Shown here: piece by piece, positions 1 through 64,000 of the stretch
Layout: each line of letters starts with the position of its first letter
Numbering within the stretch: position 1 is the stretch's first letter
Assembly: GCF_004010195.1 (NCBI RefSeq)
Contig: NC_057753.1
Span: forward strand, 4,748,887 to 4,812,886
Direction: 5' to 3'
Length of the DNA: 64,000 bases
Source: Chiloscyllium plagiosum
Lineage: Eukaryota
Translations under genes and position numbers: made by a program
The notes under the pieces: generated by a model
Database searches by the model: none
Seen by the model: the letters and a program-made list of their open reading frames with translations, nothing else
Told to the model about the DNA's origin: nothing

Positions 1-168
1 TCTGTCTGCTGAAGAGGTTGTTGCAGTTTTTCACTGTAGCACGGTGGAACTGGCGATCAATGAGTTTATCCATTGTATGCAGTTCTAATGAGGGCACCCT
101 CGTCTGCACAGATGAGGAGAAACATGACGGACACCGAAAGGTTTTGAAGGACACCCTCATAAGAATGT
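1..168. mobile_element. Penelope-like element, RT C-terminal fragments joined in inverted orientation
   Basis: Minus-strand 1-98 reads about IDRQFHRATVKNCNNLFSRQ; plus-strand 100-168 reads about CTDEEKHDGHRKVLKDTLIR. Both resemble post-RT PLE ORF sequence, recognised by eye. Confidence 0.5.
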
Positions 169-189
169 AAAACAGTGCTCAACTCATCG

Positions 190-310
190 ATCACCAGTTC
201 TGACCTGCCACAAGCTCCTCCCAGCTATTCCAAACACCGCCCCCTACAAATATGGCAACCACACGGTGACCCACGATCGAGTGGCCCCATTAAAAATGGT
301 GGCCTTATAG
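190..310 (-). promoter_or_regulatory. CpG-decayed copy of the cluster's intron-1 YY1 element (gene off the left edge or dead)
   Basis: Reverse complement GCCATATTTGTAGGGGGCGGTGTTTGGAATAGCTGGGAGGAGCTTG matches copies at 26985, 37859, 49800-49920 and 57615. Confidence 0.6.
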
Positions 311-2269
311 TGCGAACTGTCACTAGGGAGGAAGCCAAGAGCCATGGTACCGTACAGTACAAAGGGCAGGACTGGAACATTATTTTTTGGGGTTTGCAAT
401 TTAGATGAGATGTTCTCGAAGCATCACCGTCCACCCGCCCAATCTATGGACCCATCCTTCCAACCTTATTCATCATATTTTCTGAACCGAGAAACAAAAC
501 TGTGTCTATCGCTCTCACTCAGCCTGTGCATGGCCTGTTCACTATGGGCTCTGCGTATTGCTTTCCTTTTCAATGGATGGGGAACTCTCTACCCGGCTAG
601 GAATGATGGGGAAAGTACCCATCACTCTGTCACCCGCCAATCATTGTGTCTGAATTTTTTTTCTGTCGTGTTGCCAGACAACCTAATTAATACGTTAGGA
701 AATAAGTTACACTGACACCAAACCTGAAACAGAAATTGGTTGTGGTACGTATCTTCTGTGTTAACAATCACAGGATTGTTACCGTGCAGAAAGAGTCTAT
801 TCAACCCATCATGTTTGCAATGGCTCTTGAAATTAGTACCTTATATGAAGCTGTACTCTCGCCTTCCTCCCAAAGCCCTGCATATGTTCCTTTTTCAAAT
901 AGCCATCCGATTCCATTTTATATGCCACAATTGAATCTCTGTGCACCACACCCTTAGGCAGTACATTCCGAACCCTAATCATGTGCTGAATGAAAAAGCT
1001 TTTCCTCAGAAGTATTTTTTTTGCATCCTTTACTTATTGCTTTCAATCTGTGCCTACACATTCTCAATCTCATCACCAGCAGGAACAATTTCTCTCTACT
1101 TACACTGTTCGGACCTCTCCTGATTTTGAGTACTTCAATCAGGACTGACCTCCATTTTCCAAGGAGAACAGTCCAATCTATCCTCGTAACTAAAATCCCT
1201 CGTGGCTAGAAATACTCACACGAAAACTTTCTGCACTCTTTCTAATACATTAACATTTTTCCTTAAAAAAGGTGAAGCTCAGAACTGCATGCAACACACC
1301 AGATGAGGCTAAAGTAATCTCTTCTACAAGTTCAAAATAATCATAGAGCTAGATTTCAACACAATTATAGATACACATATATAATCAAAGTGTAATAGAA
1401 GCATTAGGGGAAAAACATTTAAACATAGATGTGAAAGTTAATTAGTCTCAGGAACACTTGCCTTACCTCGAAAACAGATGCCTGGCACATCCTCAATGAA
1501 ATAGATTGTTCACAACTAATTAGTTAAGAAACACTACAGTCGTAGTAGCTGTAAAACTCTACATACAATTAGCTTTATAATAGGAATTAATACTACAAAT
1601 CTTATAGCAGTTCATTAGAACCAATTATCTTTTGTAGTGGAAAATATAAAAGGAATAACAGAATTTGATAGCATATGGAATTCAATGAACAACAGAATTC
1701 AAGCAGTCCTTAGAGATAAGCAAGTCTGGGACAGGTCCAAACGAATATAACCAGTAACTTTGGAACATGAATTAGTAGGATGCATAGAAAAACTCGAAGC
1801 CTAGAGATTACAATGTCTGTTAAACACCTTGAGACCATGGGAACTTGGGTCCATCCATAGGAATGCCCATTATTGATTAAGTGATTCACAGGACTGGGTG
1901 TATAGAATAAGGGGGAGGACACAGTGACCACATTATGTGTGATTGTTTCAACACCAAAATGTATGAAAATACTGTATTTCAATGTAAAAATCAGACTGTG
2001 TCATTAATCTTTCTTGCAATCTGAGCCACAGAATAAGGGAACGACTGGGCTTTTGAAGATAGATTCAGGGAAGATCTTTGGCCCTCTCCCTGCATTAACC
2101 GTTTTGTTGCTTGGATGAGAATCAGGTCTACCACTTGCCTGAATCCTGCCTGTCTCCTGAGTCTTTGGGGGGGGGGGGGGGAGTTATGCTCCTACAACAG
2201 CAAAACCAGATCTCTGGAGTTTCCTGTGAACTGTCTCAACAGGTTGGCGTACTGAGAGAAGGTCTCTCT

Positions 2270-3373
2270 ATTGTGTGCATTTGCTGGTGCACAGTGAGGT
2301 GAGATGACACGTGAATGATCACTTGTTATTGTTCACGCATTGATAGTATAATGGTTCTCAGGTTCATTTATATAACTTCCATCCATCTGGCCATTTAAAA
2401 GGTCTCTCCTCGGTGTTCACTAAGTAGTGTCTTGGTACTGAATCTCTTCCGACAACACAAGATCACACTCCAGTGTGAACCCACTGATGTCTCAGCTGGT
2501 GGGATAATCTCTTCCCAAAATTTGGAGCAGATGAGTGGGGATAACACACTTCTGTGAACTCCTCCACCAGTCATTTTAACGGAGAGTTTAAATTATTTAT
2601 TTGAAACAGGTTAAATGAGATGCCACATGCTTTAAAATGGCAAATGCAAGACTGCCACAAAAACATGTGAAATCTTCACAGGCTCATGACCACACTCATT
2701 TTCAGACTTGAAGCTTAAACCTGCTGGCTCATTTTCAGTCAGGAACAGGTCCCAGATTGACCCCAGTCTCTGATTTGACAGCATGTTTCCAGTGTTCCCT
2801 GGAAACCAACATGCTGTTCGTCTCTTTCAGTGTGACCCTGAAGAACTCTGATTTCTGCTCCTGCCATGGAATCCTCCATCCAGGTGATCTATGGCCCCTT
2901 AATGGTAAACACTCAGGAAGGAAAGACAGAAATCCAAACCATTGTGGTCCGTGCAATGCTGATTGGCTTTATGTTTATCCCAGAATATTAAATTCCATCC
3001 CTGTTACAGGGATCATTAACACCAGCAGAAACAAATACCTACAGTCAGAATGAACATGATTCAGGCCTAGATGTGATTATTTGCACAATTATAGCACAAT
3101 AGAGGCAACTGTGAATTTACTGGTATCCCAGTGCTGCACGTGAGATGACTGAGTGAATCTGTTCCCACACCATAAAATGTTAAAAGCTTCTTACTTGTGT
3201 GTGTTTCTTTGAGCAGATCTATTTTGCTATTAAATCACTGCTCCCAGCGAGAACTTTGAAACAATTTCTTATCAGGGTGGACAAGTTGCTGTTTATTGAG
3301 GTGGGATAACAGGGTGAATGTCTTCCCACACAGGAAGTGGGTGAACAGCCTCATCCACATAGCACAGCATGAG

Positions 3374-3416
<43 letters not shown>

Positions 3417-3860
3417 ACCTGAATGGTCTCTCATCAGTGTTAACAAAAGCTCCACACAATATTTTAGAAAAATTACAGAACTCGAGACATTTAAAAAGGT
3501 CTTCCATCAGCATAAACTGATGGGTGTGACAACAGAAGAGTGAATGCCTTGCCACATGTACAGCAGGTAAATGACCTCTCCCTGTTGTGAACTCGCTGAT
3601 GTTGTTGTAAGCTGCACAATCACCTGAACGTCTGCCCACAGTGAGACCAGATGAATTGAGTGGAATGCGGGGTGAGCGCTTTCGTGCACTGTCAGTGAAT
3701 GCGGGTACTACAGTTCTTGTAACAATCATATGAAACCCTTTTCATTCAGTATCAACTCGGTTGATGGGACATCAATTCCCTGGAACTTTTGTAGCACTTC
3801 TCACAGTCTGGGCATTTAAATGGTCTCTCATCAGTGTGAACCCGCTGATGTGTATAGGAA
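2270..3860 (-). pseudogene. Decayed C2H2 finger arrays and a duplicated 3' UTR module downstream of ZNF-1
   Basis: Broken HTGE/TDERPF and CxxC remnants at about 2270-2540, 3110-3170, 3290-3700 and 3760-3853; 3' UTR-like module at about 2960-3100. Confidence 0.75.
3372..3416. repeat. (GA)n(GT)n(GA)n microsatellite
   Basis: Direct reading. Confidence 0.9.
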
Positions 3861-4245
3861 CTAGATGCAAAAAGCCATAACTTCAGGGAGCAGACGAGTA
3901 AAAACCTGAGAGGCAGTTTCGCCTGGTGGGGTAGTGAGAGAGAGAGAGGGGCAGCTGATAGGATTGTGTCGATCGTAGTGACAAAGAAACTCAATGAGCT
4001 CCTCGCACTTGTTGTTGCTGATATTGGAGGAGACTGGGAGAGAGGTCATCTTCAATGTGAACTAACCAGTGTTGGATGCATTAAATAAGGAAATCATGTA
4101 TTTTTTAAAAATTGATTTATTTGCCTTTTATATCAGATATGTACCCCTATAATTGGGCTGGAGGTTATTCATGTAAGTAGAAACAAGACTCGGGTGAACA
4201 TAGTATCGTCCAGGATAATGTGAAGACAAAAATCCATCACTGTAA

Positions 4246-5022
4246 TTACTCATGAACTTGGTGGTGTCTCAGCAGTCTAGAAGACTGACAAAATCCCTTC
4301 CCACACACTGAGCAAGTGAACGGCCTCTGCCCAGTGTGAAGCAGATGGTGTTCAGTAAGTTGAGATGATCGTCTGAACCCAGTCCCACAGTTAGAGCACC
4401 TGAAAGGTCTCTCATCAGTGTGAATACGTTGATGGGACATCAATTCCCTGGAACTCTTGTAGCACTTCTCACAGTCTGAGCATTTAAATGGTCTCTCATC
4501 AGTGTGAACCCGCTGGTGTGTCAAAAGGTTGGATGAATTAGTGAATCTCTTGTCACATTCAGAACAGTTGAAGGGCCTTTCTCCAGTGTGAACTCGCTGG
4601 TGTCTCAACAGGCTGGATGACTGAGTGAATCCTCTCCCACACTCAGAGCAGGTGAATGGCCTCTCTCCAGTGTGAACTCGCTGGTGTTCAGTGAGTTGAG
4701 ATGATCGTTTGAATCCAGACCCACAGTGGGAACAGTTGAATGGTCTCTCATTAGAGTGTACACGTTGATGGGACATTAGTTTCTCAGAGCTTTTAAAACA
4801 GTTCCCACAGTCAAAACATTTGAAAGGTCTTTCTTCAGAGTGAATCAGCTGATGTTTCAGCAGATGGGCTACCTGGGCGTATTCTTTCCCACACTTGGTG
4901 CAGGTGAATGGTCTTTCCCCAGTGTGACTACGTCGGTGAATTTCCACCTGAGAAGGATAATGAAATCCCTTCCCACAGTCTCCACATTTCCAGAGTTTAT
5001 GAACAGAGCTTTTTCCTGCCAT
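4246..5022 (-). CDS. ZNF-1: tandem C2H2 zinc-finger protein, 9 fingers, no effector domain
   Basis: ORF 4246-5040 with ATG at 5022 in TTGAACATGG context; TGERP/TDERP linkers; acceptor TTTCACAG before 5132; stop TAA. Confidence 0.93.
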
Positions 5023-5189
5023 GTTCAAATCTGATGACACTCAAGTTATATTGTATTGGACAGTTCTAACAAATCCTGATGTGTGATGTTTGGTTTCAGT
5101 TTCACAAGTGTAAACCCTCCCCTTCTAATATCCTGTGAAACTGATTTCAAACAAAACAAAAACCAGTGACACAGAATATACAAAATGCA

Positions 5190-5310
5190 AATGCTGGTTG
5201 TGAAATTAAACTGGATGACTCTGGTAATTTGTGGGGTCAGCACTAGGAAAAAGTGACCATGAAAGCCATTGAATTGCCATAAAAACCCAACTGGTTCACT
5301 CCTATTATTC
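5190..5310. mobile_element. Ancient SINE fragment (SacSINE1/DeuSINE-like) just upstream of the ZNF-1 acceptor
   Basis: GTGACCATGAAAG...AAAACCCAACTGGTTCACT; the same fragment occurs at the same position in ZNF-3, ZNF-4 and ZNF-6. Family name is tentative. Confidence 0.5.
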
Positions 5311-5546
5311 AGATGTATCAGTAAACCTAGTTTGTGCTGTAATGACTATGACTCATTTTTGCGGTCTTACCTCATAACTTCACCAGTATAACTGAGGTGT
5401 CATTTGATTAAATCTGCTCTGTGTTCTCTCTGAGGCTAATACAGTGTTTCCATCCTCAGGTGCACTGCCTAGAGCTAAATACATATTCCAGTCTGGTCTA
5501 ACCAGAATTATGAATATCTCAGTGTTTGTTTCAGTCTCATTCATAC

Positions 5547-5690
5547 CTGAAATCCTTTTTCAAGGATAAACATTTCTTCTTTCACATTCAAAAGCTGGTG
5601 ACATTCAAGGTGCTGATGAATGGAATGACTCTGTCAGGTCGTGATGACATGTTTCGTTTGGGTTTCTCGTGGACCAATCCTTCCCATTTC
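5547..5690 (-). other. Predicted non-coding 5' UTR exon of ZNF-1
   Basis: Acceptor CCTTTTCTAG, donor GATTTCAG|GTATGA; paralogous to 25779-25884 and 50960-51099. Confidence 0.6.
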
Positions 5691-5799
5691 CTAGAAAAGG
5701 GGTTTACCACAGAAAAATCCTTCAGACGTTCATTCTGGAATAAAATTGCAGCAGAGACTCACATTCCTCTTGGTTTGAGCTTAATCTGTGAGCGTAGTC

Positions 5800-6560
5800 A
5801 AAGACTGCGCACGCGCCCTGCAGCATCTTGCTCCCAATAAAGATGGCGGCAACGCGGGCGTTCACGGAATATTGCCCCCAATAAACATGGCGGCGAGAAC
5901 CCGGGCCTCTTACCACCTGTCGCCCGCAGCCGTTTTCCCGTCTGCTGCAAACGCAGGACCGGGTGTTTCTAATTCTCTAGGCCCGGTGTTTATGAAACCT
6001 CCCAGTGGGCAATGGCTCAACTTCATTCCCGTTCTCGGCCGTCAGCTCCCTCTTTACCTTCCTCATGCTCTCACCCAGACTTCAGCCAGGGGACAGTGAG
6101 GTCGGCAGATGCTGAAGATCACAGGCTTCCGACAGGTCCGCCCCGCTGCTAGCTCCACCCATCTTTCAGTCCTATTGGTTGGAGGACCAGCTGCCAATCG
6201 GTCCTCCAGCCCCGCCCACCTCCGCCCCCCCCCGCCGGTCGGAGCCACCTTCCAGCGCGCGGGATCCCCAGTGTGACCAGGGGCGCGCGCTGGACCTGCG
6301 GCCGCGCGGAATTGCGCAGCGACTGAAATCCCACAGGGTGGGCGGAGAGGCTGCAGGAAGACCCTCCGGAGAGCCGACACGAGATGCCAAACGGTGCATG
6401 CGCCCTAGACTTCTGGCGCCCCCACGATGTGAGCAGGACGCCCACGTCCATGAGCCCAGAGAGACAATAACTTCCTCATTGAGGTTTATGATTCGCGCTC
6501 TGCACCCACACACACACGGTATGGAGAAATGAATCCAGCCGGCGTACAGCGAGGGAGTAA
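5800..6560. promoter_or_regulatory. CpG island, bidirectional promoter of ZNF-1/ZNF-2
   Basis: CpG-rich; CCAAT boxes at 6174 (reverse) and 6194; GC boxes; YY1-like AAGATGGCGG 5840 and AACATGGCGG 5884; candidate donor AAG|GTAAAG near 6058 (-). Confidence 0.8.
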
Positions 6561-7001
6561 AACTGGAACTGGGAGATGCTACAAATGCTGGGTTTACATT
6601 TCAGCAGCGGAATGCGGGAAGAGTATGGTTTGCAGACCAACATCTCTGAGAAACAAGCTGGTAGGACGATCTCTTCCCACATTTGGAACAAATAAACGAT
6701 AATACGCTGAATTGACAAGTCTGTGTGGTCTGCACACTGCTAAGAATCTTGCAAACTCTTTTTCCAGGGTAATAGGAGGAGGGGAATTTACAAACAGAAA
6801 GCTGAAACCCAATATCACGTGGAGGTTTGACAACGTCACTCAATTCCTTCCGATCAGACTTTGAATGTACACAGATTGTTCTGTCTTTTGGGAGAACTGG
6901 GAAAGCACTGACTGGAACAAGTACGAACATTGCACTTAAGCATTGCGTGTGTGGGAAGAATCTTTATCTGGTTGTCCAACCCGGCCAGTAACGTTGACAC
7001 C

Positions 7002-8027
7002 ATGAAAAAACAATGGAAATGTGAGGATTGTGGTAAAGGATTCAAATATTCATGCCGGCTGGAAAGTCATCGCCGGAGTCACACTGGGGAGAAACCCTAC
7101 ATTTGTTCCATGTGTGGAAAGAGATTTACTCAAACAATGTCCCTGATGTCACACCAGCGAATTCACACCGAGGAGAGGCCCTACAGCTGCACTCACTGTG
7201 GGAAGAGGTTCCGGTATTCTTCCACCCTCACTGCACACCAGCGCATCCACACAGGGGAGAGACCGTTCACCTGCTCAGTGTGTGGGAAGGGATTTACCCA
7301 GTCATTTGTTTTGGTGAGGCACCAGAGAGTTCACACTGGGGAGCGACCGTTCAGCTGCTCCGTTTGTGGGAAGGGATTTGCTCGGTTATGCAGCCTCCAG
7401 TCACATCACCGAGTTCACGGATCCGAGGGGATGCCGTTCAGTTGCACTTCCTGCGGAAAAAGGTTCAGGCATTCTTCCACACTCACAGCACACCAGCGCA
7501 CGCACACTGGGGAGAGGCCCTATATCTGCGCCGTGTGTGGGAAGGGCTTCACTCAGTCGCGGTACTTACTGACGCACCAGCGAATTCACACTGGGGAGAG
7601 ACCGTTCACCTGTTCTGTGTGCGGGAAGTCATTCACTCAGTCCTCTCACCTGCTGTCACACCAGCGAAATCACACGCAGGAGTGTCCATTCAGCTGCGCT
7701 TCCTGTGGGAAAAGGTTCAAGCATTCTTCCACTCTCGCAGTGCACCAGAGAATCCACACTGGGGAGAAGCCCTTCCCCTGCACTTACTGTGGGAAAAGGT
7801 TCAACAGTTCATCCACCCTCACTGCACACCAGAGGATTCACACCGGGGAAAAGCCATTCACTTGCTCTGTCTGTGAGAAGAGGTTCAGTCAGTCCTTCGA
7901 CCTGGTGAGGCACCAGCGAGTTCACACTGGTGATAGACCGTTCACTTGCCCTGTGTGTGGCAAGGGATTTGCTCGGTTATTTGGACTCCAGTCACACCAC
8001 AGAATCCACACGACAGTGAATACATAA
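7002..8027 (+). CDS. ZNF-2: tandem C2H2 zinc-finger protein, 12 fingers
   Basis: ORF 6930-8027 with first ATG at 7002 (ACCATG); acceptor TTTTTCCAG near 6767; AATAAA at 8145. Confidence 0.93.
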   Translation: MKKQWKCEDCGKGFKYSCRLESHRRSHTGEKPYICSMCGKRFTQTMSLMSHQRIHTEERPYSCTHCGKRFRYSSTLTAHQRIHTGERPFTCSVCGKGFTQSFVLVRHQRVHTGERPFSCSVCGKGFARLCSLQSHHRVHGSEGMPFSCTSCGKRFRHSSTLTAHQRTHTGERPYICAVCGKGFTQSRYLLTHQRIHTGERPFTCSVCGKSFTQSSHLLSHQRNHTQECPFSCASCGKRFKHSSTLAVHQRIHTGEKPFPCTYCGKRFNSSSTLTAHQRIHTGEKPFTCSVCEKRFSQSFDLVRHQRVHTGDRPFTCPVCGKGFARLFGLQSHHRIHTTVNT

Positions 8028-9439
8028 ATGGCTGGACTTTAATATTCTGGATACGATGCTGATTTTTGGGACTGTGGTCTCTCTGTTAATGTGATATGTG
8101 GTCTTTCCCTTTGATGCGATAACTCTCAGCTGAAACTCAATTACAATAAAATGATCAACTTTCACTTCTTTCCTATACTGACCTTTGCACAATCTGCAAT
8201 TCATTTGCTGAAAGATTCCACTGATGAATACTTGCAGTGTGAGAGTGCTGATTAATCGTTGCTGACTTGTTACATTCTTACACTGCGCACCTTCTGCGTG
8301 AAATAAAATTGAAGAAAATGAAACAAAATAGTTTACAGACTAAACAGTAAAAAGCTTCATCAATCAACACTGGCATTGAAGAAGTTTGGAAGTGATGAGT
8401 TCAATGATTTAAGACAACAGCAGCAACATTTGGTGAAGGAAAAGCAGAATAAAGACTTGATCTGCTCAGCAGAAGCGACATCTGTCATTGAAGAGCAAAA
8501 CCTGTCTGATAACACTAATATTAATGTATTCATAGTGAAGAGAAGCCATAAAACCTACTCCGTGTGTGTGAAATCTAAATTCATTCAGTCACCCGATCTG
8601 TGAAGATAGTCAGGTTCAATTCCCATCCTGTCTGAGGTCACCATAAAAGTCCCATCTTGTTCACCTCTCCCCTGAGGCCACCCTAAGATTTAACCACCAC
8701 CAGTCATCTCTTGCTCTACTGAGAGAGCAGCCCAGTAATCATCTGGGACTATGGTGACTTTATCTATCGTCTGTAAGAACAATGTTTTTGTGTGTTAGGA
8801 TCGTGTGTTCGAATTGTGATCTTTGAAGGTGTGTTGTTCTAGGGGGTAGAATCTGATGTCATGCTGTGAACTATCATGTACTTGTTCCAAACAGTGAGGC
8901 AGTGGATATGCTGGTGTTATTTGTAATCACAGAGGAATTTATGTACGCCAATGAACAGACCTGAGATTTGAGAAAGAGCTGCCTGACCATGCAGTGAGGT
9001 GACCCGAGACAGTTCTGAAACAAATTGTCTCAAAATGCTTGGTGCAGTGGAGAATCCAACAAAGGAACGACAACAGGAACAAAAATCAAGAATGTTGGAA
9101 ACTAATTGAAAAAGTACAAAGGAAATAATTTTGTTCTGCTATCCTGATCTGAGATTGGAAGTTTGCGGCTGGTTTTGTTCTGTAATTCACTGCCTGAATT
9201 TGACCTTTAATCTAAGTGTTTCTCCTAATAAAGCTGCTCCATAATTGAATGTTATTGCAATCTCAGATCCTGTTCTCAGCAAGAGATTCATTCAGGAGAA
9301 ATTGCAGGTTCACATTGAGGACACACCACTCCACATGTGGGAATAGATTAATTTGAGTATCCAACTTCACTGCAAATGTCATGTTGTTCTTATTGTAAGA
9401 GACCTTTCCATTGTTCTTACCGTGTGGAGGGTTTTCAAA

Positions 9440-10602
9440 GCACGAATGGTTGGTAAAATACCAATGCACTCACTGGAGTGAAAGCATTCACCAGAATCAA
9501 TGTCCTAAGGGAAGTATTTATTCGTGCTGTTGTGGAAGGCTTGAACTAATATGGCAGGGGGGTGGGAACCAATGCAGGAAGTAAAGTGGGGACAGAAAAA
9601 AAGTGGAATCAATGTCCTAAGGGAAGTATTTATTCGTGCTGTTGTGGAAGGCTTGAACTAATATGGCAGGGGGGTGGGAACCAATGCAGGGGACAGAAAA
9701 AAAGTGGCTGAGAGGGAAAGTGGAAGGCAGAAAAACCAGACAAACATCTAAAAGGGTCATATTATATCATAATTCTAAGACAGCAATACATGTCAAAAAA
9801 TTTACTCTGAAGGCTCAATGTGAGGACCATTTGTAGTAAGGTGGGTGAATTAACTGCACACACAGTTATTAATGGATATGATGTATCTGGGATCTCGGAG
9901 ACCTGGCTCCAGGGTGACCCAGGATGGGAACTCAACATCCGGGGTATTTAACTTTTAGAAAGACAGATGGAAAGGAAAGGGAGATGGGGTAGCATTGCTA
10001 GTTAAGAAGGAGATTAACACAAGATTAAGGAAGGACGTTACCCAGGACAATGTGGAATCTGTACAGGTGGAACTGCAGAACATTAGAAGGGGAAAGAACG
10101 TTAGTGGGAGTTCTGTACAGACTACCAAATAGTAGTTGAGAGGTCGGGGATGGCGTCACACAGGAAATTAGAGATACGTGCAGTAAGGGTACAGTACGGG
10201 TGACTTCAACTTGATTGGACTCATCAAATCTGTTGCAATGCGATGGAGGAGGATTTCCTGGAATGGATGAGGGATAGTTTCTTGACCAATATGTTGAGGA
10301 ACTAACTAGAGAGCAGGCTATCCTAGACTGGGTACTGTGTAATGAGAGAGTATTAATGAGCAACCTAGTGGTATAAGATCTGTTGGGGAAGAGTGACCAT
10401 AGTATGGTAGAATTCTTCAGTTGGAATATTGCGTGCAATTCTGGTCTCCTTCCGATCGGAAAGATGTTGTGAAACTTGAAAGGGTTCAGAAAAGATTTAC
10501 AAGGATGTTGCCAGGGTTGGAGGATTTGAGCTACAGGGAGAGGCTGAACAGGCTGGGGCTGGAGCGTCGGAGGCTGAGGGGTGATGTTATAGAGGTTTAC
10601 AA
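9440..10602 (+). mobile_element. CR1 LINE fragments (ORF1 end/endonuclease, then RT 3' part) with a 112-bp internal tandem duplication
   Basis: ETW, ILDWVLCN and EYCVQFWSP motifs; 9494 repeated at 9606. Confidence 0.8.
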
Positions 10603-11136
10603 NNNNNNNNNNNNNNNNNNNNNNNNNNNNNNNNNNNNNNNNNNNNNNNNNNNNNNNNNNNNNNNNNNNNNNNNNNNNNNNNNNNNNNNNNNNNNNNNNN
10701 NNNNNNNNNNNNNNNNNNNNNNNNNNNNNNNNNNNNNNNNNNNNNNNNNNNNNNNNNNNNNNNNNNNNNNNNNNNNNNNNNNNNNNNNNNNNNNNNNNNN
10801 NNNNNNNNNNNNNNNNNNNNNNNNNNNNNNNNNNNNNNNNNNNNNNNNNNNNNNNNNNNNNNNNNNNNNNNNNNNNNNNNNNNNNNNNNNNNNNNNNNNN
10901 NNNNNNNNNNNNNNNNNNNNNNNNNNNNNNNNNNNNNNNNNNNNNNNNNNNNNNNNNNNNNNNNNNNNNNNNNNNNNNNNNNNNNNNNNNNNNNNNNNNN
11001 NNNNNNNNNNNNNNNNNNNNNNNNNNNNNNNNNNNNNNNNNNNNNNNNNNNNNNNNNNNNNNNNNNNNNNNNNNNNNNNNNNNNNNNNNNNNNNNNNNNN
11101 NNNNNNNNNNNNNNNNNNNNNNNNNNNNNNNNNNNN
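10603..11136. other. Assembly gap (N run)
   Basis: Direct reading. Confidence 1.
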
Positions 11137-11330
11137 CGCCCCTCCCCCAAGTCCCTCCTCCCTACCTTTTATCTTAGCCCGCTTGGCACACCTTCCTCAT
11201 TCCTGAAGAAGGGCTTATGCCCGAAACGTCAATTCTCCTGCTCCTTGGTTGCTGCCTGACCTGCTGCGCTTTTCCAGCAACACATTTTTAAGCTCTGATC
11301 TCCAGCATCTGCAGTCCTCACTTTCTCCTA
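11137..11330 (+). mobile_element. Penelope-like element 3' end (family A)
   Basis: Contains hammerhead CTGAAGAAGGGCTTATGCCCGAAACGTC and tail GATCTCCAGCATCTGCAGTCCTCACTTTCTCCTA. Confidence 0.75.
11203..11230 (+). ncRNA. Minimal type I hammerhead ribozyme motif
   Basis: CUGAAGA-A-GGGC(UUAU)GCCC-GAAACGUC: conserved core, helix II, palindromic helix III ACGU; helix I weak. Confidence 0.75.
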
Positions 11331-12630
11331 TTTAGAAAGATGTGACAGGATCAGTCCAAGTCAGTATGGATTCACTAAAGGGAAATCATGCTTGACAAAT
11401 CTGGATTTTGTTTTTGAGGATGTGGCCAGTAGAGTAGACAAGGGTGAATCTGTGGATGTTGTGTATCTGGACAAAAGGCTTTTGACAAGGTCCCACACAA
11501 GACATTAGTGACAAACTTAAAGCTCATGGTATCAGAGTTAATGTATTGATGTGGATAGAGAAATAGGTGGCAGACAGTAAGCAAAGAGTTGGACTAAACG
11601 AATCCTTTTCAGAGTGGCAAGCAGTGACAAGTGGGGTACCACTAGGTTTCAGTGCTGGGACCGCAGCTGTTCACAACATACATGAATGATTTGGAAAAAA
11701 ATAACTGAATGAAACATCTCCAAATTTGCAGGTGACATTAAGCTGGGTGGCAGTGTGTGCTGTGAGGAGGACGCTAAGAGGCTGCAGGGCGACTTGGACA
11801 GGGGAGCTGAGTGAGCAAATACTTGGCAATTGTAATATAATATGGATGAATGTCAGGTTACCCACTTTGGTCACAAAAACAGGAAGGGAGATTATGATCT
11901 GAAAGTTTAGAAAAAGGCGAGGTGCAACGAGACCTGGATGTCATGGTGGAACAGTCGCTGAAGGTTAGCTGCAGGTGCAGGAGCGATGAGGAAAGCTAGT
12001 GGCATGTTGGTCTCCATAGCGAGAGGATGTGAGTATCAGAGTAGGAATATCTTGCTGCAGTTATACAGGGCCTTGGTGAGGCTACACCTTGAGTATTGTG
12101 TGCAGTGTTGGTCTCCTAGTCTGGGGAAGGAGATTCTGGCTATTGAGGGAGTCCAGCGAAGGTTCACCTGACTGATTCCCAGGATGGCAGGACTGACATA
12201 TGAAGAAAAACTGGATCAACTGGGCTTGTACTCGCTGGAGTTTAGAGAACAAGGTGGGGATTCTCGTAGAAACATGAAATCCTAATGGGACTGAACAGGC
12301 TGGTGGGAAGAATGTTCCTGACATTGGGCAAGTCCAGAAGTAGGGATCACCTTGTAAGAATATGGGGTAAGCCACTCAGGACTGAGATTGAGCAAGAATT
12401 CCTTCACTAAGAATTGTGAACGTGTGGAATTCCCCACCACAAACAGTTGTTGGGGCCAGTTTGTTTGATATATTCGAGAGGGAGCTGGACGTGGCCCTTG
12501 CAGCTGAAGGGATCTAGGGGTATGGAGTGAAAGGAAGAGTGGGATAAGGAAATTATCATAATCATAGTGAATGGTGGTGCAGGCTCAAAGGACGAATTGG
12601 CCTGCTTCTGCATCTATTTTCTATGTTTCT
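11331..12630 (+). mobile_element. Older CR1 LINE RT and 3' UTR
   Basis: KAFDKVPH, KFAGD and EYCVQCWSP motifs with stops and frameshifts. Confidence 0.85.
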
Positions 12631-12634
12631 AAGT

Positions 12635-12690
12635 TGACTGTGCAAAGGGATTTACTCAGTATCTTGACACACCCGCAAGTTACATGTGAC
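12635..12690 (+). pseudogene. Isolated terminal zinc-finger remnant
   Basis: TGTGCAAAGGGATTTACTCAG...CACACCCGCAAGTTACA resembles CGKGFTQ...THQRVH. Confidence 0.4.
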
Positions 12691-12699
12691 TATCTGTTG

Positions 12700-13260
12700 T
12701 CCTGGCAACCGTCGAAATCTGAACCAAACAGTTCATCACTTCAATGTTGATTTCATTCTGAGCCGGCTTTCTGAACCATATCTGCTCCAAGACCCAGGCT
12801 GCCTACATCCACCTCTCTGACATCTCCAGTCAGGCTATTTGTTGCTGATATCTCATTCGTGCTTTTTGTCCCTCTCGATCCGACTATTCAGACATTCTCT
12901 GTGCTCCCTGTCATATTGGACTCACTATAGATCCAGGGCAGTGGTGCCTGCCTTCCTATTTACTGTTAGTCCCATTCATTACTATGACTGACCTACATTG
13001 GTCCCAGGTCTGGCAGATCAGTTTTACAATTCAAAGACTTAGTTTTCAAGCTCCCCCAAGGCCTATCTCCTCCCGATCTCTGTGACAACATCAAGTTCAA
13101 TGTCCCTCCGGGATCGTTTTGCTCCACTTTTAGATTCTTGCATTACCCTGGCTTTTCACAGTGCGCCAGTGTTGCCTGGATGCTAATTCTCTCTCTCACC
13201 ACCTCCACCTTTGTCTCCTTTCAAAGGTTTCTGTAAACCTGCCTCTTCAACTCAGTGTCT
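12700..13260 (+). mobile_element. Old L2-type LINE remnant
   Basis: L2-like 3' ORF2 pattern (CTCATTCGTGCTTTTGTCCCTCTC...CTACATTGGTCCC). Confidence 0.5.
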
Positions 13261-13769
13261 AGTCCCTTGCTTTTCTTTATTCATTCGTGGGATGCAGGTA
13301 TCGCTGTCTAGACCAGCATTTATTGCCCATAACCAATTGACTTTGCGAAGGTGATGTTGAGTGTCTTCTTGATATCCTCCAGTGCTTGCAGGGTGTAGGT
13401 ACACCCACAGTCTCGCTTCGAAGACAGTCATGGGGCTGTTTGTCATTGTTGTTGCCCGTGTCTAGGTCAATGCTGGATGATTCATCTGGTTTAATAATGG
13501 TTTAACAATTCGTTGTGCCACTGACAGCTGGGGGAACTTGATAAGATTGCATTTGATATGTGCTCTGGGCTGTTTCATCTCCACTTGTTACTTACAGGGA
13601 AGGTGGCATTATGGTAATGTTAACTGATCAGTAGTCCAGAAACACATGCTCACGCTGGGGACAGATGGTTGAATCTCACCATGGCAGATGGTGAAACTTG
13701 AATTCCGTGAAAAGTGGAATAAAGCAACTGTACAACTACTGTTGACGGTTGTAAAAACTCTTCTGAACA

Positions 13770-14180
13770 AAGAACAGTACAGCTTAGGAACAGTCGCCTT
13801 AGCCTTTCAAGTCTGTTCCAACACATGAAACCTCTGTAAACTGAAAACCTTTTGCCTCTACGCGATCTGTACCCCTCTCTTCATGCATCTAACAAGATGC
13901 CTCTTAAACGTTGCTATTGTATATGCTTCTACCATCTCCTCTAGCAGCATATTCCAGGCACTTAACCACCCTCTAAGTAAACAAAAAAGCCTCGCATCTC
14001 CTTTAAAGACCTTTCCCTTTTTACCTTAAACCTACATCCCTCGTGATTGACATTTCCATCCGGGGAGGGGGGGGGGGAAAAGAAAAATCAAGACTGTCCA
14101 TTTCAGTCATACGTTGTAAGCCTTTATCAGGTCACCCCTCAGCGTCCAACAGTGAAAACAAACCAATTTTCGTTCAAATA
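13770..14180 (-). mobile_element. CR1 3' fragment
   Basis: Antisense CR1 tail (CCTCTTAAACGTTGCTATTGTATATGCTTCTACCA). Confidence 0.65.
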
Positions 14181-14409
14181 TCTTTGAAGGAGGCTATAAG
14201 CTATAACCTGACCTGGTCTGGTCTAAATGTGACTCCAGACCCAGAACAATGTGTTTGACTCTTAACTTTCTGATGAGGCAATCCAATTGGTAGCATCCCA
14301 ATCCCATGAATGAATTAAAAAATATCAAATGGTTTTGTTCATTCAGAATACTGGTATTAGCGCATAAGTGGTCCACACACAGATTGTGTTACTGTTCTGC
14401 TGTTCTATA

Positions 14410-14642
14410 GTCAGGTGAATTGGCCATTCTAAATTGTCCATAATGTTAGGTGCATTAGTCAGAGGGAAATGGGTCTGGGTGGGTTACTCTTCGGTGTGGA
14501 CTGGTTGGGCCGAAGGGCTTGTTTCCACACTGTAGGGAATCTAATCTGGGCGGCACTGTGGCACAGTGGTTAGCACTGCTGCCTCACAGCGCCTGAGACC
14601 CGGGTTCAATTCCCGCCTCAGGCAACTGACTGTATGGAGTTT
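14410..14642 (+). mobile_element. Two adjacent HE1-like V-SINE fragments
   Basis: 3' half ending GTTTCCACACTGTAGGGAATCTAATCT, followed by tRNA-like head GGGCGGCAC...GGTTCAATTCCC. Confidence 0.85.
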
Positions 14643-15265
14643 AAAATAAGGTTCTAAAAGTATATAAAAGCGAAGAGAGTAGCTCAAGGGAATGTTGACC
14701 CCTTGATGAATGGGACTTGAGGGTTAATCGTGGGTGCAGAAAAAGCAAAGTCACTCAAAGTTCTCCTGCAGATTGAGGGTATCCAAAACTGGTGAGAAAC
14801 CACTTTTCCACAAACCTGGAGCAGATGTTGGAGAAGACTGGATGAGAGAGAGATCGTCAGAGGAAGGTATCATAAAGAATCAAAACAGTATTTAACAGAA
14901 AGCCTATTTATTTGATTTTATCCCACACATATAACCGAACTGGTATTTATAAACATCATCAGAAACAGACCCCAGAAAACATGGTAAAAAGCTGAGTGTC
15001 AACAGCATCAAAATCCAATGACTTAGCTACAGGTTGATGTTTCATCAGTCCCGATGACTCAAAACGGTTTTTCACACACTATGCAATCTCTACCAAGTTG
15101 CAAGTTGGAATAATGTCCTCAATCTCATCCTACAGATCCACAAATGTGTTAGAATTTTAAACAACAGTATTAACATCGACAAGAGGGCTGGGGTTATTAA
15201 CAGCACAAGTGGAACCTGGTGACCATGGTTCATGGATGTGACTCGGCAAAATCCCTGGATTGCAG

Positions 15266-15883
15266 TTACTTGTGAACTCGCTGGTGCCTCAGCATGTGGG
15301 ATGACTGAGTGAATCCCTTCCCACATTCTGAGCACGTGAATGGCCTCTCCCCAGTGTGAACCCGCTGGTGTGTCAGCAGGTCGGACGACTGAGTGAATCC
15401 CTTCCCACAGTCAGAGCAGGTGAACGGTCTCTCTCCAGCGTTTACTCGCTGGTGTCTCAGCAGATGCGATGACCGAGTGAATCCCTTCCCGCACTGCAGG
15501 CAGGCAAACGGCCTCTCCCCTGTGTGAATTCGCTGGTGTGTCAGCAGATTAGATGACCGAGTGAATCCCTTCCCACACTGTGGGCAGGTGAACGGCTTCT
15601 GCCCGGTGTGAACGCGCTGATGTGACAGCAGGTTGGAATAATGAGCAAAGCCTTTTCCACACTCTGAGCACATGAACGGCCTCTCGCCAGTGTGACAGCG
15701 TAGATGAATTTCCAGTTTGGATGGGTAAGTGAATCCCTTCCCACACTCCCCACATTTCCACGGTTTCTCCCCAGTGTGACTGCACTGGTGCTTTGACAAG
15801 TCAGATGAGCGACCGAAGACTTGTCCACATGCAGAACAAGTGTACAGTTTCTCCCTAGTGTGAACAGAACTTTTCCCTTCCAT
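15266..15883 (-). CDS. ZNF-3: C2H2 zinc-finger protein, 7 fingers (finger 5 has His to Asn)
   Basis: ORF 15266-15889 with ATG at 15883; acceptor TTTTACAG before 15985; predicted 9.8-kb intron to the exon at 25779-25884. Confidence 0.92.
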
Positions 15884-16339
15884 TTTCAAAATCCGCTGAT
15901 AAGTGGGTTATGAGAAATCAAGCGAATCTGTCAGATCTGGAAGTGATGCTCAGTTTGGAGTTTCCTGACTGCAAATCCTCCCCTTCTGTAAAACTGATTT
16001 TAAACATAAGGAGAAACAAAAAAAAGTGAACTCAGAAAAGAACAGGCAGGTTGTGACAGAGATAAACGAATCAAGTACTGCCTGGAGCTGATACTTGGAC
16101 AGTAAAGTGACAATTAAAGCTCACATCTTAAAATTTCAACCTGGTTCACTAGTCTCCTTCAGGGAAGGGAAACAGTTCGACTTGGTACAAGACTTCACAA
16201 GGCGACAGAGGTGGGAAGAGGCAGAGAGAAGAATTTAACACATCCCCGACTGTAACAGAACCTTGCTCATTCACACACCATTACGATGCTCATTGAGGTG
16301 CACAGTTTTGTAAATCCAACACCACCCAACTCAGAGTGA

Positions 16340-16980
16340 CATGGGCTTGTTCATCCAAAAAATCACTCTGCACACTGAGTTGCAAAGTTAACCAGCACCT
16401 CAGTTTAAAAATGCTCATCCACAATTCCAAATCATTCCATGCCCTTGCCCCTCAACTCCTGGAAGCCAACATCTGGGCTCTCCTAATTCTGACCAGAGGC
16501 CCTGATTTTAATTATCTTATTACCTTGGACCCTGCCTTGGCTGTAAGTGCTGTAATTCCCTGCCTGGACTCTTGTCATCTTTTAAGATGTGCCTTAGAAT
16601 CTAACTCTTTGGCTGTACAGTTGATCATCAGCTCAACGTGAAAGTGCGCAATGTATTGGGAGGCGATGGCCTTTGGTGGTATTAAATCGCCAGACCCAGA
16701 CTCCACAGAGTCAGGTAATGTTCTGGGGACCCAGGATTGAACCCCACAATGGCAGATGGTGGAATCTGAATTTATTTTAAAAATAAATTGGGAATGAGGA
16801 GGATTATGATGACCATGAAACTGGGGATAATTGTCAGGGGGAAATATAACATCCACCTTAACAAATATTCTTTAGGGAAGGAAGCTACTCTCAAGCTGCA
16901 CAACTTAACTGCTCTCTGGGCAATTAAATATGGACAATAAATGCTGGCCTGGCCAGAGATGCTCACAATCAATCAGTGAT
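16340..16980 (+). mobile_element. L2 remnant followed by a SacSINE1-like SINE
   Basis: L2-like 16340-16640; SINE 16660-16980 ending GGACAATAAATGCTGGCCTGGCCAG. Confidence 0.55.
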
Positions 16981-17076
16981 TTTTTAAAAAAATGCCAAAG
17001 AAATGCCTCAGATTCTTGTATTATATTCAGGACAGGAGAAAAGTACATTTTATCATTGATGAAGGTATGGCAGCCT

Positions 17077-17372
17077 TGGGCGGCATGGTGGCTCAGTGGT
17101 TAGCACTGCTGCCTCACAACGCCAGGGTCCCAGGTTCAATTCCTGCCTTGGGGTGACTGTCTGTATGGAGTTTGCACATTCTTCTCATGTCTGAGTGGGG
17201 TTCCTCCCACAGTCCAAAGATGTGCAGGTCAGGTGAATTGGCTATGCTAAATAGTGTTAGGTGCATTAGCCAGGGAAAAATATGGGGAATGGGTCTGGGT
17301 GGGTTACTCTTCGGAGGGTCGGTGTGGACCTGTTGGGCCGAAGGGCCTGTTTCCACACTGTAGAGTATCTAA
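17077..17372 (+). mobile_element. HE1-like V-SINE
   Basis: tRNA A/B boxes, V-domain TGGAGTTTGCACATT, LINE-like tail. Confidence 0.9.
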
Positions 17373-17544
17373 TCTTTCCAAATCAGCATCACATCATCCA
17401 ACAGAATTGTGGAAGCCCCTACACCAGACAGTGTGCAGTGTTTCAGACAGCTGCCCTCTGATTAGCCCCATCCAAATCACAAGAACGAAGGTCAATAATC
17501 CACACATGAAAAAATATTTGAAAATCTGTATGTCATTTCATAGA

Positions 17545-19140
17545 TCATAGAATCCCTACAGTGAGGAAGCAGGCCATTCAGCCCATCTAATCCACACCAA
17601 CCCTTCAAAGAGCATCCTACAAAGACCGGCTCCCTGATCACTTTAACCCTCCATTTTCCCAGGCTAATCCATCCAGTTTGCACATCCCTGGACACTATGG
17701 GCAATTTAGCATGGCCAATCCACCTAACCTGCATCTTTGGACTGTGGGAGGTAACCCACACAGACACGAGAACGTGCAAACTTTAGAATCCTAAACTCCT
17801 TTAATGATCTGACATTGGGCCAGAGTAACTCAAAACTCCTCATGCAAATAGCCAGCTGCTTCTCCTCCACCTCAAACCAAAATATCAAGACTATCCACAC
17901 AATGGATCAGGAACTGCCCTTGTCATCCTATACCCATCCAGATTCAAACTTGCCTCTTAATGAATCCGCCTGTATGCCCAGATTCGATTCTATTAAACAA
18001 TAAAACTCGTCAAAGGAAGTAGAAGAAACAAAAAGGATAACACACTGGAAACATTCATCAGGCCCTGCAACTCTCATGGGATGAGGAATGCAGTTAAGGG
18101 TCAGGTCACTGACCTGCCATCAGCCTGCAATAAAACACTGGGCAAAGACTGAAACAGAAAGTGCTGAGATACTCGTCAGGTTTGGGAGAATCTATGAGGG
18201 GGAAAGAGTGTTAGCATAGAGTCAGAGATGTACAGCATGGAATCCTTCGGTCCAACCCATCCATGCTGACCAGATATCCCAACCCAATCTAGTCCCTGCA
18301 CCTGGTCCATAGCCCGCTAAACCCTTCCTATTCATAGACCCTTCATCAGAACTTTCTCTCCACATATGCTAAACTTATTCAGCATGTGGTTTTTGTTTCA
18401 GATTATTTTTTTTAAAAAGCTGCTGAATAATATAGAATTCTGACAGTGCACAAAACAGGCCATTCGGCCCAAACAGTCTACACTGACCAGCCGGACAGCA
18501 TCACCTCATCCTTCATGGAGTTTTTAAAACCATGGCTAACACACCTAATCTGCGCCACACTGGTCACGACCGGGTACTTTGTTTCTTTAAAATGAAAGAC
18601 TAGGGCCCATCCACCTAACCTACACATCTTTGGACTGTGAGAGGAAACCCATGCAGACACAGGGAGAATGTGCAAACTCCACACGGTCACCCAAGGATGA
18701 AGTCAAATCCTGGTCCCCGAAGCTGTGAGGCAGCAGTCTGGCAGCATCTGTGGGAAGAAAGCAGAGTTCATGTTTCAAGTCCAGTGACTCTTCATCAGAA
18801 CTTTTATTCGAAACTTGGCTTAACTGTATGGTAGAATCATAGAATCCCCGCAGTGTGGGAGCAGAGTCCACACCGACCCCCTGACGACCATCCCACCCCT
18901 CTAACCCTGCAATTCCCATGGCTAATCCACTTAGCCCGCCCATCCCTGGATGCAGTGGGCAATTTAGCTTGGCTAATCCATCTAACCTGCATGTCGTTGG
19001 ACTAAGAGAGGAAACCGGGACACCCGGGGGAAACCCACACAGATACTGGGAGGACATGCACACAGCCACCCGAGGGTGGAATCGAAGTCTGATCCCCTGT
19101 TGTCAGGCAGCAGTGGAAACCACTAAGCCATGCCACCCTG
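17545..19140 (-). mobile_element. Group of antisense V-SINEs (17545-17782, 18440-18735, 18835-19140), a CR1 tail (18215-18335) and PLE bits
   Basis: TTTGGACTGTGGGAGG and GCAAACTCCACAC motifs; degenerate hammerhead at 18765-18802 (-). Confidence 0.75.
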
Positions 19141-19657
19141 GTATCAAACCTCCTTTCCACAGTCCCACTTCTCCAATCATATTCATGCACTGAGGTCAAC
19201 CTGACGGTTGGTCAGAGCTACTTGCAGATGACAACATTCAGCTGGGTATAGTCAAGAATATGGAAAACATTGCAAAACACAGGAAGATAAGAGTTTACAA
19301 AATGCTCACTGACATGACACCAGCGAAATGTTCAAGAGGAAAAGGCAGAGCAGAGGCTGCAATATCCCACCCCCGACTCATCTCCCCCAGTGCTGAGCAC
19401 TTCACAGAGTAATTTTCCAGCTCACAGCTTCCTGACCCTTAACTCAGACCTGCCAAGTAATAGGACACAATGAGAGACACTGTGCTGTACCCATTCCCTG
19501 ATTCAATCATGTGTCGTTATCCCTCCGCTCACTCCCCAAGCGATTCCCATCCTCGCTGATCTGTCTCCCTGTTTAACTGGGTCATTCCTCTCCATTCCCC
19601 TGACAGTGATCCTCACACACGGACGTTGAACATCATCCCCTGCATCTGAAATGTAAA

Positions 19658-19888
19658 CGGGAAGAAGAAAGTGAGGTCTGCAGATGCTGGAGATCAGAGC
19701 TGAAAATGTGTTGCTGGAAAAGCGCAGCAGGTCAGGCAGCATCCAGGGAACAGGAGAATCGACGTTTCGGGCATAAGCCCTTCTTCAGGAATCCTGAAGA
19801 AGGGCTTATGCCCGAAACGTCGATTCTCCTGTTCCCTGGATGCTGCCTGACCTGCTGCACTTTTCCAGCAACACATTTTCAGCTCTGA
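19658..19888. mobile_element. Palindromic PLE-derived element: 97-bp arms, 1-nt spacer, two hammerheads, 13-bp TSD
   Basis: 19694-19790 is the reverse complement of 19792-19888 with 1 mismatch; TCTGAAATGTAAA at 19645-19657 and 19884-19896. Confidence 0.9.
19788..19827 (+). ncRNA. Hammerhead ribozyme motif with a 6-bp helix I
   Basis: GGAAUC-CUGAAGA-A-GGGC UUAU GCCC-GAAACGUC^GAUUCU; mirror copy on the minus strand at 19761-19788. Confidence 0.8.
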
Positions 19889-20120
19889 AATGTAAATGTC
19901 AAGCATCGAGTGTCATGTGGCCAGGACTTCCATTTTTAAACAAAATTCCATTGACAGGATGCCGGCATCATTGGCGAGGCCAACGCTCCGCTTTTCCAGC
20001 AACACATTTTCAGCTCTGAAATGTAAATGTTAAGCATCGAGTGTCATGTGGCCAGGACTTCCATTTTTAAACAAAAATCCATTGACAGGATGCCGGCATC
20101 ATTGGCGAGGCCAACGCTCC
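19860..20120. repeat. 131-bp tandem duplication starting in the PLE end
   Basis: 19861 repeated at 19992, near-identical. Confidence 0.9.
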
Positions 20121-20835
20121 CTGTCCACCCTCAATTACCCAGAGGGCATAAGGTGTTAACCACATTGCTCTGTGCCTGGGGTCACACGTGAACCAGACCA
20201 GGTTAAGGATGGTAATTTTCATCCCTAAAGAACATTGGTAAACCAGGTGGGCTTTTCCGACAATCGACAACCGTTCCACGATCATCAGTAGACCCTTCAC
20301 TGTTATCCAATTCTACTATCTGCCATAATGGGATTCAAACCCAGGTCCCCGGAATATTCCGTGGGTCTCTTAATTCGTAGCGTCATAGAGATGTATAGCA
20401 TAAAAACAGTCCCTTCGGTCCAACCCGTCCATGCCGACCAGATATCCCAACCCAATCTAGTCCCACCTGCCAGCACCCAGCTCATATCCCTCCAAACCCT
20501 TCCTATTCATATACCCATCCAAATGCCTCTTAAATGATGCAATTGTACCAGCCTCCATCACTTCCTCTGGCAGCTCATTCCATACACGTACCACCCTCTG
20601 GGAGAAAAAGTTGCCCCTTAGGTCTCTTTTATATCTTGCCCATCTCACCCTAAACCTATGCCCCCTCATTCTGGACTCCCACACCCTAGGGAAAAGACTT
20701 TGCCTACTTATCCTATCCATGCCCCTACCATACAACCCTGCATTTCCCTTGGCTAATCCACCTAACCTGCACTTCATTCGACTGTGGGAGGAAACCCAGG
20801 CAAAATGTGTAAACTCCATACAGACAGTTGCCTGA
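20120..20835 (-). mobile_element. SacSINE1-like SINE, CR1 3' end (20383-20725) and V-SINE piece
   Basis: CR1 tail translates RGHRFRVR...WNELPEEV...RKGLEGY. Confidence 0.8.
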
Positions 20836-20879
20836 GGAAAGAAATCAAACTTGGGACTCTGGCAATATGAGACCAAAAA

Positions 20880-21600
20880 AAAAACTGCAGATGCTGGAAT
20901 CCAAAATAGACAAACAGGAGGCTGGAAGAACACAGCAAGCCACGCAGCTTCAGGAGGTGGAGAAGTCAATGTTACGGTTGTAACCCTTCTTCAGGACTGG
21001 GGGTGGGTGTGGCAGGAGCTGCAGATAAAGGAGGTGAAGGCGGCCGGGTGGTGAAGTGGAGATAAGTGAAGACAGGTAGAGGGTACAACCATTGGTCAAT
21101 GGGAGGAATGAATCCGGTTGGTGGCTGGGAGGAGTGGACAGAGGTTCACCTGCCTCTCTTCCAACCTAGTTTACTGCATCCGGTGCTCCTGATGTGGTCT
21201 TCTCTACATCGGGGAGACTGAACGTAAGCTCAGGAAATGCTCACCGAGCATCTCAGCCGAGCCCACAGGGGCCAACCGGACCTTCCAATCACCGCCCATT
21301 TTAATTTTCCTTCCACTCCTTTTCCAACATGTGGCCTCCTCCATTGCCACAACGAACCACAGCTCCTATTGGAGGAACACCACCTTATTTTCCGCCTGAG
21401 CACCCTACAGCCCAGAGGACTCAACGATGAGTTCTCCAATTTCAAATAACCTCCCTCCCTGTCCCCTGACTCCCTTCCCAGCCCCTCTCACTTCCTGCCA
21501 CCAACCGGATTCATTCCTCCCATTGACCAACCAGGTCATACCCACTGCCTGCCTTTGCTTATCCCCACTGCACCACCTTGCCCCAGCCACCCCGTTTATG
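20880..21600 (+). mobile_element. Penelope-like element with GIY-YIG endonuclease remnant and inverted 5' terminal segment
   Basis: 21144-21260 reads FTCLSSNLVYCIRCS*CGLLYIGETERKL..EHL; 20996-21140 is an inverted copy of 21480-21600; degenerate hammerhead at 20964-20998 (-). Confidence 0.85.
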
Positions 21601-21909
21601 ATTAGATTAGATTAGAGTGTGGAAACAGGCCCTTCGACCCAACAAGTCCACACCGACCCACCGAAGCGCAACCCACCCATACCCCTACATTTACCCCTTA
21701 CCTAACACTACGGGCAATTTAGCATGGCCAATTCACCTGACCTGCACATCTTTGGACTGTGGGAGGAAACCGGAGCACCCGGAGGAAACCCACGCAGACA
21801 CGGGGAGAACGTGCAAACTCCACACAGTCAGTCGCCAGAGGCGGGAATTGAACCCGGGTCTCTGGCGCTGTGAGGCAGCAGTGCCAACCACTGTGCCACC
21901 GTGCTGCCC
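21601..21909 (-). mobile_element. Full-length young HE1-like V-SINE
   Basis: Head GGGCAGCACGGTGGCACAGTGG, (ATTAG)n tail; highly similar to 27928-28241. Confidence 0.92.
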
Positions 21910-22264
21910 AGTTTCCACAGAAACTGTCCAATTTGCCGAGTGTCCCTAGCATGGCTGATCTGTGATTCTTTGTGCCTGGTCCCTTAACCCGAGTTGCAAA
22001 ATAATGATCAAAGTTAGGTTTAAACTTGACAGAGCCCACATACACTGCCATTGTGGAAAAGAGTTGCATTTTTTTTAAAAACCAACTCTACCTCAAGAAA
22101 TGTTTCCTCATTCACTCCTGAAAGCCCTGCCCCGCGTTTCTAGACTGTCTCTTTATCCTGGATTGTCCCAACAGTGGAAATAGTCCCTCTCTATTCACTC
22201 TACCAGTTCCTACTAATATCATGAAAACTTTAAACAATTTACCCACTATTCAAAAAAACAAAGA

Positions 22265-25075
22265 AAATGTACAGCCCAGGAACAGGCCCTTCGGCCCTCC
22301 AAGCCTGAGCCCATCCAAATGTACTGTCTAAACCTGTCGGTCAATTCCTAAGCATCTGCATCCCTCTGCTCCCCACCTAGTGGAATAGTATAAGTGGGAT
22401 GGGCTCCAGATTAGTATGACAGGGCGGCGCAACATCGAGGGCCAAAGGCCTGTATCTGCTGGAATGTTCTATGTTCTACGTACACATGCGTCTGTCCACA
22501 TGCATCTTAAATGAATCTACCGTGCCTGCCTCTACCACCTCTGCTGGCAATGCGTTCCAGACACCTACCACCCTGTGTGTGTGAAGTACTTTCCGCATGT
22601 ATCCCCCTTAAACATTCCACCTCTCAACTTGAAAGCGTGGCCTCTCGTTATTGAATCCTTCACCCTGGGAAAAAGCTTGTCTCTATCCAACCTGTCTATA
22701 CCCTTCATGATTTTTTTAAACCTCAATCTCCTTTTCTCAACCTCTCTTCATAGCTAGCACCTTCCATACCAGGCAACATCCTTGTAAACCTTCTCTGCAC
22801 CCTCTCCAAAGCGTCCACATCCTTTTGGTAATGTGGTGACCAGAACTGTACACAGTATTCTAAATGCGGCCGAACCAATGTCTTGTACAATTTTAACATT
22901 CATTTAAATTCCAGAAATGTTTCCATCCAATGAGGCCAAAAAACAAACAAACAGCAAGTGCTCAAAAGAAAACTCAGGCATGGCAGAATTTGTGAAATGG
23001 AAAACAGTTAACATTTTGAGTTGAATATCTCTCATCTTCAGAACACAGAGAGTTGATGCACTTTGAGAAGCAATGGAGAGAGGGATTACATGCTGAATTC
23101 CACCACCATTCATGGCTGCATGTGGCAGGATGATAGAGCTCAGATCTGATTGGTTGGTCTACCTGGAATGCACTCTATTGAACCAGGGTTGACCCCCCCC
23201 CCACCCCCCTTCCCCGGCTTGTTGGTAAAGGTTGAGTTGGGGATAAGCCAGGCCGTGAGGTTACAGATTGCGCTGGAGTAGAATTCTGCTGCTGTTGATG
23301 GCCCACCAGCGTCTCCTGTCTTGAATTGCTAGATCTGTTCAAAGTCTGTCCCACTTAGCACTGTGATAGTGTCACGCAACACGACGGAGGGTATTCTCTG
23401 ACTCTACAAGGACTGTGCCGTGGTCACTCTCACCAATACTATTGTGGACAGATGCATCTGCAACCATCAGATTGGTGACCTCATCTTTATATCAGAAGAT
23501 GACGGAGATTGTTCAAGGTCAGTCATCCCAGCTCCACAATATCTCTGCAGGAATTCCTTACGATAGTGTCCTAGACCCAACCACCTTCAGCTGTTTCATC
23601 AAAGACTTTCCCTACATCATAAGGTCAAAAGTGGGGATGTTCAGTGAAGATTGCACAATGTTCAGCACCATTTGTGACTCCTCAGATACTGAAGCAGTCC
23701 ATCGTCAAACGCAATAAGATCTGGACAACATCCGGGCATGGGCTGACAAGTGGCAAGTAATATTCACACCACACAAATGCCAGAAATGACAATCTCCAAT
23801 AACAGACACCTAATCACTGCACCTTAACATTCAATGGTGTTCCATTACTGAATTCTCCCACTGTCAACATCCTTGGGGTTACCATTGAACAGAGACTCAA
23901 ATAGACTTGTCACGTAAACAGTGACTACAAGAAAAGGCCAGTGGCTAGGAAAACAGTGGCAAATAACTCACCTCCTGACATCCCAAAGCCTACCTGCCAT
24001 TTATAAAGGCATAAGGATGATCAAATGATTCCCACTTGCCTGGATAGGTGCAGCTCCAACATCACAAGACGCTTGCCACCATCCAGGATAAAGCAACCCA
24101 TTTGAGTGGCACCACATCTGCTTGCTCCACCACCAACACTCAATACACACTGGCACTACTATCCACAAGCAGCACTGCAGAAATTCACCAAAGATCCTTA
24201 GAGAGCATTTTCCAAACCCATGGGTGCTTCAGTCTAGAGACTCAAGGGCAGCAGAAACATGGGACTGCCATCACCTGCAAGCTCGCCTCCAAGCCACTCA
24301 CCATCCTGACTTGGAACTATGATCACCATTCCTTCAATGTCGCTGGGTCAAAGTCATGGAGTTCCCTTTCCAAGGGCATTGTGTGTCAGCCCACAGCACG
24401 TGGACTGCAGTGGTTCAAGACGACAGGTCACCACCACCACCACCTTCTCAAGGGCAACTAGGGACAGGCAATAAAATGCTGGCCAGCTAGCCAGGTTCAC
24501 GTCTGACAAGTGCATTTAAAACTGAAGACATCAAGAGTGTGTGCAGAGACAGACAGACCTGGAGGATAATGCGCACTAATCTTTGAAAATGACAGAACAT
24601 GCCGAAAGAGCAATTAGTGAAACACATGGAATGTAAATAGAGGTAACAAAAATAAATGCAAGGAAAAGATTCTGACCTTTACAAAGCTCTGGCTAAGTCA
24701 TAAGTCACGTATTGCACCCAATTCTCATCGTGATATTTCATGAAGGATGCAAGGATTGTTCACAGGATGCAGAGGTGATTTACCACCATGGGTTATAGAC
24801 AGAAGAATTGTAGTTACAGGATTGGTTTGCAGAAAAGGCTATTTTTCTTGAAGGAAAAGACATCAGTGGAGTTTTGTTAGATCTGTACAAGACTATAGCC
24901 TAGATAAAGAAAAAGCCATAAATATTAGGTGACACAGACTTAAGGTTTTTGGGAATGAGGTAGACAGGCAAGTGTTTTTGTCAACTCGCTGCCTATGAGA
25001 ATGACAGAAGGAGAGATGATCATTCGTTAATAAAGGAAATAAACTTGCAAGGCTTCGGGAATAGAGCGAGAAATG
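22265..25075. mobile_element. Nested LINE fragments: CR1 (-) 22265-22900, inverted CR1/L2-type LINE 23100-24500, old CR1 (+) 24530-25075
   Basis: AGIPYDSVLDPTTFSCFI..FSEDC RT-like motif; tail GGCAATAAAATGCTGGCC. Confidence 0.7.
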
Positions 25076-25413
25076 AGACATGTGGGAGTCATTTTGAAGG
25101 GATGAATATCTTTTAGTTCACAGACCTGAAACGTTGACCCAGTTTCTGCTTCCACAGAAGAAGACTCCATTCCTGATGAAGGGCTTGTGTCTCAAAGGTC
25201 AATTCTCCTGCTCCTCGGATGCTGTCTGACAGGCTGTGCTTTTGGAGACATGTGGGAGTCATTTTGAAGGGATGAATATCTTTTAGTTCACAGACCTGAA
25301 ACGTTGACCCAGTTTCTGCTTCCACAGAAGCAGACTCCATTCCTGATGAAGGGCTTGTGTCTCAAAGGTCAATTCTCCTGCTCCACGATGCTGTCTGACA
25401 GGCTGTGCTTTTG
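25075..25413. repeat. 170-bp tandem duplication containing nested PLE fragments and degenerate hammerheads
   Basis: 25075 repeated at 25245; CTGATGAAGGGC at 25173 and 25343. Confidence 0.9.
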
Positions 25414-25778
25414 CAGCACCACACTCTTCGACCCGGATCTCCAGTTCTCTTTTTTTTCCCCCCCACAGAAGCTGTCTGACCTGCTCAGTGCCTCCAACAT
25501 GGCCAATCTGTGACCTGTTGCTCATCAATCCCTTATATTTAAACTTCAGACTAACCAACGAGTGTTTCTTCATTCACTCCTGAAAGCTCAGGCCACGAGG
25601 AGTCTTTTTCTTTATATATTTGCTGGACCCTTTCTAATAAATTTAACCAATGGAGGTGAGATGTCATTCATGCTCCCTGAGGCTATTTCTCCCTCCTCAG
25701 GGAACTGAACGCGCAACTACAGGGGTGGTCTCAGCAGGACTGTGAAAATCTGGAAGCATTTCTAGCCCCGAAACGTAC

Positions 25779-25884
25779 CTGAAATCTTTTGCAACAGACG
25801 GATGAGTTTCGTTCCCCAACGACTGATGATATTCAGGCTCAGGTGAAACAAATGACATTGTCAGATCGTTCTCATTTTATACGC
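25779..25884 (-). other. Predicted non-coding 5' UTR exon of ZNF-3
   Basis: Acceptor T-run-AAAACAG, donor AGATTTCAG|GTACGT; paralog of the ZNF-1 and ZNF-6 UTR exons. Confidence 0.6.
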
Positions 25885-26019
25885 CTGTTTTAAAAAAAAA
25901 CGGTGGTTACAAAGGAGAACAAAAAAAACTCTCAGAAAACACACAGACAACATTTCTCTTGGTTAGAGCTGATTGTGTGCAAGTCCCTCCCAGATGACCC
26001 ACTTTCAAAAGACAGCTGC

Positions 26020-26278
26020 GCATGCACCCCGTCGTACCTTTCCTGTATAAAGATGGCTGTCACGCATGCACCCTGTCGTACCTTTCCTGTATAAAGATGG
26101 CTGCATGCACCCTGTCGTACCTTTCCTGTATAAAGATGGCTGTCGCGCATGCACCCTGTCGTACCTTTCCTGTATAAAGATGGGCATGCACCCTGTCGTA
26201 CCTTTCCTGTATAAAGATGGCTGTCGCGCATGCACCCTGTCGTACCTTGCCTGTATAAAGATGGCCATTGCGCATGCG
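26020..26278. repeat. Minisatellite, 6 units of 37-44 bp, each with YY1-like AAGATGG(C) and GCATGC
   Basis: Units start at 26020, 26064, 26103, 26147, 26184 and 26228. Confidence 0.95.
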
Positions 26279-26279
26279 T

Positions 26280-27115
26280 CCCACCGATCATAGTTCCCAA
26301 TTGAGATGGCGGCGGTAACCGGAGCCGATCATCGCGTGACGCCCTCAACCCGTTTGCTGAGAACGCGTCACCGGTAGATTCTCACTTCTCACTTCTCATC
26401 TCTCTCTCTCTCTTTCTCTGGAGGTAGGCACTGGGTATTTACGAGACCTTCGGGTCCAATGTATCACCCTCTGCGCTGCGCCGCCCCACATCTGACAACT
26501 TCTTCAACAGATACGCGCGACCGACGGTTGATCACGTGCCGTATGGCTAACCCCGCCTTTCGCTCACTCCGATTGGTTGGCGGACGCGCCCGGGGCGTGA
26601 GGTAGGTGGAGTTCTTCTATTGGTCTCTCCTGGCCGTCAATCATTCGCCGCAGCTCGCCCCTCCCTGCGCAGTGGCGGGCCGGCTGGCAGTGATTTGAAG
26701 AGCGCATGCGCTATCGCCATTTTTTTTCCTCCGGGCCGCCGACGGTCGGTGTGTTCTTTGTCTGCTCTGCAAGCGACGTGCAGCAGGCGGACAGGGAGAA
26801 GATGAGAGATAGGGCAGCGGACGCGCGGGAAGGTTCTGTACACGTCTTGGGTCAGTTCTAACGCGAAATGGCAATCTTCGTGCCTCCCGTTCGCAACAAA
26901 CCAGAAAATGGCTCCAGGTTTCGTCGCGGTGTCAGATCCCGGGGACTTGCCGCCATCTTTATTCAGGGTATTGGACTGCGCGTCCGCCATCTTTGTAGGG
27001 GGCAAGGTCTGGAAGGAGTGGGAGGAGCTTGTAACCCATTGTTTAGAGTGGAGACCAAATTGTCCATGAAACTGCATGAACCTTTCACACCCAATGTCTT
27101 TATTCATGAGACAGG
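26280..27115. promoter_or_regulatory. CpG island, bidirectional promoter of ZNF-3/ZNF-4 plus intron-1 element
   Basis: Reverse CCAAT near 26572 and 26619; NRF1-like GCGCATGCGC 26702; YY1-like motifs at about 26304, 26716, 26951 and 26985. Confidence 0.8.
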
Positions 27116-27689
27116 GCGGTGGTACAGCAGGGAAGAAAAGGAAACAAGTCCTGCTCCCATGCATTCTACTATCTCGTGGGACAATATAGTAAAGAAAGAG
27201 CTGCAGATGCTGGAAATCTGAAACAAAAACAGAAATTGCTGGAGGAACTCAGCAGGTACGACAGCAACTGAGGAGAGCAAGCAGAGTTATCACTTTGAGT
27301 GCAGCGACCCTTCTTCAGAGCTCAAGAGGCCGTCGGCTGAATTCCTCCAGCAATTTCTACCCTGGGTGTCCAAAGATCTATGGCTCACTTCAGTCACATG
27401 AAAACCCAGGAAAGAAATCTATAACCCTGGGAAGATGTCATTCTTTGAAAAAAGGGACTGCTAATCTGAGGAGGGGCAATATGTAACAGGGAGTATGTGA
27501 GGTTATCCTTGACCAGAAAGAGGGAATATTGTGATTTTTATCCTGGATTGAAAGGAATAGATTTTGGAAACTGCTTTAATAGCATGTGAGATTAGGAGGA
27601 TCTCCCACACAATGAACTGAAACAGAGGGAAATGTTTAGCTTCTATGAATATTTATCCAGGACTATCCATGATTACTTCTGTAAATTTC

Positions 27690-27800
27690 TTTTGTAGGAT
27701 GATCTGAGGAGCTTTGAAAATGAGAAACTCAAACCAAACATCACATCAAAATTGAACAGAATCACTCTGATCATATGGACTAAGATGTTAGCAGCTTTTG
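27690..27800 (+). other. Candidate 5' UTR exon of ZNF-4, homologous to the start of the coding exons
   Basis: TTTTGTAG| ... GAAACTCAAACCAAACATCACATCA; donor uncertain (GTAAGT near 27806). Confidence 0.45.
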
Positions 27801-27927
27801 TAGTGTAAGTATTTAGTTCCAGGTAATTACCATTCACTGCAAGAAATTTCTTCTTTGAATTTCCGCACTCCCGCCAAGTCGATTTTGTCCAAAGTCTTAA
27901 ATCTGTGCCATAATCGATTCTCAATCA

Positions 27928-28241
27928 TTAGATTAGATTAGATTACAGTGTGGAAACAGGCCCTTCAGCCCAACAAGTCCACACCGACCCGCCGAAGCGC
28001 AACCCACCCATACCCCTACATTTACCCCTTACCAAACACTACGGGCAATTTAGCATCGCCAATTCACCTGACCCTGCACATCTTTGGACTGTGGGAGGAA
28101 ACCGGAGCACCCGGAGGAAACCCACGCAGACACGGGGAGAACATGCAAACTCCATACATCAGTCACCTGAGGTGGGAATTGAACCTGGGTCTCTGGCGCT
28201 GTGAGGCAGCAGTGCTAACCACTGTGCCACCGTGCCGCCCA
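27928..28241 (-). mobile_element. Full-length HE1-like V-SINE
   Basis: As 21601-21909. Confidence 0.92.
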
Positions 28242-29183
28242 CATGATCAGTTGATAAAGACAAATTTTATCCACCTTGTCTAGCTTTAGCATGAGCACTT
28301 TTAGCAAATCTCCCCTCAATATCTTCTCCTGAAAGGAGAACAGTCTTAGCTCCTCCAATCCTGACTCCCCAAGCCCTGCCCTGCATCTACAATCTTCTTT
28401 ATTCAGAGAGTAGTAGGGGCGTGGAATGCACTGCCTACAACAATAGGAGACTTGCTGACTTTAAGAACATTTAAATGTTCAATGAATAGAAATATGGAGG
28501 AAAAGTGAATAATGTAGGTTAGATGGGCTTCGAATTGATTTCATGGGTAGGTGCAACATTGAGGACTAAAGAGTCTGTACTGCGCTGTAATGTTCTACGT
28601 AATACAAAGCACATATTAGATTTAGGTTTTGTTGCCATGTGTACTCAAGTACAGAGTATAGTGAAAAGTGCACGATGTTGCTACACACCCAGTACTGTCT
28701 TAGGTACAATTGTAGAACTAGAAAAATAAAGAAATAAGTTTAAAAAGTTCAGCACTACAGTCCTCTTGGTATGAAAGTGTAAAAATAAAGTTTAAAAAGT
28801 CAAACATGACGACAGTCCTTTCATAAGCCTTGGCCCTGCAGACACTCCAAATTGGGTTGTCCCAAAGAGGACTCGCACTCCCCTGGACTGCACATGCTTT
28901 CCCACACTGAGCTAAGACATGCCTGTGCTCACCAGCTGCCCTCCATCAGGGCATGCTAGGCCTCGCCACCATCCTTTGCGACCGGTTGTGCTGCCATCTG
29001 GGCCCGTGCTGGGATCAGAAGCGTGATGAAGTATTCTCCACTTCGCTGAGTTAATGCAGCTCCCAATAACACTCGAGACTTGATACCAATCGGGGTCAAC
29101 CAGCCCATTTGATTGGTACCACATTCACCACCTTCAACATCCATTCCCTTCACCAACAATGCATGGTGGCAGCAAGATGTACC

Positions 29184-29413
29184 CACCTCTCCCGACAAGG
29201 TGCATTGCAGTAACTCACACAGGCTCCTAACCCATGACCTCTGCCACAGGATAACAAGGGTAGAATGAGTGGAAAGTGAGGTCTGCAGATGCTGGAGATC
29301 AGAGCTGGAAATGTGTTGCTGGAAACACCTCTCCCGACAAGGTGCATTGCAGTAACTCACACAGGCTCCTAACCCATGACCTCTGCCACAGGATAATAAG
29401 GGTAGAATGAGTG
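29184..29413. repeat. 88-bp direct duplication flanking a 54-bp PLE terminal fragment
   Basis: 29184-29271 equals 29326-29413 with 1 mismatch; insert GAAAGTGAGGTCTGCAGATGCTGG... at 29272-29325. Confidence 0.9.
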
Positions 29414-29940
29414 CACCACCAAGTTTCTCCAAGCCACGAATCATCCTGAATTGCAGCTGTATCAATGTTGTTCCTTCACTGTTGCTGGGTGTAAAATCCT
29501 GGAGCTCATTTCCTAACAGCACAATGGATGCAACAGTTCAAGAAGGCTGCTCTCCGCCACTTTTAAGAGAAGTTATGGATAAAGATTAAATGCGGATCAC
29601 GCCAGTGATACCCACATTCCACAAATGCATAATAAACAAACCCTAATCTAGAAGCTAAAATTCCTCATCCCTTGAACCATTCTTGTGAATCACCTCTGCA
29701 CACTCTCAGTGCCATATTCTTCATAATGAGTGGTTATCACTGATTTGCACAAACCCACATACTCTGCATTTTTGTGTGATTTTATTGCACTCCCTGGGTA
29801 TGGCCTCAACTGAGAGACTTTTCTGTGATCCCAGCATGGGATAAAGGTTTGTGATGTGGATAAATATCATTTGTAGAGTTTGGATTTTGAACGAGTGGCA
29901 TATAGATGTTGGGATCAAAAAGTGTGGTGCTGGAAAAGCA

Positions 29941-30203
29941 CTAGGCGAAAATGGGGACTGCAGATGCTGGAGATCAGAGTCAAGATTAGAGTGGTGCTGG
30001 AAAAGCACAACGGGTCAGATAGCGTCTGACGAGCAGGAGAGTCGACATTTCAGGCATAAGCCCTTCGACAATTCCCGATGAAGGTCTTATGCCCAAAACG
30101 TCGACTCTGCTGCTCCTCCAATACTCCCGGACCTGCTGTGCTTTTCCAGCGCCACACTTTTTGACTCTGATCTCCAACATCTGCAGTCCTCACTTTCACC
30201 TAG
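29941..30203. mobile_element. Older, diverged palindromic PLE-derived element
   Basis: CTAGG...CCTAG ends, imperfect arms centred near 30070, two degenerate hammerheads. Confidence 0.8.
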
Positions 30204-30574
30204 CATATGGATGTTGGTTCCTTCTTTGTGAAAGGTTTCAGAAAGCCAAGCCTGATAGACTTGTAAACTTTCGAGAGTATAATTGAATCTGTGCTGAGAC
30301 GATGGATTTACAGCAGACAATGTAAACATTGCAGCCATTAGCTTGCTTTTGGCTTAAAATAACCTAGGATTGACTTTAGCTCACAAAACCCAGAGATTGA
30401 AAGCTCCTCGTGCATTTTATTGTGGAGACCTGACTGCGTTCAGAAGTAAATATAATTTCTGTCCTGGAAAGGATTATTGGACAAGAAAGCAGTCATATTG
30501 GTATAAAAGTTTAGATTGTGAAACTTGTAGTTCAGTAGTGTTTCATTAGAGATTTGCGGAGTATTCAGGTTAAG

Positions 30575-32155
30575 TCATGGAGATGTACAGCATGGAAACA
30601 GACCCTTTGGTCCAAATTGTCCATGCTGACCAGATATCCTAACCTAACCTAGTCTCACTTGCCGGCACTAGGCCATATCCCTCTAAACCCTTCCTATTCA
30701 TATACCCATACAGATGCCTTTTAAATGTTGCAATTGTGCCAGCCTCCTCCACCACCTCTGGTAGCTCATTCCATACATGCACCACCCTCTGCATGAAAAC
30801 ATTGCCCCTGAGGTCTCTTTTATATCTTGTCCCTCTCACCCTAAACCTATACCCTCTAGTTCTGGACTCCCACACCCCAGGGAAAAGACCTTGTCTCCAG
30901 CATCTGTAGTACTCACTTTCGCCTACCTTGTCTATTGACCTTATCCAATCCCCTCATGATTTTATACACCTCTATAAGGTCACCACTCAGCCTCCAACGC
31001 TCCAGAGAAAACAGCCCCAGCCTGTTCAGCCTCTTCCTATAGCTCAAATCCTCCAACCCTGCCAACATCCTTGTAAATCCTTTCAAGTTTCACAACATCC
31101 TTCCGATAGGAAGGAGACCAGAATTGCACGCAATATTCCAAAAGTAGCTGAACCAATGTCCTGTACAGCCGCAACATGGCCTTCCAACTCCTGTACTCCA
31201 TACTCTGACCAATAAAGGAAAGCATACCAAACGCCGCCTTTGCTATCCTGTCTACCTGTGACTCTACTTTCAAGGAGCTAAGGTTACTCCAAGGTCTCTT
31301 TGTTCAGCAACACTCCCTGGGACCTTACCATTAAGTGTATAAATCCTGCTAAGATTTGCTTTCCTAAAATGCAGCACCTCACATTTATCTGAATTAAACT
31401 CCATCTGCCACTTCCCAGCCCATTGGCCCATCTGGTCAAGATACTGTTGTAATCTGAGGTAACCTCCTTCGCTGTTCACTACACCTCCAATTTTAGTGTC
31501 ATCTACAAACTTACTACCTTCATCTGCTATGTTCACATCCAAATCATTTATGTAAATGACGAAAAGCAGTGGACCCAGCACCGATCCTTGTTGCACTTCA
31601 CTGGTCACAGGCCTCCAGTCTGAAAAGCAACCCTCCTCCTCCACCACCCTCTGTCTTCTACCTTTGAGCCAGTTCTGTATCCAAATGGCGAGCTCTCCCT
31701 GTATTCCACGCGATCTAATCTTGGTAACCAATCTCCCATGGGGAGCCTTGTCGAATGCCTTACTGAAGTCCATATAGATCGCGTCCACCGCTCTGCCCTC
31801 ATCAATCCTTTGTTATTTCTTCAAAAAACTCAATCAAGTTTGTGAGACATGATTTCCCACGCACAAAGCCATGCTGACTATCCCGAAATCAGTCCTTGCT
31901 TTTCCTAGTACATGTACATCCTGTCCCTCAGGATTCCCTCCGACAACTTGTCCAGCACCAACATCAAGCTCACCGATCTATAGTTCCCTGGCTTGTCTTT
32001 ACCGCCCTTCTTAAACAGTGGCACCACGTTAGCCGACCGCTAGTCTTCCGGCCCCTCACCTGTGACTATCGATGATACAAATATCTCAGCAAGAGGCCCA
32101 GCAATCACTTCCCTAGCTTCCCACGGAATTCTCAGGTACACCTGATCATGTCCTG
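30575..32155 (-). mobile_element. CR1 (HER1-like) LINE, 5'-truncated, covering the RT domain; carries a 29-bp PLE insert at 30897-30925
   Basis: ORF 31270-31788 has YMDFSKAFDK, QGSVLGPLLF and KFVDD; the insert is flanked by CCTTGTCT. Confidence 0.93.
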
Positions 32156-32989
32156 AGAAAGTCGAAGCTTTCAGTTTTGCCAGTATTCATTTAGGAAGTC
32201 AGCACGGTTCACAGGACAGAACTGGAAAGAAGCTGTTCATCAAGACTAAAGATTTGATATGGAAGGGGCATTTCTAAGGGTATGTGGCTCTGTAAAGTGA
32301 TGGTGTTGGGGAGCAAATGAGACTTTGTTTTGTCTTTTAATATCTTTAAAATTGCATTCTACGTTTAGTTTTTTATTTTCTCAGAGTGTCACAATACCCG
32401 AAAAAAAACCTGCAGGTTTCTGTGAATGACTAGCTTAAATAAATGTGATCTATCAAGCCAGGTCACATTCTGGGAACTGGCCTGTCCAGTAGGAACATCA
32501 ACCGGGATCATAATAAGTGGTTTCTGGCTGCAGCAGGAGATTTTAAAACTTTAGAGGGGAATAGTTTTGACCATTCATCAATAATTTTGAGCTTTTCTGT
32601 TCTGTTACTTCTGAGAGGTTCGATATCTCTGGGGCTCATTTAGTTTGGATTTAAATCCATATCTATCCATTGTTGTGTTTCACCTCTACCCACCCTGATC
32701 AACTGTCTGTCTAATTTCCTCTGTCAATAATAGCGATTTTACTCAGGATTGGTATGTGAGTGTTATGTTCACCGGCTGTGACTAAATGAGATTCTCCTGC
32801 CCAACCTCTGACTTGTATGCTGTATCTTTATCTTCTATGGGATGTTTCACAGAAATAAATTATTTTTCCTGAACTGCTGGGCTTATATTGAACATCAAAT
32901 TCTGTGCCATTTTTAATTAATTCTGAACATCCTGAAACATTGACTTTATTTCGATTTCCACAGGTTTCACGAAATATTGCCGGTCCCCA

Positions 32990-34380
32990 GTGCAGAAGAT
33001 GATGTTTGAGCTTCCTGAACTGCTGCAGTCTGTCTCGTGAAGGTGTTCCCACAATGCTGTTAGGTAAGGAGTAACAGGTCATGCCCCGGTGATGATGAAG
33101 GAACGGTGATGCACATACAAAACAAGGACAGCAACTTGAATTTATATAGCACCTTATAACGTGAAATATCCCAAAGTGGTTCACAGGAATTTTAGAAAGC
33201 AGTGCGGGACCGTCTGAAGATCTTAGGGTCAGGTGACCAAAATCTGGGACAGAGAGAGAAGTTTTAAGGATTAAATTTGGAAATTGAGGTAGATGTTTAG
33301 GGATGATTCCAGAGCGTGTGGCCCGAAGAGCAGTGGTGGAGCCATTAAAATTGGGAATGTTCCGGAAGACAGAACAAGTGGAATTGAGACACCTCAGAGG
33401 CTGGAGGAGGTTACAAAGATGGGGAGGGTTGTGAGGGGGATGGGAATTACAGAGGTAGTTAGGAATTTTGAAACCTGGGATTAGGATTTCAAAATGTTGA
33501 TGGTACTTAAGCCCAGAACCTTGAAGGCCAGTTTGAACAGGGGAGGTGGGTGAACACACTGGCTTCAAGATTACAGGGAGGTTGCATGTGGGAGGTATTA
33601 GGATAGTTAAATCCAGAGGTAACAAGTGAATGACTGAGAGTACCAGCACCAGGTGAGCTGAGACTAGAGTGAAATCCAGTGGAACATCCGCGAGGCCTCT
33701 TCTGGGGCCCTGCCCGGTTCTGGTCACCCTTTTATAGGAAGGATATTATTAAGCTGGAGAGGGTTCAGAAGAGATTTTCCAGGATGTTGCCTGGTATGGA
33801 AGGTTTAGGTTAGAAAGAAAAGCTGGATAGGCTGGGACATTTTTCACTGGAGCATAGGCAGATGAGAGGTGACCTTTTATAGAGGTTTATAAAACCATGT
33901 TAATGATGGGTGTCTTTTCCCTAGGATGGAGGATTTCAAGACTAAGGGGCGAGAACTTCCTGAGGAAGTGTTGGATTTGGGCATAGTTACAATGTTTAAA
34001 AGACATTTGGATACGTACATGAATACAAAAAGTTTAGAGGGATACGGGCCAAGAGCAGGCAGGTGGGACGACTTTAGTTTGGGATTACGTTCGGCTGGTT
34101 GGACAGAAGGGTCTGTTTCCGTGCTGTATGATTTCCTGACTCTGTTACTGAGGTGCAAAAAGGTGGTTCTGGTAATGGTAGGATATGAAATGTGGATCTC
34201 ATCCTGGTGTGAACTATTTCTCCAAGGTTGTGAACAGTCTGGTTCAGCCTCGTGTGGTTACGAGGGGGTGGAGCTTGTAGCAAGGACTGAAGACAATAAA
34301 TTCGGTTTTTCCAATATTTAAGGGCAAGAAATGTTTGCTGTTCAAGTATGGGATGCCTTATGTCAGGACAGTGTGATTTT
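32990..34380. mobile_element. LINE piece and antisense L2 remnant interrupted by a CR1 3' end (33690-34140, +)
   Basis: L2 end TTGAATTTATATAGCACC; CR1 tail motifs. Confidence 0.6.
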
Positions 34381-34824
34381 GGAGGGAACTTGGAGATAGT
34401 GAAAACTACTATCTCCAAGAGGTCCTTCCAAGAGGTTGCAGGAGTATGTGAAAACTATTATCTCCAAGTTCCCTTTGGTTGCACGGATAAAATCACTTTC
34501 TTCCACTCTCTCTGTCTCATTTACCAGCTTCCCAATCATGGAGGCCACAGTCTTTTGAAGGTGAACAGTTGGGTTTTTAACGACAATACAGCAGCTTTCA
34601 CCGTCACATCTCCCTAGTGCCAGCCCCACAAGTGACCGGATTTGTTCAGTTCAATTCCACAAGTTTGCAATTCCTTGTGTTACCCTGCACTCCCTGTTGT
34701 CTGTTTTGAACCGATTTTCACAGGGCTATATGAGGTGTGATCGAGAAACCCGAACCAGATGTCCCATCGTGATCTGGTGAGGTCACTCACTTTATTGTAG
34801 CCTGGGCATCATCGGAGTTTGAAC

Positions 34825-36192
34825 ATGGAAGGTGAAGGCACTGTGCACAGTGGGGAGGAATTGTACACATGTTTTGTGTGTGGGCGAGGCTTCAGCCGAT
34901 CATCGGACCTGTTAGAACATAAATGTAGTGGGGAGAAACTGTGGAAATGTGGGGTCTATGAGGGTGAATCCAGATCCTTGTCTAAACTGGAAACACACTG
35001 GCGCAGTCAGACCACGGAAGGACTCTTCACCTTCTCTGACAGTGGGAAGGCATTCACTTCCTCTTCCGCCCTGCTGGCACAGCAATGGGGTCACGCTGAG
35101 GAGAGACCTTTCAAATGCTTAGACTGCACCAAATGCTTCACAAGTTCTTGGGACCTGATTTTTCATCAATGCGTTCACACTGACGAGAGACCGTTCAGGT
35201 GCGCTCAGTGTGGGACTGGCTTCCGAACATCGTCTGACCTCCTCGCGCACCAGCCAGTTCACACTGGCGAGAGGCCGTTCGTCTGCTCAGAGTGTGGGAA
35301 GGGATTCGCGCAGAGCTCTACCCTTGTGAAACATCGGCGCGTTCACACTGGCGAGAAACCATTCACCTGCTCTCAGTGTGGGGAGGGATTCGCTCAGTCA
35401 TCTCACCTCGTGAGACACCAACGCATTCACACTGGGGAAAGACCGTTCACCTGCTCCGAGTGCGGGAAGGGATTCACTCAGTCGTCCACCTTGCTGGCAC
35501 ACCAGAGGCTTCACACCGGGGAGAGACCATTCATCTGCTCAGAGTGTGGGAAGGGATTCACTCAGTCGTCCAAGCTGTTGATACACCAGAGGCTTCACAC
35601 TGATGAGAGACCATTTCAGTGCCCAGACTGTGCAAAGCGGTTTAAAAGTTCTGGGGAACTGATGTCCCATCAGCGTGTTCACACTGACGAGAGACCATTC
35701 AGGTGCTCTCACTGTGCAATTGGGTTCAAACGATCATCTGATCTCACAGTACACCAGCGGGTTCACACTGGGGAGAGGCCGTTCACCTGCTCCCAGTGTG
35801 GGAAGGGATTCACTTCCTCATCCACCCTGCTGATACACCAGCGAATTCACACTGGGGAGAGGCCCTTTATCTGCTCCGAGTGTGGGAAGGGATTCACTGA
35901 GTTAGCCAGCTTGCTGAAACACCGGAGTACTCACAGCGAGGAGAGGCCATTCACCTGCTCAGAGTGTGGGAAGGGATTCAGTCGGTCGTCAACGCTGGTG
36001 ACTCACTGGCGAGTTCACACGGGGGAAAGGCCTTTCATCTGCTTCAGCTGTGGGAAGACGTTCACTCAATTATGCAGTCTGTTGAGACACCAGCGGGTTC
36101 ACACTGGGGAGAGGCCATTCACCTGCTCAGATTGTGGGAAGGGATTCACTCGATCATCTACCCTGATGAAACATCAGAAAATTCATAACTAA
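34825..36192 (+). CDS. ZNF-4: 13 intact C2H2 fingers preceded by 3 degenerate fingers
   Basis: ORF 34819-36192 with ATG at 34825 (TTGAACATGG); acceptor TTTTCACAG before 34724; AATAAA at 36317. Confidence 0.94.
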
Positions 36193-36962
36193 CTTCAGTC
36201 ATTGGATTTTGCTGTTAATCACATCCAAGCCTGTGTTGTGTTCACTTGTGTACATTTCTGCTGGTGTTAATAAACTCCAATGCATTTACAGGGCTTAATA
36301 TTGTGGATAAAGGTCTAATAAAGTAACTTTGATTTAAATTCATAGTATGTTAAGTCTTCTTTAATATCACTGGCTGAAGTTGATCCCTTTTCAAGTGCTC
36401 ACCCTCCTATCTGCCTCATCCATCTTCATTTCCAATAAATGCAAAGAGCCATGGAACAACATTGTCACTAAGATCATGGCCATCTGATCATCTGTTTCTG
36501 CTGCTTCCCTCCATTTCATAAGGTCACCAGGCCAAACCATGTCGTAAACCTCCTTGTCAGAGACTTTGCCCCCATATCCCCTCCTACCCGCTCCTAAAAC
36601 TTACAGGCAAAGTCCATTCTCACTTCAATGTGTGGCTACCTCAGATAATCACTGCTACCTGTCCTGAATTAATCAATTTCAGTAGCAGGAGTTTGCTTCA
36701 GACCGTAGAGTTTCCTCTGTTTAAAGCCACAAACAGACATGACCAGTTTCTCCCAAATTTGACACAGATCAGGTTCTCATTGAGAAGCAGAAACAGAAAT
36801 TGCTGGGGCATGGAGAAAAAAACCTCAATGGGTCTGGCAGCATCTGTGGAGAGAAACCTGTAACATTAACTCAGCTTTGGCTGCATAGATGCTGATGTTT
36901 TCCAGCAATTGCTGTTCTCGTTTCTGATTTCCAGCATCTGCAGTTCCTTGGGGTTGTTTTAT

Positions 36963-37325
36963 CATGATTTGGAAGTGCTGATGTTAGACTGGGGTGTACA
37001 AAGTTTAAAAATCACACAACACCAGGTTATAGTCCGAACAGGTTTGTTTGGAAGTACTAGCTTTGAGAGTGCTGCTTCTTCGTCAGGTGGTTGTGGAGTA
37101 TAAGATCGTAAGACACAGAATTTATAGCAAAAGCTTACAGTGTGATGCAACTGAAATGATGTATTGAAAAAGTCCTGGATTATTTGTTAGAATGACCATA
37201 TTGGTTTCAGTTTCTTCATATGTAAATCCCAGAACATTTTTATAAAAGTACATTCTGAAGTGAACTTTACCAGTAGGTGCCATGTCATCTCAGATAATGC
37301 ATTGAAGATGTGAGGTGCCCTGTGT
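36963..37325 (-). mobile_element. PLE family B terminal fragment with a degenerate hammerhead
   Basis: Same sequence family as 46810-47150; CAC-CTGACGA...CAAAGCTA on the minus strand at 37056-37090. Confidence 0.7.
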
Positions 37326-37379
37326 GAGTTTTTTTTCCCCAGGTTTTCAATGAGGCAGACGCTCAGACAATGGAAGAGT

Positions 37380-37980
37380 TCCGGGCTCAGCTCTCCAATG
37401 TTGGAGGACCTATGCTCGCGTGTGGTCCTCCAGGCCCGCCCCATTCACGTTGATTGGTGGGAAGACCAGGTCTTCCAGCACTGCCTTCCCTTCTTAGTGG
37501 TCAGGAGCTGCCGTCAATCAACCCTTCCGCCCCGCGCGATGGAGCATGCGCGCTGCCAGTCTGTGGCGCTGATCGGTTAAGGGCGTGCAGGGCCGCCATC
37601 TTTTGGTAGGCCGCCGACGGTCAGCCTTTTGTTTGTTGGATTCGCAAACGGTGAGCACCAGGCGATTTGGAAGGAGAAGGCCACCCGTAGGGGTTGCGCG
37701 GCTCCGCAGCGCCTTATTCAGGCACACGATCCGAGGTTGAAACTCCCGTTTTCAGAAAACGGGAGTCCGGCTCCAGGATCCATCGCGCCAGCAGAGTCTT
37801 CGGGTGATGGCCACCATTTGTATTGGGGGCACTCGGCGTGGAACGGCGCATGCGTGTCCGCCATCTTTGTAGGGGGCAATGTTTGGCATGACTGTGAGGA
37901 GCTGGCTTCCTATTGTTCAGGATGGAGACAACTTATCCATCAAGTTGCATTAGCCTTTCACACCCAATGTCTTGTTGATG
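37380..37980 (+). promoter_or_regulatory. Orphan CpG-island promoter paralogous to the ZNF-4 promoter
   Basis: Shares GCCGTCAATCA, CGCCATCTTT..GGCCGCCGACGGTC and the 120-bp intron-1 element with 26560-27115. Confidence 0.75.
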
Positions 37981-38189
37981 AGGCACAGCAACGGCGCAAA
38001 GGCAAAAAAAGGAAGCAAATCTCTTTGTCCAGATCCCATGAGTCCCAGTGCAGAAACCCATGACCCTGAGGAGGCACCGTTCTGATATTGAGAGGATTGC
38101 TGACCCCAGCAAAGGGCAGTGTGCAGCAGGGAGCATGCACGGTCATCCTGAGTTGGGCGTAGGGGATGTTGTGAACAGGAGAAAGCATT

Positions 38190-39900
38190 TGTCAGGTATA
38201 GACAGGATAGATCGAGTGAATCCTTAGAAGAGTATAAAGAAAGTAGGAGTATACTTAAGAGGGAAATCAGGGGGGCAAAACGGGGACATGGGATAGCGTT
38301 GGCAAATAAAATTAAGGAGAATCCAAAGGGGTTTTTACAAATATATTAAGGACAAAAGGGTAACTGGGGAGAGAATAGGGCCCCCCAAAGATCAGCAAGG
38401 TGGCCTTTGTGTGGAGCCACAGAAAATGGGGAGATACTAAGCGAGTATTTTGCATCAGTATTTACTGTGGAAAAGGATATGGAAGATATAGACTGTAGGG
38501 AAATAGATGGTGACATCTTGCAAAATGTCCAGATTACAGAGGAGAAAGTGCTGGATGTCTTGAAACGGTTAAAGGTGGATAAATCCCTAGGACGTGATCA
38601 GGTGTACCTGAGAACTCTGTGGGAAGCCAGAGAAGTGATTGCTGGCCTCTTGCTGAGATATTTGTATCATCGACAGTCACGTGTGAGGTGCCGGAAGACT
38701 GGAGGTTGGCAAACGTGGTGCCACTGTTTAAGAAGGGCGGTAAAGACAAGCCAGGGAACATCTCGCCTCAGAACTGGAGACCAAAACTGCATGCAGTAGT
38801 CCAGGTATGGTCTCACAAGGCCCTGTACAATTGCAATGAGGCATAGAGTCATACAGCAGGGAAACAGACCCTTCGGTCCAACTAGTCCATGCCATCCGTG
38901 TTCCTAAACTAAACTAGTCCTACTTGCCTGTGTTTGGCCCATATCCTTCCAAACCCTTTATAATCATGTACTTATCCAAATGTCTTTTAAATGTTGTAAC
39001 TGTACCTGCATCTACCACTTCCTCTGGCAGTTCATTCCACACCCCAAAACTTCTGTGTTTTACAAGTTGTCCATATGTCCTTTTTTAAAACTTTCTCCTC
39101 TCACCTAAAAATGTGTCCCTGGTTTTGAACTGCCCCACCATAAGGAAAAGACCCTTGCTGTTCACCTTATATTTGTCCCTCTTGATTTTATGAACTACTG
39201 GAAGGTCAGCCCTCAACCTGCTATACTTCAGTGAAAAGAAGTCCCAGCCTATTTTCATAATCAAAGTCCTCCATTCCAGGCAACATCCTGGTAAATATTT
39301 TCTCGAACCGTCTCCAACTTGTTAATATCCTTCTTATAGTAGGGTGACCAGAACTGCAGATACTATTCCAGAAGAGGCCTCATCTGTACAATCTCAACGT
39401 GTCATTCCCAACTCTTACACTTTTATGTCGTCCCTTTCATAATCCAACTTATCTCAGCCAGCTCAGGCCTCCTACCACCATAGTTGCCTTTATTTAGATT
39501 CAGGACACTAGTCTCAGAATCAACTCTGTCAATCTCTACACTCATGAAGAATTCTACCACATGTTGGCCAGTTCGCCAAGGGGTCTTGCACAGCTAGACT
39601 GCCAATTATTTCTTTCTCATTACACAATGTCCAGTCTCAGATGACCTGTCCATAGTTGGTTCCTCAAGACATTGATGCAGAAAATCATCTCGTACACACT
39701 CCGGGAATTCCCCTTCTATGGCGTTGGGCAAATGAAATCGGTAACAGTCTATGTGGTCAAAAGTCACCTAGAAGTACAGCTGTCCGTTTATTGCTTGCAA
39801 CTTTGATTGCCTGTTTAATCCCTTTCCTGACACGTTTGGGTGCCTACGTGAAACTATTGTTTTCTGTCTGTCCCTTGGTGTCCCATACCGGTCCAACTTC
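38190..39900. mobile_element. CR1 fragments (+ 38190-38760; - 38760-39420 and older pieces)
   Basis: VPEDWRLANVVPLFKKG, ILSEYFASVF. Confidence 0.85.
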
Positions 39901-40179
39901 GCTGGAGCTAATAAACCTCCTCACTATTGTGTCAATGTACTATTTAACCAACAATGCTACCCCACCACCTTAATTTTTCTTTGTCTGCCCTTCCTAAAGA
40001 ACTGATTACCCCTGGATGTTCAGTTCCCATCCTTGGGCACTCTGCAACCATGTTTCCATACTTTATAATACCCGTTTTGTATTTATTTTTTGCCCAAATA
40101 CATCAGACTTGTCAGATGCAGAGCGACTTGGTTTTGTTAACTTGTCTGACACGGGTTAGTTGCTTGTTTATTTGGGCAC

Positions 40180-40420
40180 ATTGTATACCAGCAGGCTTAC
40201 GTTGGAGAGAAGCAGTTCAACTGCTCTGAATTTGGGATGGGGTTCACCCATTCTCCCCCCCCCCCCCCACCCGCTGCCGAGATACCAGATTCCAATTGAT
40301 ATTCATTCACTTGACCAGAAATCTTTCGAATCCTGAGGTTCAGCACGAGATTTTAACCGAAAGGGAAAGCAAGATGAATCGGAGAGTAAAACAAAAGAAA
40401 TTTCAGTTGGAGAGCTATTC
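40180..40420 (+). pseudogene. Zinc-finger remnant and flank, paralogous to 54250-54345 plus 54676-54780
   Basis: GGAGAGAAGCAGTTCAACTGCTCTGAA...CTGCCGAGATACC and TTGACCAGAAAT...GGTTCAGCAC.AGATTTTAACC are shared. Confidence 0.6.
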
Positions 40421-40469
40421 ATGAGTATAGAATTATCATGTGTAATTTTGAATGTACACAGTTTGATCA

Positions 40470-40724
40470 AATTAGGTTACTTACAGTGTGGACACAGGTC
40501 CATTGGCCCAACAAGTCCACACCAACCCTCCGAAGAGCAACCCACCCAGACCCATTTTCCTACACCTAACACTGCGGGCAATTTAGCATGGCCAATTCAC
40601 CTAACCTGCACATTTTTGGAAGAATGTGCAAACTCCACGCAGACAGTCGCCTGAGGCAGGAATTGAACCCAGGTCTCTGGCGCTGTGAGGCATCAGTGCT
40701 AACCACTGTGCCACCGTGCCGCCC
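40470..40724 (-). mobile_element. V-SINE, internally deleted
   Basis: Head and tail motifs present. Confidence 0.85.
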
Positions 40725-41149
40725 TTTGTACTGTAATATTCACATATCCATGTGATCTACTTTAACGCAAATGTTCTGTGCAGTGCATGATAAAGCCTTA
40801 AGGCTTGTCTTTTAACGTTCTTAGTCCCTTTTGGATTATTTTGCACCCTGGTCCTGCTTGATTCTTACACTTGAATTCTCTGCCATTTTGTCTTGTTGTT
40901 TTGCCCTCTGCTTCTATCTCTTCTGTCTCCTTGCGGGTATTCCCATTCCCCCCACACCACTTCATTTAACTTGAACCCTCCCCAATGACATGAGTGAACA
41001 CTCAGCCCAGGACATCAGTTCCGGTCCTGTCCAGGTGGAACCTGTACAGCATCGAGTGGTCCCACTTGCACCAGAGCCGTTGCAATGTCCCAGGAATCCG
41101 AGGGTGAGGCAGGGTTTACTGCTTTTCACCAACTCTCTCCCGTCTTTTG

Positions 41150-43780
41150 AGTTTGCAGATGACACCAAAATTGGAGGTGTAGTGGACAGCGGAGAAGGTT
41201 ACCTCAGATTACAATGGGATCTTGGTCAGATGGGCCAATAGGCTGAGAAGTGGCAGATGGAGTTTAATTCAGATAAATGCGAGGTGCTGCATTTTGGGAA
41301 AGCAAATCTTAGCAGGACTTCTACACTTAATGGTAAGGTCCTAGGGGGTGTTGCTGAACAAAGAGACCTCGGAGTGCAGGTTCATAGCTCCTTGAAAGTA
41401 GAGTCGCAGGTAGATAGGATAGTTAAGAAGGCATTTGGTGTGCTTTCCTTTATTGGTTAGAGTATTGGGTACAGAGCTGGGAGGTCATGTTGCGGCTGTA
41501 CCAGACATTGGTTAGACCATTGTTGGAATATTGCGTGCATTTCTGGTTTCCTTCCTATCGGAAGGATATTGTGGAACCTGAAAGGGTTCAGAGAAGACTT
41601 ACAAGGATGTTGCCAGGGTTGGAGGGTTTGAGCTATAGGGAGAGGCTGAACAGGCTGGGGCTGTTTTCCCTGGAGCATCGGAGGCTGCGGGGGGTGACCT
41701 CAAAGAGGTTTGTAAAACCATGAAAAGCATGGATACGATAAATAGAGGTCTTTTCCTTGGGGGAGCCCAGATACTAGAGGGTATTGGTTTAGGGTGAGAG
41801 GGGAAAGATATAAAAGAGACCTAAGGGGCACCTTTTTTATGCAGAGGGTGGTGCGTGTATGAACTGAGCTGCCAGAGGAAGTGGTGGAGGCTGGTACAGT
41901 GCAGCATTTAAAAGGTGTCTGGATGGGTATATGACTAGGAAGGGATTAGAGGGATATTGGCCAACTGCTGGCAAATGGTTGGGATATCTGATCGGCATGG
42001 ACGAGTTGGACCAAAGGGTCTGTTTCCGTGCTGTACATATCTACTACTCTAAGTATGTAGCAACTGACGTCTTTGAATAAACACCAAAATTGTGAAGACG
42101 TACACCAAGAGCCATCAAAATATAGTCCAGAGTAAAAATTACTGACTATCAACTGAACCTACGGTCATCTGCTTGTTGTTTTTTGAAATGGTAGTTTCAG
42201 CTTTGTGGAATCATCAATCAAGTCTTCTGTGAGGACCTGAGCACAGTCACAACAGAAATTATTGGATGTAGCTCTACAGTCACAGTTACATAGGAGCATA
42301 GAAGATATGAGTAGAAATAGGCCATTTGACCCATCGAGCCTGCCCCATCATTCAATACGATACCGAATTCCATTCCCCCCACCATATCCCTCCCTGCATT
42401 TAACTTGCCCCATCCTGTTAGAAATTTATAGGTTTCTATGACCTACCACTTTCGTTCTTCTAAACTCCAGTGAGTCCAATCCTCACTGATTCAACCTGCC
42501 CATACGTCAGTCCTGCCAACTTAGGAATCAATTTGGTAAACCTTCCCCTCACCCCCAAGACCATCCTTCCTCAGATAAGGAGACCAAAACAGCACTCCAG
42601 GCATGGTCTCACCAATGGCCTGTCTAATTGCAGCCAGACATCCATATTCCTGCACTCGAATCCTCTCATTATGAAGGCCAATGTACAGTCTGTCTCTGCA
42701 GCTTGCTTGGAATGACACCAAGATTAGTGGCATAGTAGACAGTGAAGATGGTTATCTGCAAATACTTATATCATTGATCATCATAGAATCCCTACAGTGT
42801 GGAAACAGGCCCTTCGGCCCAACAAGTCCTCACCAACCCCCCCTGCAGAGTAACCCACCCAGACCCATTCCTCTACTCTACTATCCTATATTTACCCCTG
42901 ACTGTGAGGCAGCAGTGCTAACCACTGAGCCACCATGCCACTCCATATTTTGATTTGCAAGATTCTGATTAAGTGGCCCAGTGGGCTGAGGAATGGCGCG
43001 TGGACTTTCGATAAATGTGTGGTGTTGCATTTTTGTAAGGCAAACCAGGGCAGGACTTACCTAGTCAATGGTAGGGTCCTGGGGAGTGTTGTAGAACAGA
43101 GATCGAGAGGTACAGGTTCATAGCTCCTTGAAAGTGGAGTCACAGCTAGACAAGGCAGTGAAGAAGGCTTTTGGAATGCTTGCTTTCCTTGGCCAGAGAA
43201 CTGAGTATAGGAAGTGGGACATCTTGTTGCAGCTGTACAATATGTTGGAGAGGCCATATTTGTAGTACTGTGTGCAGTTCTGGTCGCCCTCCTATAGAAA
43301 GGGTATTATTAAACTAGAAAGAGTGCAGGAAAGTTTTACTCGGATGTAACCTGGACTGGAAGGTTTGGGTTATCAGGACAGGTTGGGTAGGCTAGGACCT
43401 TTTTCTCTGGAGCGTAGGAGACTGAGGGGTGACCTTACAGAGGTCTATAAAATCACGAGAGGCATACATAAGGTACATAGCCAGCAGCTTTTCCCCAGGT
43501 TAGGGGAGTCTAAAACTAGCGGGCATAGGTTTAAGGAGAGGGGGGCGGGGGGAGATATAAAAGGGTCCGGAACGGCAACTGTTTCACACAGAGGGTGGTG
43601 AGTGTCTAGACCAGGCTGCCAGAGGCAGTGATGGAGGTAAGTATAATTTTGTCATTTAAGAAACCTTTGGATGGGCACGTGGATGGTACAGGCATGGAGG
43701 GATATGGACCAAATGCAGGCAAATGGAAATTAGATTAAATATGGAAACTGGGTGGCATGGACAAGTTTGGGCTGTGGACT
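41150..43780. mobile_element. CR1 3' fragments (+ 41150-42050; - 42290-42690; + 42710-43780 with a SINE at 42780-42940)
   Basis: FADDTKIGG, EYCVHFW, RGDL.EVYK. Confidence 0.88.
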
Positions 43781-44000
43781 CGTTGACTACTGGCAGCAAT
43801 TGCCACGCACAGAGACCCAGGTCGCATTGAACATGCCCCTGTCTCAAACTGGAGCCATTCAATTAAGAATCTGCAAAGAATGTGGTTGTTTTAAAGACAA
43901 GAATGTTGCAGCAGTCCCTGATCATATACAATATTCATAGTTTTTATTAAGATAATTGCCTTGGCTCTTCAGCCCAGCTGAGAAAACGGTACACGCAGTC

Positions 44001-46160
44001 AGTGGTTAGCACTGCTGCCTCACGGTGACAGGGACCCGGGTTCAATTCCCACCTCGGGCGACTGTCTGTGTTGAGTTTGCACATTCTCCCCGTGTCTGCG
44101 TGGGTTTACTCCGGGTGGCCCGGTTTCCTCCCACAGTCCAAAAATGTGCAGGTTAGGTGAATTGGCCATGCTAAATTGCCCATAGTGTTAGGTGGATTAG
44201 ACAGGGGTAAATGTAGGGGAATGGGTCTGGGTGGGTTACTCTTCGGAGGGTTGGTGTGGACTTGTTGGTCTGAAGGGCTTGTTTCCACACTGTAGGGAAT
44301 CTAATCCAATCACCAAGGTCCTTGACTTGGCCTTCATATTCCCATAGCAACGAGGTGCCTGATTAAACAGGTTCAAACAAACTGTCCTTACAATCCTCAC
44401 AACCATAACAGATAACTGTTAAGACTACAACGCAAACTAACCATAAATGGTAGGATCAGTTGGGGATTGTTCTTAACTGATTTAACCGGGACAGCAAGAT
44501 AAGAACATGAGGGAAGAAGAGGCTGAATGGGCTGGGGCTGTTTTCCCTGGAGCGTCGGAGGCTGAGCATGGCAACAGACCCTTTGGTCCAACCCGTCCGT
44601 GCCAACCAGATATCCCAACCCAATCTAGTCCCATCTGCCAGACTCGGCCCCTATCCCTCCAAACCCTTCCTATTCAACCGTGGGCGGCACGGAGGCACAG
44701 TGGTTAGCACTGCTGCCTCACAGCTCCAGAGACCTGGGTTCAATTCCCGCCTCAGGTGACTGACTGTGTGGAGTTTGCACGTTCTCCCCGTGTCTGCGTG
44801 GGTTTCCTCCGGGTCCTCCGGTTTCCTCCCACAGTCCAAAGATGTGCAGGTCAGGTGAATTGGCCACGCTAAATTGCCTGTAGTGTTAGGTAAAGGTTTT
44901 ATATCTTTCCCCCCTCACCCTAAACCTATGCCCCCTAGTTCTGGACTCCCCAACCCCAGGGAAAAGACTTTGTCTATTTAACCTATCCATGCCCCTCATG
45001 ATCTTATAAACCTCTATAAGGTCACCCCTCAGCCTCTGACGCTCCAGGGAAAACAGCCCCAGCCTATTCTGCGTTTTCCTATAGCACAAATCCTCCAACC
45101 CTGGCAACATCCTTGTAAATCTTTCTGAACCCTTTCATGTTTCACAACATCCGATAGGAAGGAGACCTGAATTGCACGCAATATTCCAACAGTGGCCTAA
45201 CCAATGTCCTGTACAGCTGCAACATGACCTCCCAACCCCTGTACTCAATACTCTGACCAATAAAGGAAAGCATACAAAACGCCTTTTCCACCATCCTATC
45301 CGTCACAGAGATAAAAAGAGAAACATCACAAAGATTAGAAAACTGAACAAGAAAATGGGAAACTCCACAGCAGGTCACTCACAGTGAGAATCTGAGAAAT
45401 AAATGAATCGAATTGGGCAAACGTACAGTGAAAGGTTTACAAGTCGCCACTTTCAGTGTTATCTCAGGTACAAAGGTACTTAGGTAAAGATTAACAAAGT
45501 TAAAATGTTAAAATATTACAGTCCTTCCTAAAAAGTAGAAACACAAAGAAAAAGAACAACAATACATTCCATAAGGGCCTGGCCATGCTGGGCTCACAAT
45601 CATCATAAGGGGCTCAATATCCCCCTTCAGACAATAGATGGCCCGATGGCTCAGTGGTTAGCACTGCTGCCTCACGACACCAGGGACCCGGGTTTGATTC
45701 CAGCCTCGGGTGACTGTCTGTGTGGAGTTCGCACGTTCTCCCCGTGTCTGTGTGGGTTTCCTCCGGTTACCTCCCACAATCCAAAAACGTGCAGATCAGG
45801 TGAATTGGCCATGTTAAATTGCCTGTAGAGACTTGGCTTCACTGCCTTCTGGGGCAGATCATTCCCTATATCCACCACTCTCTGGGTGAAGACGTTCCTC
45901 CTCAACTCTGTTCTAAATGGCCTACCCCTTATTTCCAAACCGTGTCCTCTGGTTCTGGACTCACCGATCAGCGGAAACATGCTTCCTGTCTCCAGAGTTT
46001 CCAATCCTTTAATAATTTTATACGTCTTAATCAGATCCCCTCTCATCTTTCTAAACTCAAGTGTATACAAGCCCAGTCACTCCAATCTTTCAACGTATGA
46101 TAGTCTCGCCATTCCGGGAATTGACCTCGTGAACCTATGCTGCACTCCCTCAATAGCTGG
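44001..46160. mobile_element. V-SINEs (+ 44001-44305, 44681-44888, 45640-45825) interleaved with antisense CR1 fragments
   Basis: SINE heads and CR1 tail translations. Confidence 0.85.
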
Positions 46161-46809
46161 CTTGACCTCAGCCCTACTGCAGCGCCAGGCTGCCCCCTCC
46201 TGCTCTCCCCGCTCCCTCTCACTCCCCACCGCCCCCCCAACTCCCTCCTCACCGTGATTAGCCACAATTGGTTAACCCCGCTCTTGGAATCTTTCCTTTG
46301 CTCAAATGGATCCACATCGCCCAAGCCCAAATCGCCTCTCACAACTGACCTCATTGCATCTCTTATTAACAGTGATACCCCACCGCCTTTTCAATCCCTC
46401 CTATCTGCCCAAAAGATTGAATGCTACGTTCCAGTTTTGATCTCCTTGTTCCATAATGCCTACGAGACCATGTTCATTGACCTCGATTTGTGCCATCAGC
46501 AATGTGTGTACAAAAAGTTTAAAACTGATGAAATCAGTAAAAGCGAAACCCGGAGACAGAAAAAAAACTCTTTGCAAAAGATTGCTGGTGTATTTGACTG
46601 ACGGAATGTGTGATGTTACAACATGAAACATGCGAACAATTCTCAACTATATTATATTCTTGACAGCTCACATGAAGACTAAAGATATCAATTAGAAACA
46701 ATATGGTGTTATGTGAGAGGACGGACAATATCTCAAGGACCGTGAGCTGTGTTTGTCAATGTTTGCGTAATTCCGGTCTGATGGTGTGATCATGGCTTCC
46801 TGTTTCAGA

Positions 46810-48155
46810 ACATGATTTGGAGGAGCCGGTGTTGCACTGGGGTGTACAAAGTTAAAAATCACACAACATCAGTAGTCTAACAGGTTTATTTGGAAGCACT
46901 AGCTTTCAGAGTGCTGCTCCTTCATCAGGTGGTTGTGGAGTTTAAGATCATAAGACATAGAATTTATAGCAATAGTTTACAGTGTGATGCAACTGAAATT
47001 ATTTATTGAAAAAGACCTGGATTGTTAGGTCTCTCACCTTTTAGAATGACCATGTTGGTTTCAGTTCTTTCATATGTAAAGCCCGGAACGTTTTTTTTTA
47101 AAGTTACATTCTCATGTGAACTTTAACAACAGGTGTCATGCTCAATTGAACTAGAAAAATGTTTCAGAAGACCAGGTTATTGTCCAACAAGTTTATTTAT
47201 ATGCACTAGCTTTTGGAGCACTGCTCCTTTATCAGGTGGTTGTGGAGTATGATGAAGGAGCCTGATGAAGGAGCAGTGTTTCGAAAGCTAGTGCTTCCAA
47301 ATAAACCTGTTGGACTATAACCTGGTGCTGTGTGATTTTTAACTTTGTCCACCCCAGTGCAACACCGACATGTTTTAGAACATTGTGTGCTGGGCTGGGC
47401 TAGTAAATTGCACTGTCAGCGCCACCTGGTGTGAAGCTTAGGATCACTCTCTGCATCCTCTCACACACCACTCTACACTCATGCACACACATATACACTC
47501 TGTCTCACAGACACTCACAACCCACCATCCCAGACACACACACTCCTACAGATACACACACACTCACACCTGCACCCCCTCACAAACTTAGACAATCTAC
47601 ACTCACATACACACACATATACACTCTCCCACACTCACAACCCCTCACCCCAGACAGACACATAAACAAAGACCCACATGCACACTTTTACATATACGTT
47701 TGTGGAGTGAATTTGTACTTGCAGAGTTACATTGTACTTTGCTCAAAAACTGCATGAATTCATTACGATTCTGTTATCTCACTTTTTAGATTAGAATCAG
47801 ACTAAACATTATGGCACAGACAGAGAACACAGGGGGCTAACACCTTCAACTTATTGTCTGGCTAATACCAATTGTTACACTTAAACTGAGAATGTAACTT
47901 TTTAAAAAAAGTTTTGTGATTTACACATGAATGAAGTGAAACTAACATGGTATTTGAACAGATGAAAGACTCAACAAACAATCAAGATATTTTTCAATGT
48001 ATAATTTCAGTTACATCACACTGTAAACTTTCGCTATAAATTCTGTGCCTTACAATTGTGTGCTCCACAACCACCTGATCAAGGAGCGGCGCTCCGAAAG
48101 CTAGTGCTTCCAATTAAACCTGTTGGACTATAGCCTGGTGTTGTGTGATTTTTAT
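46810..48155. mobile_element. PLE family B compound insertion with four hammerhead motifs and a CA-rich tract
   Basis: Motifs at 46897-46931 (-, intact core), 47206-47240 (-, degenerate), 47262-47290 (+) and 48072-48106 (+, G8 to C); 46810-47150 and 47860-48155 are inverted copies. Confidence 0.8.
46897..46931 (-). ncRNA. Minimal hammerhead ribozyme motif (family B)
   Basis: CAC-CUGAUGA-A-GGAG cagca CUCU-GAAAGCUA^GUG; helix I CAC/GUG, palindromic AGCU. Confidence 0.75.
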
Positions 48156-48312
48156 CTCTACAATGCAGTTATTTTGCAACTTTCAAAGGGAAGAGAAGAC
48201 AGTCGAGGAGGTGCAGAATTCACCAAGCCATGTTTCACCCCAGCCTTACTTCCACTAAGCTCAGCTTATCAGGGCTGCCTTCAGTTTCAAATGCAACTGC
48301 CACCACTCTTCC

Positions 48313-49344
48313 CTAAACAACGTGAACTCGCTGGTGTGTCAGCAGGGTGGATGAACGAGTGAATTCCTTCCCGCACTCTGAGCAGGTGAACGGTGTCTCC
48401 CTGGTGTGAGCTCGGCGGTGTCTCAGCAGGTTGAACGACCGAGTGAAGCTACTCCCACACTCACGGCAGGTGAATGGTCTCTCTCCGGTGTGAACTCGCT
48501 GGTGTTCTGTGAGCTGAGATGACCGCCCGAACCCAGTCCCACAGTGAGAGCACATGAATGGTCTCTCGCCAGTGTGAGTCCTTTGATGGGACGTAAGTTC
48601 CCCAGCACTTTTATAGCTTTTCCCACAGCCTGTACACTTAAAAGGTCTCCTGTCAGTGTGAACCCGGTGGTGTTTCAGTAAGTCAGACGATTGAGTGAAT
48701 CTTCTCCCACACATGGAGCAAGAGAACGGTCTTTCCCCAGTGTGAACTCGCTGGTGTACAGTTAATTGAGATGAGTGCCTGAATCTAGCCCCACATTGAA
48801 TGCATCTGAATGGTCTCTCATTAGTGTGAACACGCTGATGAGACATCAGTTCCCCAGAACTTTTAAAGCACTTCTCACAGTCTGGACATTTAAAAGGTCT
48901 CTCCTTAGTGTGAACCCGCTGGTGTATCAGCAGATGGGATGACGTACTGAATCCTTTCCCACACTTGGAGCAGGTGAATGGTCTCTCCCCAGTGTGAACT
49001 CTCTGGTGTATCAGCAGGGTGTGAAAGTGAGCAAAATCCTTCCCACACTCAGAGCAGGTGAACAGCTTTTCTGCAGTGTGACTGCGCCGGTGAATTTCCA
49101 GTTCGGATGGATAATTGAATCCCTTCCCACAGTCCCTACATTTCCATGGTTTCTCCCCAGTGTGACTGTGCTGATGTGTTTCCAACTGGGATGGGTAAGT
49201 GAATCGCTTCCCACAGTCCGCACATTTGCAGGGCTTTTCCCCGTAGTGAATGCATTTGTGTCTCGACAAGCCAGATGATCGCTTGAAACCTCGCCCACAC
49301 ATAGAACATCTGTACGGTTTTTCTCCGCTGCCTTTATCTTCCAT
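48313..49344 (-). CDS. ZNF-5: C2H2 zinc-finger protein, 12 fingers
   Basis: 343-aa ORF, ATG in CTGAACATGG context; acceptor ATTTCACAG before 49557. Confidence 0.94.
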
Positions 49345-49395
49345 GTTCAGAACCCAATGATACTCAAGTTACAGTAAATTGGGTAATTCTGGCAG

Positions 49396-49489
49396 AGCTG
49401 AAAATGTGTTGCTGGAAAAGCGCAGCAGGTCAGGCAGCATCCAAGGAACAGGAGAATCGACATTTCGGGCATAAGCCCTTCTTCAGGAA
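49396..49489 (-). mobile_element. 94-bp PLE family A insert with a hammerhead in the predicted ZNF-5 5' UTR
   Basis: TSD AATTCTGGCAG at 49385-49395 and 49490-49500; CUGAAGA-A-GGGCUUAUGCCC-GAAAUGUC on the mRNA strand. Confidence 0.88.
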
Positions 49490-49799
49490 AATTCTGGCAG
49501 ATCCTGCTGTGACGTTCGCTTTGAGCTTCTCAACTAGAATTCTTCTGTGTTGAATATCTGTGAAATGATTTAAAACAGTGAGAGAGGGTGCACAGAAACA
49601 CAACGGCAGAAACAAAAACAGAGAATGCTGGTGAGGCTTAGCAGGTCTTGCAGCATCTGTAAAGATGTTTCTGCATCTTTCTCCAGACGCTTTCAGATCT
49701 GCAGGGTTACTCCAGCATTTTGTGTCTTTGTTCCAGACTTCCAACACCTGCAATTCTTTCTTTTATTAATGCACGAAGGTCGTCGTACCCTAATGCCAA

Positions 49800-50820
49800 T
49801 GGATGAGATTTGGATGTGAAGGACTGATGCAGCTTGATGGACAAAGTTGTGTCCACTCTGAACAATGGCCAGCAAGCTCCGCCCACTCATTCCAAACATT
49901 GCCCCCTACAAAAATGGCGATTGCACTGCCGCCCCTATCCTTAATGCCCGTATCAAAGATGGCGATCGTCCCGCTCTCAATGGAGGGATCCTGTTTGGTG
50001 CAAACGGCGTGGGAAGAATCAGGAGATGCTTATTCGGGTTCGAGGTGTTTCCGAATTCAGTCCACTCACCCACTGCCCCGTCCAACGCAGAGGCCGATCA
50101 ACCCAATTTCTCACCGATGGTAAATCCGACAGACCCAACATTTTATTCCCCTTTTTGTTACAGATCATTGGCAGTCCAGGGGAAGCGAGAGTGACCACGC
50201 ATGCGTCGACTGTGGCACCGGATCGGGGAGCCACTGGTCAGGGACAGGTCCTCCAGCCAATCGGGGTGAGCCTGGGGCAGGCCCTCCATCCAATCGAAAT
50301 GGATCTAGTACAGGTCCGCCAAGCAATCGGCGTGGTTCTGGGGAAGGTTCTCCCGCCAATCGGCGTGGACCACGGGCAGGTCCTCCAACCAATCGGGGGG
50401 GGGCACGTCCGCCAATAATCGGATTGGGTCTGAGGTAGGTCCTCTAGCCAATCAGGAGCGGGTCCCCCAACCAATCGGCGTGGGTCAGCTGTGCGCGGCA
50501 CGTGACCGTCCGCACTCAGCGCGCAGCCGCGGTGCCGACGCAACGGAAGCCTGGTTCCAGAGCGAGAGTCGAGGGAGGTGGGAAAGTCGGAGAAACATCG
50601 CAGACCGTGTGGGCAGTGAAGTCAGTGTGGGCCTGGAGGATTGATAAGCACGTGGTGAATGTCGCTAGACCCGAGTTAGAAGCTCCCGGTTGCAGGAACG
50701 GGCAGGGGACGTGTTTCCATCGCCATTTTTCTCGGGGGCAACGGTCCGGGAGAGGCTCGTGCGGCCGCCATCTTTGTAGGGGGCAAGGTGTAGAAGGGCG
50801 CATCCGCAGGGCTTCCTTTG
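49800..50820. promoter_or_regulatory. CpG island, bidirectional promoter of ZNF-5/ZNF-6 with a CCAAT array
   Basis: CCAAT at 50257, 50290, (GCAAT 50323), 50356, 50389, 50412, 50448 and 50471; outward-facing YY1 elements at 49800-49965 (-) and 50720-50790 (+). Confidence 0.85.
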
Positions 50821-50959
50821 TCAAGTACCTGGTGTTGTGTGATTTTTAACTTAGAAGGGGAAGATTTGCACACAGCAATCTGAAACCAAGTTCGTGCCTT
50901 CTGGGTTTCTAACTTGGATTGACATTGAATGTTTTCACCTGTTGTAATCTCCTTTCCAG

Positions 50960-51099
50960 AGGGTATGAAATGAGAAGGATTAGCAGACAGGAAACCCAAA
51001 ACAACCAACACGTCTCAGGATCTGATTCGATTTATCAGGATCTGGCTACCTGCCAGACTTTGACAGTATGAAAAGAAAAAGCTTCGGGAAAGACTTCAG
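50960..51099 (+). other. Predicted 5' UTR exon of ZNF-6
   Basis: CCTTTCCAG| acceptor, AGACTTCAG|GTATGG donor; paralog of 5547-5690. Confidence 0.6.
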
Positions 51100-51674
51100 G
51101 TATGGATGTGACTGGAAAAGCGTCAAGATGCTCTATATCACAGTTAGACCACACCTGGAGAAAGTGTTCTGGGCACCCACCTGAGGAAGGGTGGATTGTC
51201 TTGGAATTAGAGGAAGTGCAGAACAGATTTACAAAGCTCAACCCCAGTGATTAAATTTGGATACAAGGTTGCAGAAAATGGATCTTAGTCATTTAACTGC
51301 AAAATGTTTGCCCTCAACTCTACTTTCCAGACTACTCCTGTTGCATCTGCATCTGTTCCTTGTTATGGTACTCAATACTTAACTGAGGCCAAGTCCTGTA
51401 TATTTAGCAAACTGCTCTCTCAATATGACCTTCAGTATGATCTGTGAATATTAACAGCCATGGTGATGTCGGGAAAATATGCGATTGGAGGTGATGCAGG
51501 CAATATACACCAGCTATCCTGGTCATTCTTTCTGGTGGAGATTGGGGAGAGTCTGTCGGAATTCTGGTTCAGTTGTAGATTGGGAAAAAAAATACTTCGG
51601 CTTCATCTTGTTCTTCTTTCTCTCCTTTCTCACTCCACCCCGCCTCTCCCAAATAGGTCAGACTCTTGTGCTCA

Positions 51675-52020
51675 TAGAGTTATAGAGATGTACAGCATGG
51701 AAACAGACCCTTCGGTCCAACCCGTCCATGCCGACCAGATATCCCAACCCAATCTGTCGCACCTGCCAGTCCCTGGCCCATATCCCTCCAAACCCTTCCT
51801 GTTCATAAACCCATCCAGATGCCTTTTAAATGTTGCAATTGTACCAGCCTCCACCACTTCCTCTGGCAGCTTATTCCATACACATACCACCCTCTGCCTG
51901 AAAAAGTTGCTCCTTAGGTCTCTTATATCTTTCTCTTCTCGCCCTAAACCTATGCCCTCTAGTTCTGGACTCCCCCACCCCAGGGAAAAGACTTATCCTA
52001 TCCAAGCCCCTCATAATTTC
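51675..52020 (-). mobile_element. CR1 3' end
   Basis: WNKLPEEVVEAGTIATFKRHLDG. Confidence 0.9.
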
Positions 52021-52276
52021 TGTGTGGTATATTCCCTTCTCTGAAGGACATTAATGAACCAGTTGAGTGTTTATAGCAATTCAGGTACTTCCCTGGTCCC
52101 TTTTCTTTCCCTAGTGCTGTTAGCACAGATTACTAGTTTGATTCAGCTCAATTTTGAAAATTTCCTTTGTGATTTTGTGGATTCTCTCACTGTTCCTTTT
52201 TTCCCCATTTCACAGGATGTTAGAGGGTGAAGATTTATATTTGGAAAACGTAAATTAAATATCAAATCAGAATCTG

Positions 52277-53188
52277 ATGGAGGTTACCCAATCTGTACTC
52301 GGAACTTCATCTGATTTAAACGTCGAAGAAGGCACCATTCACTGTGGGGAGAAACCATATACGTGTTCTGAGTGTGGAATAGGATTCAGCCGATCATCTG
52401 GCCTGCTGAAGCACAAACGCAGTCACATCAGAGAGAAGGCTTGGAAATGCGGCGACTGTGGGAAGGGATTCAATTACCCATCAGACCTGGAAAGGCACCG
52501 ACGTGGTCACACTGGACAGAAACCGTGGAAATGTGGAGACTGCGGGAAGGGATTCAATTATCCTTCTCAGGTGGAAATTCACCGACGTAGTCACACTGGG
52601 GAAAGACCATTCACCTGCTCCAAGTGTGGGAAGGAATACGCCCAGGTAGCTCATCTGCTGAAACATCAGCTGGTTCACACTGACGAGAGACCTTATAAAT
52701 GTCCAGATTGCGGGACCTCCTTCAAAAGTTCTGAGAAATTGATATCCCACCAACCTGTGCACACTGACGAGAGGCCATTCAGATGCGCTGACTGTGGGAC
52801 TGCATTCAAGCGATCATCTCAACTCATTGTCCACCAGCGAATTCACACTGGGGAGAGGCCGTTCACCTGCTCTGTGTGTGGGAAGGGATTCATTCAGTCA
52901 TTCCACCTGATTACGCACCAGCGGGTTCACACTGATGAGAGACCTTTTCAGTGTCCGGTCTGTGAGAAGTGCTACAAAAGTTCCAGGGAACTGATGAACC
53001 ATCAACGGGTTCACACTGACGAAAGACCGTTCAGATGCTCTCACTGTGGGACTGGATTCAGGCAATCCTCTCAACTCACTGTACACCAGAGAATTCACAC
53101 TGGTGAGAGGCCATTCACATGCTCCAAATGTGGGAAGGCATTTACTCAGTTATCCACATTGCTGAGACATCAGCGAGTTCACAGATAA
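52277..53188 (+). CDS. ZNF-6: C2H2 zinc-finger protein, 10 fingers
   Basis: 303-aa ORF; acceptor TTTCACAG before 52216; closest paralog is ZNF-1. Confidence 0.93.
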
Positions 53189-53464
53189 TTACAGTGATTT
53201 AGTTTTTATTCATTATTAATGAACTATGTTCATCAGTATGTCTCTGCTGATCTTCACAAATTCCAGACGATTTGTTGGTGTTGATATTCTGCATAAACGA
53301 CAAAGAAATCTATCTTTTGTTAAATACAGGGTTTCTAGTCGTCTTAATGTCTTTTCAACAAGTTAGTTCCTTTGAAGGCATCCTCCTACCGAGCCCCCAA
53401 TCTCCATCCAAAAACAGATGTAAGTAGCTCATGATGCATCAGTTCCATTCATTCATTTGCTCTC

Positions 53465-53975
53465 TCTGCAGGAAGAGGTTCTAGTGATTTCCAAATCTGC
53501 AACAACATCCACGAGTTCACACTGGTGAAAGGTCATTCACTTGCTCCATGTGAGGGAAAGGATTCACTAATTCATCAGACCTGTTTGCACACCAGTGCGC
53601 TTAGGGAAGATCTCTTGGTTTTGCAAATTTAACAAAAGTGCTCTATGGATCTGTTGTTCAGCATCAATGTGCTCACTTACCAGTGACTGTTCAGGTCCTT
53701 TCACTGTGGGAGGGGGTTTAGGTGGTCACTGTATGCCATCAAATTCACACCGGGGTGACGCCCATTTTCATACTTTTCAGTGTGGGACAGGAATCACTCC
53801 ATCAACCAACCTCCTGGGATAGCAGAGGGTCCGCAATTAATGAGTGTTTGGTTTCCACAGTTAATCACATCCAGGACTGAACCATGTTAATTGGTTTGCA
53901 CTGATGGTAATAATACCTCAAACGTGGCTACAGTTTAGCATTTTAGGTGAAAATCAACTCAGTCAGATTTGTGTT
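53465..53975 (+). pseudogene. Decayed finger array plus a second 3' UTR module downstream of ZNF-6
   Basis: GAGTTCACACTGGTGAAAGGTCATTCACTTGC.. with stops; TTAATCACATCCAGGACTGAACCATG module. Confidence 0.75.
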
Positions 53976-54004
53976 AAATGTTGAGTGACTTGGTCTTTTC
54001 AGTA

Positions 54005-54224
54005 CAGGTGGTTCTGCTATCACGTGCATTTCGCTAACGCGAATTCACTTTAACGTGATTGCCAAACTGGGGACACTGTTTCGAAAGCGCAAACTGTTAA
54101 AAGTGTGTGTTGGTTGTAATGTGATTACATGGCCAAAACTTTAAGTGCTGTTTCTAAAGCGCGATTTTCCTATAACCCAGGGTTGCACAAGAACACCACC
54201 ATCGTGTTATAGAAGAACTACCTG
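54005..54224. mobile_element. Tc1/mariner (Tigger/pogo-like) MITE
   Basis: TA|CAGGTGGTTCTGCTAT ... ATAGAAGAACTACCTG|TA imperfect TIRs. Confidence 0.75.
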
Positions 54225-54346
54225 TATATGTAGCAGTAGTTGGCTGTTTGTTTACCTGAGCTCATTGAACACCAGATAGTTTCCACTGGAGAGAAGCAGA
54301 TCAGCTGCTCTGAATTCATTCGTTCTTTATCCCTGCCGAGATACCG

Positions 54347-57030
54347 GATGGATAGGATAAATAAACTGGGGATCGGTGAGTCCAGAACTAGAGGGCATAG
54401 GTTTAGGGTGAGAGGGGAAAGATATAAAAGAGACCTAAGGGGCAACTTTTTCACACAGAGAGTGGTACGTGTGTGGAATGAGCTGTCAAAGGAAGTGGTG
54501 GAGGCTGGTACAATTGCAACATTTAAGAGGCATTTGGACGGGTATATGAATAGGAAGGGTTTGGAGGGATATGGGCCAGGTGTTGGCAGATGGGACTAGA
54601 TTGGGTTGGGATATCTGGTCGGCATGGACGGGTTGGACCGAAGGGTCTGTTTCCGTGCTGTACATCTCTATGACTTTATTTGACCAGAAATTCTTTTGAG
54701 TTCTCCGGTTCAGCACAAGATTTTAACCTGGAGGGCAAGCAAAATGCTTCAGACAATAAAATGAAAGAAATGTTTGTTCAAGAACTACACATCAGTACAG
54801 AATTATAAGATAAACTTTGAATTTATACATTTTGACCAAACTAACTACGTACTGTATTACAAGAGGTGCGCCTCCTTAGACTCCAACATTTCTAACGTAC
54901 AAATATCGCTAAATATACTTTTTGTCAAAACTTTCCACCTTGCACTCATCACAACAATTCAAGAGGAAAATCAATGTTAATATTGTTTAGCCTGAGAAGA
55001 CAGTACTGATTTGTGGGCAAGTGAAATCTGGTTGGTACAAGGTGTTTGCCATGCAGGAAACCTCAAGACCGAAAGTATCAACAAAAATTGTCTTTGGTCA
55101 ATAATAATCATTCTGTGTAACCAAATGTGTGTTTACAAAAAGGGTACAACCTCAAAAGGCGATTCAGTGGGATCTGAGTGTATAGTCATTAAATGTGGCA
55201 GGACAGCTTCAGAAAGTGCTTAAGAAGCTTAACATATCAGACACATTTTTCAATAGAGGTATGGAGGACAGTCATAGAATCAGTGTCGGTGACAGTACAA
55301 GATTACAAAGGGGCATTGATAGATTCGGTGAATGTGCAAAACTGGCAGGCGAATTTCATTGTAGGTAGGTGGGAAGTCATCCATTTTGGATAAGGAAAAG
55401 GAAGGATCAAGATATTTTGTTGATGGTACAAAGTTAAATGTCCAGAGAAATCTGGAGGTTCAGGTGCTTGCATCTTTAAGATGAGACAAAGGTGCAAATA
55501 ATGATCAAGATGGCTAAAAGGGCTGGAGTATAATTCTGCAGAGATTGTGCTGCAGCTATACCAAACCCTGGTTATAACCTTGGGGTACTGCGAGCAGAGC
55601 TTGACACCACTCCTTAGGCCTTTTGGGGAGCACAGTGTAAATTTACAACAACGATACCTGGACTTCAGATGTTAAAGTATGAGGGCAGATTATACAAATT
55701 AGGTCTCTTTTCTCGAAAATTTATAAGGTTAAGGGGTGAGTTGTTTGAAGCTTTCAAGATACTACAGTAATAAGAAAAGACAGAGTAGAATTCTACTGGT
55801 TCTACAACTAAGAGGCATAATCTAAAATTTGGGCCAGACCAGTCAGGAGAGATGTTAGGAAGCAGTTCTACACAAGGGGTGATAGTGAGTAGGAATTCTC
55901 TTCCACAAACACTGGTTGAGACAAGATCAATTGATGATTTTAAACTGGAGATGATACATTTTTGAGAAGCAACAGCATGAATAGAAGAGGGAATATGGGC
56001 CAAATGCAGGCAAATGGGATTAGCTTAATTTGTGAAACTTGGTTGGCATTGGATGAGTTGAACCAAAGAGTCTGTTTCCATGCTGTATAACTCTGAGGTG
56101 TTAAGGAATCTGGTCTGAATGTATTTATTCGGCCCCAGATCAGCCATGAACTAATTGAATGCCGAAACAAGCTTGAGGGCTGAATGGCCTTTCCGGTTTC
56201 TGTGTTCCCAAGTGAATGCCCTTAACTCAGGTGTTCAAAATCAGGAATGGTCTGGACAGAATATATGGGAAAAATCGTTACCCGTTGAAAAGGAGGGCAC
56301 AAATGTAACATGATTACTAAAATAATCAAAGGTTATCTGAAGTGTTTAGGTTCTGGAATGCACTGCCAGAGAGTATGGTTGACGTATTGAAAAGGGAATT
56401 AGATGGTTGTTTAAAAAAATAAGAATGTGAAATACTGTGGAAAGGAGATAAGATTGAGTCAGAGTTGTACAGCATGGAAACAAACATTTGGTCTAACTCA
56501 TCCATGCTGACCAGATATCCCGGATTAATCTTGGCCCATTTGCTAAAATCTGGCCCTCAAAGCCTCTCCTTTTCATATACTCATCCAAGTCCCTTTTAAA
56601 TGTTATGATTGTATCAGCCTCCGCCACTTCCTCTGGCAACTCATTCCATACACGCAGTACTGTCTGCATGAAAAGGTTGCCCCTCGGATCCTTTTGAAAT
56701 CTTTCCCCTCTCATCTTCAACCTATGCCTTCTAGTTTTGGACTGCCCTATCCTGGGGAAAAAGACCTTGGCTGTGCAGCCTATCCATGCCCTTCATGATT
56801 TTATAAACCTCTGTAAGTTCACTCGTCGGCCTCCGACGCTCCAGCCTATTCAGCCTCTCCCTGTAGCTCAAACTTTCCAACCCCGGCAACAGTTTGTAAA
56901 TCTTTTATGCACCCTTTCAAATTTAACAACATTTATCCTAGAGTAGTACACCAAATGGGGCCTAACCAATGGCCTATAGAGCCGCAGGATGACCACCTAA
57001 CTCCTCTGCTCAATGCACTGACCAAAGGCA
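54347..57030. mobile_element. CR1 fragments (+ 54347-54675; old + 55300-56450; - 56455-57030)
   Basis: CR1 tail translations. Confidence 0.8.
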
Positions 57031-57269
57031 GTAAGTAAGATGCTCATTTGAGAGTCAGCACAACACAATGGGCACTTTCTGAAATGCAATTATTATGTGA
57101 TACTTAAAATAGGAGGTGCATGCCATATTATCGCACCAGCCTATGGCCCATTTGGATACCATATTTATTTGGTGAAATTAATATTTAATCTCCGTCTCCG
57201 TGTTCCAGTTTATAAACAAAACCAAACCTGGGTTATATTCTTTCTACTGTACCTGACAGGTAGCCTACC

Positions 57270-57715
57270 CAGACACCCACGCGGTGCGGAATGTCCCCAA
57301 GTCGTCATAATAGGGAAATGCTGCGCATGCGCAAAGCCGCCGGTGGCTGGAGCCTGTCATGGCGACGGAGAGGTGTTTGCTTCTGAGCTGCTGAAATGTC
57401 AGGAACCAAGCGGGAAGAAATAGCCAATGGATCGGACGGGTGGATGGAGCCGCGTGGTAAGGACCTTGTATAAGATTTAAACCCCGACAGTGATCCTCCT
57501 GTTATCCCGTTTGCGCAAATTACAATGACGTCGCTAGGCTTCCTCCCAGAGGTAGGCCCCTGGTAGCGGACGCCATCTTTGTGGGGGGCGGCGGCGGCGG
57601 CACACATAAGTGGGCGCCATCTTTGTAAGGGGCATTGTTTGGAATGGCTGGACTTGGGTTGTGCTCATTCAGAATGCAGACAGCATGTCCCTGAGGCTGC
57701 ATTGGTCTCACTGAA
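57270..57715 (+). promoter_or_regulatory. CpG-island promoter and intron-1 element of ZNF-7
   Basis: Perfect NRF1 palindrome TGCGCATGCGCA at 57322; candidate donor near 57457; YY1-like CGCCATCTTTGT at 57571 and 57615. Confidence 0.75.
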
Positions 57716-57804
57716 TTGTCATACTGTCCTAAGATTAACATAAATGTTCGGCACATTGTGGGCCAAAGGGCCTGTGCTGTTCTATGTTCTAAAATATACA
57801 TGAG

Positions 57805-58030
57805 AGAGTACAGCATGGAAACAGACCCTTCGGTCCAACCCGTCCATGCTGACCAGATATCCCAACCCAATCTAGTCCCACCTGCCAGCACCCGGCCCAT
57901 ATCCCTCCAAACCCTTCCTATTCATATACCCATCCAAATGCCTCTTAAATGTTGCAATTGTACCAGCCTCCACCACTTCCTCTGGCAGCTGCTTCCATAC
58001 ACGTACCACCCTCTGTGTGGAAAAAGTTGC
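57805..58030 (-). mobile_element. CR1 3' end
   Basis: Tail motifs. Confidence 0.9.
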
Positions 58031-58944
58031 CCAGTCATATGAAGACCCAGTACAGGAATTCACAACTTTGAGCAAGCATCCTCAAATCAAGGGACTGCAG
58101 ACCGCGATGGTCTGGAAGGAATGGTGGTGGCTAGCAATGTTTCTGCAGAGAGCATGGTCATTCTGGGTCAGGAAGGGGATAGGTTTAGTGAATTTCTGTC
58201 TTGGACTGGCAGTAATGTTTTTTTGTAAAAAAAAACTTTTACAGAATGTTACATGAGTAACTGCAGAGTGGAATCTCAAACCAAACATCAGGTCAAAATC
58301 TGACTGTCACTGATGTGTCTGGACATTCATCAGAACTGAGTCTCAAAACAGAGATAGACCATTTCGGAGCCGATTTGTATTAGGGTGAGTGTTGGTCACA
58401 GGGACGATTTAACTTGTGCCTGTGATGTCTCTTTGTTAAAGCTAATTAGTTCATTACACTCCCTGATCTGTGCTTGAAGCCCATCATTTTGACTTTGGGT
58501 GTTTATCTAATTCCCTTCCAATGCCTTTGTCCCAGTTTGACTTTGACTGGAGGTCAAGAAGAAGCTGCTTGGTTCAACCCCGAGGACTTTGGAATCTAGT
58601 CAGCCCCAGCTATTTCCAATGTGAAGTTATCAAAGAAAGAAAGATTACAGGGACAATTAAAGAGACACTGTGAAAGGGTGTTGTTTTAACAATGGGAAAT
58701 TTTTAAACATATGCTTTAGGTCTGCTTTATATTGACATATTTTAAAGCATTATTCTTGGTATTTGAGAACCACTAGCAAGACCAGACCAACTACTTGAAC
58801 TTTTGCAGTCTGTGTTCTAAATACACTCCCACAATGCTGTTAGATAAGGAGTTAGGTGAAAGAACAGGACTAAGGTAAAATCACCAACAGAAAAGTGTAT
58901 TTATTTAGCACCTCCCACATAATAAAACTGTTCAAGGTCTTTCA

Positions 58945-59575
58945 GGTTTGGGCCGTCTATTTAGGGAAGGATGGGCTGGGCTTTGGAGGGGATCCTGAGG
59001 AGGTTTGCAAGAATGATCCTGGGGTTGAAGAGCTTGTCATGTGAGGAGCAGCTGAGGATTCGGTCTGTACACAGTGGAGTTTGGAAGGATGACGTGGTCA
59101 TCTCATTAAAACTTACAGAATACGGAGAGGTCTGGACAGAATGATTGTGAAGATGATGTTTCCGCTCATAGGAGAGCCTCAGAGTGAAGGGGATGAGCCT
59201 TTAGAACTGACATGAGGAGGACATTTCTCAGCCAGAGGGCTGTGAATCTGTGGAACCCATTGCCACCGAAGGCTGTGGATACCATGTCATTGAGTGTCTT
59301 TAAGTCAGAGATACGTAGGTTCTATATTAGCCAGGAGACCAAGGGTTACAGGGAGAAGGCAGGAGAATGGGTTTGAGAAACGTAGCCATGGCAGAGCAGA
59401 CTTGATAGGCCAAATGGTCTATTTCTGTGCCCGATGATGGTTCCTGATGAAGGGCTTTTGCCCGAAACATCGATTTTCCTGCTCCTCGGATGCTGCCTGG
59501 CCTGCTGTGCTTTTCCAGCAGCACTCCAATCTCCAGCATGGGCAGTACACACTTCTGCCTATTTCTGTTCCCGTA
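58945..59575 (+). mobile_element. CR1 3' end with a nested PLE hammerhead fragment (59434-59558)
   Basis: CUGAUGA-A-GGGC UUUU GCCC-GAAACAUC at 59444-59471; 15-bp TSD CTATTTCTGT.CCCG at 59419 and 59559. Confidence 0.8.
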
Positions 59576-60174
59576 TCTTATGATCTTCACCAAGACATAA
59601 TCAGCAACATTTGTATCTATGAGGAGATATTAGGCCTGGTGACCAACAGCATAGTGAATGCTTTCAGGGTTTTATTACAGGGAGAATGTGATTGATGGTC
59701 AGAGAGAGGAAATTCTGAGTCCAGTTAGGAATTGTTAAAGAGGCCGGAATGAAGACTGACGCAGACATCTCAGGAGGGTTGTACAGCTGGAAGAGCTTAC
59801 AGAGAAAGGCATGACCATAACCACAACGGGAAAGACGGACGAGAATTTGAAAACCTCTGCTTCTTAACTTGGGAGCCTAGGTTACTGAGCACAGAGGGTG
59901 ATGGGTGAAGAAAACTCGATGTTAGTATCACACAGGCAGTTTTGGGTGACCTCGAGACTAAGAGGAGGTGAGTTTGCCAGCCTCATGCGAATGACTCGAT
60001 TCATTCAGCTCAATTTTACATCCTGCCTTTGTGTTTTTGCGGGTGCTCTCAAACTTGATTTGTTGCGTGTTGAATCGATTTCACAGGGTTTCAGCAGGAG
60101 AGGGTGTGCAGCTGAGAAACTCAATCCAGACGTCAGTCGGTTTATTGCAACCTGAGGGTCGTTGGGTTTTGAAC

Positions 60175-61212
60175 ATGGAAGGAAACGGCACCGCTCACAC
60201 GGGAGAGAAGCCGTACACGTGTTCGGAGTGCGGTCGAGGCTTCAGCCAGTCATCCGACCTGTTAAGGCACAAGCGCTGTCACACTGGGGAGAAACCGTAC
60301 ACGTGTCCCGAGTGTGGGCGAGCCTTCAGCCAGTCATCCGGCCTGTCAGAACATCAGTGTAGTCACACCGGGCAGAAACCGTGGAAATGCGGGGACTGTG
60401 GGAAGGGATTCATTTCCCCGTCAAAGCTGGAGACTCATCGGCGCAGTCACACCGGGGAGAGGCCGTTCACCTGCTCCACGTGCGGGAAGGGATTCACTGC
60501 CTCTTCCCAACTCCGGAGGCACCAGCGAGTTCACACCGGGGAGTGGCTGGTTACCTGCTCTGACTGTGGAAAGGGGTTCACTCAGTCAACCCACCTCCTC
60601 GAGCACCAGCGGGTCCACACCGGGGAGAAGCCATTCACCTGCTCCGAGTGTGGCAAGGGCTTCACTCAGTCATCCCACCTGCTCAAACACCAGAGAGTTC
60701 ACACCGGGGAGAGGCCATTCACCTGCTGCGTGTGCGGGAAGGGATTCACTCAGTCCTCCAACCTGCTGTTACACCAGCGAGTGCACACCGGGGAGAGACC
60801 CTTCACCTGCTCTGAATGTGGGAAGGGTTTCACGGTGTCGTCCGACCTGCTGAGACACCAGCGGGTTCACACCGATGAGAGACCTTTCAAATGCTCAGAC
60901 TGCGGGAAGTGCTTCAAAAGCTCCGGGGACCTGATGTCTCATCAACGGGTTCACACCGACGAGAGACCGTTCATTTGCTCTGACTGTGGGGCTGGCTTCA
61001 GGCGATCCTCGCAACTTACTGTGCACCAGCGCGTCCACACTGGGGAGAGACCGTTCGCCTGCCCCGAGTGTGGGAAGGGATTCCCTCAGTTATCCCACTT
61101 GCTGAAACATCAGCGAATTCACACTGGAGAGAGACCGTTCACCTGCAGCAAGTGTGAGAGAGGATTCACTCAGTTATCGCACCTGCTGAGACACCAGCGC
61201 GTTCACCAGTAA
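60175..61212 (+). CDS. ZNF-7: C2H2 zinc-finger protein, 12 fingers
   Basis: ORF 60031-61212 with ATG at 60175 (TTGAACATGG); acceptor TTTCACAG before 60087. Confidence 0.94.
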
Positions 61213-61334
61213 CTGCTGTAGCTAAGTTTCGAGAATTCAGATAGTGGGATGCTTTATAATTAGTAAGGAACAGATATGAGATGCCAGATAAGAAGGTGTC
61301 AGTTAGCTTGGCTGGGCGTAAAGTTAATAGATTA

Positions 61335-61640
61335 AATTAGACTCCCTACAGTGTGGAAACAGGCCCCTCGGCCCAACCAGTCCACACCAACCCTGCGAAG
61401 AGTAACCCACCCAGACCCATTTCCCTCTGACTAATGCGCCTAACACTACGGGCAATTTAGCATGACCAGTTCACCTGACCTGCACACCTTTGGACTGTGG
61501 GAGGAAACCGGGGCACCCGGAGGAAACCCACGCAGATACAGGGAGAACGTGCAAACTCCACACAGTGGGTCACCCGAGGCTGGAATCGAACCTGGGACCC
61601 TGGCGTTGTGAGGCAGCAGTGCTAACCACTGTGCTGCTCC
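61335..61640 (-). mobile_element. V-SINE
   Basis: Head, V-domain and tail. Confidence 0.9.
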
Positions 61641-62837
61641 GTACCAGGACTGCATGAAATCCATCTACAAATACTGAGGGAGGTGAGAGTGCAGAAAATG
61701 CAGATTTTTCAGATCCCTTACACTTAGCAGTGGTGCCAGAAGATTGGAGTATTGCAAATGTTACATCCTTGGTCAATTATTTTAGCTTCAATGGTTGTGA
61801 AAATTAGAAACAAGAAATTGGATAAAATTAAAAATTATATAGACAAATGCTAGTAATTAAGAAAAATTACTTAAGGTAAAAATATATTTGATTAAAATAC
61901 TCGTTCTTTTGAAGAGGCAATCAACTTATGTTTTGTAAAGAAACAGAGAGGGTTGATGGTGGCAAAGCTGATGGTATTGTGTCCATGACTTTCCAAAGAC
62001 ATTTGATACACTGCCACACAAAACAGCCAGAGAGTCAGAGCTGTCTGTATCTAGTACTGTCTCTGTCATCTTTAATGATCCTTGCAAACACGCACCCTAG
62101 CTCTACCTTCCCTTTCCTCTCCAAAGTCTTTGTACTTGGGCGTTCCCTAAGGATCTATCTCCATGCTGCCATTAGGTGACATCAGCCAAGAGCCCAGTGT
62201 TAGTTTTCACATGTACACTGACAATATCCAGCTCTATCTCCCCACCATTCCTCCACTGTTACTAAAATGATCAAACTGCTTATCTGACACTGCTACTGGA
62301 TTCGTAGAATTGTCCTACAATTAAAATGTGGACGACCAAAGCTGTTAACCTTCAATGTGTAAAAACAATCAATCCCTCTCCCTGAAGCTGAATGTCTCTG
62401 TTCACCATGTGTATGTCTTCTTCGGTGAGTTCTGACAGCTTAACCACCCCCCCCCCTTGCAAAAACCAGACGTTTTAATTTGCAGAACTTCATCAGTCTC
62501 CAATCCCCACCCCAGCTCACCTGGGGCTGAATCTGTCAACCGTGTCCATGTCACTTTTAATATTCTTGAATCCGATACATTCCTGGCCAATCTTTTGCAT
62601 TTACCCCACTCCCACCTGGAAATGTAACATGAACCAAACATTGCTGCTTTTGTGCTTGCTCAGACCTAAGTGCCATTCTTCCATTGTAATATTTTCGCTG
62701 ACCTTCTGTCTCTTAATAAAACAAGGTCATGATTTAAATGATGGTATTATAGAAGCAAGAGGAGCAGGATAAACTGAACAATACAATTTTAATTGTACCT
62801 GGGAGTGTATGGACATAAATCTTTTGAATGTGACTAG

Positions 62838-63420
62838 AAGGCATTTGGTATGCTTTCCTTTATTGGTCAGAGTATTGAGTACAGGAGGTGGGAGGTCATG
62901 TTGCGGCTGTACAGGACATTGGTTAGGCCACTGTTGGAATATTGCGTGCAGTTCTGGTCTCCTTCCCATCGGAAGGATGTTGTGAAACTTGAAAGGGTTC
63001 GGAAAAGATTAACAAGAATGTTGCCAGGATTGGAGGGTTTGAGCTGTAGGGAGAGGCTGAACAGGCTGGGGCTGTTTTCCCTGGAGGCTGAGTGGTCAAA
63101 GGGTTAGATAGGGTGGACAGGGAGAGCCTTTTTCCAAGTATGGTGACAGCGAGCACGAGGGGACATAACTTTAAATTGAGGGATGATAGATATAGGACAG
63201 ATGTCAGAGGTAGTTTCTTTATTCAAGAGTAGGAAGGGTATGGAATGCTTTGCCTGCAACGGTAGTAGATTCACCAAGTTTAAGTACATTTAAGTTGTCA
63301 TTGGACAAGCATATGGACGTACATGGAATAGTGTAGGTTAGATGGGCTTCAGATTGGTATGACAGGTTGGCACAACATCGAGGGCCGAAGGGCCTGTACT
63401 GCGCGGTAATGTTCTAATGC
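62838..63420 (+). mobile_element. Two fused CR1 3' fragments
   Basis: EYCVQFWSP, followed by a different subfamily tail. Confidence 0.85.
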
Positions 63421-63674
63421 CATCCTCTTGAAGGGTTCTGCCTCTCCCCGCTGTCTCCAAAAGGTGGAAGAGGCTGATGGAGATTCTTCTGTGACGAGTG
63501 TTGAGACAAGCTGATCAGCTGTTTCCCCTCTTCCACGAGCAAACTCTCTCCAATGTTCACGTAAGATCCTGAACTGACTTCTTCCTTCGGTCTCTTTCCC
63601 ATCTCCTGTAATGTCCTCCCAGTTGTTCACCTTGTCCACAAAATCCGTGCTGCAGCTCCATCGAGTCTATTCTC

Positions 63675-64000
63675 GGGTGGCTGTGTGGTTAGCACTGCTG
63701 CTGCACAGCGCCAGGGACCTGGGTTCGATCCCAGCCTCAGGGCAGCTGTCTGTGTGGAGTTTGCACATCCTCCCCACAGTGTACGCATGGGTTTCCTCTG
63801 AGTGCTCTGGTTTCCCTCCACAAACCAAAGATGTGCAGGTTAGAGTGAATTGGCAATGCTAAATTGCCCCAGGGATGTGTAGGTTAGGTGGTATTAGTCA
63901 GGGACAAATATAGGGTAGGGGAATGGGTTACCCTCTGGAGGGTCGGTGTGGACTTGTTGGGCCGAAGGGTCTGTTTCCACTCTGCAGGGATTCTAATTCT
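63675..64000 (+). mobile_element. V-SINE
   Basis: Head, V-domain and tail. Confidence 0.88.

What the first reader, a model, noticed from the sequence alone, without database searches (positions are those of the whole stretch)
4246..61212. Effector-less, fast-evolving tandem ZNF cluster: candidate KRAB-independent TE-surveillance family of cartilaginous fish
Seen: seven paralogs are essentially pure finger arrays (4-16 aa leader, 1-6 aa tail). They vary in finger number and helix residues, show birth-and-death remnants, and sit in dense TE DNA. The upstream exons keep no common reading frame with the CDS, which argues against a spliced N-terminal domain. Known: KRAB-ZNF clusters of tetrapods and FiNZ-ZNFs of cyprinid fish share this architecture but carry a non-finger N-terminal domain and are linked to TE silencing. 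Inference: this is a parallel expansion in which any co-repressor contact would have to be made by the fingers themselves.
Basis: partly seen in the sequence, partly recalled or inferred. Interest (0 to 1): 0.8.

Follow-up and report, generated by a model that had tools for sequence, protein, structure and literature searches.

The report
Finger-only zinc finger cluster of sharks
A shark-type genome carries a cluster of seven working zinc-finger genes that have no attached silencing domain, unlike the comparable families of land vertebrates and carps; whether they police jumping genes is plausible but untested.

Summary
Seven intact C2H2 array genes (74 canonical fingers), three head-to-head pairs, decayed arrays and many retroelements are present; the best short homologs are elasmobranch.

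In 6 of 7 genes an in-frame stop lies between the shared splice acceptor and the ATG. The leader evolves like non-coding DNA. Predicted middle exons are recycled leader copies with no shared ORF. No KRAB, SCAN, BTB or FiNZ match was found upstream.

'Fast-evolving' is partly supported: dN/dS is 0.75-0.96 at helix -1/3/6 against 0.39 for the scaffold, not shown above 1. TE surveillance is untested, and repeat density is not diagnostic in sharks.

New lead: a distinctive N-terminal 'W-finger' (Trp, Pro+1, Glu+5), intact in 6 of 7 genes and decayed in one, is a candidate built-in interaction finger.

Shark ZNF expansions are already counted in Wells 2023; I found no description of this architecture. 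Verdict: new variant of a known kind.

The parts
4246..5022 (-). G1 CDS, 258 aa, 9 fingers, W-finger first; close paralog of G6
5023..5132 (-). G1 non-coding leader of the terminal exon (predicted acceptor at 5132; in-frame stops at 5127 and 5043)
5547..5690 (-). G1 predicted middle exon, a diverged copy of the terminal-exon leader
5790..6500 (.). CpG island, inferred bidirectional promoter of G1/G2, with two YY1-type motifs (5830-5891)
   Evidence: promoter role inferred
6768..7001 (+). G2 non-coding leader (stops at 6828 and 6909); its 3' part looks by eye like a decayed finger
7002..8027 (+). G2 CDS, 341 aa, 12 fingers, W-finger first
15266..15883 (-). G3 CDS, 205 aa, 6 intact fingers plus 1 with His lost; W-finger second
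15884..15985 (-). G3 non-coding leader (stops at 15952 and 15910)
25779..25884 (-). Predicted middle exon assigned to G3 (assignment inferred across about 10 kb)
26000..27150 (.). CpG island, inferred bidirectional promoter of G3/G4; YY1-type motif array at 26019-26277 and shared element at 26977-27150
27698..27822 (+). Predicted middle exon assigned to G4
34724..34824 (+). G4 non-coding leader (stops at 34738 and 34798)
34825..36192 (+). G4 CDS, 455 aa, 13 intact fingers; the first three fingers, including the W-finger, are decayed
37500..38021 (+). Orphan CpG island with the shared YY1-type element; probable dead gene with a finger remnant at 40216-40254
48313..49344 (-). G5 CDS, 343 aa, 12 fingers, two W-type fingers at positions 2 and 3
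49345..49557 (-). G5 non-coding leader with a 105-nt repeat insertion and three in-frame stops
49810..50850 (.). CpG island with a CCAAT-box array, inferred bidirectional promoter of G5/G6; YY1-type motifs on both sides
50960..51099 (+). G6 predicted middle exon
52216..52276 (+). G6 leader (stop at 52256)
52277..53188 (+). G6 CDS, 303 aa, 10 fingers; opens at a replacement ATG
57300..57703 (+). G7 inferred promoter with two YY1-type motifs
58245..58384 (+). G7 predicted middle exon
60087..60174 (+). G7 leader, the only one without an in-frame stop; no in-frame ATG reaches it in the models tested
60175..61212 (+). G7 CDS, 345 aa, 12 fingers, W-finger third
2261..3854 (-). Decayed finger arrays downstream of G1; 3760-3853 is 96.8% identical to G1 4428-4521
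53452..53832 (+). Decayed finger array downstream of G6

Best explanation
This is part of a large elasmobranch poly-C2H2 family that expands by tandem duplication of a whole cassette. The cassette is a CpG-island promoter with a YY1-type element, one or two non-coding 5' exons, and one terminal exon that holds both the ATG and the finger array. SHOWN: the proteins are finger-only under the predicted splicing, their scaffolds are under purifying selection, and positions -1/3/6 diversify faster. INFERRED from C2H2 biology: the variable fingers read DNA sequence. INFERRED by analogy with KRAB-ZNFs and FiNZ-ZNFs: many targets are interspersed repeats, which the proteins bind to silence or stabilise. 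With no appended domain, the output must be passive occupancy or a contact made by a finger. The conserved N-terminal W-finger, with acidic Glu at helix +5, is the best candidate for that contact. My odds: finger-only about 0.85; repeats the main targets about 0.5; W-finger as co-factor dock about 0.2.
For: In-frame stops lie between the shared acceptor and the ATG in 6 of 7 genes. Leader mismatch rates by codon position are 0.30/0.32/0.31 (p=0.90), against 0.21/0.22/0.37 in fingers, and most leader indels shift frame. No effector-domain match upstream. No in-frame ATG-started exon can be joined in G1, G2, G5, G6 or G7. Of the 12 named shark and ray models fetched, 5 start at or within a few residues of the same positions (P0121, P0122, P0123, P0124, P0132). 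Scaffold dN/dS is 0.39, significantly below 1; contact dN/dS is 0.75-0.96. The promoter motif has 10 matches against 0.18 expected. Shark genomes hold 475-3586 ZNF ORFs, and ZNF number tracks retroelement number across animals regardless of accessory domain (PMC10547256). W-finger features are almost absent from 1055 bony-vertebrate fingers.
Against: No binding, expression or silencing data exist here. dN/dS above 1 was not shown: likelihood tests p=0.18 and 0.87, and bootstrap intervals include 1. G1 and G6 keep nearly identical helices over four fingers (1.5 non-synonymous changes in 37.5 sites at dS 0.39), which does not look like an arms race. TE density is uniformly high in shark genomes. 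The W-finger is decayed in G4 and missing where expected in P0121 and P0126. Two shark gene models (P0126, P0138) read the leader in frame, and a third (P0133) has an unrelated N-terminal extension.
Confidence: 0.5

Rival explanations
1. These are finger-only DNA-binding proteins that expand mainly because repeat-rich DNA promotes duplication. They bind host promoters, satellites or each other's genes, and TE control is incidental.
For: dN/dS at contact sites is not above 1. G1/G6 helices are conserved and a two-finger module recurs 9 times in 5 genes. Promoters are housekeeping-like CpG islands. Wells et al. themselves leave the primary function open.
Against: Contact sites evolve about twice as fast as the scaffold. 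The olfactory-receptor control in PMC10547256 argues that TE-driven duplication alone does not explain ZNF numbers.
Confidence: 0.28
2. A coding effector exon exists but was missed, through an unrecognised domain, an alternative acceptor downstream of the stops, or a distant exon.
For: G7's leader is open. G3 and G4 each have a weak AG downstream of the last stop. Two shark gene models read the leader in frame. Emerson and Thomas warn that apparently domain-less poly-ZF genes can be annotation gaps (PMC2604467). A 534-N gap lies at 10603-11136.
Against: The alternative AGs are not shared between paralogs, and the joinable peptides are repeat-derived and unshared. The leader has no coding signature. 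The only shared upstream blocks found are the promoter element, the leader copies and a pre-acceptor intronic block. The gap lies downstream of G2 and G3. A leader-only search of longer proteins found nothing (weak evidence).
Confidence: 0.08
3. The arrays act mainly on RNA or as protein scaffolds, not as sequence-specific DNA binders.
For: Several finger classes have short or unusual residues at contact positions: Ser at -1 and mostly at +6 in the recurring module, Tyr/Pro in the W-finger. C2H2 fingers are known to bind RNA and proteins (established knowledge).
Against: Canonical TGERP-type linkers and spacing throughout, with variation concentrated at -1/3/6.
Confidence: 0.1

Closest known systems
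KRAB-ZNF (KZFP) clusters of sarcopterygians
   Same: Tandem clusters, long canonical arrays in one terminal exon, finger-number variation, decayed copies, faster change at -1/3/6.
   Different: No KRAB match and upstream exons are non-coding. KRAB families are reported as lost or absent in cartilaginous fishes (PMC8455134). Coelacanth KZNFs carry KRAB in the finger exon (PMC8835667), whereas here that exon's leader is non-coding.
FiNZ-ZNFs of cyprinids (Wells et al. 2023, PMC10547256)
   Same: Lineage-specific clustered expansion outside the KRAB/TRIM28 system, with an upstream exon plus an array exon.
   Different: FiNZ is a 28-aa acidic domain on its own coding exon. There is no match here (one carp sequence as query), and the exon in the matching position is a non-coding leader copy.
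KRAB-like ZNFs of ray-finned fish with TRIM33 (PMC11603059)
   Same: Proposed TE silencing without TRIM28.
   Different: They depend on an N-terminal KRAB-like domain. No profile of that domain was available to test, but the in-frame stops leave no room for one in 6 of 7 genes.
Poly-ZF genes without annotated N-terminal domain (Emerson and Thomas 2009, PMC2604467)
   Same: Pure tandem arrays in lineage-specific expansions.
   Different: That paper could not tell true absence from missing annotation. Here absence is argued from gene structure, and a family-specific N-terminal finger type is seen.

Membership tests
KRAB-ZNF | N-terminal KRAB-A (with or without B) domain | tested here: not met
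   Pfam on 7 proteins and on 243 of 379 upstream stop-free segments (those of 40 aa or more): none. An own KRAB HMM from 33 sequences recovers 33 of 44 control N-termini; best window domain E=0.13 among 2714 segments.
KRAB-ZNF | Tandem C2H2 array with canonical linkers in one exon, genes clustered | tested here: met
KRAB-ZNF | TRIM28 recruitment and repression | not testable with these tools
   needs experiment
FiNZ-ZNF | 28-aa acidic FiNZ domain on an upstream coding exon | tested here: not met
   phmmer with carp P0137 residues 1-30: best E about 8; middle exons share no ORF
FiNZ-ZNF | Cyprinid host | tested here: not met
   best homologs are elasmobranch
FiNZ-ZNF | Expression at zygotic genome activation and TE derepression on knockdown | not testable with these tools
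   no RNA data
SCAN- or BTB-ZNF | N-terminal SCAN or BTB domain | tested here: not met
   Pfam; four SCAN-bearing queries, best E 0.25
Actinopterygian KRAB-like ZNF | KRAB-like N-terminal domain | tested here: inconclusive
   no profile of that domain at hand; in-frame stops exclude a spliced domain at the shared acceptor in 6 of 7 genes
Lineage-specific poly-ZF expansion (Emerson and Thomas) | Three or more tandem canonical fingers, clustered paralogs, turnover | tested here: met
Lineage-specific poly-ZF expansion (Emerson and Thomas) | Positive selection at helix -1, 3, 6 | tested here: inconclusive
   dN/dS 0.75-0.96 against scaffold 0.39, not different from 1; pairwise estimates 1.0-1.45 with intervals spanning 1 and a pairing bias upward
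TE-targeting ZNF families in general | Binding enriched on TE sequences | not testable with these tools
   no motif predictor or shark repeat library available

The most novel reading that the evidence does not exclude
Sharks and rays run a third vertebrate ZNF-based repeat-silencing system of about a thousand or more genes. In it, a repurposed N-terminal zinc finger (the W-finger: Trp at the first strand, Pro at +1, Glu at +5) replaces KRAB/FiNZ as the co-repressor or dimerisation dock, so reader and effector are both C2H2 folds.
Probability: 0.15. Interest if true: 0.82.

Novelty: new variant of a known kind. Interest (0 to 1): 0.5.

Why it matters
Cartilaginous fishes are the outgroup to all bony vertebrates, are reported to lack KRAB-ZNFs, and carry some of the largest ZNF repertoires counted (up to 3586 ORFs). 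An open question in the field is whether domain-less poly-ZF genes are real or annotation gaps, and how non-KRAB families could repress. This locus gives a clean structural case that they are real, and a specific 23-residue candidate that can be tethered in a reporter assay. If the W-finger docks a co-repressor, ZNF-based repeat control would not need KRAB/TRIM28 or any appended domain. If it does not, this is an ordinary, so far undescribed lineage expansion.

Tried and rejected
Homolog search with G7 residues 1-100: ranked by total finger score; none of the 120 listed hits was a named cartilaginous fish, so it served only as background.

Leader-only search among longer proteins: 3 candidates, none significant; weak evidence.

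Profile search of 1.84 billion representatives: the profile took in fingers, and the hits were long unnamed ZNF proteins. The best stretch began at leader position 11 or earlier in 5 of 150; what these are stayed unchecked.

Exact look-up of the 7 proteins: 0 of 7 in the collection, so no annotation or expression support. ESM Atlas: generic ZNF clusters only. Rfam and tRNA scans: nothing. PDB search with the W-finger: generic fingers only.

AlphaFold of the first two fingers: two ordinary fingers, pLDDT 79, pTM 0.46, no sign of a packed two-finger unit.

Considered and rejected: that the shared YY1-type element or the middle exons are hidden coding exons (indels, stops, no shared ORF); and that the leader is a coding linker in this cluster. 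The first codon-model run fixed kappa at 1 and was replaced. I did not attempt motif prediction, because a hand-made recognition code would not be reliable.
Full report
OBSERVATION. Six-frame scanning finds seven long C2H2 ORFs: G1 (-, ATG 5022), G2 (+, 7002), G3 (-, 15883), G4 (+, 34825), G5 (-, 49344), G6 (+, 52277) and G7 (+, 60175). They hold 74 canonical fingers (9, 12, 6, 13, 12, 10, 12) plus four decayed ones. Pfam lists no KRAB, SCAN or BTB row among the families shown for any of the seven. Tails are 1-5 residues. Leaders are 6-15 residues to the first Cys, except G6 (29), which lost the homologous ATG and opens at one further upstream. Decayed arrays lie behind G1 and G6 and near 40.2 kb. 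At least 33% of the 56,317 non-ZNF, non-gap bases recur within the window. One SINE-like family has 15 loci and one LINE 3' end has 21, with a reverse transcriptase match at 31273-31812 (E=5.7e-18; 1 of 13 ORFs tested had any Pfam hit). The names HE1, CR1 and Penelope are recalled, not tested.

LINEAGE. With the first 100 residues of G3, the 7 best hits and 12 of 42 overall are named sharks or rays: Heterodontus, Cetorhinus, Mustelus, Pristiophorus, Mobula, Chiloscyllium and Hemiscyllium. The species was not determined; none of the 7 proteins is in the collection exactly.

GENE ANATOMY (predicted, no RNA data). The genes form three head-to-head pairs around CpG islands: G1/G2 at about 5.8-6.5 kb, G3/G4 at 26-27 kb and G5/G6 at 49.8-50.8 kb. 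G7 has its own island, and an orphan island sits at 37.5-38 kb. An 18-nt motif with a YY1-type core (label recalled) occurs 10 times against 0.18 expected in 100 shuffles, inside a shared 90-170 nt element oriented with each gene; none lies on G2's side. All seven terminal exons start at a homologous acceptor 61-234 nt before the ATG. A profile of that leader finds further copies upstream of 5 of 7 genes. These have acceptors and donors, three sharing the same donor context, and are probably middle exons recycled from truncated duplicates of the finger exon.

IS THERE A HIDDEN EFFECTOR? Four lines say no. (a) In 6 of 7 genes one to three in-frame stops lie between the shared acceptor and the ATG; G3, G4 and G5 share one nine codons upstream. 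(b) Across 12 leader copies, mismatch rates to the consensus by codon position are 0.30/0.32/0.31 (p=0.90), whereas fingers give 0.21/0.22/0.37, and most leader indels shift frame. (c) The spliced models give short, unrelated upstream ORFs; G7, the only open leader, reaches a stop 53 codons upstream with no ATG. A join test (donors matching 7 or more of 9 consensus bases, ATG-started ORFs of 15 aa or more, acceptors with 11 or more of 19 pyrimidines) found no join for G1, G2, G5, G6 or G7. For G3 (11 joins) and G4 (2) it found only unshared, mostly repeat-derived peptides through unshared AGs. (d) Pfam on 243 of 379 upstream stop-free segments (those of 40 aa or more) gave no KRAB, SCAN or BTB hit. 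A KRAB HMM that recovers 33 of 44 control N-termini, a carp FiNZ query and four SCAN-bearing queries found nothing among 2714 segments. Against this: two shark gene models read the leader in frame (P0126, P0138), so it may have been coding, or may be open by chance, in other lineages. A leader-only search of longer proteins was empty but weak.

SELECTION. On a finger tree, dN/dS is 0.39 for scaffold positions (significantly below 1), so these are working genes. At -1/3/6 it is 0.75 or 0.96 depending on the tree, not different from 1 (p=0.18, 0.87); adding +2 gives 0.62-0.77. Nearest-pair estimates are 1.0-1.45 with intervals spanning 1, and are biased upward by the pairing. Fingers are short and may recombine, so power is low. 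G1 and G6 keep almost the same helices over four fingers at dS 0.39. The contact sites diversify, but positive selection is not shown.

FINGER CLASSES. Eight of 74 fingers carry Glu at helix +5; 7 of these have Trp at the first strand and 7 have Pro at +1. All lie at array positions 1-3, in 6 of 7 genes, and G4 has a decayed copy. Among 1055 fingers from 115 named bony-vertebrate proteins (5 unnamed rows of 120 dropped), Trp occurs once, Pro 11 times, Glu twice, and Pro with Glu never. Six of the 12 shark and ray proteins have a Glu+5 finger first or second, though the query contained one, so the sample is biased. In G1, G2, P0123 and P0132 it is the first finger, as if N-terminal erosion stops there (inference). 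An acidic residue at +5 suits protein contact better than the phosphate backbone (inference from C2H2 structure). Against special status: decay in G4, absence in P0121 and P0126, and an AlphaFold model showing two ordinary, unpacked fingers. A second stereotyped two-finger module recurs 9 times in 5 genes.

MECHANISM. Most likely, duplicated promoter-plus-array cassettes make finger-only DNA-binding proteins whose variable fingers sample new targets. By analogy with KZFPs and FiNZ-ZNFs the targets are probably repeats (about even odds). Output is passive occupancy or a finger-borne contact, with the W-finger as candidate (about 0.2). The TE step is wholly inferred. TE density around the genes is no evidence, as interspersed repeats are uniformly frequent in the zebra shark genome (10.1101/2022.10.17.512540, passages).

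LITERATURE. Wells 2023 (PMC10547256; abstract, introduction, first Results sections, Discussion and supplement passages) never mentions sharks in the main text. Its supplement counts 475-3586 ZNF ORFs in the eight cartilaginous-fish rows returned, and its code output lists 444 on one white shark scaffold. Three of its supplementary files were not searchable and could hold more. Emerson and Thomas 2009 (PMC2604467, passages) note many poly-ZF genes without N-terminal domains and could not say why. The whale shark paper reports KRAB families as lost in cartilaginous fishes (PMC8455134, passages). PMC11603059, PMC10380595 and PMC8835667 (passages) cover KRAB-like domains, TRIM33 and coelacanth KZNFs; PMC6887750 (passages) did not confirm the SINE name. 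Searches (open-access PMC and bioRxiv only, listings read) showed no description of this shark gene architecture or of the W-finger; subscription journals were not searchable.

VERDICT. Real and structurally well supported: not a KRAB-, FiNZ-, SCAN- or BTB-ZNF, but a member of the known class of lineage-specific poly-ZF expansions, in a finger-only form. The expansion is already counted; the architecture and the W-finger lead appear undescribed; function is untested. Dimerisation and the identity of the unnamed long hits stay open. Interest 0.5.

Noticed in passing
window 239-304 (-): A further copy of the shared YY1-type promoter element points off the left edge, suggesting another family gene outside the window.
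   Followed up: partly
window 26019-26277: Tandem array (period about 44, about 6 copies) of a unit with a YY1-type core, a GCATGC palindrome and a donor-like site, on the G3 side of the promoter.
   Followed up: partly
window 50241-50480: Array of CCAAT boxes (10 in 500 nt; 33-nt period) in the G5/G6 island.
   Followed up: no
window about 5200-5300, 16050-16160, 34560-34660, 52050-52150: A shared intronic block about 100-200 nt before the terminal acceptor in G1, G3, G4 and G6; possibly an old repeat fragment duplicated with the gene.
   Followed up: no
window 49393-49489: A repeat tail (Penelope-like, by recall) inserted in G5's 5' leader, adding upstream ATGs.
   Followed up: partly
5' leaders of all seven genes: Predicted 5' UTRs carry 1-6 short upstream ORFs each, which could dampen translation.
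   Followed up: partly
window 10603-11136: Assembly gap of 534 N between G2 and G3, downstream of both.
   Followed up: no
window 19860-20120 and 25075-25413: Near-identical (98%) tandem duplications of 131 and 170 nt; recent duplications or assembly artefacts.
   Followed up: no
listing, P0131: A C2H2 protein labelled Salmonella scores 70% identity over half the query; probably vertebrate contamination in that record.
   Followed up: no

Follow-up and report, generated by a model that had tools for sequence, protein, structure and literature searches.

The near-perfect palindrome described here lies in a 64,000-nt stretch of the Chiloscyllium plagiosum genome (contig NC_057753.1, positions 4,748,887 to 4,812,886; hereafter the window). 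It is confirmed as a genuine DNA structure, and it probably arose in one insertion in which two hammerhead-bearing pseudo-LTR (pLTR) stubs of a Penelope-like element (PLE) were joined head to head from two short cDNAs, their extent being limited by the start of the RNA. The single locus is ordinary: it is real and common, it is not a self-copying ribozyme hairpin, and it probably represents a by-product. For EN+ Penelope elements a head-to-head layout, with a tail on one side and a duplicated target, is already known (PMC3846280, PMC8557442; here and below, published work is cited for the parts of each source that were available).

Structure and Authenticity of the Palindrome

The palindrome consists of two 97-nt arms around a single centre A, with one mismatch between them (19723 C / 19859 A), and it is flanked by an identical 13-mer that forms the target-site duplication (Table 1). 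Among the short-spacer palindromes of the window it is the top-scoring one, with a score of 94, the runners-up reaching 39 and 21. The first-pass annotation of this region had described 97-bp arms, a 1-nt spacer, one mismatch and a 13-bp duplication, all of which were found again at 19645-19896. Positions within the element are numbered from +1, the A five bases ahead of the hammerhead core. Since the left arm extends about 28 nt past the symmetric part, to about 19666, and is followed there by about 8 non-native bases, and since the right copy of the target duplication overlaps the right arm by 5 nt, the insertion unit is asymmetric and carries the Penelope 'tail'.

Table 1. Coordinates of the insertion, of the adjoining duplication and of the zinc-finger ORFs in the window
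Feature	Coordinates	Strand	Evidence or remark
Left target-site duplication copy, 13 nt	19645..19657	.	Single copy at the empty site of a related organism
Long-arm tail (native ~+100 to +127) and ~8 outer non-native bases	19658..19693	-	Hundreds of contigs diverge at 19666
Left (long) arm, outward-pointing pLTR stub of a Penelope-like element	19694..19790	-	Hammerhead core 19788 down to 19761
Stub joint; inferred 5-nt annealing zone with unpaired centre base 19791	19789..19793	.	1,746 exact copies; orientation 15 vs 14
Right (short) arm, pLTR stub, native +3 to +99	19792..19888	+	Last 5 nt common to target
Predicted minimal type I hammerhead	19788..19827	+	Motif scan and fold
Hammerhead helix I	19788-19793 with 19822-19827		
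Hammerhead core	from 19794		
Hammerhead helix II	19802-19813		
Predicted hammerhead cut	after 19821		
Right target-site duplication copy, 13 nt	19884..19896	.	
~130-nt tandem duplication spanning right-arm end and flank	19859..20119	+	
C2H2 ORF	4246-5040	-	
C2H2 ORF	6912-8027	+	
C2H2 ORF	15266-15907	-	
C2H2 ORF	34801-36192	+	
C2H2 ORF	48313-49368	-	
C2H2 ORF	52259-53188	+	
C2H2 ORF	59995-61212	+	

The left outer junction is present in independent contigs from three studies of the same organism and the right outer junction, from the right arm to the right flank, in contigs of one run; in a related organism a contig joins 19626 to 20015 with one target copy, which represents the empty site. That the palindrome is an artefact of assembly or of fold-back during library preparation is extremely improbable. 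No bridging contig for the centre was found among those listed, and the adjoining 130-nt duplication resembles an assembly effect; against this stand the opposite-facing outer junctions in independent runs, the empty site in the related organism, the target duplication, the unequal arms and the thousands of similar structures. The mismatch at 19859 was considered as proof against an artefact and was dropped, because the neighbouring duplication may be two alleles. The second copy in that duplication has G at the mismatch position of the palindrome. Other runs show a single, mosaic version of it, with the segment 19913-19966 uncovered in three of four runs and 20031 T>C seen in all four, and the duplication may consist of two alleles assembled in tandem or be private to the assembled animal.

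The Parent Element

The arm is the hammerhead-bearing pLTR end of a PLE, which appears to be of the Neptune or Nematis type. At four loci (L092, L093, L095 and L219) RT motifs are followed by a nuclease of the GIY-YIG type and then by the arm, these motifs having been identified by eye against PMC8557442. The nuclease of the parent gave a match to Pfam PF01541 at E=0.0014, short of the cut-off of that profile, and a Pfam scan of three other broken frames at L092 returned no match. Between RT and endonuclease, L092, L093 and L219 carry a CX4CxxC linker, and because a CX2-5CxxC linker fits the definition in PMC8557442, the parent was assigned to Neptune or Nematis. The fetched loci, which contain assembly gaps, yielded no intact full-length parent. 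Hallmarks of EN+ PLEs are present, namely the inverted 5' copy, the one-ended tail of 30-40 nt and the target duplication. An exact 36-mer from the young arm occurs 28,477 times in the genome.

As in other EN+ PLEs, the pLTR recurs at the ORF start and at the 3' end. The arm runs on into an ORF start in six of 30 loci, and in a set of 30 loci of this latter kind 24 have a second arm downstream (partial tandems). In 12 of these 24 the downstream arm begins at -9 to +12 and is joined directly to an early ORF position, the joints (L201-L230) reaching ORF positions of about +247 to +1075; such joints are what run-off followed by a template jump would give. Upstream of the arm there is a long native pyrimidine tract (window 11137-11200, L031-L060), at the end of which, some 24 nt short of +1, a splice acceptor may lie.

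Related insertions are found elsewhere in the window. The earlier observation that the palindromic form recurs holds for 29941-30203, an older copy of the same family, and for 47171-47326 as far as the layout is concerned, the hammerhead family there being a different one. The former lies in a head-to-head insertion of the older subfamily (29896-30220) in which both arms are long; a further partial arm is found on its left, and there is probably a target duplication of 15 nt. The latter (47171-47326, plus 46928) is from a second family that carries hammerheads and is likewise arranged head to head; this family has 907 short joints in the genome and arms that begin nine bases before the core. 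A tandem duplication of about 170 nt at 25130-25460 holds two decayed hammerhead arms in the same orientation, and in the flanks of L021 and L004 frames resembling RT and nuclease, from another Penelope-type family, adjoin or underlie the palindromes.

Two Arm Lengths at the Outer Ends

The 3' ends of 94 young arms (the first 100 listed, minus six in three head-to-head pairs that belong to other loci) are bimodal, with 53 at +87-102 and 41 at +124-137. An inverted piece of arm lies no more than 200 nt upstream in 52 of the 94, a few of these perhaps being unrelated neighbours; the solo stubs use both 3' ends and have the same 5' point. The two lengths are strongly paired. The 84 N-free insertions (out of 87 head-to-head insertions, pooled from loci chosen in different ways) comprise 67 of long with short arm, 11 of long with truncated, three of short with truncated, two of long with long and one other; pairs of two short arms, expected in about a third of cases under independent choice, are absent from all 84. 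Flank repeats of at least 11 nt accompany 67 of these insertions, with a peak at 13-16 nt and a control maximum of 8. We infer that each nick uses one of two start sites. The arm ends at about +95 and +130 resemble the situation in Poseidon of the green anole, whose protein begins reverse transcription at two internal sites, one at either limit of the tail; this protein cuts and extends both target strands and is predicted to be a dimer, and the ribozyme is dispensable (PMC11167929).

The Inner Ends of the Arms

At the inner side the arms share a 5' point. Among the same 94 arms, 73 start at -5 to +17 and none at -6 to -34, the remainder either reaching at least 35 nt upstream (13 arms) or starting at +25 to +33 (8 arms). 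The cut of the ribozyme was ruled out as the 5' limit, only 148 joints being centred on it versus 6,345 head-to-head joints at +1.

The base preceding +1 is informative where it is non-native. In hand counts of the first 100 listed rows, from one contig, this base is G in 60 cases, A in 24 (11 of which are the even centre) and T in 16, and the excess of G is significant (p ~3e-11 against 0.28); before +2, taken as a comparison, G is found in 16 of 100 listed. The older subfamily shows 11 G versus 10 A in the non-native rows among 100 listed. In the second family 28 of 50 listed joints reach its own start, with the same added base in 19 (of 20 non-native cases), the native base in eight and another in one, the count of added bases being inflated by the C-rich partner arm. 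The partial-tandem arms at -1/+1 (n=7) have the native C in five cases, G in one and A in one. Untemplated 5' G in L1 and SVA copies has been taken as a copied cap (PMC4859970).

The region of +26 to +33 was compared with the downstream promoter element of Drosophila Penelope and set aside, the likeness being weak (5/8 by eye). The bases round +1 match the Initiator consensus. Promoters of the Inr type are present in Penelope pLTRs (PMC2377424, PMC3846280).

Joints across the Genome

The exact 21-nt centre of the palindrome occurs 1,746 times in the genome (887 + 859; control 0) and the even-palindrome centre, the other of the two commonest, 841 times, among 6,345 head-to-head joints with spacers of 0-12 nt. 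A hand count of 50 listed joints gave 13 with the exact centre (two of them in the older subfamily), six of the even type, five of a third type and 26 others, many of the latter with short pLTR-derived filler. Other recurrent joints, formed at short homologies between the inverted arm and native sequence in both orientations, were found at L051, L052 and L191 and at L068, L117, L126, L167 and L180, and other pairs have core-to-core spacings from 50 nt to several kb.

The two arms of one insertion are closely related to each other. In 30 exact-centre loci the subfamily variants switch together in both arms; the arm haplotypes, compared at 13 diagnostic sites, agree fully in 39 of the 55 complete pairs (mean 10.6 and maximum 18 in 2,000 shuffles), and four private variants are each common to both arms. 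This concordance fits an origin from the same RNA molecule and from the same source copy alike. The other 16 pairs differ at diagnostic sites, mostly by single transitions and in a few cases at 2-3 sites (L006, L110), which means that two RNAs took part in some of the insertions.

Neither a fixed centre nor a fixed orientation of the arms, as a master copy would provide, was found. The centres vary, and of the centre bases in 29 exact-centre copies 15 belong to the long arm and 14 to the short one (L009 and L025, too short or rearranged, being omitted). The long arm reaches further 5' in 33 of 79 pairs, the short arm in 37, and both reach equally far in nine; with a margin of more than 4 nt the figures are 12 versus 14. 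The data fit joints assembled afresh at each insertion, not inherited from a hairpin master, with a convergent recurrence of the centre. The genome-wide search for the exact centre that had been suggested thus confirms its recurrence, and the mobile hairpin family that such recurrence might have indicated is not borne out. As to the two origins put forward in the first-pass annotation, the varying centres and both orientations support a product of PLE inversion during insertion and speak against a non-autonomous hairpin element.

Proposed Mechanism of Insertion and Its Alternatives

In the mechanism that we propose, the RNA of the element would start at +1, probably as a capped Pol II transcript, and an RT-endonuclease, of which the anole relative is predicted to form a dimer, would nick both target strands 13-16 nt apart. 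Priming would take place near +130 from one nick and near +95 from the second, as a rule with a single RNA, or RNAs from one source copy, as template, and both cDNAs would run off the capped 5' end, often gaining one C. The two identical 3' ends would then pair through five bases around a central A·A mismatch, or through some other short homology, before being filled in; the mismatch would be repaired in either direction. The ribozyme cut does not determine where the joint lies. Annealing with one added C would explain both the commonest centre and its random orientation. The added base could also be a cap-independent terminal addition.

A related possibility is that two cDNAs are joined in the same manner but with their 5' limit set by an endonuclease cut in the element's own copy or by a block to the RT, not by the RNA start. 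The anole enzyme, which is of another clade, prefers a 3-base AT-rich motif near the ORF-pLTR junction that equals the first three bases of the arm (PMC11167929), and this offers an alternative origin of the 5' point; the native C at -1 in five of seven partial-tandem joints and the weak G signal in the older subfamily point the same way. Cutting, however, would add no G before +1, and in the second family the arms stop in another sequence, which lies nine bases ahead of the core, so that we regard this limit as quite unlikely.

The published reading preferred for palindromes at inverted junctions is self-priming, in which a single nucleic acid turns back on itself at the joint, so that copying yields a hairpin (PMC3846280); an antisense RNA template was proposed there for the Adineta elements, the point being left open. 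Such folding would account for the fact that the arms are usually of the same haplotype and have private variants in common, and a 3-nt loop can be drawn at the centre. We nevertheless consider it unlikely for the present joints. Simple snap-back of the cDNA predicts that the long arm always lies further 5' and is ruled out by the asymmetry counts (33 versus 37, and 15 versus 14 for the exact centre), and the antisense-RNA version gives no reason for the common 5' point of the solo stubs. Moreover, the short arms end where solo insertions end, some pairs join two different known haplotypes, and an added G is possible on both arms of one joint. Propagation of a non-autonomous hairpin family, copied whole from palindromic masters by the Penelope enzyme, would agree with the 1,746 identical centres and with the uniform size and target duplications, yet it is very unlikely: one and the same centre is shared by several subfamily haplotypes, the two arms of which switch in concert, both orientations occur within one subfamily, only 13 of 50 listed joints have the exact centre, and longer asymmetric pairs of up to several kb exist. 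A read-through hairpin RNA would, in addition, have no cause to stop at +95 in the antisense arm. Hairpins may occasionally be re-copied.

The joining of two RNA-start-limited cDNAs may also be part of something broader. One may tentatively see in all these structures fossil 'strong-stop' products: a dimeric enzyme would prime both nicks at two positions near the capped 5' end of one RNA, and the run-off cDNAs would anneal to give a palindrome, join the target to give a solo stub, or jump on the RNA to give a pLTR or a partial tandem. This extension is quite possible, and we hold it with less confidence than the joining itself.

Hammerhead Folding and Host Context

The claim that each strand encodes a hammerhead agrees with the motif scan, which placed the cores at 19794 (+) and 19788 (-). 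Core boxes, helix II and the NUH cut site are all present, as in a minimal type I hammerhead; an Rfam scan gave no hammerhead match at E<=1, the only hits being chance matches to miRNA hairpins below the gathering scores. In the MFE structure of a 43-nt fragment of the + strand, helix I (6 bp) and helix II form at -13.0 kcal/mol. The 6-bp helix I that had been noted is thus reproduced on this strand, and it forms neither on the minus strand nor in the copy at 11203. A short word recurs after the cut site, and the inverted arm provides its complement; the helix results from this and is a by-product of the joint.

The fold of the whole element is another matter. Its hairpin is predicted at -204.6 kcal/mol (z = -24 vs 200 shuffles) and the fold constrained to contain the ribozyme at -151.3 kcal/mol, so that the hairpin is favoured by a predicted 53 kcal/mol and the ribozyme fold is predicted to be inaccessible in RNA of the element. 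Whichever strand is transcribed, the complement of the sense hammerhead arm precedes that arm in the transcript, and minimal PLE hammerheads are inactive as monomers, a second sense copy being needed (PMC4209133). Of the earlier suggestion that a long duplex would compete with the ribozyme fold, the duplex across the palindrome is upheld as a prediction, and real competition is unlikely in view of the energy gap and the order of the arms. As a ribozyme the product is probably inactive, and any transcript of it would be a long RNA duplex; near-perfect 95-bp hairpins, present in thousands, might enter dsRNA pathways, for instance as substrates of Dicer or ADAR or as a source of siRNA.

The location in an intron of ZNF-3 is plausible from the zinc-finger ORF at 15266-15907 and the CpG island mentioned below. 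This ORF lies on the minus strand, so that it is the weaker form of the hammerhead that would be present in an intronic transcript. The seven C2H2 zinc-finger ORFs of the window are spread over 4246-61212 in both orientations, and a CpG island at 26001-27000 may be a shared zinc-finger promoter.

Comparison with Known Systems

EN+ PLE units with an inverted pLTR and a one-sided tail have been described for Pen2a_Av of Adineta (PMC3846280), in a general scheme (PMC8557442) and for Penelope of D. virilis (PMC2377424). Our joints resemble them in the head-to-head inverted pLTR, the 30-40-nt tail on one side only, the target duplication, the pLTR hammerhead and the microhomology at the joints. Unlike in those units, the repeats here enclose no ORF, each part terminates at the 5' limit of the pLTR stub, and the whole is about 230 nt long and present in thousands of copies. 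The published reading of the EN+ units, in the available parts of these sources, is antisense self-priming or is left unresolved, whereas the present data favour two primed cDNAs.

The closest biochemical parallel is Poseidon of the green anole, PAc, in which two internal starts likewise lie close to the 5' end of the RNA, with about 35 nt between them, cutting and extension take place on both target strands, and the hammerhead cut is not mirrored in the copies (PMC11167929). PAc, however, is of another clade, without the linker zinc finger, and the available part of its account is without head-to-head stubs, a cap signature or the pairing of long and short arms. Twin priming of L1 (PMC4859970, citing Ostertag and Kazazian 2001) is similar in that two nicks prime two cDNAs which are joined with small indels; the L1 cDNAs copy different parts of the RNA and give an inversion without duplication, whereas here both copy the same 5' 95 nt and give a palindrome.

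With the minimal type I hammerheads of metazoan PLEs the arm shares the lack of helix III, the palindromic bases before the cut and the short helix I (PMC4209133). The same source reports opposite-strand hammerhead pairs 100-700 bp apart in Schistosoma; in contrast to the hammerheads described there, the cores are here 5 nt apart and fully complementary, and a duplex is predicted, not a ribozyme. Non-LTR retrozymes (bioRxiv 10.64898/2026.07.22.740005) are also ORF-less, hammerhead-bearing and derived from PLE pLTRs, but in the part of that source that was available they are head-to-tail arrays thought to replicate via circles. The present units do not have the head-to-tail arrangement with a hammerhead in each unit: they are head to head, with one sense core per strand and no sign of replication of the unit.

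In the literature, judged by titles and abstract openings and with few subscription journals covered, we found nothing on ORF-less head-to-head pLTR stubs, a PLE cap signature, a strong-stop model, paired start sites or end-annealing. PMC8557442 treats the origin of the inverted repeats and of the one-sided tail of PLEs as unsettled, and the in vitro study of the anole enzyme leaves the later steps to be explained. From this point of view the thousands of young joints in the genome of C. plagiosum may be considered a natural experiment, which points to start sites used in pairs, to cDNAs that run off a defined end of the RNA and to the annealing of their ends. The value of the joints is mechanistic, and each of the proposed steps is testable in the existing in vitro system. 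If the broader strong-stop reading is true, one scheme would cover the inverted repeat, the one-sided tail and the pseudo-LTR of these elements, in place of antisense self-priming.

Follow-up and report, generated by a model that had tools for sequence, protein, structure and literature searches.

A young Penelope-like element fragment with a decayed minimal hammerhead motif in the 5' UTR of a shark zinc-finger gene

Exon 2 of a 12-finger C2H2 zinc-finger (ZNF) gene of the shark Chiloscyllium plagiosum carries, in sense orientation, a short piece of a Penelope-like element (PLE) with a hammerhead ribozyme motif, and this is a verified exonic insertion of a known kind of element. On balance, we favour the view that a young Penelope 5' fragment lies in sense in a spliced ZNF 5' UTR, that its hammerhead cleaves little or not at all and that the upstream AUGs (uAUGs) brought with it lower translation somewhat. 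A preliminary description had proposed that the TE fragment down-tunes the gene by self-cleavage; judging from the sequence, down-tuning is plausible, but a new upstream open reading frame (uORF) would be a likelier route to it than the ribozyme. Positions refer to the window, by which we mean the whole stretch of 64,000 nucleotides that was analysed (NC_057753.1, 4,748,887 to 4,812,886) in a genome of 3.56 Gb, and which is filled by a cluster of C2H2 zinc-finger genes.

Gene structure and site of insertion

The ZNF open reading frame (ORF) occupies 48313..49344 on the reverse strand, encodes 343 aa with 12 fingers and is partly covered by contigs from three relatives, organisms A, B and C. 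On this frame, zinc-finger families were the only Pfam matches over the cut-off, with no other domain. Ahead of it, also on the reverse strand, lie the 5' UTR part of exon 2 (49345..49557), which measures 213 nt with the insert and 108 nt without, a 512-nt GT..AG intron (49558..50069), and exon 1 (50070..50179, with a provisional 5' limit), which has two older uAUGs at 50168 and 50141, both stopping at 49536. The splicing is seen in a 336-nt contig of organism B, a single contig whose RNA status was predicted by a tool, which joins 49147-49384, 49490-49558 and, over 29 letters, the last part of exon 1 (50071-50099); it displays both the splice from 50070 to 49557 and the absence of exactly 105 nt. 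Runs X1 and X2 are likewise RNA by the tool's guess, and X15 and X19 carry no RNA or DNA label. The acceptor at 49557 is intact in the window, and its use in organism B supports the earlier placing of the insert in the 5' UTR, between this acceptor and the ATG at 49344. Furthermore, the window has a TAA at 49371 in frame with the ATG and ahead of it, which is found again in the loose-end letters of organism B; since this stop precedes the ATG, the insertion site is 5' UTR.

The orthologous contigs diverge from the window by ~3.2% in organism B and ~1.1% in organism C. The differences listed for the ORF, which do not serve as a test of selection, comprise for organism B at least five synonymous changes, a kept stop and at least four non-synonymous changes, and for organism C at least two of each kind. 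The leaders of 11 ZNF paralogues, a set from which two more candidates without an acceptor match were excluded, measure 84-145 nt compared to 213 nt here. Upstream of the gene, between exon 1 and the contig-covered 50529-51000, the sequence at 50241-50475 has a tandem array with a 33-bp unit (4.7 copies), together with eight CCAAT boxes, and this region is likely a bidirectional promoter common to this ZNF gene and the one at 52259. In organism C, the intron is longer by an insertion of 13 nt at window position 49988.

Insert, target-site duplication and age

The insert spans 93 bp (49397..49489, reverse strand) and covers +2 to +94 of a Penelope-like pseudo-LTR (pLTR), counted from its 5' end. 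It is flanked by a 12-bp target-site duplication (TSD), with the 5' copy at 49490..49501 and the 3' copy at 49385..49396 (both reverse strand), which is present as a single copy at the empty site of organism B. This is the longest flanking duplication and, together with the 93 bp, it gives a total gain of 105 bp, identical to that of the 94-bp insert and 11-bp TSD described previously but with different boundaries. The first four nucleotides of the 3' copy also match the element, its last four (TCTG) being common to element and duplication, and this overlap may represent priming microhomology. Five paralogous leaders align across the position without the insert.

Presence or absence across relatives had been suggested as a check and was followed in the contigs. 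The insert is absent in organism B, whereas in organism C an unbranched contig from 49117 to 49422 (run type not on record, unique intron parts uncovered) crosses the 3' junction and both AG sites of the insert. The 3' part of the insert is there contiguous with the exon, and cover stops short of the 5' junction and of the altered helix III letter described below. In organism A, the contig of run X1 stops at 49380, before the junction. No contig of the insert-bearing organisms spans the hammerhead. Since organism B is empty and organism C has the 3' junction, this contig comparison dates the insertion after the split from organism B and probably before the split from organism C. The closest relatives of the ZNF copy within the family differ from it mainly by a CpG change.

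All three organism C runs, the large DNA-sized X17 included, are without cover at 49497-49549, and X15 and X19 have no cover of exon 1. We considered this hole as a sign of cleavage and rejected it, because filters can make holes; it would reflect either the filtering or a rearrangement that is specific to organism C and lies directly upstream of the insert. In raw single-cell reads of X21 (~2% of the run), the gene-specific flanks of the insert are uncovered and no pile-up of read begins or ends is seen.

The Penelope-like family and its copy number

The Penelope origin suggested earlier is supported. At locus L082 a 767-codon frame with reverse transcriptase (RT) motifs is followed, after 111 nt, by a copy 95.7% identical to the insert, and at L079 an 893-aa frame with an RVT_1 match over the cut-off (E=6e-8) is followed by a sister copy at 89%. 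The L079 frame also displays a GIY-YIG match just below the cut-off (E=3.5e-4, 21.2 bits against 22.6). Copies that keep their native upstream flank are positioned directly after the end of an ORF, and at the family level we place the motif in the pLTR of a PLE whose single ORF combines RT and GIY-YIG. Two short PLE fragments gave no Pfam domain match, and the atlas look-alikes of L029, which include GIY-YIG in 11% of members, are taken as a lead only.

A sample of 40 stretches of 10 kb, evenly spaced and with 376 kb readable, contained 57 family ends, which corresponds to 152 per Mb, and the density around the window is 176 per Mb. At least 90% identity to a natural reference copy was found for 21 of the 57 (56 per Mb). 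Genome-wide, with head-to-head pairs entered as two, this would give about 5e5 family ends and about 2e5 at 90% identity or more. Within the window, a head-to-head pair of the same subfamily at 19699-19883 is 97-98% identical to the insert, and more family copies lie at 11200-11288 and 59441-59524. On contig C44, ~57 kb to the right of the window end, another ZNF gene has a sense copy of a sister family with a damaged core; considered as a second leader case, this copy was rejected, being ~190 nt upstream of the predicted acceptor.

Out of 25 ZNF ORFs (464 kb), the present one is the only one whose leader exon contains a family end. The number of sense insertions expected in 25 ZNF leaders is 0.21-0.24 (P about 0.2), an estimate that leaves aside selection against exonic insertions such as is described for related retrozymes in Xenopus (bioRxiv 10.64898/2026.07.22.740005). 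Given that family copies are so numerous, one occupied leader in 25 is within chance, and the location displays no sign of targeting or selection. The hammerhead motif itself is, from the copies compared, a family feature and no chance match.

The starts of the copies bear on the state of the inserted RNA. In the spaced sample (L031-L070), 37 of the 57 copies start within -4..+6 of the apparent first base of the element, 7/57 extend into native upstream sequence and none (0/57) starts at the hammerhead cut. Hence the RNA that is inserted seems to be mostly uncleaved, and the ZNF insert would have arisen by target-primed reverse transcription, with uncleaved element RNA as the template. In native copies, position +1 of the element is preceded by TCATTC, which we take to be an initiator-like motif.

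The hammerhead motif and its need for a partner

The motif is a minimal type I hammerhead running from C3 at 49486 to C17 at 49459 on the reverse strand, with a predicted cut between 49459 and 49458, 114 nt ahead of the ATG and close to the distance of about 115 nt estimated before. The sense layout already described was confirmed from the letters: the core CUGAAGA is followed by an extra A between positions 9 and 10.1, by helix II (GGGC-UUAU-GCCC) and by GAAA-UG-UC. All nucleotides of the conserved core (C3-U-G-A-N-G-A9, G12-A-A, A15.1, U16.1, H17) are intact and G10.1-C11.1 is present. Helix II has 4 bp with pair probabilities of 0.985-1.0, and its loop varies among family copies. Over 48500-50500, no hammerhead family of Rfam matched at E up to 10. 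At helix III, the palindromic 15.2-16.2 is lost, the ZNF copy reading AUGU where ACGU stands in 13 of the 15 copies of the spaced sample whose core is intact; CpG decay at this place accounts for one TG and one CA among these 15. From its letters, the ZNF copy is a decayed member of the minimal hammerheads (min-HHR), with the same motif.

The hammerhead fold cannot be drawn in a monomer, because helix III would take a 2-nt loop, and a second copy is needed since helix III has no loop. This agrees with the earlier statement that minimal PLE hammerheads often require dimers, and with the single S. mansoni motif, for which cleavage was undetectable, dimers giving low levels (Cervera and De la Pena 2014, PMC4209133). 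Helix I has two contiguous pairs, a 3-nt bulge and four host pairs (AGAA/UUCU), the usual length being about 4-5 bp. The youngest subfamily (L031, L041, L045, L079, L080) pairs AUUC/GAUU with a U-U mismatch and a sister subfamily (L024, L065) has a full AUUC/GAAU. The bulged helix I that the preliminary description proposed with host AGAAU can be drawn, but in the free monomer its distal G-C pair has a probability of 0.016, and the best fold of this monomer has C3-G5 paired to host CAG. In a dimer, the active site would combine the core and the 5' helix I arm of one molecule with the cleaved strand of the other; because the partner supplies the 5' helix I arm, the host AGAAU arm would help to cut the ZNF mRNA in a homodimer only.

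No compatible in-cis partner was found between exon 1 and a point 2.5 kb beyond the stop, and the only other sense motif in this interval has helix III AGCU, which is unable to pair with AUGU. A second PLE-type hammerhead family with helix III AGCU is seen in the window at 46928 (reverse strand), 47262 (forward) and about 48075-48105 (forward), and the last of these copies, with its altered core, runs antisense to ZNF transcription. The intron contains a palindromic repeat at about 49600-49740, whose GAAACAUC could pair with AUGU; it was rejected as a partner because no hammerhead core was found in it.

Energy estimates were made for the possible pairings. The helix III duplex is worth -3.1 kcal/mol for native/native, -1.3 for ZNF/native and +1.2 for ZNF/ZNF, a penalty for AUGU of 1.8 kcal/mol when the partner is normal and 4.3 when both strands carry it. 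The proposal that the ACGU to AUGU change weakens helix III and adds an AUG therefore holds, and the change is ordinary CpG decay. Double hammerheads, built by hand with nearest-neighbour energies and without tertiary contacts or protein help, cost over the free monomers +11.5 kcal/mol for ZNF/ZNF, +9.8 for ZNF/native, +8.8 for native/native and +3.0 for the sister subfamily with its full helix I, so that the ZNF homodimer is the least favourable dimer modelled. The open, dimer-ready fold ranks 2/54, at 1.6 kcal/mol, in a ±50-nt context and lies at 4.4 kcal/mol in the spliced-UTR model, in which the 5' end of exon 1 is assumed. With no in-cis partner and with ZNF dimers the least favourable, self-cleavage as the main effect, which had been proposed at first, appears unlikely from these models; cleavage would be low for a motif that cannot close helix III alone.

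Upstream AUGs in the leader

TE-derived uORFs in host 5' UTRs are a known kind of event, and here too a mobile-element fragment supplies leader uAUGs. The insert adds uAUGs at 49472, 49463 and 49440 to an exon 2 leader that has none at the empty site; the one at 49463 had been pointed out before, but the two others and the uORF geometry were overlooked. AUG 49463 was made by the CpG change and has the best context of the three, with G at -3. The main new uORF (49347..49472, reverse strand) has 41 codons from 49472 or 38 from 49463, is out of frame and stops 2 nt upstream of the main AUG, and a second one (49369..49440, reverse strand) has 23 codons, is in frame with the main ORF and stops at the TAA at 49371-49369. 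Since reinitiation falls with uORF length and requires intercistronic distance (PMC5972666), scanning ribosomes that start at the 38/41-codon uORF would likely be lost, the distance to the main AUG being 2 nt.

The translational cost of the insert is nevertheless likely to be mild, and the effect may be small, given contexts (CUU-AUG-C, GAA-AUG-U and UGG-AUG-C, compared to AAC-AUG-G at the main start) that are graded weak to moderate. Moreover, three of the 11 paralogous leaders tolerate uAUGs, in one or two short uORFs, and exon 1 already has its two older uAUGs if transcription starts above 50168. On the other side, 8 of the 11 paralogous leaders are without uAUG. These points also bear on the possibility, which we find rather doubtful, that the insert is a neutral passenger, with no cleavage and no change in protein, the ribosomes scanning past the three AUGs. 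The weak to moderate contexts, an occurrence that fits chance and the toleration of the insert in at least two close organisms are what such a passenger would display, but a 38-codon uORF with a purine at -3 and a stop so near to the main AUG speaks against it, as does a modelled leader that is more stable with the insert (-83 kcal/mol, 323 nt) than without (-55 kcal/mol, 218 nt).

U6 chimeras and cleavage in trans

A lowering of translation through the uORF, which is the reading we prefer, leaves a place for rare cutting of the leader, and junctions with U6 suggest, indirectly, cleavage of element RNA in related subfamilies. In two of 30 U6 loci fetched (48 matches), U6 passes straight to a family element that starts with the first base past the predicted cut. 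A search with one such junction gave 30 loci, and 10/11 of the best 11 of 30, which were inspected, have U6 junctions. Counting an inverted pair and an identical duplicate once each, the U6 junctions represent 8 distinct places (L090/L154, L107/L155, L156/L158, L157, L159, L160, L161 and L163/L164), with U6 3' ends at GUC^GA, and in every junction the U-tail of U6 is followed by element sequence that begins precisely with GA. The inspected chimeras are all from sister or older subfamilies and none is from the young subfamily of the ZNF copy (best 48/53 identity, the query being sister-type); the one at L160 begins with the same GATTCTCC as the ZNF copy. The junctions fit ligation of U6 to the cleaved end, as a possible mechanism, and suggest indirectly that this type of PLE ribozyme cuts in germ cells, for element RNA in its own context and in sister subfamilies.

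Because family RNA is very abundant in RNA-like runs, trans partners exist, and Penelope RNA, perhaps with the PLE protein as a chaperone, could complete a double hammerhead with the ZNF leader, the cap being lost when the element is active. We regard this recast form of the earlier idea as improbable. The core nucleotides of the ZNF copy are all intact, its local fold is open, a heterodimer would be about 1 kcal/mol worse than the native homodimer and the U6 chimeras mark sister-subfamily cut sites, but none of those inspected is from the young subfamily, whose own helix I has a U-U mismatch, no genomic copy (0/57) starts at the cut and the locus is without sign of selection or targeting. The published systems speak on both sides as well: the Anolis PLE hammerhead cuts in vitro, only with PLE protein, but the account given there has uncleaved RNA as the main insertion substrate and no RNA-seq reads ending at the site (Frangieh et al. 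2024, PMC11167929), and dimers in cis cleave at a low level (PMC4209133).

It is quite improbable that the mature mRNA of insert-bearing animals lacks the hammerhead through use of an acceptor or start site inside the insert, for although pyrimidine-AG sites occur at 49412 and 49397 and no contig of these organisms was seen joining exon 1 to 49557, the unbranched organism C contig crosses both AG sites and the window keeps the 49557 acceptor that organism B uses. Least probable of all is that the ZNF mRNA acts as a Penelope sensor whose leader is cut when element RNA and protein complete the double hammerhead. If true, this would either decap the mRNA of a possible TE repressor or allow cap-independent translation with two uAUGs removed, and would represent a ribozyme-mediated link in trans from a retroelement to a host defence gene. 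An anti-TE role of this ZNF, in which no repressor domain is recognised, is a guess: among animals, ZNF counts follow TE content, and in zebrafish TEs are repressed by FiNZ-ZNFs (PMC10547256), in a report whose main text has no mention of sharks, cartilaginous fish or Penelope.

Comparison with known systems

With a decayed hammerhead that would cleave little or not at all, the ZNF copy resembles the min-HHR of PLEs in its type I core, the extra nucleotide after A9, G10.1-C11.1 and the absence of loop 3 (PMC4209133). These are described as mostly solo copies of truncated PLEs, present in thousands per genome in fish, coelacanth and frog, counts far below the copy numbers estimated here for the shark. 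The ZNF copy differs from them by the lost 15.2-16.2 palindrome, the 2-bp contiguous helix I and its location in a host mRNA leader, and no compatible second copy in tandem was found on the same RNA within the interval given above. PLE hammerhead dimers are also treated by Lunse et al. (RNA Biol), as cited in a review (PMC6765202). As in the Anolis Poseidon PLE (PAc), the hammerhead is at the pLTR, the substrate is uncleaved and 3' ends are clustered ('tail'), but the ZNF motif is separated from the ORF region proposed to bind the PLE protein (PMC11167929).

The rodent Clec2 hammerhead (Ryder 2010, PMC2950038) likewise sits in a host mRNA UTR and is able to lower expression; it is in the 3' UTR, conserved in several mammals, and brought a reporter down by 80%. 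In contrast, the ZNF hammerhead is 5', young, dimer-dependent and absent in the 3%-diverged organism B, whose spliced contig makes the site exonic, the hammerhead itself being unspanned by contigs. Closer in position are the 5' UTR hammerheads of chrysoviruses and fusariviruses (Lopez-Galiano et al. 2026, PMC13725137), which are type I and upstream of the start codon; their cleavage occurs both in vitro and in vivo, and they promote translation that is independent of the cap. Because of this last property, a cut in the 5' UTR need not silence, and in the ZNF leader it would also take away two of the three new uAUGs. In our search, outside which most subscription papers lie, neither a PLE hammerhead in the 5' UTR of a host gene nor PLE hammerheads of sharks came up in any title or abstract.

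Do the abundant minimal PLE hammerheads of animals ever cut host RNAs? The ZNF locus is a clean natural test case for this question, with a spliced 5' UTR, an exact empty allele in a relative, one weakening change and effects of uORF and ribozyme that are separable. If no cutting occurs, the ZNF insert would be one passenger among several hundred thousand. If cutting occurs only with element RNA or protein, PLE-rich genomes would hide an activity-dependent mRNA cleavage.
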